Below, one piece after another: positions 1 to 55,697 of a stretch of 55,697 nucleotides of DNA (position 1 is its first letter; each line of letters starts with the position of its first letter). The DNA is from a virus (taxonomy: Duplodnaviria; Caudoviricetes), in IMG/VR virus record IMGVR_UViG_3300018432_000007, positions 1 through 55,697 of that record; one strand, 5' to 3'. The translations under genes and the position numbers were made by a program. Under the pieces are notes generated by a model. It searched no databases. It was not told the origin of the DNA and saw only the letters and a list, made by a program, of their open reading frames with translations.

Positions 1-123
1 CGGCGCGGTTCGGGATGGCCGGGTCTTCCAGGATCACCTCGACCAGGACGTCAGCCTGCTCGGCGAGCTTCTTCTGCTCGCTGGTGAGCGGCGAGTTGAA
101 GATCCGCCACTCGGTGCCGCCGC
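1..123. repeat. 123-bp direct terminal overlap with 55575-55697 (circular assembly)
   Basis: Bases 1-123 are identical to the last 123 bases, and the portal ORF reads in frame across the junction. Confidence 0.95.
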
Positions 124-454
124 ACTGTGCGGGGACTCGCACGAGCCAGAACCGGCCGACCACCTGCAGGTGAATCGCCGCAGTGACCGCGCAGCCGCGC
201 AGGTTGCTGCCGAACGCGGTGCGCAGGATCTCGTCACCCTGCTCGGCTTCCTCGCCGTCTACCTCTACGCGCCAGTCCAGCCGGCCGACGAGCCTCGCCT
301 GCTGGTTGACCGCGTAGTGCACCTCGGGGACGCAGCGGTAGATGCGCCACAGGTCGCCGTCCCGCAGAACATCCACCACAGGACGGTCGGGGATTCGGTC
401 GAATGCTCGGACAGTGGCTGCCGCCAGTGGTTCATCTTTCGCGAACAGTCCCAT
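1..454 (-). CDS. Portal protein, N-terminal part (continues at 55574 down to 54040; about 662 aa total)
   Basis: Translated by hand from ATG at 454: MGLFAKDEPLAAATVR...VPEVHYAVNQQARLVGRLDW...GGTEWRIFNSPL...VILEDPAIPNRA, which joins ORF 54040..55611 in frame. Confidence 0.85.
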   Translation of the reverse strand, partial: MGLFAKDEPLAAATVRAFDRIPDRPVVDVLRDGDLWRIYRCVPEVHYAVNQQARLVGRLDWRVEVDGEEAEQGDEILRTAFGSNLRGCAVTAAIHLQVVGRFWLVRVPAQCGGTEWRIFNSPLTSEQKKLAEQADVLVEVILEDPAIPNRA

Positions 455-464
455 GGGCCGAATC

Positions 465-869
465 CTAGGCGTCCGTGGTTTGACCATCACCGAGCGCGAT
501 CAGTTCCCCCTTGGTGTGTCTTCCCCAGGAATTGGCACATCCACACCCAGACCAGGAGAAAGGGCCCCATGAGCCCTTTTTGGCCTGGACCTGTGTGCGC
601 CCCCCAGCGGGCAGCGGGTACTTGCTGACGCTGGTGACGTGCAGCCCTCGGTCGTTGGAGCGGGCGATGTACAGGGCGTCCGCTGTGATGATCAGCCGCG
701 ACCACCGCCATAGGGACCCGCCCGGGCGGTCGCCGCCGTTGTACCGGACGTCTACGGGGTAGATGTCGGCGGGTCCGTCGACGGGCTTGTTGCCGACGCG
801 CTGCCGGGTGGCGGAGCGGTCAGCGGAAGGGGTCAGGGTGTTCTTGGTCCCGATGGGGCGTGAGCGCAT
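465..869 (-). CDS. Hypothetical protein between pyruvyltransferase and portal
   Basis: 134-aa ORF that fills the gap exactly on the operon strand. Confidence 0.7.
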   Translation of the reverse strand: MRSRPIGTKNTLTPSADRSATRQRVGNKPVDGPADIYPVDVRYNGGDRPGGSLWRWSRLIITADALYIARSNDRGLHVTSVSKYPLPAGGRTQVQAKKGSWGPFSWSGCGCANSWGRHTKGELIALGDGQTTDA

Positions 870-878
870 ATCGGGATG

Positions 879-1586
879 CTACGTCGGCAGAGATGTTGCA
901 GCCCTGCGCAGCTGCTCGCATAGGTGGCGCCACACGTCGCGGTCGAGCGGCGGTACCGGGCCCGGGGTGAGGCATGGCCGGCCGGTGCCCAGGTAGTAGT
1001 CCTGGAACTTGAGATTGGTGCTGATCAGGCCGTCCGTGTACGAGCCGTGCCAGGTCACGGGGATGCCGTAGGCATCGGCGGCGATCACGCCGTGCAGGCT
1101 CGTGGTGATGATGCGTTCGCATGCTTTCATCTGCCGGATGACGCGACGCCACCCGCCGCGCGCATCGATGTACAGGGCGTCCGGGTACCGAGCGCGGGCC
1201 GGGGTGGCGTCCACGAAATGCGGCATGATCCCGACCCGGTTGGCCACCTCGATCTCGGGGTTGTACACCTCGGGGAGCAGCAGCGCCGGATCGCCGTATA
1301 CCTGCGGGACGGACACCCCATCGATGCACGACCGGGTGATGGGCCCGCGCACCGCGAGGAACGTCGCCGTCTCCGCCTGGTAGCGGCGGTCATGCTGCAC
1401 CCCGGTCCCCCACACGACGTCGCCGGGGCGTAGGGCGTTCATCACCGAGCCGACGGCGAGCACCTTCCCGTGCTCGCCGCGGTCCACGCGTTCGAGCTCG
1501 TGGCCCAGGTGGCGGAGGATCACGGGCGTCAGGACGTCGCCAAAGTTCTTCGTGTCGGGGTCCCAGTAGGTGCGCATGCGCCCCAT
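879..1586 (-). CDS. Polysaccharide pyruvyl transferase family protein (ExoV-like)
   Basis: NFGD, GSV, VWGTG, AVRGP, GDPALL, PH, SLHG..ADAYGIP and KF.DY motifs; start at 1586 or 1577. Confidence 0.85.
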   Translation of the reverse strand: MGRMRTYWDPDTKNFGDVLTPVILRHLGHELERVDRGEHGKVLAVGSVMNALRPGDVVWGTGVQHDRRYQAETATFLAVRGPITRSCIDGVSVPQVYGDPALLLPEVYNPEIEVANRVGIMPHFVDATPARARYPDALYIDARGGWRRVIRQMKACERIITTSLHGVIAADAYGIPVTWHGSYTDGLISTNLKFQDYYLGTGRPCLTPGPVPPLDRDVWRHLCEQLRRAATSLPT

Positions 1587-1594
1587 GATCGCGG

Positions 1595-3085
1595 CTACCA
1601 GCCCGGCAGCGACCGCGCAGCACGCTCGGTGTCCACGACGGTCTCGCCGACGTCGGAGTGCCGCATACGCCGTAGGGCGTGCGCGAGCGTGTCGGGGATG
1701 TCGTCGTGCGCGGCCGTCGGGAACGCGGTGCACTCGGTCAGGAAGTCGTCGAGCCATGACCGGCCAGACGGGAGCTTCACCTGGTGGGCCTCGACGAGCG
1801 GGGACACCGACTGGACGCGCACGATCTTGGGCCCGGACGGCTTGACCGGCACGATCCCGTCGAGCTCCTTCTGCAGGGTCTCGATCGCGGCGGCGCCGTT
1901 CGCCGCTTCCTCGACCACGTGAGCGATCGCGTCCGGGTACCGCTTGATGAATCCGCGCATCTTCGCGAGCTGCACGGTAAACCCGCCGCGGAACCGGATC
2001 TGGTCGAGCAGGTAGTACGAGCTGCCGGTGCGTTGCCACGCCTGCCCCACCACCCAGTCGCCCGACGTCTCCCCCGCCGTGCCGAAAGACAGGTCCCATG
2101 CGGTGATGATCTGGTCCGCCGGCGGCAGCTCGTCGTCGGTGTAGAACCGCCACCACTCCAGCTTGAAGATCGTGCCATCGAGCTCGCCCGGGTGCTGCTG
2201 ATACAGGGCGTTGAAGATCGCGGACCCAACCTCGATCTTGACCGTCTCCCAGCGGGCCAACGCGTCGTCGCGGTCCTCTTCCTGCTGCACGGACAGCAGC
2301 GGTTCGCCGATCTCGCGGCCGAGCGCGTCGTTGGCCTCGGCCAGTGCGGGGATGACGAGCGTTTCCCATCCGGCCTGTTTCAGCAGCCGGCCGTTCAGGT
2401 CGTCGTCGTGCCACCTGGTGGCGATCGAGAGGATGATCGCGCCCGGCCGCATGCGCGGCTTGATGACGGACTGCCAGACCGTCCACGCCGTGTCCCGGGT
2501 CTTCTGGCTATAGGCGTCCTCCATGTGCTTGATCGGGTCATCGATGATCGCGACGCGTAGACGCCGCCCGGACATCGAGCCCTTGATGCCTCGCGCGATG
2601 ATGCCGCCGCGCTCCGTGGTGGGCACGCCCCAGTCGGTGACACCACCAGTACCCGGGAGCGGGGCGCGCTCGTCGTAGTGGCGCTTCACGTCGCTGGAGA
2701 ACTTCGTGGCCAGCGACGCCTCGGCGCTGACCAGGCCGATCTCCCAGTCCGGGCGGTTCAGGAGCAGCCATAGCGGGAACACCACGCTCGCGGTCTGCGA
2801 CTTACCCGAGCCCGGCGGCATCGAGATGATCAGCTTGGTGTCCTCGCCGCGGTCAGCCCGCTCTACGGCGCGTTCCAGCGCGGCGAGCAGAGCATCCGTG
2901 TGCGGGCGGGCGATGTACTCGTCACCGATGATGTCCCGCGCGAGATCGGGCAGGGACAGTGGCGGCTTGAGGCACTTTTCTAGCCGGTCGAGCAGCCGCA
3001 GCCGGTCTTGCGGCTGCGCGGCGGCGTAGATCTCCCGCACCTCGTCATCGGTGCACCCGCACAGCGGGTCAGTCTCCACGGCCAT
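1595..3085 (-). CDS. terL: Terminase large subunit
   Basis: Walker A SMPPGSGKS, Walker B VAIIDDP, TRWH.DDL.G, and nuclease motifs WDLS and HDDIPD. Confidence 0.95.
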   Translation of the reverse strand: MAVETDPLCGCTDDEVREIYAAAQPQDRLRLLDRLEKCLKPPLSLPDLARDIIGDEYIARPHTDALLAALERAVERADRGEDTKLIISMPPGSGKSQTASVVFPLWLLLNRPDWEIGLVSAEASLATKFSSDVKRHYDERAPLPGTGGVTDWGVPTTERGGIIARGIKGSMSGRRLRVAIIDDPIKHMEDAYSQKTRDTAWTVWQSVIKPRMRPGAIILSIATRWHDDDLNGRLLKQAGWETLVIPALAEANDALGREIGEPLLSVQQEEDRDDALARWETVKIEVGSAIFNALYQQHPGELDGTIFKLEWWRFYTDDELPPADQIITAWDLSFGTAGETSGDWVVGQAWQRTGSSYYLLDQIRFRGGFTVQLAKMRGFIKRYPDAIAHVVEEAANGAAAIETLQKELDGIVPVKPSGPKIVRVQSVSPLVEAHQVKLPSGRSWLDDFLTECTAFPTAAHDDIPDTLAHALRRMRHSDVGETVVDTERAARSLPGW

Positions 3086-3452
3086 CCTGTGCGCCACGTC
3101 GCGCGTTGATGATGGCGTTCAGACGTGCGTCGCTGTCCTGCACGGTGACCGTGCTCGACGGGCCGTTGCCGGTGCGGTCCAGGATCGCGATCGCGGCCTT
3201 GATCACGTCGCTGTCCTTGGACATGGACAGTCCGAACTCGTCGCTCGCGCCGCGCTCGACGATCCGGCCCAGGCTGCGGATCGCCGACTCGACGTAATCG
3301 TTCAGGCTCTTCTTGCTCTGCTCGATGCGGCGCTGTGGGTGGTCGACGTGACGTGTGCAGTAGATGCTGTCCGCTTTGGCGCGGTTCTTGCACTGACGGA
3401 GCGGCCCTACCGATCCACCCTTCACCATGTGCTTGCAGTACGGCCTGACCAT
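3069..3452 (-). CDS. Probable terminase small subunit
   Basis: Directly upstream of terL; C..C..C..H N-terminus and 'AAIAILDRTG' motif; SD GGAGG. Confidence 0.65.
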   Translation of the reverse strand: MVRPYCKHMVKGGSVGPLRQCKNRAKADSIYCTRHVDHPQRRIEQSKKSLNDYVESAIRSLGRIVERGASDEFGLSMSKDSDVIKAAIAILDRTGNGPSSTVTVQDSDARLNAIINARRGAQDGRGD

Positions 3453-3476
3453 TCCTCCCCCTCGGTTGTGCTCACT

Positions 3477-3779
3477 TCACCGCTGTAGACGGTTGTCTAC
3501 GCTCCCGGTGACCCCGCATACGGTCGACGCGGCGAGAGCGATCGCGACAGCCTCACGGCGCGTGCAGAGCCCTGCACGCCACAGCGCGGCCGTCAGTGCG
3601 ACAGATGCCCAGAACCCGATGCACCACGGGCAGGACACGAGATCTGACACCCACTGGGCCACGGGATGCTGCGACGCCATCAGCCGGCCGTGGAACGGTT
3701 CGGTGATGGCGTCCACGCCAGCGATGCGGTAGATCCGGAACGCGGCCAGGCCGATGACTATCGCCCACACGAGAGGCAT
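3477..3779 (-). CDS. DUF1360-like membrane protein
   Basis: '[14 protein letters not shown]' and 'L.SCPWC.GFW' motifs with hydrophobic segments. Confidence 0.75.
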
Positions 3780-4723
3780 TTGGTTTTCGCCTTTCTGGCT
3801 ATCTGGACATGGCGCGCGGTCGCGGCCATGCGTCGCTCTTGCGGTGTCGGGTCCGGGTGGCCGGCGGGCGCCAGAGCTGTCTCCGGGACCACGCGGGTAC
3901 CGGTCTCGGTCTTGAGTACCCGGTACCGCATGCGTGCCTTGCGGGCCGTGCGCGGGTCGGGCATCGCGGGCGCCGGAGCGTGCATGTTGCGGTCCGGGAT
4001 CCCGGGCAGCTCGAACGGCGACGAGGTCCCCAGGCCACGGCGTAGCAGGTGCGGCTCGACCGCGTTGCGGAACGTGCCCTCGACCGACGAGAGCCACGCG
4101 TGCGGCGTCGGGCCACGGTTCGCGGTGTAGATCTTGGGGTCACGCATCACGGTCCCGCCCAGGCCCTGCAGGTTGCCGTACAGGGTGCGGACGTGGGGCG
4201 CCTGGGAGCGCATCCCCGCCGCGAGATCGAGCGCCCGGAGCATCGCGGCCTTGTGGATCAGGAGCGGCGTGTGAACGTCGTAGTTGTACAGCCGCTGCCC
4301 GGGCAGGAGCTTCCCCATCAGCTGGTCCGTCTCGCGCAGCCCGACTGCCCATTTCGATGTCCATGTGGCGAACAACGGGGTGACCTTCCGCGACTCGCCG
4401 CGGTGGATCGGCAGCAGGTCCCGCACGGGCGCCAGGCAATAGAAATCGTCGTTCCACAGCACCCACGGGTCCGACACGTCCGGGGACTCGCACGCCCACC
4501 GGTAGTGAGCCCTGGTGGTGGCGTACTTCATCATCAGCGTGGGCCGCTTCACTGCGGTCAGCCGGTCGTGATCGAGCCGCAGCCACCGGGGCCAGGAGCC
4601 CACGATCCAGATGTGCCGGTAGTCGAAATTTCGTTCGATCGACCGCAGCGCGAACCGTAGTTCTCGGTTGTCCCCGGGTCGGCAGGGAATCACGACGTCG
4701 GGAGCATCCTCACGGTGCGGCAT
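3758..4723 (-). CDS. Stealth-family-like (hexose-1-phosphate transferase-like) protein with basic C-terminal tail
   Basis: [31 protein letters not shown] and H.P motifs resembling Stealth conserved regions. Confidence 0.7.
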
Positions 4724-4733
4724 GTTGCGCATA

Positions 4734-5021
4734 CTAGCCAGGCACTGACCCCCCATCCGGGGTCGACTCGGCAACCGACTCGGTGAACGACACGCCAGGC
4801 TGTGTGGCGACCGGGAGCCGCGCCGACGCGGGCAGCCCGGGGCGCTGAGCAGGAGCGGCGCCGATCGCCGCCGCAGCCGCTGCAGCGGACCCAGGCCGGG
4901 GCGTGGCGGGTGCGGGGCGGTGCCCGGCGCTCGGTGCCTGGTCGCCCAGGAGAGCGGCCAGCAGGGCCCGGTCACGGTCGTTCAGGGGGTGCGTCGTATC
5001 GATGGTGAGGATCACGCCCAT
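4734..5021 (-). CDS. Hypothetical protein
   Basis: [13 protein letters not shown]...; fills the gap on the operon strand. Confidence 0.5.
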
Positions 5022-5086
5022 ACGGTGACATGCCAACGCCCCGCACGCTGTAGGGCGTGCGGGGCGCTGATGCGCTCGCTGGAGTG

Positions 5087-5410
5087 CTAGAACAGGATGC
5101 CCTGCGTATCGCGCTCCGTCCAGCGCTGCAGCATCGTCTCGATACGGTCGTCGCGCCCGAGCAGGCTCCCGAGCAGGATCGCCGCGGTGTCGGCCGGCGG
5201 CTCGACGACCGGGGCCCGCAGCTCGTCGTCCTCGTGGGTGTCGTCGCCAGCAGCGAGCGCCATCCAGTCGGGCGTGTCGGGATCGATGTGGGTGCGGCGT
5301 GCGTCGGCGATGCGGCAAAGGGGGCAGAGGGGGGTGCCCTCGCTGGTCGTCTTGTCGGTGCGCTCGCCGTGGGGGCAGGGGGCAAGCGGCGTGTAGGGGG
5401 TGGTACGCAT
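5087..5410 (-). CDS. Hypothetical protein with CPH...CPLC putative zinc site
   Basis: ATG preceded by GGGAGGGA SD. Confidence 0.6.
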   Translation of the reverse strand: MRTTPYTPLAPCPHGERTDKTTSEGTPLCPLCRIADARRTHIDPDTPDWMALAAGDDTHEDDELRAPVVEPPADTAAILLGSLLGRDDRIETMLQRWTERDTQGILF

Positions 5411-5497
5411 CGTTTCCCTCCCGATCTGTTCTAGCCGTCCGTGTGGTCCCATTATCGAATGGAAACGCCGTAATCGCTAGCACAAATCGAAATGCAT

Positions 5498-5785
5498 CTA
5501 TGCGTCACCGGCGCCGCTGGGAAGCGTCTCCGTCCGGTGGCAGTTCCCGCAGGTCCGCTCATGCCGGAACGGCTCGGGATCACCGAAGTACCCGAACGTG
5601 ATGGTGATCCACCCGTGCCCACGGATCCGGCACTGCAGCGCACGGAACACGCGGCGCCGCTCCACCCATCCCGCGAGCTCGTCGAGCATCCTGAACACGA
5701 TCACCACGACGCACGTGGCGCAGAACACCGTGGCCACCACGGCGATCCCCACGGCCACCTGCTGGACGAACTCGGGGAACGTCAT
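5498..5785 (-). CDS. Small membrane protein with C...H.W...C..C motif
   Basis: N-terminal TM segment; start overlaps the upstream stop (ATGA). Confidence 0.6.
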   Translation of the reverse strand: MTFPEFVQQVAVGIAVVATVFCATCVVVIVFRMLDELAGWVERRRVFRALQCRIRGHGWITITFGYFGDPEPFRHERTCGNCHRTETLPSGAGDA

Positions 5786-6027
5786 GGCCGCGCCACCCCG
5801 CAGCGCGTGCACCGCACCATGGCGATAGCCGGCCACCAACCCGGCGCGCCGTCGTCGCGATCCCACACGGTCACGTACCGGTGGCGCCCGAACGCGCACA
5901 GGATGGGCCGCTGCGCGTAGGGCAGCGGTGGGCGCGGCATCGCCTCGGTCAGGCGGGCGGACATGCTGCCGTCATCGTCGGCGGAGATCTCGACGACGAG
6001 GCCGCGCCGCGAGCGCCGCCGGGTCAT
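5782..6027 (-). CDS. Small protein with C..GRH...C..C motif
   Basis: ATGA-coupled to both neighbours. Confidence 0.6.
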   Translation of the reverse strand: MTRRRSRRGLVVEISADDDGSMSARLTEAMPRPPLPYAQRPILCAFGRHRYVTVWDRDDGAPGWWPAIAMVRCTRCGVARP

Positions 6028-6437
6028 GAGTTCGCTCTCTGGGCCATGGCCGCGATGTCGGCGCGGCCCCAGAGGATGGCGAGGCGCCGACGTTCCGCCG
6101 GGGTGAGGAGGATGGCGCGGTCCAGTACCGCGATGATCCGCGCGGCGGGTGCGGCCCAGCTCTCGACGTTGTCCTCTGTGGAGCGTTCGAGATCTCCGAT
6201 CGCCTCGACCTGGTAGAGGTCACCTCGGCCGTACAGCGAGGCGTAATAGCGGGCATACCACCGCTCGGGCGTGAGGTAGACGCGGTCCGGGTGCCGCGGC
6301 AGTCCGTCGCGCTCGGGTGGGAGCTCGGCGCGCGCGGCACACCAGGTGCACCCGTCGTGTACCTTCCGGCCGTGGCCCGGCTCGATCAGGTCTCCTACCC
6401 GCAGGCTCGGGGCGCCACCGTGGAACAGGCGCATCAT
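6024..6437 (-). CDS. ADP-ribosyltransferase-fold protein, Arr (rifampin ART)-like
   Basis: 'LFHGG..L.VGDLI.PG', 'VYLT' and 'G.LYQVE..G.LE' match the Arr-family motif order. Confidence 0.6.
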   Translation of the reverse strand: MMRLFHGGAPSLRVGDLIEPGHGRKVHDGCTWCAARAELPPERDGLPRHPDRVYLTPERWYARYYASLYGRGDLYQVEAIGDLERSTEDNVESWAAPAARIIAVLDRAILLTPAERRRLAILWGRADIAAMAQRANS

Positions 6438-6582
6438 CGGTTCCTCCGCATCTTCCGTCCGAGCCACCGCACGGGCCGCTCGACCTGTCGCAGCACGGCG
6501 ACGAGCCACCGGGGCCGGGACGCTGCGTACAGGATCGCCATGGCGTACGCGAACATCAGCAGCAGGAGCACGATCCAGTCGT

Positions 6583-6996
6583 TCATGCGTCTCTCCATGC
6601 GGGGTCGAAGTCGTGCCGGTAGGTGTAGACCTGCAGCAGGGCCCGGATGATGGGCGACGTCGGCGGGTCGTCCCCGAACCGGGCCCGGTACTGCTGCGTG
6701 GTCACCCAGTCGATCTGTTGCGTGAAGTGCGCCACCCACTGCTCGCCCGGCATGTGCGGCTGCATCTCCACGGCCGGCGGTGTCTCCAGCAGGAGCGGCC
6801 ACTGCTCGTGCAGGTCCAGGATCTTCATCTTGGCGACCACCTCGGCGCACTGCTGTTCACCAGGGCCGATGTGGATGCGGCGCCCACACCGGCACTGGAT
6901 GGTCGGCAGGTAGTCGAGCTCGGGCACGCGGCTACGTCGACAGGTCTCGGCTTCCTCCTCGTACCGGGCCCGCAGGTACGCCACCTCGGGGCTCAC
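6583..6996 (-). CDS. DUF6221-like protein, paralog 3
   Basis: N-term YLRARYEEE, central AK.KIL..H, C-term 'LLQVY..RHDFDPAW'; GTG start overlaps the upstream stop. Confidence 0.65.
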   Translation of the reverse strand: MSPEVAYLRARYEEEAETCRRSRVPELDYLPTIQCRCGRRIHIGPGEQQCAEVVAKMKILDLHEQWPLLLETPPAVEMQPHMPGEQWVAHFTQQIDWVTTQQYRARFGDDPPTSPIIRALLQVYTYRHDFDPAWRDA

Positions 6997-7322
6997 AGCT
7001 TCCACCTGGGGTCGAAGTCCGCCCGGGCCGCGTACGGCTGCAGCAGCACGCGGACGATGATTTCCGTGTGCGGCGCGGCGCCGAGACGCTTCCTGTAGGC
7101 GTCCGTGGTCAGGGCCTGCTCGTGCATCGCCAAGATCGCGCGCTTGGCCGCGATGTCCGCGAGCACGTGCGCCGGCGAGACCCACAGCACCCGGGTCTGG
7201 TCGTGGTAGTCGTACTGGGGATCGAGCACCCACTGCTCGTCCCCGTTGTACTGGGGCACCGACTGGGCGTCTACTTCCTCCTCCGCGTAGCGGTCACGGA
7301 GGTACCTCAGTTCGGCGCTCAT
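6993..7322 (-). CDS. DUF6221-like protein, paralog 2
   Basis: YLRDRYAEEE, 'VLADIAAKRAIL..H', 'LLQPYA.RADFDPRW'. Confidence 0.75.
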   Translation of the reverse strand: MSAELRYLRDRYAEEEVDAQSVPQYNGDEQWVLDPQYDYHDQTRVLWVSPAHVLADIAAKRAILAMHEQALTTDAYRKRLGAAPHTEIIVRVLLQPYAARADFDPRWKL

Positions 7323-7738
7323 AGTTCCCACGCCGGGTCGTAGTCGCGGTGGTCACTGTCGAGCGCGGCGAACCGCTGCAGCATGAGCACGGCGAGTTGC
7401 GCGACGAGCTCGCGGGCTTCCTCCCCGAACTCCCAGGCGCGCACGGTCGCGGCGTGCAGCCCGGTGACCATCTCGCGCCGCGCCTCGATCTCGGCCAGGA
7501 CCTGCACAGGGCCATTGGCGGCGATGTGCATCGCGTTGAACGTCCGCGGCTTGCCATCCTCGTCCACCATCACGGTGTGGGCGACGTCGGTGCAGTTCTC
7601 GACCAGACTCCGGCCGTCCGGGTCGGCCATCACCGACATGCCCCACACCTTCCACCTCCCGGGTGTGCACTTGAGCGCTCGCTGCTGCCGCTCGTCGAGC
7701 CGGGCAAGGATGAACTTCACCATCTCGTCAACAGCCAC
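7319..7738 (-). CDS. DUF6221-like protein, paralog 1
   Basis: FILARLDE, 'HIA...P..VLAEIEARR', 'DHRDYDPAW'. Confidence 0.75.
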   Translation of the reverse strand: MAVDEMVKFILARLDERQQRALKCTPGRWKVWGMSVMADPDGRSLVENCTDVAHTVMVDEDGKPRTFNAMHIAANGPVQVLAEIEARREMVTGLHAATVRAWEFGEEARELVAQLAVLMLQRFAALDSDHRDYDPAWEL

Positions 7739-8279
7739 CGGGGCACGTCCCTTCTGTCGGTGTGGTCGTGGTGTCTACCTCTGGCGCGCGCAGCTGCTCG
7801 ACCTCGTCCGCGAACTGCCGCAGGATCGCCGCAGTGAACGGGGTGTCACGCTGCATGTCGTCAGCGAGCGCCCGCAAGCGACGCTCGACGGGCCCGGAAC
7901 CGGGCGGTGCACTCCACGGCTCGGGGAACACCTTGTGGACGTACGGGATCACGTCGATCTGAGGGCGCGTGTTCAGCCTCGGACGGGCGCTGGGCTGTTC
8001 GATGTACCCGTTGACGAGCGGGATCCCAGCGCGCTCGATCAGGACGTGTGTCGGTCCCCCGAGGCTCGCGGTCACCCGCACCTTGGACAGGCCGTAGTCA
8101 TCCTCGGTGTCCCGGCGGAGCAGCCCGGCCTCGTGCAGTGCGTGCACCTGGTGCTCTTCCCGGCTGTGTATGTCGTGCGCATCGCCGCTCGGGCAGCACA
8201 GCCCGTCATGGTCCATGCACGCCATGCGGTCGGTGTCGTGGTCGATCAGGATGCGTACGGCCTCGGTGATCGTGCTCAT
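7728..8279 (-). CDS. Hypothetical protein
   Basis: 183-aa ORF coupled to neighbours. Confidence 0.65.
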   Translation of the reverse strand: MSTITEAVRILIDHDTDRMACMDHDGLCCPSGDAHDIHSREEHQVHALHEAGLLRRDTEDDYGLSKVRVTASLGGPTHVLIERAGIPLVNGYIEQPSARPRLNTRPQIDVIPYVHKVFPEPWSAPPGSGPVERRLRALADDMQRDTPFTAAILRQFADEVEQLRAPEVDTTTTPTEGTCPGGC

Positions 8280-8635
8280 GCCACAGCCCCCTCGACTGTC
8301 CAGGGCAGCGCGAGCCCGTCGCCCTCACGACGCGGAATCAGGTGCAGATGGAGGTGGAACACGGTCTGCGTTGCGGCAGGGCCGCGGGAGGTGATCAGGT
8401 TCATGTCGCCGCCCATCTCCCGGGCGAGCTGCGCGGCGCTCATCATGGCCCACAGCAAGGTCTCGGAACCGCTCGTGAAGTCGGGCGCGTGGTCCTTGGG
8501 GATCACGAGCGTGTGGCCCTCGGTCACGGGCTCCAGAGGAACGATCGCCAGGGCGTTCGGCCAGTCGCGGACGACGGTGGCCGGTGCTCGGCCGGCGATG
8601 ATCTCGCAGAACACGCAGAAGTCGTCAAGGTCCAT
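8276..8635 (-). CDS. HIT family nucleotide hydrolase
   Basis: CVFCEI, GHTLVIPK.H and QTVFHLHLHLIPR histidine triad. Confidence 0.92.
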   Translation of the reverse strand: MDLDDFCVFCEIIAGRAPATVVRDWPNALAIVPLEPVTEGHTLVIPKDHAPDFTSGSETLLWAMMSAAQLAREMGGDMNLITSRGPAATQTVFHLHLHLIPRREGDGLALPWTVEGAVA

Positions 8636-8843
8636 CGGTAGTTCCTTTCGGTGGGGCCCATCCGTGCGTGTCGCAGTCCGGGCACCGGCGGTTGCTCCAG
8701 CCCTGGGATATGCGGCGCGCGGCGACGTTCGAGGCGTCCACATACCCATCGGGCAGGGGGTGGTCGTGCAGGGGGTTGGGGCAGTCGGTGCCGCGAGCGC
8801 CGGGGCGCTCGTCACCACCACAGATGTACGTCGCGCCGGTCAT
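8625..8843 (-). CDS. Small Cys/His-rich protein
   Basis: CPN..H..CPDC motif; coupled ORF. Confidence 0.6.
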   Translation of the reverse strand: MTGATYICGGDERPGARGTDCPNPLHDHPLPDGYVDASNVAARRISQGWSNRRCPDCDTHGWAPPKGTTDGP

Positions 8844-9529
8844 GGGCGGTCGTCCCAGTCCTTGCGCAGGTCGTCCAGGTAGTTCTCGGGGTAGTCGACG
8901 CTGAGCCGGGCCGCATCATCCAGGGCCGCGATCTCGGGATGGTTGGGACGGGCCCGGACGATGTAGTCCTCGCGGTACCGGGTGCCCGCGTCGCCGGGGC
9001 GTAGCCAAGGGTGGTTCGCACGGAGCCCGTCGATCGGTGACCACCACGCGGTGAACTTGACACCGTCCTGGGTGGTCACGTCGTACAGGGCGCCCTCGAT
9101 CAGGTCGGGCATGAGCGGGGTGTGCTTGTCGAGCGTCCATGACGCGTGCTGCGGGCCGATCCACAGCGGGTATGGCGGGTAGCCCTCGATGTGCACCCCG
9201 ATGCCCTTGGCCGGGTTGCGGTCGATCCGGGTCACGGGGCCGATGGCGCGGGCCATCTTGAGCGTGAGTTCTACGGTGTCGCCTACCTCGATCAGTTCGG
9301 GGTCGGGCATGGGGTTCTCCTCGGGGTAAGGGGTCAGGGCGTAGTCGTTCTTCGCGGACTCGCGGGCGATCCGGCCGAGCTCGCGGAACGCCTCGGCTAT
9401 CGGCGTGACGACGTCGGCGTGCCACATCCGACCGGCGGCGTGGAATGCGCGGTGCATGTCTCGGACCTGCTGGACTCCGTCAGGCAGTGGGCCGATGAAC
9501 TCGCAGGCGTCGCACACGTCGTTGATCAT
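8840..9529 (-). CDS. Hypothetical protein (possible internal start at 9310)
   Basis: MINDVCDAC...; a second SD GAGGAG precedes MPDPEL in the same frame. Confidence 0.6.
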   Translation of the reverse strand: MINDVCDACEFIGPLPDGVQQVRDMHRAFHAAGRMWHADVVTPIAEAFRELGRIARESAKNDYALTPYPEENPMPDPELIEVGDTVELTLKMARAIGPVTRIDRNPAKGIGVHIEGYPPYPLWIGPQHASWTLDKHTPLMPDLIEGALYDVTTQDGVKFTAWWSPIDGLRANHPWLRPGDAGTRYREDYIVRARPNHPEIAALDDAARLSVDYPENYLDDLRKDWDDRP

Positions 9530-9951
9530 GGGGTCTCTTCTCCTCGGGCGCGGCGTCGCGCCAGGATCTTCTCGGATGCGCGCAGCGCGAACGGGCTCGG
9601 GGCCTCGACGTCGGCCAGGCCGTGCTCGGCAGCCGCGCGGCCGGACTCGAACAGGGGTATGAGGGTGGTGTATTCGTGCAGGGCGTCCACCTGCTCGGGG
9701 GTGAGCCGGCCGGTGGACTCGGCCAGGCGCACACCGAGGGACTGCGTCATGTCGTGGCAGCCCACCCACCCGGCACACATCCGGCCGTCCACCTGGTGGC
9801 ACATGAACACCCCGAGCGGCTGCAGCGCGGTGTCCTCGTCGTACGCGGGCAACTTCTCGTACTCGACGCGTTCCCAGACCCCTGACGGGACGTCGGTGCG
9901 GTATGGGCACGAGCCGCATGGCGCAGCAGCCGGGGGCAGTATCTCGGTCAT
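9526..9951 (-). CDS. DUF6283-like protein
   Basis: 'PC.SCPYR.DVPSGVW...EY.KL..YD' and 'F.CHQ....CAGW'. Confidence 0.75.
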   Translation of the reverse strand: MTEILPPAAAPCGSCPYRTDVPSGVWERVEYEKLPAYDEDTALQPLGVFMCHQVDGRMCAGWVGCHDMTQSLGVRLAESTGRLTPEQVDALHEYTTLIPLFESGRAAAEHGLADVEAPSPFALRASEKILARRRARGEETP

Positions 9952-10121
9952 CGGGTCATCCCTTCCCAGTTCGCGGGGTCGAGCGTCCCGCCCATCAGCA
10001 TCGCGAGCAGCAGCGACAGGAACGCCGTGGCCAGCGTCGCGACGGCCCAGAGCACGATCTGACCCAGGATCCACAGCACGGCCACGAGGATCCCGCCGTG
10101 CAGCGGGGTGCGGCTACCCAT
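9948..10121 (-). CDS. Small membrane protein (57 aa)
   Basis: Hand translation: MGSRTPLHGGILVAVLWILGQIVLWAVATLATAFLSLLLAMLMGG... Confidence 0.55.
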   Translation of the reverse strand: MGSRTPLHGGILVAVLWILGQIVLWAVATLATAFLSLLLAMLMGGTLDPANWEGMTR

Positions 10122-10305
10122 CTACGGTCTTCCGGTAGTCGTCCGGGCTGAGGTACGTGACGCAGACCTCGCCCGGAACCGACCAGTCGACATCCACGAT
10201 CTGCTGGTTGTCGTCGAGCATGAAAGCGCCCGAGTACGCGCCGACGTACTCGGGGTCCTCCTCGGCGTTGTAGTCGGTGCTGAACCACGCCCGGTGCAGG
10301 CGCAT
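10114..10305 (-). CDS. Small acidic protein
   Basis: MRLHRAWFSTDYNAEED...; fits the operon. Confidence 0.55.
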   Translation of the reverse strand: MRLHRAWFSTDYNAEEDPEYVGAYSGAFMLDDNQQIVDVDWSVPGEVCVTYLSPDDYRKTVDG

Positions 10306-10316
10306 ACGTCGGCGGG

Positions 10317-10469
10317 TCACTGCGGGCCCAGGGGCCGCACGAGCCACAGCGCGACGTCGCTCGCGGCGACGACGGCGTCAGCGACGATCTGCCCGTGGCC
10401 GGTCGCGATCGCGATCGCGACGGCGCTCGATCCGATGGTCAGGGCCCAGTTCTTCCAGCTGGTGTCCAC
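10317..10469 (-). CDS. Small hydrophobic protein (50 aa), first gene of the leftward operon
   Basis: GAGGAGG SD before GTG; MDTSWKNWALTIGSSAVAIAIA... Confidence 0.55.
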   Translation of the reverse strand: MDTSWKNWALTIGSSAVAIAIATGHGQIVADAVVAASDVALWLVRPLGPQ

Positions 10470-10509
10470 GGTGGGGACCTCCTCGGGTTCGTGTGCGTGT
10501 GGTGCACCC

Positions 10510-10545
10510 CATAGTTTGCCACATCCATGTGGGGCGTGCGACCAT
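10510..10545. promoter_or_regulatory. Divergent promoter region with operator palindrome CCACATCCATGTGG (10519-10532)
   Basis: Matches the consensus CCACAYNNRTGTGG of eight other promoters; possible rightward TTGCCA-18-GACCAT. Confidence 0.6.
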
Positions 10546-10582
10546 TGGTGTGGAACTGCACCACTATTGAGAGGGGCCTGGC

Positions 10583-10828
10583 ATGGATGCGCTCACCAAG
10601 GTCACAGAGCTGTCAGAGGAAGCCGAACTAGCTGAGGAGCGGTACAAGGCCGCGCTGGCTGCTCGGGATGACGCGATCTGGCGAGCACGGACCACGCGCT
10701 ACGAGCCTGATGGCCCGGCCAAGTACGGGCCCGGTGTCATCGCCAAGGCCGCGAACCTGACCCCCGAGCATGTCCGCCGGATCTGCAACGCAGAGGGCCG
10801 CAAGCACGTCGGCGAGAGCACGGACTGA
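10583..10828 (+). CDS. Small HTH DNA-binding protein
   Basis: 'RDDAIWRA...G..VIAKAANLTPEHVRRI' HTH pattern. Confidence 0.7.
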   Translation: MDALTKVTELSEEAELAEERYKAALAARDDAIWRARTTRYEPDGPAKYGPGVIAKAANLTPEHVRRICNAEGRKHVGESTD

Positions 10829-10936
10829 GAACTAGCGCGACCCCCACGGATGCCGATCACGTGAGGGTCGCGAGCCTGATGGCGACAGGCGTCTACAACT
10901 GTAGGCGCCACCAATCCGTTATGAGAGGTGGAGCCC

Positions 10937-11305
10937 ATGCTCTATGACATCACCGCGATCGCGGTCTGCGTGGTCGCGCTCGTGTTCATCCTGTGGGACG
11001 GGCACATCAGCAAGGTGGAGTCCTACGTACTGGCGGTGTGCTGCCTGGTCCTGGGCGCCACGTCCTGGGTCGTGGACCTCCTGCAGGGGACGGTGTTCGC
11101 GGCCGAGTGGAACGCCTACGTCGTCGCTGCGGTGCTCGCGCTGCTCGTGATCTGGAAAGGCCCCGCCGGGAAGGTGAAGGGCTTCCTCCTGATGCTGTGC
11201 GCGCTCGTGCTCGGCTCCACGGCGGTCGTGACCACCATCCTGCCCCCGATCGTGAACATGATCATCGGCGCGATCGGCGCGTTCTTCGTCGGCATGTTCA
11301 GTTGA
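10937..11305 (+). CDS. Small multi-pass membrane protein (Spd/transfer-accessory-like)
   Basis: About 4 hydrophobic segments; lies immediately upstream of the FtsK gene. Confidence 0.7.
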   Translation: MLYDITAIAVCVVALVFILWDGHISKVESYVLAVCCLVLGATSWVVDLLQGTVFAAEWNAYVVAAVLALLVIWKGPAGKVKGFLLMLCALVLGSTAVVTTILPPIVNMIIGAIGAFFVGMFS

Positions 11306-11439
11306 CCCGCAGGGCGTAGTACCGAAAGTCAGGGGCCCCGCGCGGGTGTGGACCGGCAGGAATCACACACCGCACGGGGCCCTAGCCCTTTCGGAAGAAA
11401 CAACCCCCACACGCACATGTGAGAAAGGACGTTCCACCG

Positions 11440-13644
11440 ATGGCTAACGATGCTGTGTCGACTGGAGACACGCAAGACGGACCCGACGAGGACGCGCGAG
11501 CGCTGCAGACCGCTGCGGACGCGCTCGCGGAGATCGGCACGGACCTGTTCATCAGCGACGACGGCGCCGTGACCGTGCAGGACCCGAACGAGGTGGCCTA
11601 CCTCGGCACCCTGACGGGCCCTGGGACGTGGGACTGGGAGGAGGATCGCCCGGACGCGCAGCGGATCGAGCCGCAGCACGCCGCGCAGATCGGCGCCGAG
11701 CTCGCGGTGGTCGACGAGCGCGTCGAGCCGCCCATCCCCGAGCGCGCGCAGGTCGTGCCCGCGTGGGCGACGGACGGGCGGGTGCTGCTGCCCTGGATCG
11801 GGGGTCGCACGGTCGACGGAGCGGCCCTTGCGGCGTTCCACGTCATCCGGGCGCCCTGGTACGCGCTGCGTGGCCTGACGGGCGTTGTACGCGGTGTGGG
11901 CCGGTGGATCGCCCGCACCGAGGACGACGAGCAGCACAAGGCAGACCTCGCCGCTGCCGGGTCGCTCAAGGCACGTGGCCGGCTGCGCGCCGTGCGCACC
12001 CGGGGCCGTGCCGTGCGGTTCGTCGCCTCGATGCTCCCGGTAGGTGCGATCGCCGCATGGCTGGAGTTCGGCCAGTGGGGCATCGTCCCGGCCGTGACGT
12101 GCACCGCGGCGTTCCTCGGGCTGGCGATCGGCGGGTGGCGTGCGTCGCACGTCGAGCGCACGCCGCGCGAGGCTGCGGCGATGCGCCGCAAGGTCCCCGC
12201 GCTGAGCCGCCCGTTCGTGTCCGAGGCGCTGGCGATCGTCGGCTGCGGCCCAGTGCCGATGCCGTCCGGCGGCATGGCGGGTCCTGTGGTGGTGTCGTCC
12301 TCCCCCGCGCGTGGCGGTGAGGTGATGGTGATCGACCTTCCCCCGGGCGTCGCCGTCTCGCGGCTGCTCAAGAAGCACGAGGAGTTCGCGCACGCGCTCG
12401 GGCGCCCCGCTGAGTGCGTCGTGATCGAGCCCCTGCCGCGCGTGTCCCCCGGCCGGTTCGAGCTGTTCGTGGCGTCCAAGCGCCTCGACGAGAAGGACCC
12501 ACCGCGGTGGGCGTGGCGCGACGGCAAGCGGCGTTCGTTCTTCGACGGTGTCCCCGTCGGTGTCGACGCACGCGGCCGGGAGGTGATCGTGCCGCTGTTC
12601 GAGGCCAACGGGCTGATCGCCGGTGCGACCGGCATGGGCAAGTCGTACACGGCGCGGCTGCTGCTCATGGGCGCCGCTCTGGACCCGACGGTTCGCCTGA
12701 TGATCCACAACCTGCGCGGCGGTCCCGACTACCGGGCGTTCGCGTCGGTCGCGCACACCCTGCGCGCCGGGTCGTCCGCTGCGGATCTCGATGCGCTGGC
12801 GGCTGACCTGGCGTGGATGCAGGCCGAGATCGAGCGTCGTGGCCGGGTGCTGGCGTCCCTGCCGGCGTCCGAGGTGCCCGAGTCCAAGCTCACGCCGGAG
12901 ATCGCCGCGCGCGAGGGCATGGGCCCGGTGATCCTGCTGGTGGACGAGGCACAGCGGGCGTTCATCTCCCGCATCGGGAAGCAGCTCGCCGTCCAGTTCG
13001 AGGACGTGGTGCGCACGGGCCGCGCCGTCGGGATGGACGTGCAGCTGGTCACGCAGGGCACCAAGGACGGGGCGATCCCGTCCGGGATCATGGACCAGCT
13101 GGTGCGCCGGATCGGGCACGGCGTGACGACGATCTCGGACGCGAACCTGATCCTCGGGTCCGACGCGCACGGGCGCACCCACCGCGCTGTCGACATCGAG
13201 GCGCCGGGCATCGCGTACGTGGGCACCGCCGGCGGGCAGATGGTCAAGGCCGCGATCGCCAAGGTGGACCTGCCCGACGTCGAGCGGATCGTGGCGCACG
13301 CCCACAAGCTGCGCAGCGCGGCCGGGACGCTGTCCGGGATGGCTGCGGGCGACGTCGCGCCGGACGAGCACGACGGCAGCGCGGCCTCGTTCCTGCACGA
13401 CGTGCTCGGGGTGTGGCCCACCGAGGGAGGCAAGCCGCGGCGTAACGCGCTGTCGGCCGAGCTCGCCGGGTACCTGATCGAGTGCGACGCGGACGAGTAC
13501 GGCGCGATCGATGGCCCGGACGTGTCGCGGCGCATGACCGATGCCGGGGTCAAGGTGTCCTCTCAGCGCACGCCAGCGGGCGACGGGCGGGGCGTGAAGC
13601 ACGCGGACGTCTCCCAGGCAGCGAGCGCCCTCGACGGGCCCTAG
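11440..13644 (+). CDS. FtsK/SpoIIIE DNA translocase resembling Streptomyces plasmid/AICE TraB
   Basis: N-terminal TM pair, Walker A GATGMGKS, Walker B ILLVDEAQ, LVTQ, and a C-terminal wHTH-like 'GVKVSSQR...GRGV' end. Confidence 0.85.
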   Translation: MANDAVSTGDTQDGPDEDARALQTAADALAEIGTDLFISDDGAVTVQDPNEVAYLGTLTGPGTWDWEEDRPDAQRIEPQHAAQIGAELAVVDERVEPPIPERAQVVPAWATDGRVLLPWIGGRTVDGAALAAFHVIRAPWYALRGLTGVVRGVGRWIARTEDDEQHKADLAAAGSLKARGRLRAVRTRGRAVRFVASMLPVGAIAAWLEFGQWGIVPAVTCTAAFLGLAIGGWRASHVERTPREAAAMRRKVPALSRPFVSEALAIVGCGPVPMPSGGMAGPVVVSSSPARGGEVMVIDLPPGVAVSRLLKKHEEFAHALGRPAECVVIEPLPRVSPGRFELFVASKRLDEKDPPRWAWRDGKRRSFFDGVPVGVDARGREVIVPLFEANGLIAGATGMGKSYTARLLLMGAALDPTVRLMIHNLRGGPDYRAFASVAHTLRAGSSAADLDALAADLAWMQAEIERRGRVLASLPASEVPESKLTPEIAAREGMGPVILLVDEAQRAFISRIGKQLAVQFEDVVRTGRAVGMDVQLVTQGTKDGAIPSGIMDQLVRRIGHGVTTISDANLILGSDAHGRTHRAVDIEAPGIAYVGTAGGQMVKAAIAKVDLPDVERIVAHAHKLRSAAGTLSGMAAGDVAPDEHDGSAASFLHDVLGVWPTEGGKPRRNALSAELAGYLIECDADEYGAIDGPDVSRRMTDAGVKVSSQRTPAGDGRGVKHADVSQAASALDGP

Positions 13645-13680
13645 GATCGCCGCAGGGTCGTTCCTCACGAGCGCCCAACT

Positions 13681-13725
13681 CAGCAGAGAACCCCCCGTGC
13701 CTGGTGCACGGGGGGTTCTCTGCTG
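13681..13725. terminator. Bidirectional terminator-like hairpin
   Basis: Perfect 20-bp stem CAGCAGAGAACCCCCCGTGC/GCACGGGGGGTTCTCTGCTG between convergent genes. Confidence 0.85.
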
Positions 13726-13733
13726 CTCGGGGC

Positions 13734-13901
13734 CTACTCGTCGTCTGCTTCCTCGACGTCGTATCCGGGGCCGGTGACGGTCACGCTCTTGATGCCGGGA
13801 TCGGTGTCGACGTAGCCCTGGTAGCGGGCGATCGTGGCCGGGTCGAACGACTCGAACGACCGTTCGCCGCCGTTGCGCCACTTCACAGTGACAGTTGCCA
13901 T
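13734..13901 (-). CDS. Small acidic protein (55 aa)
   Basis: GAGGA SD; MATVTVKWRNGGE... Confidence 0.6.
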   Translation of the reverse strand: MATVTVKWRNGGERSFESFDPATIARYQGYVDTDPGIKSVTVTGPGYDVEEADDE

Positions 13902-13963
13902 GGTGTTCCTCGTCTCTGGTGGGGGTCCTTCCTCAGTGTCGCCGGGGTGCCACGGGTCACCGG

Positions 13964-14419
13964 TCACTTGGCCACGAGCGGCATGTACGCGCTGATCTCG
14001 CCGCGCAGGGCGTCCTCGGCGATGAGCCGGGCCTGGATGGCCTGCAGTCCACCACCGCGCGTGGACTCGGCACGCATCGCGTTCTCCCAGTTCATGGCGG
14101 CGTTCAGGACCCGGGCAACAGCGTGGTTGGCGTCGCTGGGCTCGCGCGTCTCGGCGTCGGGCAGTGACGGTGGGGTGCACGGCGTGCCGGGCTCCAGCTC
14201 GTGCAGGAGCCACCAGCCCATCTCTACGCACTGGTACGTGTGCGCCATAGCCGGCAGCGTCTGCCCGAGGTCGCGGCGCCAGTCGGGGCCCACGTGATCC
14301 TCGAACGCGGCCTGCACGTTCGCGAGCGGCGTCCCCGCCTGTACTCCGTTGATCCGGCGCACGGCGGCGTGCACGTCGGTGACCAGGTGCCTGATGGCCT
14401 CGGGGTTGGTGTTCGTCAT
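13964..14419 (-). CDS. Hypothetical protein
   Basis: GGAGGA SD; MTNTNPEAIRH... Confidence 0.65.
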   Translation of the reverse strand: MTNTNPEAIRHLVTDVHAAVRRINGVQAGTPLANVQAAFEDHVGPDWRRDLGQTLPAMAHTYQCVEMGWWLLHELEPGTPCTPPSLPDAETREPSDANHAVARVLNAAMNWENAMRAESTRGGGLQAIQARLIAEDALRGEISAYMPLVAK

Positions 14420-14630
14420 GGTTCCTCCGGTGGGTGTGGTGGTGCGGGGTTGGGGTGGGTGATTCGGGATTCCGGAATCGGGAGCAGCCGTCCATGTCAG
14501 AGATCCGACGCGACGATGAGCCCTATCCATACGAGGAACACGAGGGCGACAGTCAGCCTGCCCTTGAAGGTGCTGGAGCGGCGCATGAGCTCGTACCCCA
14601 CGAGACCGACCAGGATTACCACCACGGTGG

Positions 14631-15032
14631 TCATGGGACCTGCACCATGGTCGCGATGACGCGGGCGGCGAACCGCTCGCGCAGCCGCCGGGGCAGGTAC
14701 GGGACCATGGATGCGATGTGCTCGACGTCGAGCCGCTTGAGCATCGCGACGTGCGCCTGCCAGAGCTTGGCGACGTCGGACGGCGCTGGTACGAACCAGG
14801 TGCAGCCGCAGTCCGGCTGCCCGACGTAGGACATGCACCGAACGTCCTCCGGGGTGCTGCCGACGTGCCGGTTGTGGGCGCATCCGCACGTGCAGTTCAT
14901 GGTGGACGGGTAGCCGTCCAGGTGACAGATCCGGCCAAGATCGCGCTCATCGGTGAGCATGACGTGCGCGCGCAGTCCCTCGACGACGCGGGCCAGGGTC
15001 TCGATGTCCGGTGGTCGTGGTGTGGTGGTCAT
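14631..15032 (-). CDS. Hypothetical protein with CTCGC..H...C...CGC cluster
   Basis: GGAGGA SD; Cys/His cluster. Confidence 0.65.
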   Translation of the reverse strand: MTTTPRPPDIETLARVVEGLRAHVMLTDERDLGRICHLDGYPSTMNCTCGCAHNRHVGSTPEDVRCMSYVGQPDCGCTWFVPAPSDVAKLWQAHVAMLKRLDVEHIASMVPYLPRRLRERFAARVIATMVQVP

Positions 15033-15210
15033 GGTTCCTCCGTGGTGTGTGGTCAGTGCAGGGTGCGGGTCAGCACGAACAGTGCGTAGCTCGCGACGAT
15101 CAGGTAGCCACTCCCGGGGGTGCGGAGCGACCAGCGAGCGATGTGGTGACAGATCCAGATGAGCACGTACAGCAGTCCCAGGAACGCGATCAGGACAGAC
15201 AGGCGCTCGA

Positions 15211-15678
15211 TCACGGCGTGGTGTCGGTGGCGGCAGTGAGCGCCGCGAGCATGGCGCGCTTCTCGGCCTCGATCTTGTCCAGGTCGATCTCGAAATACTC
15301 CGCGAGGACCTGCTGCGTGCTCTTGGTGATCGGGACCATGCGCGGCTCGGCCCAGTCGTGGAACTGCTTGTACTCGCCCAGGATGTAGGGCGTCCCGTCC
15401 AGGAACGCACCGATCGTCTCGGCGTCGGCTATGACGGCTTCCTGCTTCGCGTGCTCGGGGTAATCGCCCGGGCGGATGCTGCTGGTCATGGTGGCGTGCT
15501 CCTCGTCTGCTGGTTCGGGTATGTGCCGCAGGGCCCGGACGAGCCCTGCGGCAGCGTCCTGGTCCATCTCGATGTGAAAGTGATCAGTGTGCGGGTAGCG
15601 GTTCGTCCAGATCCTGCCGCCGGTGTGTTCCGCGAGCAGGTTGCGGAGCACGATCGCGGCCTCGTGGCTGGTCTGCAC
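15211..15678 (-). CDS. Hypothetical protein (possible internal start MTSSIRP near 15489)
   Basis: Phage-like C-terminus 'LAEYFEIDLDKIEAEKRAML'. Confidence 0.55.
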   Translation of the reverse strand: MQTSHEAAIVLRNLLAEHTGGRIWTNRYPHTDHFHIEMDQDAAAGLVRALRHIPEPADEEHATMTSSIRPGDYPEHAKQEAVIADAETIGAFLDGTPYILGEYKQFHDWAEPRMVPITKSTQQVLAEYFEIDLDKIEAEKRAMLAALTAATDTTP

Positions 15679-15810
15679 ACGGGACAGGCGTTCCTGTAGT
15701 TGCTCGCGTGTCGGGCGTTCGTCGTCGCTGATTGGGTCCTCCCCGGGGTGGTGGGCCTGCCATGCACTACGGCCCGGGACCCTGGTGGGGGTCGCGGGCC
15801 GGGGAGCGTG

Positions 15811-16212
15811 TCAGGAGCCGTAGTAGGCGCGGATGATCTCGAACATCTCGGCCGGGCTGACGGGCTCGTCGTGGCAGTCGGCGGGGTCGTCAGCATCGAT
15901 GTGCAGGGTGACGGACGTGGTCCGGTCGAAGAAGTACAGGGCGATGTGGTCCTCGTCGTCCTGGTGCAGGAACACGCCGCGCGCCTTGCCGTCCCGGCCG
16001 CAGTTGATCTCCTCGATCGCGACCCCGGCGGGGATGATCCGCTCGATGGCCTGGGCGGCGATGATGCCCCGCTCCCTACCGGACGCGATCGCCTTGTTGT
16101 TCAGGATCGCGAGCAGGTCGGTGGACGGCGTCTGGAAGGGGAGCAGCCCGGCATCGAGCGCGGTGACCAGGTCTACGTCGTGGGTGACCGGGGCGGTGGT
16201 GGTGATCGTCAT
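15811..16212 (-). CDS. Hypothetical protein behind promoter cassette A
   Basis: ATG follows the cassette SD GGGAG. Confidence 0.7.
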   Translation of the reverse strand: MTITTTAPVTHDVDLVTALDAGLLPFQTPSTDLLAILNNKAIASGRERGIIAAQAIERIIPAGVAIEEINCGRDGKARGVFLHQDDEDHIALYFFDRTTSVTLHIDADDPADCHDEPVSPAEMFEIIRAYYGS

Positions 16213-16284
16213 GGTGACTCCCGTGGTGTCCGGACCGGGCCCGTTGCCCTGATCTCGTACCCTCAATCTACCACATCCGTGTCT
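16213..16284 (-). promoter_or_regulatory. Promoter-hairpin cassette A
   Basis: Imperfect operator, TGG-TAGATT, hairpin GATC-A-GGGC-aacgg-GCCC-GGTC (16233-16254), SD. Confidence 0.8.
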
Positions 16285-16351
16285 CATGCGTACACATACG
16301 TGTGGCGCCCGCAGCGGGAGCCGCGAGCGCCACAGTGGGCCATCGGGTCGG

Positions 16352-16909
16352 TCAGTAGCGGGCGCCGGGCTGCTCGACCAGCGTCACGGCGTCAACGGCC
16401 CGCAGTTCCGTGCGGTGGTCGGCGAACTGGATCACCAGGTAGGCACCGAACATGTCCACCTGCACACCCTCACGTCCGGTCATGTTGTCGCGGACGTGGG
16501 TCGCTGTCGGGCTGGTGACCCGCTGGGCGTACGCAGTGGCGCGGCGCGCGGCCGGGGCGCCGGTGACGGACCAGAACTGCACGGTTGCCCGCTCGATCGC
16601 GGCAGCCTCGGGGACGCAGGTGTGCAGGCTGGGAGCGTCGTGCACGCCGCACTTCTCGCAGGGTCGCGGCGAGTCGTCGAACTCGGTCACGATGATGTGG
16701 ACCGGCGAGCCGGTGGACGGCTTGAACGTCCACACCCCGTCCTCGTTGTACGACACGGACGCGGTCCGCTGCTCGTCGCGGGTGAGCGCGACGGATGCAG
16801 CCAGTTCAGCGGCGGTGACAGCGTCGGGTGCGGCGTACCGGCGCTCGGGCGTTCCCTGCAGGCGCTTGCCGTTGGTGCCGACCTGGACCGTGGTGTAGAT
16901 GCTCATCAT
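16352..16909 (-). CDS. Hypothetical protein; N-terminal domain paralogous to 18332..19237
   Basis: MSIYTTVQVGTNGKRLQGTPERRY...DGVWTFKP. Confidence 0.7.
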   Translation of the reverse strand: MMSIYTTVQVGTNGKRLQGTPERRYAAPDAVTAAELAASVALTRDEQRTASVSYNEDGVWTFKPSTGSPVHIIVTEFDDSPRPCEKCGVHDAPSLHTCVPEAAAIERATVQFWSVTGAPAARRATAYAQRVTSPTATHVRDNMTGREGVQVDMFGAYLVIQFADHRTELRAVDAVTLVEQPGARY

Positions 16910-16982
16910 GTCTCCCGTGGTGACCGGGTCGGGACCGTCTCCCTGACCTCTGAAAGAACAGTACCACATGCATGTGGGGTCA
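16910..16982 (-). promoter_or_regulatory. Promoter-hairpin cassette B
   Basis: CCACATGCATGTGG (16964-16977), TACTGT, hairpin GGTC-A-GGGA-gacgg-TCCC-GACC (16927-16948), SD GGGAG. Confidence 0.85.
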
Positions 16983-18335
16983 TGCGGCCATGCCGTTCCT
17001 GACCTGCTCGCGCAGCGCCAGGAGATGACGCACAGCTGCAGCAGCCTGGTGCGGAACGACGCCGTTGCCGAGCGCTTTCAGCGCATCGTTCCGCGAGATC
17101 GGCATCGTCCGGCGTGCGACCGAACCGCGGTGACCGACCGGCCGCGTGTCCCCGCCGGCTCGACGCTGCTGCAGCCGGGCACGCCACGCCTCGACGCTCT
17201 CACCTGTCACCCATCCGTCTGGGAGGCCCATCATCCACTCGACGAATCGCGGCGACAGGCGCGCAGCTCCCCCCTTCCCCGTTGCCTCGGTGGGGTCAGG
17301 TGCGGGACGCCCCAGGATCGACTCCCAGCGGGCCACGGCTGGGGCGTACTGGCGGAACCGGTGCGTCACCGCGCTGGGCAGCATCCGGTCGCCGGACGAG
17401 CCGCGCTGGTTCGGTCCCCCCTTGGTCCCGTCCGTAGCCCGGGGTGTGGGGAGCATGCGCAGCGCCTCGATCGCGAGGGACTTCCCGTGCCCGTTGCCGT
17501 TGCCGTGCGCCGACTTCATGCGTGCTGTCCAGGCGTCCCAGTCCGCGACCGCCTTGCCCGCTCCCATGTCGTTCACCGCCGGCGTCGGGAGCAGGGTCAC
17601 GGCTTCCGTACGAGCCGACCCACTGCCTCGTGCAGCGAGTCCCCGCCCGTCCCAGGCCGGTTCATCCGTGCGTAGTCCGGGCCACTGCTGCCCAGTTTCG
17701 CCTCGGGAGTCGGCAGCAGGCCAGGCAAGGACGAAGACTCGGAACCGCCCGTGAGGGGCGCCGACGTCGGAAGCGCGTACGCCCGTCCACCCAGCGTCAT
17801 ACCCGAGCTCGGCCAGGTCTCCGAGTACACGACCGAGTGCCCGCATAGGGTCTCCTCCGGCCTCTCCCATGCAGAAGTCGCAGCGTTCCAGGTGGCCAGT
17901 AGTTGCGGGGGCGTTGAGTGCTCCACGGACGTTCTCCCATACGACGAGTTGCGGGCGGATGATGTCTACGGCGTCACACATCGAGGCCCAGAGCCCCGAG
18001 CGGGTCCCTGGGCGCATCCCGGCGCGGTGACCGGCGTTGCTGAGGTCCTGGCACGGTGAGCCGCCCGAGACGACGTCTACGGGCTCGACCGCTGACCAGT
18101 CCACCTGGGTGACGTCACCGAGGTTCGGCACGCCGGGGAACCTGGTGGCGAGCACGTGGGACGGGGCGCGGTCTACCTCGGCAACCCAGGACGTCTCGAC
18201 GTCGAGCACCTGGGCCAGGCCCAGTTCCAAGCCGCCGTACCCCGCGAACAGGGCACCGGCCTTGAGGCGTCGCGGATATGGGCGAGCCCCCGTCCGGCTC
18301 TGGATGAGCCGGACGGGGGCGTGCCTGCTGATCAC
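16980..18335 (-). CDS. C5-cytosine DNA methyltransferase
   Basis: Motif I FAGYGG, IV GSPCQD, VI ENV, VIII PH.R.R.F, X LGNGVV; LPTP repeats in the variable region. Confidence 0.92.
   Translation of the reverse strand: MISRHAPVRLIQSRTGARPYPRRLKAGALFAGYGGLELGLAQVLDVETSWVAEVDRAPSHVLATRFPGVPNLGDVTQVDWSAVEPVDVVSGGSPCQDLSNAGHRAGMRPGTRSGLWASMCDAVDIIRPQLVVWENVRGALNAPATTGHLERCDFCMGEAGGDPMRALGRVLGDLAELGYDAGWTGVRASDVGAPHGRFRVFVLAWPAADSRGETGQQWPGLRTDEPAWDGRGLAARGSGSARTEAVTLLPTPAVNDMGAGKAVADWDAWTARMKSAHGNGNGHGKSLAIEALRMLPTPRATDGTKGGPNQRGSSGDRMLPSAVTHRFRQYAPAVARWESILGRPAPDPTEATGKGGAARLSPRFVEWMMGLPDGWVTGESVEAWRARLQQRRAGGDTRPVGHRGSVARRTMPISRNDALKALGNGVVPHQAAAAVRHLLALREQVRNGMAA
17597..17926 (-). CDS. Alternative-frame ORF nested in the methyltransferase
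   Basis: 'SETWPSSGMT..G.AY.LP...SSS..LLPTP' signature of overlapping phage methylase partner ORFs. Confidence 0.5.
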   Translation of the reverse strand: MEHSTPPQLLATWNAATSAWERPEETLCGHSVVYSETWPSSGMTLGGRAYALPTSAPLTGGSESSSLPGLLPTPEAKLGSSGPDYARMNRPGTGGDSLHEAVGRLVRKP

Positions 18336-19237
18336 CGCACCATTTCGAGGTCAGCGGGCGAGAACGCGCCCAGAACACCGCTCGCGGTGCGGGCGTACAC
18401 GGGCTTGGCGAGCGGGTGATTGGCAACGATCTGCTCGACGGTCATGGGCTCGGACCACTCGCTGCCCGCGAACTCCGGCAGGGTGCAGCGGACGGTGTCG
18501 CCCAGCGCGAATGTGTTCTGCGCGGACAGGAGCACCTTGCAGCGCGCCTCGGCTGCGGTGATCGCGTCCCGCCGGTCGTCGCGCGGCGCCGGGGTCACCG
18601 TGCGCAGCGCGGTGACATAGCCCGTGCGGCGGCGCTGGCGTGACGGCGAGTTGCCGATCGTGTCCTCGGTGACGAGCCACACGTATGTACGGCCCTCGGC
18701 GTCACGGCTCTCGGAACCGCCCAGGGGAGCCTCGACAACCACGTAGCGAACGCCCTGGTTCTTCGCGTACTGCGGGCTGTCCTCACGGAACTCGACGACG
18801 GCGCCGACCGCCGGGGCGGTGGTGGGGCTGGCGATCTCGGTGCTCATGGTGTCTCCCTCGGTGACGGGGTCGGCACTAGTTTCGCTGGTCACCTCGGAAA
18901 AGACCGGGTCGAAGTCGGACAGCACGGCGCACGCGCGGTCTGCCAGCGCCGAGTCGAAGTTGTCGCGCTTCATCTCGCGGATCACCTTGCGAGCCTGCTC
19001 CACGGTCATCTCGGGCTCATCCTCGACGACGCGCACGAAGACCACGGAGCCCAGCGCGGTGGGGTTGAACGTGTACACGCCATCCTTGCTGCCACCGTGC
19101 ACGTACCCCTTGCCCGCGATCGCCATCACGTGGAACTTGGCCGCGACAGCGGGGAGACCTACGCGGTACTTCCGGCTCGGCGCGCCATCGAGGGCGTTGC
19201 CGTGGCGGTCGGTCTGAGTAGCGGTGTACGTCTTCAT
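18332..19237 (-). CDS. Hypothetical multi-domain protein, probable fusion with internal start at 18847
   Basis: MKTYTATQTDRHGNALDGAPSRKY...DGVYTFNP; internal cassette remnant with SD and ATG. Confidence 0.7.
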   Translation of the reverse strand: MKTYTATQTDRHGNALDGAPSRKYRVGLPAVAAKFHVMAIAGKGYVHGGSKDGVYTFNPTALGSVVFVRVVEDEPEMTVEQARKVIREMKRDNFDSALADRACAVLSDFDPVFSEVTSETSADPVTEGDTMSTEIASPTTAPAVGAVVEFREDSPQYAKNQGVRYVVVEAPLGGSESRDAEGRTYVWLVTEDTIGNSPSRQRRRTGYVTALRTVTPAPRDDRRDAITAAEARCKVLLSAQNTFALGDTVRCTLPEFAGSEWSEPMTVEQIVANHPLAKPVYARTASGVLGAFSPADLEMVR

Positions 19238-19314
19238 GATGTCTCCCTGGGTGACTCTGGTCGGGACTCGCTCCCTGACCTCTGACAGAACAGTACCACA
19301 TGCATGTGGGGTCA
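19238..19314 (-). promoter_or_regulatory. Promoter-hairpin cassette C
   Basis: CCACATGCATGTGG (19296-19309), TACTGT, hairpin GGTC-A-GGGA-gcgag-TCCC-GACC (19259-19280). Confidence 0.85.
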
Positions 19315-19346
19315 CGCGCGGGTGGCGCATGACCCCACGGTGCGGA

Positions 19347-19679
19347 TCAGCGAGGACGATTGCCCACCATGTGGTCGGCGGCGAGCGGGACGATCGAGTA
19401 GCGGCCGATCGCGGCGGCGAGGCCAGCGTGGGTCAGGCTGCCCTTGGACTTGCCCGGCGTCGGGATCATCGCGTCACCCTCGGTGGGGCGCCCGACCTCC
19501 TCAAGCACCTCACGCACCACGTAGCGGATGCCGACGCTGTCCACCTCGGTGACCTCGCAGAGCGTGGTGAAAGAGTGGATGTGCTTCGACCCGTCGGTGG
19601 CGGTCCAGAAATGTCCCTCGTTCTTCTGGAACTGGGCGCCGACCGTGACGGTGGTCTGCTGGCGGGTGCTGCGGCTCAT
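19347..19679 (-). CDS. Hypothetical protein behind cassette D
   Basis: GGGAG SD; MSRSTRQQTTVTVG... Confidence 0.7.
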   Translation of the reverse strand: MSRSTRQQTTVTVGAQFQKNEGHFWTATDGSKHIHSFTTLCEVTEVDSVGIRYVVREVLEEVGRPTEGDAMIPTPGKSKGSLTHAGLAAAIGRYSIVPLAADHMVGNRPR

Positions 19680-19753
19680 GGTGTCTCCCGTGTGACTGGG
19701 TCGGGACTCTCTCCCTGACCTCGTGACAGAACAGTACCACATTCATGTGGGGT
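19680..19753 (-). promoter_or_regulatory. Promoter-hairpin cassette D
   Basis: CCACATTCATGTGG (19737-19750), TACTGT, hairpin GGTC-A-GGGA-gagag-TCCC-GACC (19699-19720). Confidence 0.85.
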
Positions 19754-19757
19754 GCCG

Positions 19758-20345
19758 TCACGTGGTGGCCACCTTTTCCAGCCAGCGGTGCAGTTCCCGT
19801 ACGTGGCGCGCGTCCGCGAGCGCATGATGCGCGGCGCGCTCCTGGGTGGGCGGGTTCCCGTCGAACGCCCACACGCGCGCCCCGACCAGCCGGCTCGCTT
19901 CCTGCTGGATGTCGTTGGTGTACATCGGGATCCCTGCGGGGAGCTCGACCATCGAGCCGAACAACTGCGCGAGCAGCACGTGGTCATACGCCGCGTAGTC
20001 GGCCCAGAGCTCGACGGGTCCGCCGGCGGCCAGGATGAACTCGCGCACCTCGCGGGCGATCGTCTCGCGGCGCTTCACGACCGGGTCCCCGTAGTGGAAC
20101 AGCCACCGCTTGCCCATGCTGTTGCGCATGTCGCCCGAGCCCTTGGGGAGCTGCGGCACAACGTGGTCCATCAGCCACCGGTGGCGCTTGATACGGCGGA
20201 CGGGCATGTCCCGGTTGACCGCGTAATACTCGCGCCCGTCCTCGCTGACCATGCCGATCGAGATCGGCTCGATGGTGCGTCCGTCCTCGATAAATTCGGT
20301 GTCGTACCAGATGCGGGTCACGGGGTTCTGCTCGGTGGTGGCCAT
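19758..20345 (-). CDS. DEDDh 3'-5' exoribonuclease (Rv2179c/RNase AS-like)
   Basis: YDTEFIEDG.TI..ISIG.V.EDGREYYA, LWA.YAAYDHV and H.ALADA motifs. Confidence 0.88.
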   Translation of the reverse strand: MATTEQNPVTRIWYDTEFIEDGRTIEPISIGMVSEDGREYYAVNRDMPVRRIKRHRWLMDHVVPQLPKGSGDMRNSMGKRWLFHYGDPVVKRRETIAREVREFILAAGGPVELWADYAAYDHVLLAQLFGSMVELPAGIPMYTNDIQQEASRLVGARVWAFDGNPPTQERAAHHALADARHVRELHRWLEKVATT

Positions 20346-20355
20346 GGCGGTCATG

Positions 20356-20545
20356 GTGTCAGACCAAGCCGTCACAGCGGTGACACGGGGTGTTGTGCTG
20401 GTGCTGTGTCACCGGGCTGTGTCAGTGCCGCAGCCGCGCGTTTCCGGGGCTGTAAGGGCGTGTCAGGCCGGGAACGCCCGTAGGGCCCCCGCGCACGCGC
20501 GCGGGGGCCCTACGGGGTCTGTGGCGATCTGCTGACACGTGACAC
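20356..20545. repeat. Cluster of seven TGACAC/GTGTCA hexamers
   Basis: At 20356, 20381, 20406, 20419, 20460, 20533 and 20540, in intergenic DNA. Confidence 0.7.
20477..20516. terminator. Terminator-like hairpin
   Basis: CCCGTAGGGCCCCCGCGC/GCGCGGGGGCCCTACGGG. Confidence 0.75.
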
Positions 20546-20582
20546 AGGTGGAGCGGCGCCCGTGGGCGCCGCTCCGGTCGTG

Positions 20583-20741
20583 CTAGCCCTGCGGGCGTGG
20601 ATCCCCGTTGCCGGGGTGCTCGTCCTTGAGGTGCTGCACCAGCGCTGAGAAGTTCCTGCACCTCTCGCCGCACTGGTCGCACTTGGGCTTGCCCAGCATC
20701 CCGTCGGCGATCTTGTCCAGTTCGTCACCCGTGGGTGGCAT
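20583..20741 (-). CDS. 52-aa protein with one C2H2 zinc finger (not in the ORF track)
   Basis: MPPTGDELDKIADGMLGKPKCDQCGERCRNFSALVQHLKDEHPGNGDPRPQG; SD AGGAGG. Confidence 0.75.
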   Translation of the reverse strand: MPPTGDELDKIADGMLGKPKCDQCGERCRNFSALVQHLKDEHPGNGDPRPQG

Positions 20742-20817
20742 GTTGACCTCCTGGTCTCCGGGCCGGGGCGGTTCCCCTGACCTCGTACCCTCAGATTACC
20801 ACATGCATGTGGGGTCA
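20742..20817 (-). promoter_or_regulatory. Promoter-hairpin cassette E
   Basis: CCACATGCATGTGG (20799-20812), TAATCT, hairpin GGTC-A-GGGG-aaccg-CCCC-GGCC (20761-20782). Confidence 0.85.
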
Positions 20818-21009
20818 GGTGTACGCCTTGCCGCTCTCGCGGACGACGTCGCCCGCGAACTCGGAGATCTGCCCCTCGTCGCTCGTGGTGAGCGTCCCCG
20901 TCTGCTGCCCGGCTGCGTTGCACACCACGATGTGCAACGCGCCGTCCCTGTGCACCACGTGCACTGTGCAAGGTGCGCCGGTGTTGCCGATCGTCCACTT
21001 GGTGGCCAT
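20815..21009 (-). CDS. Small hypothetical protein
   Basis: GAGAGGA SD; 64 aa. Confidence 0.65.
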   Translation of the reverse strand: MATKWTIGNTGAPCTVHVVHRDGALHIVVCNAAGQQTGTLTTSDEGQISEFAGDVVRESGKAYT

Positions 21010-21039
21010 CGTCGTTCCTCTCGGTCGGTGAGTTGCAGG

Positions 21040-22203
21040 TCAGCCCATGGCCGCGATGACCACGTCACGGTCGTTGTATGCAGTGCGCAGGCTCGCCTTG
21101 AAACCTGCAGCGAGCAGGGCCTTGTGCACCATGTCCCCGGTTGCATCGCGGTGCTGCTGCAAGAACTCGCGGACCACCTCGCGCCGGTCGGTCACCGTGG
21201 CGTTCTTGGGGGTCTCGACGGGCCGACGCGCAGTGGGCAGGTCGGCCAGGATTGCAGACGCCTCCCGCTGCACAGCGGCTGCAGCCCGGGCGGCGTACTC
21301 GTGCACATCTGCAGTTGCAGGCCCTGCAGTTGCAGGCTCGGGCTGCAGGTCTGCAGGTGCAGATGCAACTGCAACGGGGTGTGCAACTGCAGGTGCAGAC
21401 TGCAGAACCTGCACGTGTGCAGCATCTGCAGGTGCAGGCTGCACGTGGTCTGCAACTGCAATCAGGTCGCCCTGCATCTTGTGTGCAGTGCTGGCCGCGA
21501 TCGCTGCAACCGAGACGCGGACCTGCTCGGCGTACTGCGCAGACCGCAGCCACGCGCCCAGTTCGGCGTCCCGCTCCTCGCGGGGCACGTGCTTGGCGAT
21601 CCGGCGCGCAGCGGCACGGGCCCGCGCAGCGGCCAGAGGAGCGCGCCAGGAGCCGTGTGCCAGCCCCTCGGCCTCTCCGGCCTTGAAGAACCGGTACAGG
21701 AGCGTGTGGCGGCTCTCCTGGGCCCGGTGGGCACGGTGCCGTGCACCACAGAACAGGTGGATCACCAGTTCCCAGAGCCCGGCGGCGAGGAACGGCGCGA
21801 ACATGCGCCACCCGGCAGCCGACGCAGCGGCGGACAGGGTCAGGTTCCCGGCCAGGTACTCCATGATCTCGAACAGGGCACCGAACAGCCCCGAGACGCC
21901 GGACAGCGCCCACGTCGCGGTGCGGAACACTGCGGTCGGCTGGAGCCGGTACGCCTCGATGAACGTGGCCCCGGCGACCACGGCCAGGGCCAGTTCGATG
22001 ACGCCGCCGAACAGGTAGGACGTGATCTCGGGCAGTTGCATGACGTTCTGCGCGAACGCCACGCCACCCAGGTAGGCCGCGCCGTTGGCGACGACGGCGA
22101 CGAGCAGCACGGCAAACGTGAGCGCGATCAGCAGCCGGCGGATGAATGCAGGCTCGGCCATGTGTGCAGGAGCTGCAGGCGTGGTGGTGTGGTCGGTGTG
22201 CAC
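21040..22203 (-). CDS. Membrane-anchored protein with about 4 TM helices, an Ala/Pro linker and a C-terminal HTH (DUF2637/Spd-like architecture)
   Basis: Hydrophobic N-half; C-term 'DRREVVREFL...VHKALLAAGFKASLRTAYND'; GTG after AGAGGA. Confidence 0.7.
   Translation of the reverse strand: MHTDHTTTPAAPAHMAEPAFIRRLLIALTFAVLLVAVVANGAAYLGGVAFAQNVMQLPEITSYLFGGVIELALAVVAGATFIEAYRLQPTAVFRTATWALSGVSGLFGALFEIMEYLAGNLTLSAAASAAGWRMFAPFLAAGLWELVIHLFCGARHRAHRAQESRHTLLYRFFKAGEAEGLAHGSWRAPLAAARARAAARRIAKHVPREERDAELGAWLRSAQYAEQVRVSVAAIAASTAHKMQGDLIAVADHVQPAPADAAHVQVLQSAPAVAHPVAVASAPADLQPEPATAGPATADVHEYAARAAAAVQREASAILADLPTARRPVETPKNATVTDRREVVREFLQQHRDATGDMVHKALLAAGFKASLRTAYNDRDVVIAAMG
21252..21509. repeat. 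Dense TGCA array within the linker-coding DNA
   Basis: About 27 TGCA in about 260 bp by manual count, often 6 bp apart. Confidence 0.9.
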
Positions 22204-22447
22204 TGGGATTCCTCTCTGTGCAGGCGGTCGGGACTCGTTCCCTGACCTGGTCCGCAGACCGTACCACATGCATGTGGGATTGCACATGCATGTGTGCAGA
22301 CGCTGTTACGGATGCATGCTTGTGACCTGCACAGTTGCAGTTGCACACCGGGATTGCAGATCACCTGCAGAGACCTGTTGCATGGCTTCTGCACATGCAA
22401 GAGGGCCCGTTGCACACCTGGTGTGCAACGGGCTCTCGGTTCTGCAG
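22146..22447. repeat. Second TGCA array over the gene start and upstream intergenic DNA
   Basis: About 21 TGCA in about 300 bp, including the hairpin at 22401-22437. Confidence 0.88.
22204..22294 (-). promoter_or_regulatory. Promoter-hairpin cassette F
   Basis: CCACATGCATGTGG (22264-22277) plus extra CACATGCATGTG (22283-22294), TACGGT, hairpin GGTC-A-GGGA-acgag-TCCC-GACC (22226-22247). Confidence 0.85.
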
Positions 22448-22452
22448 ACGGG

Positions 22453-22632
22453 CTACCAGTCGTCTGCGGACTGGATGATCAGCACGCCGCCGAACACGAC
22501 CACACAGCCGATCGCCGCGCACACCCACCACGGGACGGAGACGTCGAACAGTGGCCCGTCGAGCAGCCGGATCGCGAGCGCGATCACTGCGGCGACGAGC
22601 AGCTTCACGACAAACTCAGTGACCGGGTGCAT
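22453..22632 (-). CDS. Small 2-TM protein
   Basis: MHPVTEFVVKLLVAAVIAL... Confidence 0.55.
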   Translation of the reverse strand: MHPVTEFVVKLLVAAVIALAIRLLDGPLFDVSVPWWVCAAIGCVVVFGGVLIIQSADDW

Positions 22633-22900
22633 GCCGTGGTCCTGGCTCGGGTATGAAGGTGACGAACGACTCCGCACGGGTACCGGCTTCCATGGCCTGG
22701 TGGTTCGCGAGCTGGCGGTAGATCCCGGGCCCGAACGTGCCGATCGAGGCGCCGCAGCCGCAGATGGATCCGCCGGCGTACCCGACGCGGGGCGGGTCGC
22801 TCTTGTCCGGCTCGACGTGGACGTGGTCGAACAGGATGTTCCCCAGCACTTCCAGGTCCACCACGACGCGGAACAGCGGCACGGTGGGATCGTCTGTCAC
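22616..22900 (-). CDS. Hypothetical protein
   Basis: GTGA-coupled ORF. Confidence 0.55.
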   Translation of the reverse strand: MTDDPTVPLFRVVVDLEVLGNILFDHVHVEPDKSDPPRVGYAGGSICGCGASIGTFGPGIYRQLANHQAMEAGTRAESFVTFIPEPGPRHAPGH

Positions 22901-23559
22901 TGGGGTACCTCCGGCGGACCGATCAGTGCCGTGGGAGTGGCGAGGTAGTTGGTGCGGTACACCCAGCAGTAAGCGGACACGTCCCCGTCCTGCACCTTGA
23001 ACCAGGTCGTGTTCTTGATCTCGTCGTTCCCCGAGATCATGCTCACGGAGTCAGCTGTGAACGCGGCCACGGGGACGTCGTTCTGGGTCTTGATCACCAC
23101 GAGCATGTCGCGGCCGGTGAACAACCCGCGGGCCCGGGTCTGCAGCACGTTCAACCACGGCACGCCGGGCTCGGTGGACGTCGCGGCGACCTCGATGTCT
23201 GCGCGGTCGAGCATGGTCACGCCGGTGTCGCAGATCATCGCGGACGAGCCGACCAGGTCCACGACGTGCTTCCCGACAGACACCGACACCACGGCGCCCT
23301 TCTCGGTCGAGCCGTCGTCAGTCGACGTGTCGTGCTCGGGGTTGTGGAACGGGTAGATCGACTTTCCGGTGATGACCGTGGTGGTCTGGCCGGTGTTGTT
23401 GTCGTACGTGTACAGGGTGGCCTCGCGGCCCTGCCACCGGGCTTTGGCGTCGTCCACGCTGAACTCGGCGCCCTCGCAGCCAGAGAGCGCGGTCAGTGGT
23501 GCGATGACGAGGGCAGCGAGCGCCATGGTGATGCGGTGTGCTCGGGGTGTGATTCTCAT
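22897..23559 (-). CDS. Lipoprotein (DUF5052-like)
   Basis: Signal peptide with lipobox LSGC; 'TYD..G....I.GKSI' and 'VGSS.I' motifs. Confidence 0.7.
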   Translation of the reverse strand: MRITPRAHRITMALAALVIAPLTALSGCEGAEFSVDDAKARWQGREATLYTYDNNTGQTTTVITGKSIYPFHNPEHDTSTDDGSTEKGAVVSVSVGKHVVDLVGSSAMICDTGVTMLDRADIEVAATSTEPGVPWLNVLQTRARGLFTGRDMLVVIKTQNDVPVAAFTADSVSMISGNDEIKNTTWFKVQDGDVSAYCWVYRTNYLATPTALIGPPEVPQ

Positions 23560-23945
23560 GCGGGCTTGGTCTCCGTCGGGGTGTCGTCGGTGGGCGGGGT
23601 GGCCGGTTCGGGTGCGGTGAAGATCTTCACGAACTGTCGGAAGCCGTCATCCTGGACGACGTCCTGCACCATGGCGTGCGTGGCGCGGAGTTCGTACAGC
23701 CGCTCGAACCTTGGGCGCATGCGCGAGGCGCCGATACCCCAGGGGATCGTGATCAGGACGCCGAACGTGATCACCCACCACGGTGCGTCGTCCTGGATCA
23801 GTTTCGCTGTGCTCGCGGTCATGATCACACCGCCCGTCAGCCATGCGGCGAGCTGGGCACGCAGGATCCAGTGGGCGCGCCGCAGGCCCTTCTCGATCTG
23901 TTCGGCGTGCTCGGGGAACGCGTCTAGTGCCTCGGTGAAGTTCAC
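23556..23945 (-). CDS. 2-TM membrane protein
   Basis: MNFTEALDAFPE...; coupled ORF. Confidence 0.6.
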   Translation of the reverse strand: MNFTEALDAFPEHAEQIEKGLRRAHWILRAQLAAWLTGGVIMTASTAKLIQDDAPWWVITFGVLITIPWGIGASRMRPRFERLYELRATHAMVQDVVQDDGFRQFVKIFTAPEPATPPTDDTPTETKPA

Positions 23946-24475
23946 GTGTGCCTCTCGGTGATCTGGTCCCCACCGGCGCGTCGCAGGCCGGTGAAGATGT
24001 CGTCTATGTCGGTGCGGGTGAGTTGGGGGTACTCGCCCAGGACGTACCGCAGTCGAGCGTCCATGTGCGCGGCCACGGCTGTCTGATGCCAGTTGGTGGC
24101 CATCTGCCGGGCCTCGTCCGGGCTCAGAGATCCACCCATGGATCCCCGGCCGATGTGCACGTACGGCTCGCCGGTGTGGGCGCCGGCTACAGCCTCGATC
24201 CGCAGCGCCGATTTGCCGCGGCCCATCGGCCGGTGGTCGCGGACGTCGCGCAGGAACGCGCCGATCGTCTGGACGTTGGCGCCGAGACGGCGTTCCATCA
24301 CGCGGATCAGCGCTATGTCCGTCTCGGCGCGCGATGCCGCGTCGGTCAGGTCCTGGGCGGTCGTGGTCACGATGGTGGGCGTGAGGACGGTGCGGATTGG
24401 GCCCCATTCCAGGGTGCACACCGCGGTGCCGGTGTCGTCTACGCCGGAGTAGATGTTCACGTTGTCGTCGGTCAT
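23942..24475 (-). CDS. Hypothetical protein
   Basis: MTDDNVNIYSGV...; internal pseudo-repeat 'LTP....A/LSPDEARQMA'. Confidence 0.65.
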   Translation of the reverse strand: MTDDNVNIYSGVDDTGTAVCTLEWGPIRTVLTPTIVTTTAQDLTDAASRAETDIALIRVMERRLGANVQTIGAFLRDVRDHRPMGRGKSALRIEAVAGAHTGEPYVHIGRGSMGGSLSPDEARQMATNWHQTAVAAHMDARLRYVLGEYPQLTRTDIDDIFTGLRRAGGDQITERHT

Positions 24476-24882
24476 GCGGGGCCCTCGCCGCGCGCCTTGT
24501 GTCGCAGGTGCCCGGCGTGCGCCGCGGCGTAGATCATGCCGACGCCCCACCCGAGTGCTCCGATCAGCGCGAACCAGGTGTGCCACGTCGGGTCAGGGTT
24601 CACGGCGAGCGTGGCGCCCATGGCACTCACACATCCAGCGAACGCGCCCAGGCACGCGAACGCGACGGCGAGGTAGGCGGTCGCGAGCGATCGCAGATAC
24701 CCGGCCTGCGGGTCCAGGTCGGCGACGGCGCGCAGCGAGCGCCGGGGCTTGGCCGGCGGGTCGGGGTGCAGCGGCACGGGCAGTTCGGCCGGATCGGCCC
24801 CGGCGGCGATCAGGTCCTCGCGCTTGGACGCGAGACGGCGCCCGCGCTCGGCGAGGCGTCGGTGCTGTCGTGGTGTGGTCAT
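24472..24882 (-). CDS. Membrane protein
   Basis: Two C-terminal TM segments; GAGGAG SD. Confidence 0.6.
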   Translation of the reverse strand: MTTPRQHRRLAERGRRLASKREDLIAAGADPAELPVPLHPDPPAKPRRSLRAVADLDPQAGYLRSLATAYLAVAFACLGAFAGCVSAMGATLAVNPDPTWHTWFALIGALGWGVGMIYAAAHAGHLRHKARGEGPA

Positions 24883-25127
24883 GGTCGTTCTCCTCGCATC
24901 GTCGCGGTCAGGCACTCGCCGCACATCTGCTCACCGTCGCCGTTGAACCATCCCAGCTTGCGGCCGGTGAACACCTGCATCGGCGTGTAGTCGTAGTCAT
25001 CGGCCATCGTCCGTTCGCGCCCGCAGTCGGCGCAGACCGGGACTGGGGAAGGGGCGGCGATCACCTCGGCCTGCTCGTCCGCCACCTGCTCCTCGCTGAT
25101 CGGCTCGGTGGCCGGCTGCTCGCTCAC
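24879..25127 (-). CDS. Small CxxC...CxxC protein
   Basis: CADC and CGEC motifs. Confidence 0.6.
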   Translation of the reverse strand: MSEQPATEPISEEQVADEQAEVIAAPSPVPVCADCGRERTMADDYDYTPMQVFTGRKLGWFNGDGEQMCGECLTATMRGERP

Positions 25128-25522
25128 GCGCCGTCCGGGATGACCACGAGACCGACGCCGAGCAGCGCGTCAGCGTTCCGGTAGTACCGGGACTGACGCT
25201 CGATGTTCATCAGGCGCCATTCGTGACCGTCCGATTCCGCGAGTGTCCGGGCAACGTTCTCGCGTTCTTCTGGTGATCGCCAGGAGCGCCGTTCGGGCGC
25301 GACACCCCACACGCTGGGGTCGGACTCGATGCGGTCCCGGATGTACGTCAGCGCCCGCACACGGGTCTCGTACGGCAGGTTCTGCAGCAGGACCAGCACA
25401 CCCTCGATGGTGCTCAGCTCGGGGTCTGTCTGCGTCGTCGTGTAGTTGAACGTCAGCGGGTCCGGGCCCGGCTCGGGCATGGGCTCGGGGTCGCGGCGGG
25501 GATCTTCGTTCTCGGGTCCCAC
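25124..25522 (-). CDS. Hypothetical protein
   Basis: AGGAGG SD before GTG (VGPENEDP...). Confidence 0.55.
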   Translation of the reverse strand: MGPENEDPRRDPEPMPEPGPDPLTFNYTTTQTDPELSTIEGVLVLLQNLPYETRVRALTYIRDRIESDPSVWGVAPERRSWRSPEERENVARTLAESDGHEWRLMNIERQSRYYRNADALLGVGLVVIPDGA

Positions 25523-25565
25523 GGGGTTCCTCCTGTGTGTGGTGTGGTGCAACACGGTAGCGGTG

Positions 25566-25946
25566 TCAGAACAGGGTGTCCTGCACGGGCAGATCGTCGG
25601 GCCACGAACCAGCGTCGCCATAGTCGGTGTCGTCAAGGTCCCAGACCTCGCCGGTGTCCAGGTCGCTGACCTGGTCCAGGTGGCAGCCGGGACAGCGCCG
25701 CACGACGAGCCGCACGTGCGGGTACAGGTCCGCTACGCCGTTGCCGGGCAAGAGCGTCCCGACGGCGCGCAGGTCGGTGTCACGGATCCACCCGCAGCCG
25801 GTGCAGGCCCAGTGGTCGGACGGGACGTGGAACACGAGCGTCGTGCGGCCGGCTAGGCCACCCTCGTCGGTCCAGTCCGACCACTGGACCGGGCGCCCGT
25901 CCCACAGTGGCGGCAGGTCGTGGGGACGGGCGTTCGTGGTCATCAC
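25566..25946 (-). CDS. Zinc-ribbon-like hypothetical protein
   Basis: 'LPPLWDG..V.W', CTGC, RCPGC and 'WDLD..DY...GS'. Confidence 0.7.
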   Translation of the reverse strand: MMTTNARPHDLPPLWDGRPVQWSDWTDEGGLAGRTTLVFHVPSDHWACTGCGWIRDTDLRAVGTLLPGNGVADLYPHVRLVVRRCPGCHLDQVSDLDTGEVWDLDDTDYGDAGSWPDDLPVQDTLF

Positions 25947-26105
25947 GTCAGGATGCCTTGGCCTCTCGCGCCGCGACGGCGAGCTGCCGCGCGGCGTCGT
26001 CCCAGCGGATGCCCTGCGTCCGGGCGTGGTCAGACACCAGCTCGACGATCTCGTCCCACTCCATCGGCGCGAGTTCGCGCCGCAGCGTGGTGAAGGTCCC
26101 GGGGT

Positions 26106-26477
26106 TCATCCGCGGCCCTCACGGTGGGCACGGGCGCGCAGGACCTTGGCTGCGGCACGGTTCGCCGCAGTGTCGATCCCGGCGTTCGCGTCGCGCTCGG
26201 CGTCCGCGGCGACCTTGAGGAGCAGCGACGCCCCGTAGACGCGCGTGGTCAGGGAGTTGGCGCGCTCCTCGCGGCGGGCATAGTCGGCGCCGAACGTGCG
26301 CACCTGGACCATGGCGCCGTAGACCGGCAGTACCTCGGCGAGCGCCTGGACCAGGATGCTCTCGGGGATCTCGCGCAGCTCGGGGTGCCGCTCGCGCATC
26401 ACCTTGACCATCTCGGGAGCGGCGAGGTAGTCGGCGGGCGCTGCCTCGCCGCCGGTGGGGGTCAGGTCGGCGCTCAT
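26106..26477 (-). CDS. Hypothetical protein
   Basis: ATGA-coupled to the initiator gene. Confidence 0.6.
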   Translation of the reverse strand: MSADLTPTGGEAAPADYLAAPEMVKVMRERHPELREIPESILVQALAEVLPVYGAMVQVRTFGADYARREERANSLTTRVYGASLLLKVAADAERDANAGIDTAANRAAAKVLRARAHREGRG

Positions 26478-27697
26478 GCGTTCTGCTCGCTCTCTGCCCG
26501 CAGGCGGCTCGGGGGGATGACGTCACCGATCGTGGTGGTCCGGCGTGGCGCGCCCTGGGAGAGCGCGGCGCGGGCTGCCTCGAACGCGGCCCGGCCGCGC
26601 CCGTTTGCGTCGTTCGCTGCGGCCACGGCAGCCTCGAACGCGATCGCCTGGGCCGCGCCGGATCCGGGTGCAGCCTGCCCGGCGTTGATGTTGCAGTCCG
26701 GGCAGCGGCGCACGTACTCGCGGCCCTCGGGGTCGGTGGCCATGGCCATGCGGGTGCGGTGGTCGCACCGGCCGCACCACGCCAGGTGCACAGGACGTTC
26801 CTGTGCGGGCTGCATCGGCGCCGGTGCGATCTCGAACCCACGCCACTGCATGATCCGCTCGGAGAGCCGCCCAGCGTTGTGCAGGGACACCACCAGGCCC
26901 TCGGGGTTCGTGGCGCCGGTGGCCTCGATCAGCCACGTGCGGAACCGGGTCTGCTCGTCGGGGTTGAGCATCATGGCGTCCAGGATCGAGGACGGGCTGC
27001 CGACGGCGCGCGGAGCGTCGCCGTGATCCCCCTCGGGCTCGTCCGCAGCAGCGTCCGCGTTACGAGACTGGACGTTGCTGCTCGATGTCTCCACGGGTCC
27101 AGCAGTAGGCGCGCGGAGCGCGCCACTGCTCCGAGGGTCCTGGGGAGGGTTATGGAGAGGGTTGGGTGTCCCGGGGACACCCCTGGGGGTGTCTGTGTGA
27201 AACCCCTGGGGGTGTCCCTCTGACACCCCAGGCTTGGGGTGTCTCTCTGACACCCCAGGATCTGGTGCCTTGTCGGCCCTCGGCTTGCGCTCCGGAGCAG
27301 GCGCGAGCTCGGGCCGATCCTGCGGGGTCAGCGGCGGGCGCCCACGGCCCGCACGCCAGATGTTCACCGACAGTTCGGCCTCGGCGCCGTCGTACCGCTT
27401 CTCGGCCCGGAAGTACGACAGGGGCACCTGCAGGTCGTACACGACGGGGCGCCGGTTGGCGGGGATCATGAGCGCCGAGCGCTGGTCACCCTGCCGGATC
27501 AGGCCACGGTCTTCCAGGTCACCCATCCGACGGCGCACCGTCGACTCAGCGAGCCGGGTGCGGGCGCTGATCGTCATGATCGACAGGAACGAGTTACACC
27601 CGTCCTGGTCAGCGGCCTCGGACATCGCCACGAGCACGGCCCACTCCTGGGCGTCTGCGACGGGTGCGGCCTTGACGGCCCACAGGATCTGTTCCAC
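26474..27697 (-). CDS. Replication initiator with N-terminal winged HTH and C-terminal CxxC...CxxC
   Basis: 'VLVAMSEAAD.DG...FLS..TIS.RT.L.ESTVRR....LE..GLI' HTH; carries iterons; start uncertain (27697 has SD GAGGGAG). Confidence 0.8.
   Translation of the reverse strand: MEQILWAVKAAPVADAQEWAVLVAMSEAADQDGCNSFLSIMTISARTRLAESTVRRRMGDLEDRGLIRQGDQRSALMIPANRRPVVYDLQVPLSYFRAEKRYDGAEAELSVNIWRAGRGRPPLTPQDRPELAPAPERKPRADKAPDPGVSERHPKPGVSEGHPQGFHTDTPRGVPGTPNPLHNPPQDPRSSGALRAPTAGPVETSSSNVQSRNADAAADEPEGDHGDAPRAVGSPSSILDAMMLNPDEQTRFRTWLIEATGATNPEGLVVSLHNAGRLSERIMQWRGFEIAPAPMQPAQERPVHLAWCGRCDHRTRMAMATDPEGREYVRRCPDCNINAGQAAPGSGAAQAIAFEAAVAAANDANGRGRAAFEAARAALSQGAPRRTTTIGDVIPPSRLRAESEQNA
27164..27256. repeat. 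Four palindromic iterons GGGGTGTC-N5-GACACCCC (probable origin)
   Basis: At 27164-27182, 27186-27206 (one mismatch), 27209-27229 and 27236-27256. Confidence 0.85.
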
Positions 27698-27900
27698 GTA
27701 TCTCCCTCTCACTGGGTGAGCGGAAGCCGGAACGCCCCAAATGCCTGGTAGCATCGTGGGCGAGACGTAGCCGGGTGCTTCCGGCTTCCTGCCTCCGGGG
27801 CCCTGCACAGGTCCCGGGGGCATTTCTCTTGTTCCGGACACCATACATGCCTAAGGCACCGTTTCAGCGCTGCTCAAGGGTGATGCCCCCGTGTCTGTCA

Positions 27901-27975
27901 ATCCCACACCCGTGTGGTACTGTTCTGATGCAAGGTCAGGGAGCGAGTCCCGACCCAGTCACCCAGGGAGACACC
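27901..27975 (+). promoter_or_regulatory. Promoter-hairpin cassette G
   Basis: CCACACCCGTGTGG (27904-27917), TACTGT, hairpin GGTC-A-GGGA-gcgag-TCCC-GACC (27934-27955), SD. Confidence 0.85.
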
Positions 27976-28308
27976 ATGAACACCCGCCGGCCCAACTCTG
28001 CGGGGCGCCCCTTCCAGCCCGGCGACCACGTCCGCATCACGGACCACACGCGCCAGCTCGTAGCGCCCGCTGAGCAGTACGTGTATGAGGGCATCGTTTC
28101 GAGGATTGATCCCGGAGCAGATCCCGACAGCGGGCACGACTACGGCCCATACCTGTGGATCGACACAGAGCCGTTCGACAACGGATCCGGGAAGACGTAC
28201 ACCGCGACGTTCTGCCCTCTCACGGAGGACCTGACCAAGGGCTCGGACGTGTTCGGTCGGACGATCGAACTGCTGGAGCCCGTGATAACCGACGGCGCGT
28301 CCAACTGA
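27976..28308 (+). CDS. Hypothetical SH3-like beta protein
   Basis: 'FQPGDHVRI...EGIVSRI'; followed by a hairpin at 28312-28349. Confidence 0.7.
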   Translation: MNTRRPNSAGRPFQPGDHVRITDHTRQLVAPAEQYVYEGIVSRIDPGADPDSGHDYGPYLWIDTEPFDNGSGKTYTATFCPLTEDLTKGSDVFGRTIELLEPVITDGASN

Positions 28309-28382
28309 ACTACCGGGTGCGGCCCGGCTTCCCCCGGGCCGCACCCGGTTCTCATCCCACCACCGCGAGGAACGAGGACACC

Positions 28383-29039
28383 ATGGCCACGAGCATCACG
28401 ATCAGCATCAGCGGGGACGGCGACGCGCACGTCTGCGGTCCCATGTGCGACTGCCCCACCGCGCTCTACCAGACACAGGTCGCGATCGACACCGACCGCC
28501 GCGAGCAGGGCATGCAGCCCCGGGGCCTCAGCGAGCGCCTGCAGGCGATGCGGTACGCCGCACCGACGACGGCATGGTTCGAGGAGATGTCCCTGGAAGC
28601 CGTCCGGCTGGAGACCATGGCCGCGACAAGCCGGGTTCGGGACTGGATCATCCGCGACCACCCCGACAGCGACGCCGCCGTCTGGGCTGCTGAGTGCGAC
28701 GCTGCCGACGCCGCCACACCGGAAGCGCGGTACATCACGCTGCGCACCGCGATCGAGCCGCTGGTGCCGCTCCTGGTCCGCGCTGACCTGTTGCCAGCCG
28801 ATCACGAATACGTGTGGCGCGACGACATCGGGGAAGCAGTCGTGCACGCGGGCCATTACCGGTTCGCCGTCAGCGCGGCTGCCACGAGCGCGGCACGGAA
28901 CGGGGCATGGCTCGTCACGACGTCGGATGAGCGCTCCGGCGACAACACGGACGGCACGTTCAGCGAGCGCGTGAGCGTCGATCGGCAGGAGATCCGCGCG
29001 TGGCTCGTCGCCTGGGCTGCCGCGAACACCTACGCCTGA
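28383..29039 (+). CDS. Hypothetical protein
   Basis: GAGGA SD; MATSITISISGDG... Confidence 0.7.
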   Translation: MATSITISISGDGDAHVCGPMCDCPTALYQTQVAIDTDRREQGMQPRGLSERLQAMRYAAPTTAWFEEMSLEAVRLETMAATSRVRDWIIRDHPDSDAAVWAAECDAADAATPEARYITLRTAIEPLVPLLVRADLLPADHEYVWRDDIGEAVVHAGHYRFAVSAAATSAARNGAWLVTTSDERSGDNTDGTFSERVSVDRQEIRAWLVAWAAANTYA

Positions 29040-29084
29040 CCAGCACCACCCACCACACACCCACCACCACAAGAGAGGCCCACC

Positions 29085-29258
29085 ATGGGACTTTTCAGCC
29101 GCGACACCGAGGACACGTCCACGCCTGCGGAGCGCAAGGCGTGGAAGCGCCGCGCCGAGCAGCAGATAGCCGAGCAGCGCCGCGAGCAGCAGGGCATCCC
29201 CCGTACGCCGCCACCGGCGCCAGGATCGCAGCACCGCCGCGCACGCCGCCCCGAGTAG
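29085..29258 (+). CDS. Small basic protein (57 aa)
   Basis: GAGAGG SD; MGLFSRDTEDTSTPAERKAWKRR... Confidence 0.55.
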   Translation: MGLFSRDTEDTSTPAERKAWKRRAEQQIAEQRREQQGIPRTPPPAPGSQHRRARRPE

Positions 29259-29365
29259 CGTTCTGACGCACTCCCCGGCCCACCAGCGCCCCATCACGGG
29301 GCGTTGGTGGGCGGGGGGAGTACGGCAGGCCACCAACCCCTCACGACGCCACGAAAGGCACCCTG

Positions 29366-29884
29366 ATGACCGAGCCCACCACCCCCACCACCGACGAGCC
29401 CGAGGAGGTCACCGCCGGTTGGCTGTTCATGACCGCGAACGCCCTCGGCCTGTCAGAGGCCGATCTCGCGTTCGTGCTCGGCGTCCGCCAGGACACCATC
29501 CGGAAGAACTGGAAGTACGGCACCGCCGCGATCGCCGACGGCGTCCGCACCGACCTGCAGAAGTTCGTCAAGTTCACCGACGAATGCGTGAACCTGCTCG
29601 TCGATCGCGCGGAAGGGATGACCGATCCCGCGATCGTCGTCTACGCGAACCTCCGCGACGTCCCCGAGCGCCACGTGGCTGCCGAGTACGGCATCACCTG
29701 GTGGGACCACGTCGCGTTCTCCGTGCACAAGCAGCTCCCCGAGGTGTACGTGGGCAACCTGATGGAGATCGGCGCCGCATACGACTACGACCACGTCCGG
29801 GGCCTGTCCAGCGTCCACGATGACCCGTCCATGCTCGCGATCTGGGTAACCCCGCAGCGCACCCGCGCCGGGCGCACCGTCTGA
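29366..29884 (+). CDS. Aca2/YdiL (DUF1870)-like HTH protein
   Basis: 'LGLSEADLA.VLGV..DTIR..W..G...I.DGVR', then a helix, 'DP.IVVY' and 'W...VA..V....P'. Confidence 0.7.
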   Translation: MTEPTTPTTDEPEEVTAGWLFMTANALGLSEADLAFVLGVRQDTIRKNWKYGTAAIADGVRTDLQKFVKFTDECVNLLVDRAEGMTDPAIVVYANLRDVPERHVAAEYGITWWDHVAFSVHKQLPEVYVGNLMEIGAAYDYDHVRGLSSVHDDPSMLAIWVTPQRTRAGRTV

Positions 29885-29914
29885 CCCCTGCTCGACCACA
29901 CGAGAGGAACCACC

Positions 29915-30100
29915 ATGGCCTGGCTAGCCCCGATGAACAGATGGCGTCTGCTGACCGCATCAGACCCCGCGTACGACGGCATCCGCTACGCGGCCCTCGC
30001 GCCGGGCTGCACCAACGAGCCCCACGACGGCACCGAGTGCGGCTGCCGCATGTTCCTCGACCAGAGCGAGGGGGACAAGTACATCCGCAGCGTGATGTAG
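29915..30100 (+). CDS. Small hypothetical protein
   Basis: GAGAGGA SD. Confidence 0.6.
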   Translation: MAWLAPMNRWRLLTASDPAYDGIRYAALAPGCTNEPHDGTECGCRMFLDQSEGDKYIRSVM

Positions 30101-30137
30101 CCGGCTGACCAACCCCGCTCGACGAGAGGAACCACCC

Positions 30138-30569
30138 ATGGAAGAGATCCAGATCAACGCAGGGCCCCTGCGCGTTCCCACCGAGGAGAACGCCCAGGCC
30201 AACATGGACGCGTTCGCGTCAGACCTGGTCCTGCTCGACATCACCACCACGGCGATCACCCGCAACCCCGGCGCCGACGCAGACGGCCGGTACGGCTACC
30301 AGCTCGGGTTCGAGGACGGGCGCGTGCTCGACGTCGAGATGCCCGGGCTCCCGCTCGCGGAGGTCCGCTACCTCGACGAGGACGGGCAGGACATCTGGAC
30401 GTTCCCCAAGGTGTCGATCGGCGGCGAGCCGTGGGTGTGGATGTTCGCCCTCAAGGCGTGCCAGCAGCCCGGGCTCACCGCGACCCAGCAGCCCGTGCCC
30501 ACGCCGTACGAGCAGCAGGACGACAACCCCGACCCCACCAAGTGCGGGGACCCGGACTGCGACTGCTGA
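30138..30569 (+). CDS. Acidic hypothetical protein
   Basis: GAGAGGA SD; followed by a hairpin at 30574-30610. Confidence 0.7.
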   Translation: MEEIQINAGPLRVPTEENAQANMDAFASDLVLLDITTTAITRNPGADADGRYGYQLGFEDGRVLDVEMPGLPLAEVRYLDEDGQDIWTFPKVSIGGEPWVWMFALKACQQPGLTATQQPVPTPYEQQDDNPDPTKCGDPDCDC

Positions 30570-30718
30570 GACGACGAGATCCCCCAGCCCGGACAGGCTG
30601 GGGGATCTCGCCATGGCCCCGAGGGGGAAACCTCTGGGGGGTGTCGCCCCGACGTCGTCACAGCGTCGAGATCGTCAGGATAGCCCCCACCACCGACACG
30701 GCGCTGGTGAGTTGGTGA

Positions 30719-30982
30719 TCAGCGGCCAGGACGTGACTGCTGAACCAGGTAGGTCGCGGCCTCGAACCCCAGGATCTCGTCCACCTGCCCGGGGAAGTCA
30801 GCTAGCCGTGCCACGGCCCGCATCATCGCGGCCCACTGGGACGGATGCACGGTACGAGCGATCGGCGGAAGCCGCGGGAACTGGTCCACCGGACCGGCGA
30901 GCGGCGGACGATGACTGTCACCGAACGGCGTCGAGCGGGCATACCGTGCGAGCGCGTCGGCTATCTCGTCAGCCATCAGCAT
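30719..30982 (-). CDS. Hypothetical protein, divergent from 31062
   Basis: 87-aa ORF next to an AT-rich intergenic region. Confidence 0.45.
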   Translation of the reverse strand: MLMADEIADALARYARSTPFGDSHRPPLAGPVDQFPRLPPIARTVHPSQWAAMMRAVARLADFPGQVDEILGFEAATYLVQQSRPGR

Positions 30983-31061
30983 TACCCACCCGTCATCGTT
31001 ATGGCATTACCAGAAATGCCAGCATAATTCTCGAAACGATAACAATCTACAGGTGAGGTAA

Positions 31062-31418
31062 ATGCATATCGACGGAACCGGCCCCGTGCTTTCCTGCGAT
31101 CACAGCGCCCATACGGACACGCAGCTGATCGAATGCCTCGCGCAGTCGTGGGGCGTGACGGTGCCCCAGCTGATCGCGATCATGGCCGCGCTCGTCCTGT
31201 CCCACACCGAACGCGCGGCGATCGCGGACACCACCCCGATCGGGGTGATCAGCCTGTTGCCCGAGCTGCCCGGCCGCGAGTGCGACTGGTGTCACCGCCA
31301 GCTGCCGCCCGGCATCCACCACTCCCGGAAGTACTGCCCAGACACCGACTGCCGACGCCACGCGTACAACGCTTGGCAGCGAGCCGGCCGACCCACCAAC
31401 AGGAAGAGCACCGCATGA
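31062..31418 (+). CDS. Putative DNA-binding protein with C-terminal CxxC...C...C zinc motif
   Basis: GAGGT SD; 'CDWC..QLP.....RKYC....CR'. Confidence 0.65.
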   Translation: MHIDGTGPVLSCDHSAHTDTQLIECLAQSWGVTVPQLIAIMAALVLSHTERAAIADTTPIGVISLLPELPGRECDWCHRQLPPGIHHSRKYCPDTDCRRHAYNAWQRAGRPTNRKSTA

Positions 31419-31654
31419 ACTGGCCCGTCATCACCCTGATCGCGCTCACCCTCGGCGTCGCCGCCGCAGCACTGTGGCTCGCCGTCGTCGACATCCGCGC
31501 CGACCGAGCTCACAACCGGTGGATGCGCCGCAACGACGTTCGCCGGCGCCGTACCCGCATCGAGGTGTCCGGCATCAGCCGCGGCTACCGAGGCATGGGC
31601 CTCGACGGTCGCGCCGACCACCCCGGCGCCCTGCGCAAGCGCACCGGCCCCTGA
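31415..31654 (+). CDS. Small single-TM protein
   Basis: MNWPVITLIALTLGV...; ATGA-coupled. Confidence 0.6.
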   Translation: MNWPVITLIALTLGVAAAALWLAVVDIRADRAHNRWMRRNDVRRRRTRIEVSGISRGYRGMGLDGRADHPGALRKRTGP

Positions 31655-31806
31655 CCCCAGACACGTGAATGCCCCCGCCCCGATGGCCCATCGGAGCGGG
31701 GGCATTCCCCCGTGAAACACGCCCTGTGATCGCGACGACGAACACCAAGCACCCGCAGCGTAACCGACCCCAGACCGACACGGGGCCCCACCCACAGGTC
31801 GAGCCG

Positions 31807-31878
31807 CCCCACACGCGTGTGGTATATTGAGCGTGCGAGACCAGGGGAACCGCCCCGGTCCAGAGCCACGGAGGCACC
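31807..31878 (+). promoter_or_regulatory. Promoter-hairpin cassette H
   Basis: CCACACGCGTGTGG (31809-31822), TATATT, hairpin GACC-A-GGGG-aaccg-CCCC-GGTC (31839-31860), SD GGAGG. Confidence 0.85.
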
Positions 31879-32088
31879 ATGACCGACACCCCCAAGCACC
31901 CCGACGTCCAGGTGCACCTCAGCACCGGCCACGACGCGAACGCATTCATGCTGATCAGCACCGTGCGCCGCGCCCTGCGCAAGGCCGGGGTGCCCCTCGA
32001 CGAGATCGAGCAGTTCGCCAGCGACGCCATGTCCGGGGACTACGACCACGCCCTGACGACGATCCGGGCCTGGGTCCAGGTCTCCTGA
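31879..32088 (+). CDS. Small phage protein
   Basis: 'V.L...D.NAF.....VRRAL.KAG....EI..F...A.SGDYDH.L'. Confidence 0.75.
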   Translation: MTDTPKHPDVQVHLSTGHDANAFMLISTVRRALRKAGVPLDEIEQFASDAMSGDYDHALTTIRAWVQVS

Positions 32089-32122
32089 CCCCCACCAGCA
32101 GCACCCCCGCGAGAGGAACACC

Positions 32123-32917
32123 ATGCCCATCCACCAGAAGATCACCGAGGCCGAGTACAACGCGCTCCCCGGCCTACGGAACTCCGCCATCAAGGGCGTA
32201 CTGGAGAGCCCGGCCCTGTACAAGCACGGCCTGGACAACCCCAGCACGGCCAAGCACTTCACCATCGGGTCAGCCGTCCACTCCCTGCTGCTGGAGGAGG
32301 GCAAGACCGTCGTGCACGTCCCGGTCGACAACTGGAAGACCAAGGACGCCCAGGAGCGGCGCGACGCCGCGCTGGCCGATGGCAAGTACCCGCTGAACAA
32401 CGCCGAGCACGAGCAGGCCCAGGCCATGGCCGCACGCCTGCGCACCGACCCCGACGTGGCCAAGCACCTGCGCGCCGGGCAGACCGAGGTCACCCTCACC
32501 GGCCACCACGAGCAGACGTTCACGCCGATCAAGGCACGCCTGGACATCCTCGACGTGGAAGCCCGCGTGATCATGGACCCCAAGACCACGGCCACCGCCG
32601 ACCGTGACGCGTTCGGCACCACGGCCTACCGTCACGGGTACTACATGCAGGCCCCGCACTACATCGATCTCGCAGCCCAGGCCACAGACACCGACCCGGC
32701 CGAGTGGCGGTTCCTGTTCGCGGTCATCAGCAAGAGCGCCCCGTACCAGATGTTCGTCACCGAACTCGACGAGGACTCCCTCGCGCTCGGGCGCCGCGAC
32801 CGGGACCGGGGCATCGATCTCTACCTGGAGTGCCAGCGCACCGGGAAGTGGCCCGACTTCCCCGGCCAGGTCGGTGTCACCACCACCCGCCTGCCCCGCT
32901 GGGCCCTGCTGTCCTGA
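32123..32917 (+). CDS. recE: RecE-like exonuclease VIII (PD-(D/E)XK, DUF3799-like)
   Basis: GSAVH..LLE, KARLD, D.KTT, GY..QA..Y and F..ISK..PY motifs. Confidence 0.88.
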   Translation: MPIHQKITEAEYNALPGLRNSAIKGVLESPALYKHGLDNPSTAKHFTIGSAVHSLLLEEGKTVVHVPVDNWKTKDAQERRDAALADGKYPLNNAEHEQAQAMAARLRTDPDVAKHLRAGQTEVTLTGHHEQTFTPIKARLDILDVEARVIMDPKTTATADRDAFGTTAYRHGYYMQAPHYIDLAAQATDTDPAEWRFLFAVISKSAPYQMFVTELDEDSLALGRRDRDRGIDLYLECQRTGKWPDFPGQVGVTTTRLPRWALLS

Positions 32918-32968
32918 CCCGCCCCTGCCCGACCACACACACCACAGACCCACCGGGGGAGCCCCACC

Positions 32969-33604
32969 ATGAACGACACCCTGAACGACCGCATCGAGGC
33001 TGTGAAGCGGAACCAGGACCTCTACAAGGCGCTGCTCGCGGCTGACCTGCCCGTCGTCGAGAAGACCAAGACCGCGCGGATCCAGACGAACAACGGCCCC
33101 GCCTACTCGTACACCTATGCGGACCTCGCGGCGATCGACCAGCAGGTAACGCCCGTCCTGCGGGAGAACCACCTGCTGATGGATTTCGAGATGCACGACG
33201 CGCCCGACGGAACACCGATCCTTACCGGGATGCTGATCCACCCCGAGTCCGGCGGATTCAAGACGTCCGAGTGGAAGGTCACCGGCCGCACCCCGCAGGA
33301 CCAGGGAGGCTCGATCACCTACGGGCGCCGGTACCTGACCGGCATCCTCACCGGCGTCATCACCGACGAGGACACCGACGGTCGCCAGGCCAACCCCGGC
33401 GCCCCGGCCGCACCAGCCAAGCGGCAGGCCAAGCCCAGCAACCCCGCAACGCCCGCCCAGCTGGAACGCCTCGGGCAGGCCAGTGCCGCCGGGATCGACC
33501 TGGGCGCCGTGATGCAGCAGACCATCGGCCGTGTGGCCGGGCAGCGCAGCATCACCGAGGACGAGGCCACGAAGGTTCTGCAGGCAGTGGACGCTCAGTC
33601 CTAA
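32969..33604 (+). CDS. erf: ERF-family single-strand annealing protein
   Basis: Y.YADL and 'PQ..G..ITY.RRY......G...DEDTDG'. Confidence 0.9.
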   Translation: MNDTLNDRIEAVKRNQDLYKALLAADLPVVEKTKTARIQTNNGPAYSYTYADLAAIDQQVTPVLRENHLLMDFEMHDAPDGTPILTGMLIHPESGGFKTSEWKVTGRTPQDQGGSITYGRRYLTGILTGVITDEDTDGRQANPGAPAAPAKRQAKPSNPATPAQLERLGQASAAGIDLGAVMQQTIGRVAGQRSITEDEATKVLQAVDAQS

Positions 33605-33699
33605 CCTGGGCTCGGAAACGACGAGGCCGGACGCGTCCACCACGAACGCGTCCGGCCTCTGGCACGTAACCCCAACCACACAGAAGAGGTAGGCCCATC

Positions 33700-34101
33700 A
33701 TGGCAGAACCGCACCCCACCGACGACGAACTGCAAGCGTTCGCCGCCGACCCCACCCAGTGGGGCGAACCCACCGAGATCCTGACCGGACCCGCCGCAGC
33801 AGCAGCCGGCCGGGCCACGCTCGTCGCGGCCGGAGTCGACGTCGCCGAGCTCGAACGCCGCCACGTCATCGGCCTCGCGCGGGAAGCCGTCGAGAACGTC
33901 GGCAAGCCCGGCGCGGGGACGCGGTTCTACGCCCTGCAGCAGGGCATCGGGAAGATGGCCCAGAACGATCCGGCCATGGCGGTCATCGTCGCCGCAGCAC
34001 GCTGGACCGACCGCACCCGCAGCGGGGGAGCACCAGCCCGGCTCGCGGACCTCACGGACACCGTCGAGCACCTACGCGACGTGTACGGCGAGTGCCCGTA
34101 G
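33700..34101 (+). CDS. Hypothetical protein
   Basis: 133 aa; GAGGT SD. Confidence 0.6.
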   Translation: MAEPHPTDDELQAFAADPTQWGEPTEILTGPAAAAAGRATLVAAGVDVAELERRHVIGLAREAVENVGKPGAGTRFYALQQGIGKMAQNDPAMAVIVAAARWTDRTRSGGAPARLADLTDTVEHLRDVYGECP

Positions 34102-34115
34102 CCGAGCCGGAAACA

Positions 34116-34157
34116 ACGGAAGCCGCATCCCCCGGGCGAGGGGGATGCGGCTTCCGT
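34116..34157. terminator. Terminator hairpin between converging arms
   Basis: ACGGAAGCCGCATCCCC/GGGGATGCGGCTTCCGT. Confidence 0.8.
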
Positions 34158-34312
34158 CTGACAAGGGTTCTACATGGAGAGTCACAACTGGGGGTGCATC
34201 CCCTGCGAGGAGGGGACCGGCTCAAGTGGATCAGGGTGTAACCGCTGCTGTACCGACATGAGCCGTGATCGATCTCGCACACCGTAGCACCACTCGACCC
34301 AAACCGGGCAGG

Positions 34313-34774
34313 TCACGAGTCGAAGTACCCCACGCTGATGCTTGCCGCACTCACGAATGTAGCCGTGTCACAGCGGACCGACACGCCGCCGTTCGACTGG
34401 ATCACGACGCGGAAGATCGTCGCTGCGGTGCCCGCGGTCGTCGGGCAGATGAAATTCAGGTTCGTAGCCGGCCGCGACCCCGCCGGGATACCACCGGCTG
34501 CCACCGGCGTCTGCATGCTGTTCGCCGCGCCCCAGTTCACCGTCGGTGTCAGCGCGCCTCGCGTCTGTACCGAGCGTCCGATACGCCGAACCTCCAGCGA
34601 CGACGTGAATCCAGCCGCAGCCGGTACCGCCACCCACCCCGTGTCGTACACCACGCCGGGAGTGAAGATGATCCGCAGCTGCAAGATCAGCCGCTCCAGC
34701 ACGGTGATACGCCGGCCGTAGTCCTTGAGCATCCGGCCGATGTCGTAGTCACGCGCGAGCGTCGAACGGGCCAT
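34313..34774 (-). CDS. Minor tail / receptor-binding-like protein
   Basis: 'RRITVLER' coil plus 'DTGW...RRIG..V..RG...IP.G.RP' tail-tip domain. Confidence 0.75.
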   Translation of the reverse strand: MARSTLARDYDIGRMLKDYGRRITVLERLILQLRIIFTPGVVYDTGWVAVPAAAGFTSSLEVRRIGRSVQTRGALTPTVNWGAANSMQTPVAAGGIPAGSRPATNLNFICPTTAGTAATIFRVVIQSNGGVSVRCDTATFVSAASISVGYFDS

Positions 34775-36042
34775 CAGAAGCAGTCCCAGCAGATCTCGTT
34801 GTCAGCCTCGCCCGCGATGACCAGCTCGTTCATCTCCTCCTCCATGATCTGCACGGTGACCTTCTCCGGGCCCTCCAGCCCGACGGCGACCGACAGGCGC
34901 CCGATCCTCGGTTGCGCGTCAGAGAACTCGATCGTGTAGCCACCCCGGATCGCCCAGTGCGGCGAGATGATATCCAGGCTCACCTCATTGCCTGGCGTCA
35001 GGTCATCGATGCTCAGCGTGCTGTCGCCCTCGGCTGTGCCGTAGTCGAGACCCGAGAAGAAGAGCTGCAAGTTGCCCGCCAGGTCGAAGTGGTCATTTTG
35101 GTAACCGTGCGCGTGGTCGAACAAGGTAGACGAACTAGTCACCCCGTCGAACGTCGGCGCCGCGTCGTATCGGGGCATGTCAGCGATAGTGCCGCCGGTC
35201 CAGAACGTCGAGATCAGCGGCGTACCGTCCGCGTCCGGTTCACCAAAGGCGTCCACCAGGTTCGCGAGCTCGTTTCCATCCATGTCGAATTTCAGGTCAG
35301 TCAGGTGATGCCACGCGATGACCGGGAAAGGCGACGTCTGGAACCAGGTGTTACGGAACAGCAGCTCACTGGTCCACACGTTGGAGATCGTCTGCCGGAA
35401 GTGCTCCAACGAGTACACCGGCCCGTCGATGATGGCCACGAACTCGCGCAGAGCGTCACCCAACGTCTTGCGATCAACACCCAGGTAGGTCCGGTCACGG
35501 TTGATGCCACCAGCGCCACCCTGACCACCGATCAGCTGGATCCCCGGTCCCGCGATCGGGTCGACGCTCCCGCCGTCCACGTTGGTTCCGCTCGCGTAGT
35601 TCACCAGGGCTTGCGCAATGGCGCGCTGGTCCACCCCAGTGAAGACCAGATCAGAACGAATCATCCGGTAGTCCAGGTAGGACTGGATTTCATCGAAACC
35701 AAGCGTGACCATTCCGTCACTGCTGCCATTGAAGGAATTCAAGATCCCTCCGAACATCGGCGTCGGCTCGTCGGGTGTTGCCGTGCCGCCCGCCGTCCGG
35801 GAGAAGTAGATCCCCACGGCGCGCGGGTACATCTGAGCCATTTTGACAAATGAAGGTTCGGTGCGGCCACTGAATGCCTCGACACCATGGCGATTAAAGG
35901 AAATGGTTCCTCGACCGGCCTCCATAAAGACCATCTCAAACTCGAACGACGTCGGGACGATCACCTTCAACACCTCGCCCGTCGTGAGTAGAACCATCTC
36001 GATGCGCCAGTTCGCGGCGCACTCGCACACCTGCGCTGGCAT
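34774..36042 (-). CDS. Minor tail protein (baseplate hub-like)
   Basis: Position after Dit; 'SYLDYR.I..D..F.GVDQ..IA..LV.YA'. Confidence 0.8.
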   Translation of the reverse strand: MPAQVCECAANWRIEMVLLTTGEVLKVIVPTSFEFEMVFMEAGRGTISFNRHGVEAFSGRTEPSFVKMAQMYPRAVGIYFSRTAGGTATPDEPTPMFGGILNSFNGSSDGMVTLGFDEIQSYLDYRMIRSDLVFTGVDQRAIAQALVNYASGTNVDGGSVDPIAGPGIQLIGGQGGAGGINRDRTYLGVDRKTLGDALREFVAIIDGPVYSLEHFRQTISNVWTSELLFRNTWFQTSPFPVIAWHHLTDLKFDMDGNELANLVDAFGEPDADGTPLISTFWTGGTIADMPRYDAAPTFDGVTSSSTLFDHAHGYQNDHFDLAGNLQLFFSGLDYGTAEGDSTLSIDDLTPGNEVSLDIISPHWAIRGGYTIEFSDAQPRIGRLSVAVGLEGPEKVTVQIMEEEMNELVIAGEADNEICWDCF

Positions 36043-37460
36043 CAGCCACTCACCACCGCATTGGTCCACGCTGCCCGGACCGATCCCGTGTCAGCAGGGT
36101 CACCAGTCGTCACCGACAGGTCATGCGTTCCAGGGCTCAGCGGGGTGGTGTAGTCCCCAGACACGTTCTGTGTCGTGTCCACCGTGATCAACGAAGCGCG
36201 GCCCCACCGCGTGTCCACCGTGACGGACTCTCCCGGTCCGATGTCGTCGTTGTACGTGAACGAATTCGGCCCGTAGTACACCGTGATCGGTGCCGTCAAC
36301 GGACCAAACAACTGGAACGTCACGAACGCGCACAACGTGCCAACGATCTCGATCTCTGACGGCCCCGTCGCAACGATGCCCTCGTTGACCCAGATCTGCG
36401 CAAAGTTGAGCGCCTGCCCGACAAGCGCCGTGCCGGACCACGCAAGAATCGGCATCAGGAACGCGGCGCCGACCGGCGCGACGAACGTCTCAGAGTGCCG
36501 GGACCACGCTGTAGCGGCCGACATGTTCGTACCACCGGTCGTGGAGATCGTCGCGCCGCCCGCATCGAACCAGCGCATGTTCACGCGCGTCTGTGGGCCA
36601 CCTACGACGTTCTTCTCTGCCCACCACGACGCCGTGTAACTCGTCCCAGCGACCACCGGGATAGCGCCAGTTCCCGAAGCGGTGGTTTCCATCGTCATCG
36701 GTGAAGTGGTGTTCGCGACCAGGGTGTTCCGACTGAAGTACGAGCCGCCGTCAGGGCCGCCAGCGGAGGAATAGAAGTCGTTGAACGTTCCACCGTTGAG
36801 GGTCATCGTCAGACCCTCAAGGCGGTAGTTCGGGTGCATGTTGCCGCCACCGGCCGCGCCCGCTTCCGCGTCCACGGTATGGGTGGAGTGCCAGATGTCA
36901 CCGGGGTCTGTGCTCGCGAGCTCCAGCCGTGCGTCCTCGGCGTCGAACCGCAGCGTGACCCGGGCCGCGCCGCGGTTCGAGCGCATCCACTCGATGTCCG
37001 CGACGCGCGGCCGGCCGTGCACCATGTACGGGCCTAGGTAGATCTTCTCGGCCTCGGTCGCATCCGGGTCGTGGCAGTCCGAGAAGATCACCAGGGTGGC
37101 GCCGTCACAGTTCCTGGACCACTCCTCGGCGAGCCGGGACACCCGCTGCCGTACCCCGGGGCAGCCCGGGCACCCGGTGTTCTGCACGATCACCTGGAAC
37201 GTCAGCACCCGCGGCTCGTAGTAGTCACCGAACTGGACGACGCCGTCCCGCTGCGCGAACGCGACATCACCGTTGCGCACCGGCGGAACACCCATGCCAG
37301 CCGGCGGGACGGTGAGACACCCGAGCGGGTCCGTCGGCAGGAACTGCACGACCGGGTCCCCACCTTCCAGGCTGATCCCGTCCTCCTGCGGCAGCAGCAG
37401 GTCGGTACCGCGCCCGTCCTTCCACATCGCGATACCCCACGCACCCGAGTTGCCACTCAC
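36042..37460 (-). CDS. Distal tail (Dit)-like protein with an inserted carbohydrate-binding-like module
   Basis: 'G.PPVR..D....RDG...GDYY.PR.LT'; internal 'V.AGTSYTAS.W...W.R.S.TF.AP.GA'. Confidence 0.78.
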   Translation of the reverse strand: MSGNSGAWGIAMWKDGRGTDLLLPQEDGISLEGGDPVVQFLPTDPLGCLTVPPAGMGVPPVRNGDVAFAQRDGVVQFGDYYEPRVLTFQVIVQNTGCPGCPGVRQRVSRLAEEWSRNCDGATLVIFSDCHDPDATEAEKIYLGPYMVHGRPRVADIEWMRSNRGAARVTLRFDAEDARLELASTDPGDIWHSTHTVDAEAGAAGGGNMHPNYRLEGLTMTLNGGTFNDFYSSAGGPDGGSYFSRNTLVANTTSPMTMETTASGTGAIPVVAGTSYTASWWAEKNVVGGPQTRVNMRWFDAGGATISTTGGTNMSAATAWSRHSETFVAPVGAAFLMPILAWSGTALVGQALNFAQIWVNEGIVATGPSEIEIVGTLCAFVTFQLFGPLTAPITVYYGPNSFTYNDDIGPGESVTVDTRWGRASLITVDTTQNVSGDYTTPLSPGTHDLSVTTGDPADTGSVRAAWTNAVVSG

Positions 37461-40105
37461 GTCGCCACACCTCCGATTACCTCTTGCCTCGACTGCGTCG
37501 CGTACCTGACGTTCCAGTTGATCTCGCGCAGGCGACCGCCGGACGTCGTCGGCCCGGTGAACACCTGCGTCACGTTCACGCTGGAGCCGACCGAAACACC
37601 CTCAGCAGCGGTCGCCTGTGCCCCCTGACGGGCCGCAGACTGCGTCACGGCCCCAGTGGGCGCCAGAGGCGCCAGAGCCCGCTGCATGGCCCGTGCAGGG
37701 AGGTTGACGTTCGTCATGAGCCCGTCGGCGATCATCTGCGCGATCACCTCGCCCGAGTGCTCCGGGCTGCCCTGCCCGGACAGCGGCCCGAGCTTGGCGG
37801 GGGAGAACGGGAGGTAGTTTCGGATCGTGCCCGCGACCGACGACGCCGCGTTGCCCAGCGCGCCGAGCATGGCGTATATGCCGTTGATCAGGCCCTGGAC
37901 GATGTCCCGCCCCGAGTTGTAGAGCATGGACCCGAGGTTGCCGAGCGTCCGGCCGATCTGCCCCGGCAGGTTTCCGAAGTACGTGAGCACTGCACTCAGG
38001 CCGCTGCGCACCGCGTTTCCGATGGTCCTGGCCCCCAGGCTGAACAGGCTCTGCGCGATGCTCCACAGCCCGCGCACGTTGGCGATCACCTCGTTGCGCA
38101 GCCTGATGAATCGGACTATCAGGCTGATGATCCAGTTCGCGATGCCCTGGATGATCCGGACCTGGAACTGGGTGAACGACGCGGTCACACCGTTCCACCA
38201 GTCGCGCACCGCAGTGAGCACCTGCTGGCCGCCGTTGCGGAAATAGTTCTGCACCGTGCGCCACAGGAACCCCACGATCCCGGTCAAGATCGACACGACA
38301 CCGTCCGCGATCTGCGTCAGGCCATCCCACGCCTTTTCCCAATCGCCGGTGAACACCCCGGTCAGGAATGTGATCAGGCCACCGAGGATGTCGAATACCC
38401 CGCCGAGCACGTCGACAACCAGGTTGATCGCGTTCACCACCTGGGCGCCGAAGATCGTCAGCAGGATGCCGAGCAGCGGCTGCAGGAGATCGAATATCCC
38501 CGTGATCGCCGGGCCAAGGTTCGCTGTGAATAGTTCCCCGATCTGCGCGATAGCGGGCCCCAGGGCGCCCACGATCATGGTCACCACGGGCGCGAGCGCC
38601 TGCACGAGGCCCACGATCAGCGACGCGACCAGGCCGAGCAGCGGCGCCAGGCCAGACAGCGCCGTGCCCAGCGTCTCACCGAGCACCGTCGCGACCGGCA
38701 GCAGCGCGTCGCGCAGCAGGTTGATCTGCGGGATCAGCACCCCGATCACGGCGAACAGGCCAGTGAAGATCGGACCGATGACCGCGCCGAGCTGCGAGAT
38801 CGCGTCCCCGGTCTGCGTCACCAGGCCGAAAAAGTCAGCGAGCCCGGCCTGCGCGCCCGCAGTCTGCACGAACGCGGCGAGCTGCCCGGTCATGTCGCTG
38901 AACACCGAGATGAGCTCGCCACCGATGCCCGCGCCCTGACCGAGCACGGACACCAGGATCGAGCCCAGGTTCCCCACGATGGCGATCAGGTCCCCGGCCA
39001 CCACGTTCGCCTGTTCGAGGAACGCGGTCAGCTGCCCCGACTCCGCGATGCCCTGGGCCCAGGTCCCGAACGAGAGACCGACATCGGATATCGCCTGGGC
39101 GACGTCGAGCGCTGGCCCACCAGCGGCGGTGAAGATCGCGAGCAGCCCGGCTCCTGCGGCGCCCGCGCCGGGCAGCAGCGCGGCGAGGGTCGCGTTCAGG
39201 TCACCCAGGATGGTGTCCAGCTGGGCCACGAACCGGTCGGACTGCGCGAACTCAGCGAACCCGAGCGCGGCCTGGTTCAGCGTGCCGGCTGTCGCCTGCA
39301 GCTGCGTCTGCAGCACGGGCAGGATCGCCCCGGAGATTCCCGAGAGCTGGGACGCGACACCGGCGAACACGGTCTGCTGGATGCTGTCCTGGAACGATGA
39401 CCACGCCGGGCCGAGCGCACCTACCTCGGTCACGACGTCCCGAGCCGCGGGTGCGAGCCCTTCCAGGGCCGCAGTGAGCTGGTCCTGCGTGGCCGCGCTG
39501 ATGGCCCCTGTGGCGGCGAGTTCCTGCTGCGCGGTCGCCTGGGCCGCGAACGCATCCGATAGGCCCTTGCTGGCCACCGTGGCGGTTACCTGGGCCAGCC
39601 CCAGGGACGCGAGCACCCCGCCCGCGCTGATCGCCGCACCGGATGCCTGCGCGAGTGCACCGGCCACGGCCACCGCACCGGCCACGACGCCACCGAGCCC
39701 GGCGCCGAGCGGCGAGATCGCGGACAGTGCGCTCACGCTCGCGGCGCCCACCCGCGCGATCGAGAACGCCAGCTGGCCGAACGTCGACACACCCGGCTCG
39801 GCCGAACTCACCCCCCGGGAGAATCCGTCACCGAACCCGCGCCCGGCGTTGTCACCTTCCTGCGTCGCCGATGCGACGACGCCGCGCAGCATGCCGGACA
39901 GATCGATGCCGGACGTACCGCGAGCGATCCCCGACCGGATCCCAGAGGAGATCCCCGCACCGATGCCCGCGGAGATCCCCCGGCCGATGGTGTTCCCCGC
40001 AGCGCTCGCGCGGGCGCCGCGCGCACCGCGGTCTACCTCGTCCTCGATCGAGTCGGCTATGTCGTTGTCGGTGACATCGAGGTTGACCGGTACCCGGATG
40101 ACCAT
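37457..40105 (-). CDS. Tape measure protein (about 882 aa)
   Basis: Long Ala/Gly/Leu helical protein with 'FTGDW..AWDG', W/F repeats and 'PFSPAK.GPLSG'. Confidence 0.92.
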   Translation of the reverse strand: MVIRVPVNLDVTDNDIADSIEDEVDRGARGARASAAGNTIGRGISAGIGAGISSGIRSGIARGTSGIDLSGMLRGVVASATQEGDNAGRGFGDGFSRGVSSAEPGVSTFGQLAFSIARVGAASVSALSAISPLGAGLGGVVAGAVAVAGALAQASGAAISAGGVLASLGLAQVTATVASKGLSDAFAAQATAQQELAATGAISAATQDQLTAALEGLAPAARDVVTEVGALGPAWSSFQDSIQQTVFAGVASQLSGISGAILPVLQTQLQATAGTLNQAALGFAEFAQSDRFVAQLDTILGDLNATLAALLPGAGAAGAGLLAIFTAAGGPALDVAQAISDVGLSFGTWAQGIAESGQLTAFLEQANVVAGDLIAIVGNLGSILVSVLGQGAGIGGELISVFSDMTGQLAAFVQTAGAQAGLADFFGLVTQTGDAISQLGAVIGPIFTGLFAVIGVLIPQINLLRDALLPVATVLGETLGTALSGLAPLLGLVASLIVGLVQALAPVVTMIVGALGPAIAQIGELFTANLGPAITGIFDLLQPLLGILLTIFGAQVVNAINLVVDVLGGVFDILGGLITFLTGVFTGDWEKAWDGLTQIADGVVSILTGIVGFLWRTVQNYFRNGGQQVLTAVRDWWNGVTASFTQFQVRIIQGIANWIISLIVRFIRLRNEVIANVRGLWSIAQSLFSLGARTIGNAVRSGLSAVLTYFGNLPGQIGRTLGNLGSMLYNSGRDIVQGLINGIYAMLGALGNAASSVAGTIRNYLPFSPAKLGPLSGQGSPEHSGEVIAQMIADGLMTNVNLPARAMQRALAPLAPTGAVTQSAARQGAQATAAEGVSVGSSVNVTQVFTGPTTSGGRLREINWNVRYATQSRQEVIGGVAT

Positions 40106-40106
40106 C

Positions 40107-40403
40107 TCAGTCCACCGCCCCGACCTTGACCGTGGTCGGCGCCGAGAAGTACGCATCGTTCATCTCGTCCACGTCCCACGACGTGCCGCGCAGAGACCCC
40201 TTGTACCCCTTGGGCGGGACCTCGAACACACCCCGGTCCTTCATCGCCTGTGCCTCGTCTTTCCCCTCGGTGATCCAGTAAAAGATCAGGTCACACAGCT
40301 CTCTCCCGTCTAGGTCGCCGAGACGGAAGCCAGCGGCGAGGGCGCGGCCGGCGGGTTGTTCTTCCAGGGCTGCCGCGACGCACCGCTGGAAGACGTAGTA
40401 GGG
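40107..40403 (-). CDS. -1 frame extension of the tail assembly chaperone (gpGT-like)
   Basis: Open frame PYYVFQRCVAAALEEQ...LCDLIFYWITEG...VGAVD* with no convincing own start; it ends just before the tape measure ATG. Confidence 0.7.
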   Translation of the reverse strand, partial: PYYVFQRCVAAALEEQPAGRALAAGFRLGDLDGRELCDLIFYWITEGKDEAQAMKDRGVFEVPPKGYKGSLRGTSWDVDEMNDAYFSAPTTVKVGAVD

Positions 40404-40792
40404 CGTCCCGTGTGGCCCTCGTTCAGCAGCTCGAACAGCTTCGCCATGTGCTCGTCGTCGAGCAGGTCGTACTTGGCGACCTCCTCGGGGTCGCCCGTGT
40501 ACAGCAGCGCAACGTCATCGGACCTCTCCAGCCGCGCATTGATGTGCGCCCACGCGTCGGGCCCGAACCCAGCGGCGAGCCACTGCCGCATCCCGTCCAG
40601 CTGCTCGGCGGTCGCCGCAGCCATGTCGAGCCCCTTGAGCCGACGCTGCATGCTGATGAGCTTCCCGATCCGCGGGTACACGAACGGGAACGGGCCCTCG
40701 TCGTCGTCCCCAGGCCGTGGCCCGGGCAGGTACACCTCCTCGTCGGGTAGTGCTTCGCTGACCCGGTCGTCTGCCTTGATAGTGATCGCCAT
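40310..40792 (-). CDS. Tail assembly chaperone (gpG-like)
   Basis: Upstream of the tape measure; ends 'GRPTTSSS...'. Confidence 0.75.
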   Translation of the reverse strand: MAITIKADDRVSEALPDEEVYLPGPRPGDDDEGPFPFVYPRIGKLISMQRRLKGLDMAAATAEQLDGMRQWLAAGFGPDAWAHINARLERSDDVALLYTGDPEEVAKYDLLDDEHMAKLFELLNEGHTGRPTTSSSGASRQPWKNNPPAAPSPLASVSAT

Positions 40793-40807
40793 CTCAAGCC
40801 CTCTCTC

Positions 40808-41215
40808 TCATCGAATCGTGACGTCGATATCGCCGAGATCCCGGGTATCCACCCGGGACATCTCGGCTTCCAGAAGGGGACGCAGCCCCCTGTAGTTGCG
40901 GACCCAGCGCACGGGGTGCCGAGCCCCGGGCCACCACATGAACCGCTTCCCCCACCGCGAATAGCCCTGGTCGTCGCGGTAGGCGGGGATGACCCCGGGG
41001 TTGCCCATGGGTGAGACGACCGTGGCCATACCGGCCCCGGCCTCGACGCTCATCTGGGCTGCCGCCATGCGCCCGGCGGGATGCTGGGCCAGGCGCGGCG
41101 TAACACGCCGAATGGTCGCGCGCCCTACCTCGGCGGCGACCTCTTGGCGGATCTGTTGCAGTGCGTCACCAAGACCGGTGACGGGACCACTACTGCGTAC
41201 GCGAATCCTCGTCAT
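40808..41215 (-). CDS. Basic neck/tail completion-like protein
   Basis: Arg-rich, 'WWPGARHPV'; position in the tail operon. Confidence 0.6.
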   Translation of the reverse strand: MTRIRVRSSGPVTGLGDALQQIRQEVAAEVGRATIRRVTPRLAQHPAGRMAAAQMSVEAGAGMATVVSPMGNPGVIPAYRDDQGYSRWGKRFMWWPGARHPVRWVRNYRGLRPLLEAEMSRVDTRDLGDIDVTIR

Positions 41216-41819
41216 CGGTAACCGACCCATCGGTTACCGGCTCGTCCTCCGGCGTCTCCAGTCGTCCACCCGTGAGGGCAGGCTGGGGCAAGTTGGACAG
41301 GGACTGGGCCGCTTCCTCGGCAGCCTGCTGGATCTCGCGCTTGGTCATGGTGCTGGTGACCTCGACACCGAGGCTGTCGGCGTACTCGGCCCACACGCCA
41401 CGCAGCGCCGACGGCTTGGGCTCGGGCGGCAGCGGGACAGCCTCGACCGTCGGCACGTCAACGTCCGGGGTTCCGGTCACTGGCTCCAGCGTCGGGTACT
41501 TGATCCCGCCACGCTCGGCCATCCACTCACCGGGCTTGAGCCCGAGCGCACGGCGGCGCTCGTCCAGCTCGGGGTTGTGCTCGTCGGGCGGTGTCGGGGT
41601 GTCGTTCGCGTCGTCGGCGTCGAGCTCGTCGGCCTCTGCGGCGATCGCGCCGAGATCGTACGGGTTGGGTGTCGGTGTTGGCTCGGGCGGCGCGGCCAGT
41701 CGCGAGCGGCGCTCTGCCTCGGCTCGGCCGGCGGCGATCAGCGCGAGCGCCTGACGCCGCGGCATGCTCCGGACCTCGCCGCTGCGCGTCCGGACGACCA
41801 TGCGGTCAACAGCAGACAT
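41190..41819 (-). CDS. Pro/Glu-rich protein with a HeH-like domain
   Basis: 'P.PSA....W.EYA..LGV......TK.EI'. Confidence 0.65.
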   Translation of the reverse strand: MSAVDRMVVRTRSGEVRSMPRRQALALIAAGRAEAERRSRLAAPPEPTPTPNPYDLGAIAAEADELDADDANDTPTPPDEHNPELDERRRALGLKPGEWMAERGGIKYPTLEPVTGTPDVDVPTVEAVPLPPEPKPSALRGVWAEYADSLGVEVTSTMTKREIQQAAEEAAQSLSNLPQPALTGGRLETPEDEPVTDGSVTDDEDSRTQ

Positions 41820-42396
41820 CGATCCTCCCCCTGATCGTCCAGGCCCCGCCAACACAGTCGTTGGGGCCCAGTGGTACCCAACTGTCCAGCACGATACCCG
41901 CATCGATCAACCGTCGCGGTCGCTCGGGGCAACAGGTGATCGCGTAGCGGATCCCGTCAGCGTCCCGGGCCTGCCGGATCGCGTCCTGCTGGATCTCATC
42001 CACGGGTGGCGGGTTGCCGTCCTCGTCCATCTTGGACGCGCAGCGGACAGCGCCGATCTGCGCGGTGAACTGCCAGACCTGGCAGTTGCCCGCCCCGGCG
42101 TCACTGCTCGGTATGCGGGTGATGCTCTGGATGGCAGCCCACAGCTGCCCGTCGCTCTCGTCGCAGGGCCCAGTGCCGCACGAGTCCCACGGGACGTCGA
42201 GCCCGGGGTACACGGCGACCCTGCAGAACGGAGGCAGCAGGCACAGACCGCCCGGGGACTCGTCGGACCCGGGCGAGTCGTCCCCGCCTGCGAGCAGTTC
42301 GAGGATGTCGGCCAACAGCTCCAGCACCTTCATCGCGCCCTTGCTGGAGTAGTGGCCCGGGCTGTCGCTCGGTGACCCCCAGATCTGTTCCGTCAT
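41806..42396 (-). CDS. Tail terminator / head-tail joining-like protein
   Basis: 'PWD.C', 'G.VRC', 'W.PLGP..CVGG.W'; 11 Cys. Confidence 0.65.
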   Translation of the reverse strand: MTEQIWGSPSDSPGHYSSKGAMKVLELLADILELLAGGDDSPGSDESPGGLCLLPPFCRVAVYPGLDVPWDSCGTGPCDESDGQLWAAIQSITRIPSSDAGAGNCQVWQFTAQIGAVRCASKMDEDGNPPPVDEIQQDAIRQARDADGIRYAITCCPERPRRLIDAGIVLDSWVPLGPNDCVGGAWTIRGRIDVCC

Positions 42397-43292
42397 GACG
42401 TGCACGCCCCTGCTGTGGGCCAGGTCAGCTCGGTCTGCTGCACGAGCTCGGGCGACAGGATCGAGGGCGTAGCCGCGCCCACATAGCGAGACTGTTCGAT
42501 CCACGCATCGATCTCCCAGATGCCGGTGCGCATGCTGGCCAGGTTCTCGAACCGGTCATTGAACCCCATCGTGATGTTGTTCCGGGTGATCGTCTGGATG
42601 CGCTTGGGCAGCTGGCAGTCGGCCCGCTTGAGGCACGACTTGAGGAATTCGCACATCAGGGTGCCGGTCACCCAGTCGCCGCCGTCGGGCACGCACTGCC
42701 CTTCCAGCACCGTGATCGACCACGTCCCGGGCCCGTCGGTCTTCCCGAGCTCCTGGCACACGGGCCACTGCCCGCCGTCGGTCCGCACGATCCGGTTCCG
42801 GTCGTACACCGCGACCATCCCGCACGGGTCGTAGTCGACGCCATCGAGACGCACGTTCAGGACCTGGTCGACGTCGGACAGGTAGATCTCGGATACCGCC
42901 GAGCACTGGCACCCCTTCCTGCAGGTGCCGCACGGGACGTTCACCCAGTCGAACGAGCCAGGCACCCGCCATGGCACGGAAGCGATCGCCGGACCCGAGT
43001 ACCCACCGCAGCAGTTCGGGCCCGGGCTGCAGTTCTCCCGGCATGGCCGGTACGTCTTGGGGCACCCGCCGTACTGCTTCCCAGTCGCGGTCCACAGGAA
43101 CCTCGCCGCCCAGTTCCGCGCGATCAGCGCGAGCGCGGGGGGCACCTCCTGCGGGTCGCTCAGCTTGAGCGAGCAGCACTCCTCGCACACGTACGGCTCC
43201 ACCCAGCAGATGTCACCGCAGGTGATCAGCCCAGGGCCCGGCGACGGGCCCGGGGAAGGGCCAGGAGACACCCCAGGGGACTCGACAGTCAT
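42393..43292 (-). CDS. Head-to-tail adaptor
   Basis: 'LW.ATG.QYG.C....RPC', 'RTDG..WP.CQ', 'C.LP.R...ITR', 'TGI.EIDAWI'; 21 Cys. Confidence 0.78.
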   Translation of the reverse strand: MTVESPGVSPGPSPGPSPGPGLITCGDICWVEPYVCEECCSLKLSDPQEVPPALALIARNWAARFLWTATGKQYGGCPKTYRPCRENCSPGPNCCGGYSGPAIASVPWRVPGSFDWVNVPCGTCRKGCQCSAVSEIYLSDVDQVLNVRLDGVDYDPCGMVAVYDRNRIVRTDGGQWPVCQELGKTDGPGTWSITVLEGQCVPDGGDWVTGTLMCEFLKSCLKRADCQLPKRIQTITRNNITMGFNDRFENLASMRTGIWEIDAWIEQSRYVGAATPSILSPELVQQTELTWPTAGACTS

Positions 43293-43376
43293 GCGCTCAG
43301 CTCCTCCGCTTCACGGGGCGTACAGGCCAGCGGGCGCCGAGAGGAACATGCCTCGGCGCCCGCTGGATCAGGTTGG

Positions 43377-44156
43377 TCAGGCCGGGACCAGGCAGGGGTC
43401 CACAGGGGACTCCAGCGAGATCCCGCCGTACCCGAACTCGGCCGTCGGCGGGAGGCAGTCCACGCACGTCGCGATGTACGCCGGCGGGGGGACGTCCGTG
43501 GCCATGAGCCGCATGAGCGAGCCCGGACCCATCGGGTCCACCAGACGGCCGTCGGACGACTGCTGCACGTCCGTGTACGGGCCGCGGCCCCACGCGTGAT
43601 TGCCGATCGCGAACCCCTGCAGTGTGATCGAGAACAGGGTGTCCGAACCGGCCCACTCCAGCGACCCATCGAGCTGCCAGTTCGTGATGCGCGGGAACAC
43701 CGCGTAGCCGTACCTGGCACCGGCGCCGCAGTCGATCCCCGACACCCCGGACCACAGTTCCAGGGCTGTCTCTGTGGTGTTGATGCCGTCGATGATGTCG
43801 AACCCGACGGCGTTGCAGTCCTGGTCCATCGCGACCGGCCAGCCGGTCAGCTTGCTGATGAACCAGGGGGTGACCTGGCACAGCGTCACGGCCACGTTCA
43901 GGCCGGTCAGCACGTCGGGATCGCGTTCGTTCAGGCAGACGTCGCCGTTTGCCTTGCGCTCCAGGATGGCCTCGCCCTCGTCCACCTCGGCCTCACCCGT
44001 GACGCTGGTGAACGAGTCGGTGACGGCGATCGAGCATGTGGCCCCCGGCGACTCGCCGGGGGAGTCGTCGGCGGGGTCCGGCGGGATACCGCAGTCCCCG
44101 AGCTCTGTGGCCCGGAGCGACTGCGCACGGAACGGCTTGAAACACTGCTGTGGCAT
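43377..44156 (-). CDS. Major tail (tube) protein
   Basis: 'R.T.L..CG.P', 'E.DEGE....KANG..C', 'LC.V.P', 'ALE.W', 'WG.GPY'. Confidence 0.82.
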   Translation of the reverse strand: MPQQCFKPFRAQSLRATELGDCGIPPDPADDSPGESPGATCSIAVTDSFTSVTGEAEVDEGEAILERKANGDVCLNERDPDVLTGLNVAVTLCQVTPWFISKLTGWPVAMDQDCNAVGFDIIDGINTTETALELWSGVSGIDCGAGARYGYAVFPRITNWQLDGSLEWAGSDTLFSITLQGFAIGNHAWGRGPYTDVQQSSDGRLVDPMGPGSLMRLMATDVPPPAYIATCVDCLPPTAEFGYGGISLESPVDPCLVPA

Positions 44157-44172
44157 CGCTACTTTCCTTTCG

Positions 44173-45042
44173 TCAGCAAGCCTTGGCGACGCCGCTGCCG
44201 GCGGCGAACGTGGCGCACGTCGTGAACGCGGTCAGCGCGCCGCGCTCCTCGCGAGCCGCGGCGGTGTTGTTGGCCCGGTTGACGTCCGAGCGCATGACGC
44301 CGGGCCCGACACCAGCCCACACAGACGCCGTGGCGTACATGTACAGCTCGTCACCCAGCTCGGGGGCACCGGTGCTGTTCCACGGCTCGCACGGGTCCGC
44401 AGGGGACTCGTCCTCGGGGGAGTCGATCGGCGCGCGGCCGTCGAACCCGCCGGTGACGATCACGCGCGTTCCGGTGATCGTGATCAGCCGGCCACCCTCA
44501 CGGATGAGCAGGCTCAGCTCGGACAGCGCCAGCGCGATCTCGGGACCGATCAGCAGGTACCCGTTCCGTCCGCCGGTCGCGTCGGCCAGCGTCTGCTCCA
44601 GACAGCCGAGAGCCGCCACGGGGCTCGTGAACGCCGTACCGAGATCCGTTGCGTGAGTCTGCAGGGACGGGTTCCCCTCGTGATCAGGGGACGCGTCGCG
44701 GAGCGCTGCCTGGCCAGTCAGCATCTCGCGGGCCAGCGCGTAGTCGGCCGTCTCGTCCAGGGTTTCCACGGCCACCTGCTGGACGTCGATACCGCCGAAC
44801 GTCGAGCACGCGAACGCGGTGATCAGCGACACCGGGTGGAACGTCTCCGTGCTGGCGCGCTGTGTTGGCTTGAGGTCCGAACAGGTAGGGCACTCGCCCA
44901 TCACGGTGGGCAGCAGGCACGCGGTGTCCTGGAAGCTGATGCCGCGTTCCCACCCCTGGGGCAGTGGGCAGGCTCCCTGCAGGAGCCCACCCACTACCGC
45001 CGGAGTGCACCTATCCAGCTCGACCGGGATAGGAGTGGCCAT
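44173..45042 (-). CDS. Second capsid-type protein (pentamer/minor capsid-like)
   Basis: Between MCP and tail tube; 'W..GI.F...C', 'CSTFG', 'ALG.LE', 'YAT..V', 'N......ER'. Confidence 0.65.
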   Translation of the reverse strand: MATPIPVELDRCTPAVVGGLLQGACPLPQGWERGISFQDTACLLPTVMGECPTCSDLKPTQRASTETFHPVSLITAFACSTFGGIDVQQVAVETLDETADYALAREMLTGQAALRDASPDHEGNPSLQTHATDLGTAFTSPVAALGCLEQTLADATGGRNGYLLIGPEIALALSELSLLIREGGRLITITGTRVIVTGGFDGRAPIDSPEDESPADPCEPWNSTGAPELGDELYMYATASVWAGVGPGVMRSDVNRANNTAAAREERGALTAFTTCATFAAGSGVAKAC

Positions 45043-45045
45043 GTG

Positions 45046-46725
45046 CTAGCTCGGCGAGCCCGTGGACGTGCAGGCGACCGAGCCGCAGCCGCAGCCCGAG
45101 TGCACCGGGATGTCGAAGTAGTACGCGCTGCAGCCGCGGAAGCAGGTCTTCTCGAACGTCTCCGCGAACGCCTGCCTGTCGTTTGTGCTGTTCAGCATGC
45201 TGTCGTGGATGTCGGTGCCCAGGTCGAGCGTGCCGCCATCGAGGAACACGAAGCTGTCTTCCGGGTGGATGTACACACCGGCGTCGTCCGGGACCTGGCC
45301 CGGCACGAGGATGCGGTGCTCGTTCTCTTCCTCGCCGGCGCCGAACGTCCCATCGAACGTCCATACGACGCTGGCGCCGATGTCGGAGAGCCACCCGTTG
45401 ATCGTGGCGTCCGCGAGCTGCAGGGCCTCGATGTTGTTGGCGACCCCCAAGTTCGCGATCACCTGGTTGCGCATGTAGTCGCGGATGTACGCGTCCGCGA
45501 TGACGCGGTAGCGGCGCGTCATGTTCCGCTGTGCGGAGCGGTCTGCGGCGATGACCGAGTTGATGCCCATCAGGAACGAGTTCAGGGTGTTGCACTCGTC
45601 CACCGTGCCCAGGTTCACGGACGCGGCGTGGATCTCCTCGATGGACTTCTGCTCGGCAACGCGGTCGAACTCCGCGAGGAGCAGCGCGAGCCGCGAGGCC
45701 CAGAACTCCGGGGAAAACTGTGCCTGGAAGTTACCGACGGTGATGCAGCGGACGACGGCGTCCGTTGCGCAGGTCAGCTCCTCGGGGCACGCGATCGGCG
45801 GGCACGGCTTGGTCGGGGTGTCACCGGGCGAGCCCGGTGAGCCGACGGCGCACGCCGCGATGTCCATGGCCTCGGTCCAGATCGAGACGTTGCCCGACAG
45901 GTCGCCGATGCTCGCGGCCGGGGCAAAAGTGATCTTTCCCCTGGTCGCCTGGAACTGGGGGAGAGCGTCCCGGATCGGGCGCCCGTCCTCGGAGCAGATC
46001 GGGTGCGTGTGGTCGACGTCGCCGGGACCACACATGCCACACGCTGCGGCCAGCGGGGACTCGTGGTTCTGCCCGACGCCGAACACGCCCATCATGCGCT
46101 GGTTGTTCAGATCGACGTTGAACCCGAGCTGGCGGGACGGCTCGAAGTCCCGGTGCATGCGGAACATGTGCCCGGTCTGACCCGGGTTGGTGACTGCCTT
46201 GGCGTGGGTCGAGAAAAGCTGGCCCAGGTCGTTGAAATCGCCCTGTTCCAGCTCGAACCCGGCCGCGACGCCGATGGCGCGCGAGCGGGTGCCGTTCACG
46301 GTCTTGGGCGCCGGGGTCGCGGGGGCCTTGGCGGTGGCGTGCGCCGTCAGGCGCGCGATGATGTCCGCCGACGCGGTCACCGGCTCCTCAACCTTCTCCG
46401 GCTCGGCCGGGGCAGGCGCGGGGTCCTTGGGGTCCGTGGCCGGGTCCGGCTCGGGGGCCTTGTCGTCGAACAGACCTTCGCGGAGCTTCATCAGCTCCTC
46501 ACGGTCCTTGGCCTCGGCCTTGGCGCGCTCCTCCAGCTCGCCGTCCAGCTTCTTGACCCCGGCGTGCAGGTCGCGGGCCAGATCCAGGTCGGGCTTGTCG
46601 GCCGTGGTCGCGGCGTCGAGCGCCGTCTTGAGCTCGTCGCGGGCTGCCTGCAGTTCGTCGGTCAGCGGCGGGGTGTCCCCGTCCAGCTGCGCGAGGATCG
46701 CAAGTGCATCGATCTTCTTCGCCAT
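45046..46725 (-). CDS. Major capsid protein with N-terminal scaffold-like region
   Basis: Coiled-coil/Pro-rich N-term; 'RPIRDALPQFQATRG', 'KPC..I.CP', 'GNF...F.PE', 'GGTLDLG..I.DS.LNSTND...F.ETFE'. Confidence 0.88.
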   Translation of the reverse strand: MAKKIDALAILAQLDGDTPPLTDELQAARDELKTALDAATTADKPDLDLARDLHAGVKKLDGELEERAKAEAKDREELMKLREGLFDDKAPEPDPATDPKDPAPAPAEPEKVEEPVTASADIIARLTAHATAKAPATPAPKTVNGTRSRAIGVAAGFELEQGDFNDLGQLFSTHAKAVTNPGQTGHMFRMHRDFEPSRQLGFNVDLNNQRMMGVFGVGQNHESPLAAACGMCGPGDVDHTHPICSEDGRPIRDALPQFQATRGKITFAPAASIGDLSGNVSIWTEAMDIAACAVGSPGSPGDTPTKPCPPIACPEELTCATDAVVRCITVGNFQAQFSPEFWASRLALLLAEFDRVAEQKSIEEIHAASVNLGTVDECNTLNSFLMGINSVIAADRSAQRNMTRRYRVIADAYIRDYMRNQVIANLGVANNIEALQLADATINGWLSDIGASVVWTFDGTFGAGEEENEHRILVPGQVPDDAGVYIHPEDSFVFLDGGTLDLGTDIHDSMLNSTNDRQAFAETFEKTCFRGCSAYYFDIPVHSGCGCGSVACTSTGSPS

Positions 46726-46861
46726 GTCCAGTGTCCTATCTGTCCGGACTCGTATGGGTGGAGACCGTGCCTTACAGACATGGTGAATGGTCGTAGCATA
46801 ACTACGCCCGTTCGCGAACTGCGCGGTGCGGCGCGCCGCGACTCCGGAGAGGCCCCACCGA

Positions 46862-47383
46862 ATGCCGTTCTCAGCCCGTGAAAACCGCACCTGGGCGCGT
46901 GCGCAGGTGGTCGCCGCCAAGCCGCGCCTGATCCTCGACATCGGCCCCGGAGAGGGCGCCTACGCGATGCTGCTGCGGCCGGTGCTGCCGACCACGGCGT
47001 TCTACGGGATCGAGGCGTGGGAGCCGTACGTGGACAAGTACGCGCTGCTCACGAAGTACGACGCGATCACCGTCGCGGACGTGCGGAACTTCTGGTTCCC
47101 GGCCGGTGACTACACGGTGATCATGGGCGACGTCCTCGAACACATGCCCGATCAGGACGGGCGGGATCTCGTGGCCACGATCAAGGAACGCGCCAAGCAC
47201 CTTCTGCTGAGCGTCCCGATCCGGCACAAAGAGCAGGGGGCGACGTTCGGCAATCCGTACGAGCGGCACGTGCGCCACTGGCACTACGACGAGCTGCAGG
47301 AACTGATGGGGCCGTGCCCGCAGGTGAAGGGGCACACCCTGGCCCGCTTCTGGTGGACCCGACCGACCGAGCGACGGGAGTAA
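46862..47383 (+). CDS. Class I SAM-dependent methyltransferase
   Basis: ILDIGPGEG, E.W.PY, 'GDVLEHM' and 'QG...GNPYE.H'. Confidence 0.85.
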   Translation: MPFSARENRTWARAQVVAAKPRLILDIGPGEGAYAMLLRPVLPTTAFYGIEAWEPYVDKYALLTKYDAITVADVRNFWFPAGDYTVIMGDVLEHMPDQDGRDLVATIKERAKHLLLSVPIRHKEQGATFGNPYERHVRHWHYDELQELMGPCPQVKGHTLARFWWTRPTERRE

Positions 47384-47388
47384 GTGAC

Positions 47389-47856
47389 ATGGCAGCAACC
47401 CCAGGATGGCCACCGAAACGATCCGGATTCCCCGGGATCTGGCTCGACCGCATGCGCGCGTACGTCGATCGCGCAGGCTCCACCGCACCAGGTGCGCACG
47501 TGCCCATCGCTCCTGTGTCGCCGGCGGTCGCGCTGGAGGCGTACCCCACAGCGATCGTGCCGAACGGCGGAGGCTCGGTCAGCCTGACCGGCGGCATCCG
47601 GATCAACGGGCTCGACGTCGGCGGCGAGCGCCGCATCTTCACCCCACCGGACCGGTACCTGCCGACCAAGAACGAGACGCACCCGATCGCCGCGAGCGTC
47701 ATCGGCGGACCGGCGCCGGGCATCGTGCCCATGTCGCTGAACGCGCTGCCGCTGTCCGACGGCGGTGGCCTGTTCCTGATCTATCCCGAGATCCCGGCTG
47801 ACGCGTTCGCGCTGGTCTGGCTCGACGCCGTGACGTACTGGCCAGCGGGTACCTGA
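47389..47856 (+). CDS. Beta-rich protein resembling a tail-tip/receptor-binding domain
   Basis: 'G.VSL.GGI...IFT.P..Y.P...WLD.VTY' resembles the domain of 34313..34774. Confidence 0.55.
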   Translation: MAATPGWPPKRSGFPGIWLDRMRAYVDRAGSTAPGAHVPIAPVSPAVALEAYPTAIVPNGGGSVSLTGGIRINGLDVGGERRIFTPPDRYLPTKNETHPIAASVIGGPAPGIVPMSLNALPLSDGGGLFLIYPEIPADAFALVWLDAVTYWPAGT

Positions 47857-47903
47857 CGCGTCCGCTATGGTCCGGCGTGGGGGTTAGCCCCTGAAAGGTA
47901 GTT

Positions 47904-47942
47904 AGGTCCGGGATCGCTGGGGGATCCCGGACCTTCCCTTTT
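47904..47942 (+). terminator. Rho-independent terminator
   Basis: 12-bp stem AGGTCCGGGATC/GATCCCGGACCT followed by TCCCTTTT. Confidence 0.8.
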
Positions 47943-47944
47943 GC

Positions 47945-48249
47945 CCCTTGGCGCTCACCATCTGCTCACTGCCCACCTACTGGAAAGCCGGTTCACAGGG
48001 CATCAGTGCAGGTCAGCCACCGGATCCGCCCGGTCAACGCACCCGCTCATGTAAAGCGGGTGCGTACTTTGTGGGGCCCCGACGGGTGCCTAATGCCCGG
48101 TTCGAGTGGTTCAATGGATGCGTTCCTGAGCCGATCCGGGGCAGCGAGTTTTCTGGGTGTCTCGCTCCGGTAGCCCCTCGGGGTGGTCCATTCGACATCC
48201 GGCGGGAGTGCAGTCGCTCCGTGTGGCGCTGCTGGTGGAGAGCACGGGC
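47945..48249. ncRNA. Candidate structured non-coding RNA region
   Basis: About 300 bp with no convincing ORF between two terminators; 11-bp hairpin at 48037-48065 and several longer-range complementarities. Confidence 0.3.
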
Positions 48250-48287
48250 ACAGGGCCCCGGCCATCCTCGGATGGTCGGGGCCCTGT
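48250..48287. terminator. Terminator-like hairpin
   Basis: ACAGGGCCCCGGCCATCC/GGATGGTCGGGGCCCTGT. Confidence 0.7.
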
Positions 48288-48300
48288 CGCGTCCCGGTGG

Positions 48301-48645
48301 TCACAGGTCACGTTGCCCACTCAGCGCAGCCACCTCGGCGTCGAACCGCCCGAGCATGTCGCGCACGACGGCGCACGCCTGGTCGTGCATCGCGAGAGCA
48401 GCGGCGCGGGTAGAGGTGCGCTCGCACGAGAGGTCACCGTGACCATCCACGAACGTCATGGTCTCGAAGATCAGCGGGGGACCGACCAACGGCCAGTTGT
48501 GATCCACGACGAGCAGCACGGTGGACACCTGGGCTCGATCGCCAAAGTCGGTCAGCGCCACGCGGCGAGCGGTGATGTCACCCAGCAGCGCCTCGACGTC
48601 GTTCAGGTCGTGCAGCTGGTTGCCGTCCATGTCGTAGAACCTCAC
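48301..48645 (-). CDS. Hypothetical phage protein
   Basis: 'VSTV.L.VDHNW...GPPLIFETM.F...R.ST...A...H'. Confidence 0.7.
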   Translation of the reverse strand: MRFYDMDGNQLHDLNDVEALLGDITARRVALTDFGDRAQVSTVLLVVDHNWPLVGPPLIFETMTFVDGHGDLSCERTSTRAAALAMHDQACAVVRDMLGRFDAEVAALSGQRDL

Positions 48646-48910
48646 AGGTCCTCCCGGAACAGGTCTCGGTAGCGATCTCCCACGGGGACGTCGGGCGTTG
48701 CCCCGAGATCGATGGTGCCGACTGCAGCCAATACCAGCCGCACCCGCAGCCGCACGGGTCGCTCGTGAACGGGCCCAACTTGGTGGGGTCGACGCGGTCC
48801 AGCGTTGCGCAGTCCACGCACGCGAACACCTGGGCTACGCCGGGCTTCACGGGCGGGAGATCGATCGGACCATCCCCAGGCGTGACCATCTCGGCGGGGA
48901 ACTCGCTCAC
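48578..48910 (-). CDS. Cys-containing hypothetical protein
   Basis: GTGA-coupled; CVDC and CGCGC. Confidence 0.5.
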   Translation of the reverse strand: MSEFPAEMVTPGDGPIDLPPVKPGVAQVFACVDCATLDRVDPTKLGPFTSDPCGCGCGWYWLQSAPSISGQRPTSPWEIATETCSGRTCEVLRHGRQPAARPERRRGAAG

Positions 48911-49110
48911 GCGCGCTGCCGCATCTGTTGGGCACGGAACGCGACTAACGGGGCGTCGCGGACGATCAACGCGTCAGCCTCGGCCCGGGCCCAGTACGCG
49001 CCGTTCAGCCACCACTGCACCCCATCCCCGAGAGTCACCAGGTCGCCCTCATGGCGCGCGATGCCACCGTGTGCCAACTCCTCGGCGCGCTCGCGATCGG
49101 CGGTGCTCAC
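48907..49110 (-). CDS. Small hypothetical protein
   Basis: Coupled ORF. Confidence 0.55.
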   Translation of the reverse strand: MSTADRERAEELAHGGIARHEGDLVTLGDGVQWWLNGAYWARAEADALIVRDAPLVAFRAQQMRQRA

Positions 49111-49352
49111 GAGTGCATCTCGTAGTACGTGTAGCCGCGCTCGGCCTCGGGCACCGTCTCGTCGTCGGGCAGGTCGAGCCGCGTGAACGAGCCGGGGTCT
49201 GCATCCAGGTTGAACTCGTTCGGCATGAACTCCTCGATCGTGCGCCGGTACACGGCGTCAAGCTGCTCCGTCAGCGGCTCTGTCAGCGTGCGCACGCGGA
49301 CGATGAAGTGCCCCGCGTCGGGGACGTACCAGCCCCATACCTTGTACGTCAT
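49107..49352 (-). CDS. Small acidic protein
   Basis: MTYKVWGWYVPDAG... Confidence 0.6.
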   Translation of the reverse strand: MTYKVWGWYVPDAGHFIVRVRTLTEPLTEQLDAVYRRTIEEFMPNEFNLDADPGSFTRLDLPDDETVPEAERGYTYYEMHS

Positions 49353-49354
49353 GT

Positions 49355-49630
49355 CTAGCCCTTCTCGTCGCGGGGGTTCGGCCGGCCGAACAGTTCCTTG
49401 TGCAGGTTCTGGCAGTAGCCCCAGGCGTCGAACGTCGCCGCGTCGGTGCCCGCTTCCTGCGTGACTAGACGCTGGCATCTGGTCAGGTCGCCCTCTGTGC
49501 CCCAGCGGATCCGGGCGGCGCCCTCGCCGGTCTTCCAATACGCCTTGAGCTGCTGTGTCGCCGCGGTGTTGGGCTCGTCGAGCCCGAGCCGCTGCCGGAT
49601 GCCATCCCATGCCGTTCCTGATTCGCTCAC
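49355..49630 (-). CDS. Stand-alone 'YW..GEGAA.IRWGT.GD..RC' domain protein (head-associated family of actinophages)
   Basis: LKAYWKTGEGAARIRWGTEGDLTRC...GYCQNLH. Confidence 0.75.
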   Translation of the reverse strand: MSESGTAWDGIRQRLGLDEPNTAATQQLKAYWKTGEGAARIRWGTEGDLTRCQRLVTQEAGTDAATFDAWGYCQNLHKELFGRPNPRDEKG

Positions 49631-49672
49631 CTGATCCCCTTGGTCCAATCTGCCGTTAATTGCCGTTATGTC

Positions 49673-49697
49673 AGGGGAGCGATAATATCGCTCCCCT
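49673..49697 (-). terminator. Terminator-like hairpin after the lysis operon
   Basis: AGGGGAGCGATA/TATCGCTCCCCT. Confidence 0.6.
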
Positions 49698-49991
49698 TCT
49701 TAAGGTTGTCGCAACCGTTGATCGGCCCTCCCCCGTAGGCTCCATCCGAGCCACATCCCGGCGCCGACGAGCGGGATAGCGTCCCCCAGGAACTCGAACG
49801 TAACCCGGAGGAACGCGTCCCACGCCTCGGCGCTCATGGGAAGTAGCCCGGCGCGAGCTCGACCGCCTTGCAGTCCGGGCACACGCGCTTGGTGAACCCC
49901 CAGGTGCGATCTTCCGGCCGGTTCCCGTCGAGCCAGGTCACCCACTCGTGGCGCCCGAGCCAGCACCGCAGCCACACGTACATGCGCATCA

Positions 49992-50459
49992 CTACGGCGC
50001 GCCCTGCGCGCCGCCGGCGTCCTTCTGTGCGCCCGGGCTCTCCACGGTCGGCAGGAGCTGCTGCTGCTGCACCGCGAGCAGCGCCTCGTCCTTGTTCCAC
50101 CCGTTGGCGGACAGCATGGCGATCGTGCTCGCGGACGACTCCTGCGCGCGAGCGAGATCGAGCGGCGTGGGTACGACGGGCTGCGGCTCGACAGTCGCGT
50201 ACTCGTTGCGCGTCGGCCGGTACGCGGCGCCGACCACACCACCGACGAACAGCAGCCACGGCACCACCTCGGCCACGGTCGCCTCGACCTGCTCGCGGCC
50301 CTCGGGCCACCAGATCGACACGATCCGCATGGACCCGAGCGCGGCGATCGCCACCACGACCGAGCCCACCGAGATCCCCGTACGCACCTTGGGCGGGATC
50401 AGGTCCACCACTTCCGCGAACGCGGTCCGGACCTGCACTGTCAGCTCTGCATTTGCCAT
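49992..50459 (-). CDS. Putative holin
   Basis: Two TM segments directly after the endolysin; 'IPPKVR'. Confidence 0.65.
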   Translation of the reverse strand: MANAELTVQVRTAFAEVVDLIPPKVRTGISVGSVVVAIAALGSMRIVSIWWPEGREQVEATVAEVVPWLLFVGGVVGAAYRPTRNEYATVEPQPVVPTPLDLARAQESSASTIAMLSANGWNKDEALLAVQQQQLLPTVESPGAQKDAGGAQGAP

Positions 50460-50462
50460 GGG

Positions 50463-51422
50463 TCAGATCTTGCCCGCGTTGAGCCGCTTCTGGAACTGGC
50501 GCACCGTGGCGGACGGGTTCCAGATCTCGCCGTCCCGCACGTCCATGCGGAGATCTGCCTGCAGGGCCGTGAAGTACATCGGGCCCACGAGCCCGTCGAG
50601 CTTGCCCAGGTAGCGGCCTCGGCTCTGGAGAATCACCTGGTGTTCGAGGATCATGCGCGAGCCGCGAGCGTCCTCGGGGTCTACCCACTGCCAGCCGCGC
50701 GTGAGCCCGGGGTTGTCGGCGACGTGAGTCCGGGACTGGGACGACACGATGCCGTCCACCGTGGTGCCGAGCTCGTGCTGTGCCTTGCGGGTCGTGTCCG
50801 ATCCCCACCGGCCGTCCACGTCGATCTGGTCCGGGACGTGGCCCGACGTCGGCGGGCGTACGGGGTTGTCGACGTAGATGGGCCCGTCAGCGTGATAGAC
50901 GCCGCGGTTGAGCTGGCCCAGCAGCGACTCCGCGAACCGACCAGGGCACGCGGTCTGCGCGCCGGGTGCGTCCTGGTGGCCACCGGCGACCTGCGGGTTG
51001 CGCCACCACTTCTGAGCCACGCCGTGGTGCAGCAGCCAGTCCGTGGCTTCCAGCATCGGGCGCGGCGGTTTGTTGATGTCGTAGTTCCCCACCCACACGA
51101 TGTTCGCGGTCGGGGTGTTGTACTTCGCGATCGCGGCGCCGACGCGGTCCACGCTCACGCCCTCGAAGATCAACCCGGCTGGCGTGATCGGGAACTGGTA
51201 GCTGATGCCGTGCCGGAACCGCTCCTGGCCGATCGCTTCCAGCTTGCGCACTGCGGCGAAATCGTCGTCGAACGGTGGGAGGAGGTTCGGCGCGATCGTG
51301 ACGCTGTGGTGCACGTACACGAGCAGGTTCCCGACCGCCCGGGGCCCGAACCCGTCGGGGAACCGGGCGCCCCACTGCGGGCGCTGGATGACTCTCTGCT
51401 CTTGGATGACGCTCTGGGCCAT
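50463..51422 (-). CDS. Endolysin: N-acetylmuramoyl-L-alanine amidase plus peptidoglycan-binding repeats
   Basis: R.QWGA, VHHS, ISYQF, GH.D....TACPG; C-terminal 'VDG.WG..T...Q..LG..VDG' repeats. Confidence 0.9.
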   Translation of the reverse strand: MAQSVIQEQRVIQRPQWGARFPDGFGPRAVGNLLVYVHHSVTIAPNLLPPFDDDFAAVRKLEAIGQERFRHGISYQFPITPAGLIFEGVSVDRVGAAIAKYNTPTANIVWVGNYDINKPPRPMLEATDWLLHHGVAQKWWRNPQVAGGHQDAPGAQTACPGRFAESLLGQLNRGVYHADGPIYVDNPVRPPTSGHVPDQIDVDGRWGSDTTRKAQHELGTTVDGIVSSQSRTHVADNPGLTRGWQWVDPEDARGSRMILEHQVILQSRGRYLGKLDGLVGPMYFTALQADLRMDVRDGEIWNPSATVRQFQKRLNAGKI

Positions 51423-51647
51423 GGGTTCCTCCGTGGTGTGGTGGTGGTCTGATCCTGCCGTCAGATCGAGGGCAGTCGCCTGCCGGCCAGGGTCCGGCCG
51501 GGGACGGGGAACATGCGCTGCCCACGGCACCCTGGGCAGCGGATCGGGATCGGGTGCGACATCATCCGCGTGGGGTTGCGGCGGAACGCGACCCCGGCAC
51601 GGAGCGTGATCAGGATCCGGCCACCCTCGCACCTCTGGCAGAGGGAG

Positions 51648-51893
51648 CTATGCATGCGCGGCCACCACGCGCCCAGTTGCGGTGAAGCTGCTCAGCTCGT
51701 CCGTGTAGTCCTCGCGCCGGATGGTGAGGTTCACGGTCACCTGCGGTTCGGTCGTCTCCTGCAGCAGTTGCTCCAGCACGACGAACGCGACGTGCCGCTG
51801 CACCCCCTGCGCGATGAACCGGCCAGCAGGCAGGCCCAGTTCCCATCTCTCGACGGTCTCGGTGTATGTGTGGTCTATCGCCATTGTCGCCAT
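51648..51893 (-). CDS. Small hypothetical protein
   Basis: 81 aa; CATACT 6 nt before the ATG. Confidence 0.55.
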   Translation of the reverse strand: MATMAIDHTYTETVERWELGLPAGRFIAQGVQRHVAFVVLEQLLQETTEPQVTVNLTIRREDYTDELSSFTATGRVVAAHA

Positions 51894-51979
51894 TGCAGGA
51901 GTATGGCCCCCTCACCAGGCATGACGGAAGGGCCGCGAGCGCACCCCACCGGTACGCCCGCGGCCCTCTGCGTTCGAGG

Positions 51980-52915
51980 CTATCCCCGAGCGGCCAGAGC
52001 CTCGACCTGGGTCACGAACGCGGCCTGGTCATCGCGGTACCGGATGGCGTTCCCGCGCTGCGCGACGTCGCTCGATGCGACGTGCCAGGCGTCCTCGTCG
52101 GTCATGAGCCGGCTGACGGTCTTCACCCACGCGCGCAGGTCGTTGCGGTCCAGGTAGATGCCGTGACCGTCCATCGCCTCGCGGATGCCGGGGTCTGGGG
52201 AGGCGACGAGCGGGATCCCCGAGATCGAGCCCTCGACACCGACACGGCCGTACGTCTCGGACTTGGACGGGAACACCTGCACGCGGGTGCGCGAGTAGAA
52301 GTCGCGCGGGTCCATGAAGTCGACGAGCTCGACGTTGTTGATCCCCCGGAACGCGGAGACGCCGCTGCCGCGCCCGTCCTTCACGACCAGGAACCGGTGA
52401 TTGGTCATCGCGCGGGCCATGCTCGCGACGAGCAGCCCGCCTTTCCACGGCGACGACAGGGACAGGCCGATCTTGGCGCCCGGCGTCGTGCGATACCTGT
52501 CCGGGTCGATCGGTGGTGGGGTGCTGAACAGCAGTTTGCGGGGCAGTGCGAGCGTGTGGGCGCGCATCGCCGCATACGACGGAAACCACACCTTCTCAGC
52601 GAACCGCAGCCCCGGGTCCTGGGTTTGGTAGGAGTGCTGGCACATCAGCTTCCGGCCGGGCATCCGCTTGATGGTCTCCAGCGCGTCCGTAGGCAGCCCC
52701 GAGTTGTACACGATGACGTCGTAGCGGGCGCTGCTGTCCAGGGCCCGGATACGCCGCACGTTGATCGGCAGGTCACCGGTGTACGGCGACAGGACAGCGG
52801 TCACGCACACGTCAACGGCGTGGCCGGCGGCAGCGAGCGGAGTCAGGAGCTCCACCATCGTCGTTGCCCGGCCACGCCCGTACCCGAACCCCTGGACTAC
52901 CCCGAGGATCCTCAC
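51980..52915 (-). CDS. GT-B fold (GT4-like) glycosyltransferase
   Basis: 'L...GH.VDV' and 'FPS.SETYGRVGVEG...GIP.VAS...GIRE' E-x7-E motif. Confidence 0.88.
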   Translation of the reverse strand: MRILGVVQGFGYGRGRATTMVELLTPLAAAGHAVDVCVTAVLSPYTGDLPINVRRIRALDSSARYDVIVYNSGLPTDALETIKRMPGRKLMCQHSYQTQDPGLRFAEKVWFPSYAAMRAHTLALPRKLLFSTPPPIDPDRYRTTPGAKIGLSLSSPWKGGLLVASMARAMTNHRFLVVKDGRGSGVSAFRGINNVELVDFMDPRDFYSRTRVQVFPSKSETYGRVGVEGSISGIPLVASPDPGIREAMDGHGIYLDRNDLRAWVKTVSRLMTDEDAWHVASSDVAQRGNAIRYRDDQAAFVTQVEALAARG

Positions 52916-53262
52916 GGCTGCGTGTGCCGCACCTGGGCTGCAACGTCCATCGCGAGCAGCTTGATCGGGCCCGGCTCGGCGTAGTCCGTGGTCACGAGCG
53001 GCGCCGTCTCTGCGGTGGCCCAGTGGAACCACATGGACGCCTGCTGCAGCTGCGTGAACGCCGTGGCCTTGCCCCGACCAGCGGGCACCAGGTGGTCCAG
53101 GTGCTCGGCGATCTCGATGAACAGTGCGCGGATCTCCTCGTGGATGGGGGCTGTGGCGTTCGCCCCCTCGATGGTCGCGGCGTGGTACCCGAACCGGTGC
53201 AGGATCTCGTCCCGGCCGATGCTCGCGTTGGTCTCGGGGATCTCGTTGGTGGTGTCGCTCAT
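52912..53262 (-). CDS. Acb2/Tad1-like hairpin protein (candidate immune-signal sponge)
   Basis: 'I.HRF.YH......HEEIR..F...A..L...VP.GR.KA.A.T.L..A.MW...A.A'. Confidence 0.65.
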   Translation of the reverse strand: MSDTTNEIPETNASIGRDEILHRFGYHAATIEGANATAPIHEEIRALFIEIAEHLDHLVPAGRGKATAFTQLQQASMWFHWATAETAPLVTTDYAEPGPIKLLAMDVAAQVRHTQP

Positions 53263-53273
53263 GGTGCTCCTGT

Positions 53274-54029
53274 TCAGGCGGTGATGACGGGCCATGCGGG
53301 ATCGACGACCAGGTGAGCGGCCGTCAGGGTGTTGCGCCCACCGGTCTCCATGGTGGGCCACTGCTCGATCGAGACCGGCGCTCCGGCGACCTGGCCCAGC
53401 ACGGCATCCGGCAGGCCAGGCACGACGGATCCGGCCACGGCGAGGCGTCCGCGCGAGTCCTCCCAGGCGCGGACCCGGGCGACGACCGTGGACGTGTTCT
53501 CGTGGTACGCGCGGGCCACTTCCAGGGGCTGCCGGACATCGGCGTGCAGTGCTGCGGCGGTGAGCGCGCCGGTGCGGATCACGCGGCCGTCGTCGAGCGT
53601 CGTGGTCCACGTGTGGAAGTTGCGCAGCTTGGGGTCTGGGTCGCGCTGGTACCGCTTGCATGCGGACATGTCGCCGTTCTTGTAGCAGACGGTGCCCGCG
53701 ATGTGCCCGTAGATCCGGCCGTCCGGCTCGAACGTGAGCGGGGTCTGGTCCTTCCCATCCGCTTCCCACGTATCGAAGTGCATCGATGGGAAGACGATGG
53801 CGTTGCGGACCATCGTCGCCGCTGCGGTGATCGGGCCGTCCACCACGGCCGGGTCGGGCGACTGCAGAACCTCGCCCTGCTCCTCGCACTCGGTGCAGGG
53901 CTCCTCCACGACGGGCTCGACGGTGACCGCTCCCCCAGCGCCACCAGCCGCTGCGGTCACGCTCGCGCGCTGCTGCCGGACACGCTCGATCATGCGTGCG
54001 GCCTTGACCCTGTCCAGGGCGTCATTCAT
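53274..54029 (-). CDS. Capsid maturation protease
   Basis: After portal; 'DGRIYGHIA...C', 'TG.LT....HA', 'Y.ENT...VA.VRA.ED..G...AG', 'S..W'. Confidence 0.78.
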   Translation of the reverse strand: MNDALDRVKAARMIERVRQQRASVTAAAGGAGGAVTVEPVVEEPCTECEEQGEVLQSPDPAVVDGPITAAATMVRNAIVFPSMHFDTWEADGKDQTPLTFEPDGRIYGHIAGTVCYKNGDMSACKRYQRDPDPKLRNFHTWTTTLDDGRVIRTGALTAAALHADVRQPLEVARAYHENTSTVVARVRAWEDSRGRLAVAGSVVPGLPDAVLGQVAGAPVSIEQWPTMETGGRNTLTAAHLVVDPAWPVITA

Positions 54030-54039
54030 GGGAGCCTCC

Positions 54040-55697
54040 TCAGCTCGCGGCCGGCTGCAGCTGCGACCAGCCCGTTCGTACGGTGGTCATCGCCGCGGGC
54101 GCCGCGATGCACTGACACCCGGCATGGTCACCGGGGAACGCCTCGTACCCGCCGGCGAACACGCTGACCCCGTTGAACAGCGCGTCCTTGAGCGAGAGGT
54201 GCACGGGGTGCGGGTCAGGACCCTGGTACAGGTGCAGCCACCGGTGTGACCCGGGCCCCGACGGGGGTGCTAGGCCGTGGTCCCGACGGATGATCGCCAG
54301 GGTGGCCGCTGCCAGCGCGATCCCGCTGGCGGCTTGCCGAAAATCCCCCGGTTCACCACCTCCCGCGATCGTCGCGACTTCTCGTGCGGCCTCCCACGCC
54401 TCGGCTATCCCGGTGCCACCTTCCTGCTGCACGGCGACCGTGGCAGCGACCGCGGACACGAACGCGGCCTGCGCGGCTGTCATGCCCTCCTGCTCGGGCT
54501 CGGGGGGCACCTCGATGCCCATGGCCCGCAGGCGACCCTGCGCGCGGGCGATGATCCGGGCGACCTTGGCGATCGCGGCCTCGGCCACCTGCTGGATGGT
54601 GGCGTCCCGGTTCGGTACCTCGCCGGTGTACGCCCGGGCGAGTTCCGCGTTGGGCACGTCCGGGAGATCGATGTTCCGGCCCTGCGCGATACTGCGGATC
54701 TTCGCGCCCAGCTTCTCCAGCGCCCGCTCCGCGATGTCCAGGATCAGGTCCTCAAGCGACGTGTACGCCTGCTCGTCGATCTCGGCCAGGCGCGTCCCGT
54801 CGATCGGCGGTGTGGTCGCCGCAGTGGTCGGCGCGCCGGTGATCTGCCGGGTCTCTTCCTGCTCGACCGGCTCGTTCCCGGTCGGCGTGTCGGGGTCCTC
54901 CTCGGGCGCCGGGTCCTCCTGTGCGATCCCGTCGCCTACGGCGTCGTCGGGGGCACCGAGCTGTTCGGCCACCCACCACAGCTTGACGATCCCGAGTTCG
55001 CCCGCGTGGATCACGTCGGCCAGTGGCGGGCGTCGTCGCAGCAGCGGCGCCGGGTCCGGGACGACGTCCAGGCGCCCCTCTGGGACGCTCGCGGCGATCG
55101 TCAGCCCCTCAGCGAACGCCTGCCCCACCGGAGCGGCCAGTGGCTCCACGTGACCCAACCAGTTGTCCTCAAGCGACGCGTACGCGCTCCACTGGTTCGA
55201 GTCCTCAAGGCCCAGCAGGATCGAGGGCGCGATGTCGAGCCCGATCGCGAGCTGGCGCACCAGGCGCTCGATGCGGTCGTGCAGCTTCTCGTCGATGGGG
55301 CCGGTCAGGTCGAGAACGCGCCACTTCTCGATGAACTCGGCGGGGAACCCCACGATGTTCGGGACTGCGACCGCCTCGGCCTTTTCGTCCGAGAGCGGCG
55401 CGGTGACCACCTTGGCCAGGTCGCTCTCGAACTTCTTGGGGTTCGGCCCGGCCCCCTCCTTGGGGTACAGGACCATCATGGTCTGCGCGGTCCGGGAGCG
55501 GGCCGTGGCGCGCGCCTGCGCACGCGTCAGGATCAGTTCTGTGGCGATGTCCCGGATAGCAGCCACCGGCGAGTCGGCGCGGTTCGGGATGGCCGGGTCT
55601 TCCAGGATCACCTCGACCAGGACGTCAGCCTGCTCGGCGAGCTTCTTCTGCTCGCTGGTGAGCGGCGAGTTGAAGATCCGCCACTCGGTGCCGCCGC
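54040..55697 (-). CDS. Portal protein, C-terminal part, with a fused MuF-like domain
   Basis: 'I.RLA.GLD..P.ILLG..DSN.WSA....E..W..HV.P'; C-term 'W.H...HP.H..L...FPGDHAGCQC'. Confidence 0.88.
   Translation of the reverse strand, partial: GGTEWRIFNSPLTSEQKKLAEQADVLVEVILEDPAIPNRADSPVAAIRDIATELILTRAQARATARSRTAQTMMVLYPKEGAGPNPKKFESDLAKVVTAPLSDEKAEAVAVPNIVGFPAEFIEKWRVLDLTGPIDEKLHDRIERLVRQLAIGLDIAPSILLGLEDSNQWSAYASLEDNWLGHVEPLAAPVGQAFAEGLTIAASVPEGRLDVVPDPAPLLRRRPPLADVIHAGELGIVKLWWVAEQLGAPDDAVGDGIAQEDPAPEEDPDTPTGNEPVEQEETRQITGAPTTAATTPPIDGTRLAEIDEQAYTSLEDLILDIAERALEKLGAKIRSIAQGRNIDLPDVPNAELARAYTGEVPNRDATIQQVAEAAIAKVARIIARAQGRLRAMGIEVPPEPEQEGMTAAQAAFVSAVAATVAVQQEGGTGIAEAWEAAREVATIAGGGEPGDFRQAASGIALAAATLAIIRRDHGLAPPSGPGSHRWLHLYQGPDPHPVHLSLKDALFNGVSVFAGGYEAFPGDHAGCQCIAAPAAMTTVRTGWSQLQPAAS

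Follow-up and report, generated by a model that had tools for sequence, protein, structure and literature searches.

The window analysed here, a stretch of 55,697 nucleotides, is the complete 55.7-kb genome of a siphovirus, an uncultured soil phage with a G+C content of 68%, and it holds exactly eight cassettes of one common layout: a 14-bp palindrome, an extended -10 (TGnTAnnnT), a spacer of 9-10 nt, a 22-nt bulged hairpin, an SD sequence and a start codon. Each of the eight probably controls one early transcription unit; in build they resemble the control regions of actinobacterial acr-aca2 operons, to which they are probably related, and they would be under Aca2-type regulation. The observations behind this reading are the repeats, their conservation, base-pair covariation, the homology of an encoded protein to Aca2 and a like leader at aca2 operons. 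A covariance model of the cassette (R1), scanned over the window with filters off, gave eight matches at 73.9-91.3 bits, the next best scoring 18.9 bits, and a strict hairpin pattern recovered the eight cassettes as well; both confirmed the places and the single layout described in a first-pass annotation, whose readings of the -10 boxes, spacers and stems also proved correct. A looser hairpin pattern added one chance-looking match at 21832, which has no promoter. In a relative at about 75% nucleotide identity (G001; the window genome is G000), R1 found 10 cassettes at 76-99 bits (next at most 19 bits), and soil metagenome contigs supplied 15 further distinct ones, making 33 altogether. The 15 were retrieved with a pattern in which G..CAGGG and CCCG are fixed, and ascertainment thus accounts in part for their "invariant" bases; alignment A4 was fitted to the model. 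TGTGGTAnnnT is retained in all 18 cassettes of the two genomes, which were also recovered independently of any pattern.

Cassettes 1 to 6 lie on the minus strand. Cassette 1 (16201-16299; R1 73.9 bits) leads gene 15811-16212 (133 aa; start ATG 16212) and has a degenerate operator (16271-16284; 5' half AGACA) beside its -10 TAGATT (16265-16270), a hairpin at 16233-16254 (GATC/GGTC, GGGC/GCCC) and an extra imperfect palindrome 13 nt upstream (16292-16305). Cassette 2 (16895-16992; 87.5 bits; operator 16964-16977, -10 TACTGT, hairpin 16927-16948) leads gene 16352-16909 (185 aa; start ATG 16909/16906). TACTGT, the -10 of four cassettes, recurs in cassette 3 (19226-19324; 83.2 bits; operator 19296-19309, hairpin 19259-19280), where a C5 DNA methyltransferase (16980-18335; PF00145, 7e-28) comes after the first ORF, 18332-19237 (301 aa; start ATG 19237), and in cassette 4 (19668-19765; 91.3 bits; operator 19737-19750, hairpin 19699-19720), which leads gene 19347-19679 (110 aa; start ATG 19679). 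Cassette 5 (20730-20827; 82.4 bits; operator 20799-20812, -10 TAATCT, hairpin 20761-20782 with GGTC/GGCC and a U.G pair) leads gene 20583-20741 (52 aa; start ATG 20741). Cassette 6 (22194-22292; 78.0 bits; operator 22264-22277, -10 TACGGT, hairpin 22226-22247) leads gene 21040-22203 (387 aa) and then 20815-21009; its start, earlier put at 22204, is corrected to GTG 22203, the palindrome core occurs once more at 22283-22294, and both the cassette and its gene have orthologues in G001. On the plus strand, cassette 7 (27889-27987; 89.6 bits; -10 TACTGT, hairpin 27934-27955, start ATG 27976) heads the rightward operon that holds an aca2-like gene, its operator (27904-27917) adjoining the -10 in the predicted core promoter, and cassette 8 (31794-31890; 78.2 bits; operator 31809-31822, -10 TATATT, hairpin 31839-31860 with GACC/GGTC) leads 31879-32088 (start ATG 31879), followed by a PD-(D/E)XK nuclease (32123-32917) and Erf (32969-33604). 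Six of the eight genes directly behind the cassettes have no Pfam or PHROG family; the 52-aa first gene has zinc-finger matches, all sub-threshold, another matches phrog_1933 (function unknown), and the Pfam and PHROG families of the first genes include no known anti-CRISPR gene.

The palindrome CCACAYNNRTGTGG occurs at nine sites in the window when one mismatch is allowed (shuffle mean 0.88; none of 100 shuffles reaches nine), and seven of the nine adjoin a TAnnnT box and precede a hairpin. Relative to the expected start, the 14-bp inverted repeat fills about -26 to -13. Although only a 5-bp stem in a 68% G+C genome, it is conserved in sequence rather than in pairing, and therefore fits a protein site. 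The T..A versus C..G covariation once suspected in the operator did not hold: across 30 cassettes, 134 of 500 shuffles reach its score, and the central pair is UA in 21, UG in three, CG in two and unpaired in four. A palindrome without a hairpin, at 10519-10532 (CCACATCCATGTGG; R1 18.9 bits), stands between the divergent genes 10317-10469(-) and 10583-10828(+) and is kept in G001; it is a possible extra DNA operator. Strong separate hairpins stand upstream of all four cassettes tested in G001, and none comparable was found upstream of the seven tested in the window genome (z +1.0 to -2.4).

The predicted promoter is of an extended -10, host type, lacking a -35 in the window genome. Conceivably, the conserved 60-nt block is not a host promoter with an operator but is recognised by the phage's own sigma factor or RNA polymerase, perhaps one that reads a DNA hairpin, as conservation crosses the presumed start site. 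At promoters of phage polymerases, conservation does run across the start site. However, the 56 ORFs of the window that were compared with Pfam or PHROGs include no RNA polymerase or sigma factor, the -10 has the usual TAnnnT form preceded by TGn, and TTGnnn stands at 16-19 nt in 10 of 32 cassettes of relatives; we regard such a polymerase as extremely improbable.

The hairpin stands at a fixed 9-10 nt past the -10 in 33 of 33 cassettes (10 nt in six window cassettes and 9 nt in two), and 17-22 nt before the start codon in the eight of the window. Its covariation, as first reported, is borne out: across 30 cassettes, 240 of 240 cells are paired, three of the eight pairs change on both sides, and none of 500 shuffles reaches the score. 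The bulged A said to be invariant is so in all eight window cassettes; among the 33 distinct cassettes it is A in 32 and C in one. The pentaloop likewise stands as a rule (5 nt in 30 of 33) and gives way to loops of 4-6 nt in relatives, its last base being G in 33 of 33. A decayed cassette at 18844-18903 on the minus strand, matched by R1 at 14.6 bits over model positions 36-99, lacks both operator and -10; its hairpin is degenerate, and its SD-ATG tail persists in frame within ORF 18332-19237. No Rfam family matches the hairpin.

Inverted repeats also "covary" when read as two half-sites, and the hairpin region might thus be a second, weaker DNA operator just past the start site, with RNA structure irrelevant. 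This is how the downstream repeat IR2 of ZF40 was first taken, as a DNA site repressing at high Aca2 levels, in the available part of PMC6765145; the same part reports no DNA binding to IR2 in vitro. Within one genome, moreover, the stems come in six arm combinations, each still complementary; a single protein reading half-sites would not allow this. With its 1-nt bulge the hairpin departs from dyad symmetry, and the only four non-Watson-Crick cells in the 30 cassettes are all U.G on the sense strand, with no A.C, in line with the strand-specific G-U pairs noted at the outset. We therefore consider a second DNA operator improbable, and read the conserved element as an RNA hairpin.

The candidate regulator is the product of gene 29366-29884 (plus strand, 172 aa; AF2 pLDDT 88.4), a helix-turn-helix (HTH) protein that is a remote homologue of Aca2 by hhalign and Foldseek. 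A PF08965-positive actinobacterial Aca2 (29.8 bits to PF08965 for this query) aligned by hhalign with a 45-row alignment at 98%, E 2.6e-13, over 123 columns with 28% identity. The top 10 Foldseek matches in the PDB are all SO3848, Aca2 or YdiL chains (E 8e-4 to 1e-2, TMt at most 0.70), after which E jumps to 0.2. The model predicts an N-terminal HTH and a C-terminal dimerisation domain, as in the Aca2/YdiL family, and a homodimer with an ipSAE of 0.84 against 0.00 for the best control (runs agreeing in 100% of contacts, pLDDT at least 82). The ipSAE mark is reached by 20 of 30 solved homodimers and one of 23 monomers, and this pass may reflect likeness, because Aca2 dimers are solved. The protein itself lies below Pfam thresholds, in contrast to the Aca2 family (PF08965): no Pfam family matched it at E up to 0.05, a six-frame PF08965 search of both genomes gave no match at E up to 10 (family cut-off 23.8 bits), and a sequence search of the PDB gave none. 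By analogy with Aca2, we propose that this protein binds the palindromes; perhaps it also binds the leader hairpins.

Actinobacterial aca2 loci carry a leader of the same kind, with an almost identical hairpin. They were found by protein, not by motif: 17 from IMG/VR and one from a GTDB genome, the aca2 ORF being matched at 16 of the 18 in a BLASTP search with the phage protein (E 9e-13 to 6e-7). R1 matches upstream of aca2 on the same strand at all 17 IMG/VR loci (17-29 bits) and at the GTDB locus (24.5 bits). The commonest form is GTCAYGA, then GGTC-A-GGGG-AACAG-CCCC-A-GACC, then an SD within CCGG/CCGG; 97.5% of cells pair and five of eight pairs covary. Where rows extend sufficiently upstream a TAnnnT box is present, often TACTGT, which is the rule in the full-length matches. 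Thus the -10, spacer and first hairpin can be aligned with those of the cassettes, and the regulators are detectably homologous. The bulge differs: it is one-sided in the cassettes, whereas in most rows from aca2 loci there is an A on each side. The operator differs too: CCACA-N4-TGTGG in the cassettes, TTCG-N6-CGAA in ZF40 (in the available part of PMC6765145), and TTCCA-N4-TGGAA or a similar inverted repeat in the promoter spacer of full-length R1 matches at aca2 loci. In the loci with full-length matches this repeat stays immediately ahead of the -10, and TTGnnn occurs further upstream in four of the five, which again speaks against a phage-specific polymerase. In five aca2 proviruses R1, which is tuned to the window's form, gave 0-1 match each at E up to 0.01. 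The motif, at first not recognised, therefore closely matches the known Aca2-type layout.

The comparison systems are of the acr-aca2 type (ZF40 type, "actino-motif" and "proteo-motif"; Birkholz 2019, Birkholz 2024, Feussner 2026). Aca2 represses transcription by way of an inverted repeat in the promoter and translation by way of hairpins in the 5'-UTR, according to the available portions of PMC13551039 and PMC6765145. The former, as far as its available text goes, describes the "actino-motif" as an RNA element of Aca2-type regulation, says that aca10 and aca12 operons resemble aca1 and aca2 operons in build, and places their predicted start sites 10-15 nt past the DNA motif, followed immediately by the RNA motif. 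The phage arrangement shares with the acr-aca2 region an HTH dimer gene (the dimer here predicted) inside a regulated operon, an inverted repeat within the core promoter, and a conserved hairpin right after the expected start site with SD and start codon at a fixed distance. As far as Pfam and PHROGs classify the first genes, no known anti-CRISPR gene lies downstream of the cassettes, a difference from acr operons. In Aca2-type regions a second hairpin covers the ribosome binding site, whereas any such hairpin of the cassettes would be weak or variable. An SD-holding hairpin did not reach significance: of 32 tails, 27 have a stem of at least 3 bp around the SD (shuffles predict 20.3) and four have one of at least 4 bp (4.9 predicted). 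The folding energies of the eight leaders are not below those of shuffles (z -1.95 to +0.26).

Promoter activity, the start site, protein-DNA binding, any RNA binding and the direction of effect all belong to a proposed mechanism. Host RNA polymerase would fire the cassette promoters at infection, with transcripts expected to begin 1-4 nt before the bulged hairpin. The Aca2-like HTH dimer, produced from the cassette 7 operon, would accumulate, bind the inverted repeats and shut off the eight promoters, including its own; it may additionally bind the leader hairpins and lower translation. That RNA binding is pure analogy, because palindrome and hairpin share no common core sequence, unlike IR1 and IR2 of ZF40. 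The original proposal, in which a regulon is governed at the level of both DNA and mRNA and has a protein-binding leader, is thus upheld by homology (the Aca2 homologue and the leaders at aca2 operons) and not by experiment, and its antitermination variant is without support.

Because the hairpin stands fixed past the -10 in all 33 cassettes, only about 1-4 unpaired nt would precede it, and 5'-terminal stem-loops stabilise bacterial mRNAs. The hairpin could then bind no protein and simply protect the mRNA against 5'-end-dependent decay (RNase J or RNase E, pyrophosphohydrolase), the promoter and operator acting as proposed. It suits this explanation that the SD is not strongly sequestered and that the leftward replication operon also opens with a strong hairpin of different sequence. 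However, a hairpin that only stabilised would not require a fixed GGG/CCC, the bulged A (32 of 33) or an unchanging last loop G (33 of 33), an invariance that is partly ascertainment, and the hairpin sequence is kept at aca2 operons with an Aca2 of about 28% identity and a different DNA operator. A pure protector therefore seems unlikely to us, and Aca2-type control the better account of the leader.

The annotation had also named SAS/ESAS and T4-type PeSL cassettes as analogues, which holds as an analogy of layout and no further. The SAS/ESAS of Cluster K mycobacteriophages and Cluster EF Microbacterium phages, with the repeats of Clusters O, EC, EG and EI, are, like the cassettes, multi-copy and orientation-specific, and lie in non-structural regions; they have an inverted repeat just upstream of a conserved SD box and are retained where the downstream gene differs (PMC3203893, PMC7302621, PMC4351075). 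Their sequences differ from those of the cassettes, and for SAS/ESAS no promoter has been recognised and no function or binding factor assigned. The SAS/ESAS consensus places a 13-bp box, GGGATAGGAGCCC, at the RBS and imperfect inverted repeats of 17 bp upstream of it (PMC3203893). Membership of the cassettes in this class was rejected: their tails are CAGTCACCCAGGGAGACACC-like or GCCAGGAGGC-like, not GGGATAGGAGCCC.

PeSL composites (Arbiol 2010, Comeau 2014) share the repeated intergenic series of stop codon, early promoter, stem-loop, SD and start, precede small ORFans and mark indel ends between close relatives. Their stem-loop lies between or over the -35 and -10, past the upstream stop codon and before SD and start (available part of PMC2839356). 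The cassettes might accordingly be chiefly mobile PeSL-like promoter/terminator modules kept by recombination and gene conversion, the palindrome attenuating upstream transcription instead of serving as an operator. Upstream stop codons adjoin the palindrome in five of the eight cassettes, one palindrome is flagged terminator-like, indels between relatives end in cassettes, and only three of the eight cassette-led genes have an orthologue behind the matching G001 cassette. Nevertheless, the short palindromic stem is, as noted, not conserved for pairing, and its 3' arm also serves as the extended -10. In PeSL the stem-loop is a terminator that varies in position and sequence, whereas the cassettes have a fixed position and conserved sequence, bear no sequence relation to PeSL, and add a separate operator and an encoded candidate regulator. 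Since the regulator is homologous, and the leaders likewise at aca2 operons, conservation is explained without mobility. As the main explanation, mobile modules are very improbable; as a side effect they are compatible with Aca2-type regulation.

We read the cassettes as a putative enlarged Aca2-type regulon of 8-10 units per genome over 16 kb, against at most three clustered motifs in the available part of a 2026 survey (PMC13551039). A more tentative extension, which we would entertain without favouring it, is that one Aca2-like protein governs the complete early programme in a phage clade common in soil through 8-10 paired DNA and RNA sites, each fronting a small ORFan unit gained, lost or swapped by cassette recombination. 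The array would then be a rack into which candidate genes for anti-defence or host takeover are plugged under common regulation, with the hairpin as the more conserved half, kept across Aca2 lineages with altered operators. Where relatives have gained or lost genes, the boundaries are marked by the repeated cassettes. At cassette 2, the interval 16343-16994 is absent from contigs of runs X2 and X4, and 16331-16997 from one more X4 contig; a contig of run X4 skips 19255-19712, from hairpin to hairpin of cassettes 3 and 4.

The complete cassette layout occurs at eight places in the window, six on the minus strand (cassettes 1-6, 16201-22292) and two on the plus strand (cassette 7, 27889-27987, and cassette 8, 31794-31890), and each copy is oriented like the gene behind it. 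In order, a cassette comprises the palindrome CCACAYNNRTGTGG, a TAnnnT box directly after it, 9-10 nt of spacer and a hairpin whose two 4-bp stems are separated by a bulged A and capped by a 5-nt loop. An ATG or GTG start codon follows after another 17-22 nt that include the Shine-Dalgarno sequence (SD). With up to one mismatch allowed, the palindrome is found nine times in the window against an expectation of 0.88, and in cassette 1 its left arm is degenerate. The first-pass annotation had described eight cassettes sharing one layout, and this is confirmed by a covariance model, R1, built from 30 cassettes: run on the window with filters off, it returned exactly eight matches at 73.9-91.3 bits; the next scores, after a wide gap, are 18.9 bits for position 10519, where the palindrome stands alone, and 14.6 bits for a decayed copy. 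The start codon assigned to cassette 6 at 22204 is in fact a GTG at 22203 (ORF 21040-22203, for which no family was found). The palindrome core recurs (CACATGCATGTG, 22283-22294) upstream of this cassette's operator, at a distance of a few bases, resulting in tandem sites.

In G001, a related IMG/VR record, R1 identified ten cassettes (75.7-99.3 bits), one with a bulged C and one with a 4-nt loop. A pattern scan of short soil metagenome contigs added at least 15 further distinct cassettes, so that the window, G001 and these contigs together hold at least 33. Among 33 cassettes, the left arm is CCACA in 29, the spacer is 10 nt long in 30, the bulge is an A in 32, the loop has 5 nt in 30 and its last base is G in all 33, although the invariance of the metagenome copies is partly built in, because the pattern used to retrieve them fixes part of the hairpin. 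The 18 copies of the window and G001 were recovered by BLAST and by R1 as well. The bulged A reported as invariant is so in all eight cassettes of the window, but not in the relatives. Distinct complementary arm combinations number six in the lower stem and three in the upper stem of these 33 cassettes.

The junction between TGTGG and TAnnnT reads as an extended -10 element (TGn TAnnnT), and TGTGGTAnnnT is kept in 18 of 18 copies of the window and G001. A -35 element is absent from the cassettes of the window; in relatives, TTGnnn is present 16-19 nt upstream in 10 of 32 cassettes, which places the palindrome in the promoter spacer. On this indirect evidence, the cassettes are predicted promoters; a search for RNA runs covering 15500-23000 listed none. 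The leftward replication operon has a promoter region unlike the cassettes: it is headed by a 13-bp hairpin (27790-27822) that follows a TATGGT box.

The hairpin might represent either a structure in the transcript or two protein half-sites in DNA. All 240 pair cells on 30 cassettes are standard, and pairing falls to 24-63% in slid registers. Three of the eight pairs vary on both sides (18 cells), with a covariation score that was reached by none of 500 shuffles. The four cells that are not Watson-Crick are all U.G on the sense strand, none being G.U on the other strand, and the stems differ among cassettes of a single genome. The covariation, the restriction of U.G to the sense strand and the differences within one genome favour pairing in the transcript over two half-sites in DNA. 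The hairpin is present in the minimum-energy fold of all eight leaders, but their folding energies are no better than those of shuffles (z from -1.95 to +0.26); thermodynamics alone says little for the hairpin, a result that counts against it. The arms of the palindrome are conserved in sequence, and all four combinations occur at its central pair with no covariation, so the covariation earlier ascribed to the operator is rejected; the pattern looks like that expected of a protein-bound DNA site. The suggested Rfam search yielded no matching family: the whole window gave no match at gathering thresholds, and none of the 22 matches at E <= 10 in 15500-32500 fell on a cassette hairpin. Literature searches found nothing related to the 12-nt palindrome core and, among the papers listed, nothing relevant on Streptomyces early promoters or inverted repeats; a broader one on actinophage repeats was uninformative.

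The proposed binder of the palindromes is the 172-aa product of the fourth gene in the operon headed by cassette 7 (29366-29884, plus strand), which was singled out by a weak PHROG match to "HTH DNA binding protein" (E 3e-4). It has 46 other homologous protein clusters, all metagenomic and none of them named, some of which are on contigs of 44-56 kb. An AlphaFold model based on 45 sequences has a pLDDT of 88, and every one of its ten best PDB matches in Foldseek is a chain of SO3848, of YdiL, or of Aca2 from phage ZF40 and relatives (in one case with DNA); E-values then jump twenty-fold, and generic HTH proteins follow. The Pfam Aca2_YdiL model does not match this protein. As an Aca2 reference, we used the one PF08965-positive gene among 401 actinobacterial genomes drawn; hhalign aligned its product with the 45-row alignment over 123 columns (98% probability, E 2.6e-13), and BLASTP linked the window protein to the aca2 ORF at 16 of 18 loci. 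We conclude that this protein is an Aca2 homologue from a divergent branch missed by Pfam. Its predicted homodimer scored 0.84 against 0.00 for the best control, a result that may reflect likeness to Aca2 dimers, since these have been solved.

R1 was trained on the phage clade of the window only. It gave a full-length match (24.5 bits) immediately upstream of the small ORF in front of the actinobacterial aca2 gene, and matches of 16.6-29.4 bits upstream of aca2, on the aca2 strand, at all 17 IMG/VR loci fetched via the Aca2 protein. The commonest form at these loci, some parts of which are missing from some rows, begins with TTGnnn, an inverted repeat such as TTCCA-N4-TGGAA and a TAnnnT box (often TACTGT), and continues with GTCAYGA, GGTC-A-GGGG-AACAG-CCCC-A-GACC, an SD within CCGG/CCGG, and ATG. 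In this independently ascertained set, whose alignment is fitted to R1, 97.5% of cells pair and five of the eight pairs covary. Because R1 matches upstream of aca2 and the form is shared, the -10 element, spacer and first hairpin of the window are identified by sequence as the same element as at the aca2 loci. The DNA operator, however, differs between the two, as does the protein's recognition helix. In five proviruses bearing aca2, R1 found zero or one match at E <= 0.01, and weaker second matches occur within 3 kb of aca2 at three loci; R1 is less sensitive to the aca2-locus form, so this comparison of copy number is rough. In the actinobacterial acr-like/aca2 operon (L537), a strong G+C hairpin (1816-1876, minus strand) separates the 60-aa first ORF from aca2 and immediately precedes the SD of the latter.

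In phage ZF40, Aca2 is described as a homodimer whose binding site is IR1 of the acrIF8-aca2 promoter, with a second repeat, IR2, in the 5' UTR (PMC6765145). In later work, Aca2 is described as repressing transcription through an inverted repeat in the promoter and translation through hairpins of the 5' UTR (PMC13551039). This account distinguishes two types of RNA motif, "proteo" and "actino", and describes aca10 and aca12 operons organised like those of aca1 and aca2: a DNA motif overlaps the promoter, the predicted transcription start site (TSS) lies 10-15 nt past this motif, and the RNA motif comes right after the TSS (PMC13551039). Compared with that description, the cassette hairpin would be either the actino-motif as published or a sister of it. 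The same account has the motifs clustering near neighbouring operons, up to three, whereas the window and G001 carry 8 and 10 units per genome over about 16 kb. The motif, previously noted as not recognised, is best read as belonging to Aca2-type DNA-plus-RNA control, and the main idea of regulation at both the DNA and mRNA level appears right, given the Aca2 homology and the same leader at aca2 loci. Judging from these similarities, the cassettes are probably a new member of this control system, divergent in form and present in an unusual number of copies.

In such a system, host polymerase would fire the eight promoters early, and the Aca2-like dimer would build up from unit 7 until it sat on the palindromes, at about -26 to -13, shutting all units including its own. 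By analogy, the dimer might also bind the leader hairpin and damp translation. This last step is weaker than binding to the palindromes, because palindrome and hairpin have no core sequence in common in these cassettes, and the signal for a second hairpin covering the SD did not reach significance; a hairpin serving as a plain 5'-end stabiliser is a live rival. Dual control by the Aca2-like protein would assign the repeat to a mechanism described only recently, in which an HTH protein represses at promoter DNA and leader RNA. It would also extend this mechanism to a divergent Aca2 branch that Pfam misses and enlarge it from between one and three operons to 8-10 units spanning the early region of a phage. 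The differences in operator and recognition helix offer a natural set for the drift of DNA specificity with the RNA site constant. Window cassettes belong to a wider habit of start-associated repeats in actinophages (PMC3203893, PMC4351075, PMC7302621), which suggests that others, such as SAS/ESAS, are worth examining for the same logic.

The window, an entire IMG/VR virus record (55,697 bp, about 68% G+C), has direct terminal repeats, and no tRNA genes were found in it. PHROG scans place its main structural genes on the minus strand, in two stretches of about 55.6 to 34.3 kb and about 10.4 kb to position 1; they include those for the terminase (1595-3097), portal (54040-55611), major head protein (45046-46941), tape measure (37457-40156) and endolysin (50463-51632), all on that strand. 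The stretch from about 10.5 to 34 kb holds the non-structural genes, including a leftward block (27844 to about 13964) and a rightward one (27976 to 34101), whose point of divergence is at about 27.9 kb. No cultured phage matched 15000-23000 in megablast, and TerL identity to Microbacterium and other phages is at most 38%. G001 (56,130 bp) is collinear with the window at about 75% nucleotide identity. It is the sole other record with several cassette copies in IMG/VR pattern scans, the remaining matches being single and chance-looking, and the only related locus retrieved with the Aca2-like protein alignment; the replication protein retrieved none. The genome-contig pattern scan revealed no multi-copy genome among the matches listed, each of which carried one match.

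Of the eight first genes and a further 24 ORFs scanned in the early region (9.5-34 kb), most have no family that we could find. Besides the FtsK/SpoIIIE-like protein described below, those with a named family are a methyltransferase, an Rv2179c-like exonuclease, a replication initiator, a PD-(D/E)XK nuclease, Erf, DUF5052 and DUF6283. The C5 cytosine DNA methyltransferase (16980-18335, minus strand) and the Rv2179c-like 3'-5' exonuclease (19758-20375, minus strand) are within units predicted to be under cassette control. The cassettes may serve as a cheap signpost to candidates for anti-defence or takeover functions in this clade, which in the window are the eight first genes, six of them without a family, and their operon mates.

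The cassettes mark gene flux among relatives. Contigs of relatives from two sequencing runs (X2 and X4) skip 16343-16994, one gene with its own cassette, and a relative's contig from run X4 skips 19255-19712, a stretch with a hairpin at either end. Of the eight genes led by a cassette, just three have orthologues behind the corresponding cassette in G001. This behaviour resembles that of the PeSL cassettes of T4-type phages (PMC2839356). A decayed cassette (18844-18903, minus strand) lies in frame inside ORF 18332-19237; its operator and -10 element are lost and its hairpin is degenerate, with the SD-ATG tail kept. It looks as if two genes had fused across a dead cassette, or as if this were an internal start.

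Upstream of the cassettes, none of seven stretches tested in the window has a hairpin (z from +1.0 to -2.4) comparable to those of G001 (also L130), where strong hairpins precede all four cassettes tested (3431-3490, 3858-3917, 6580-6639 and 7121-7180, minus strand). The G001 hairpins are G+C stems of 11-15 bp located after the upstream stop codon (z from -3.7 to -6.6), and they look like terminators without a U tract.

The palindrome-only copy (CCACATCCATGTGG, 10519-10532) heads the leftward structural block and is located between the divergent genes 10317-10469 (minus strand) and 10583-10828 (plus strand). It adjoins CAAACT on the minus strand, not TAnnnT, and is kept in G001. The 81-aa product of 10583-10828, a second candidate DNA binder, had no PHROG match; its Sigma70_r3 match (0.034) is sub-threshold, and its matches to TAL-repeat PDB chains, through one short stretch, are spurious. 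Its C-terminal HTH-like stretch is kept in G001. Together with a membrane protein, it neighbours, in a short rightward block, a 734-aa FtsK/SpoIIIE-like protein (11440-13644, plus strand; phrog_1358, 1e-24).
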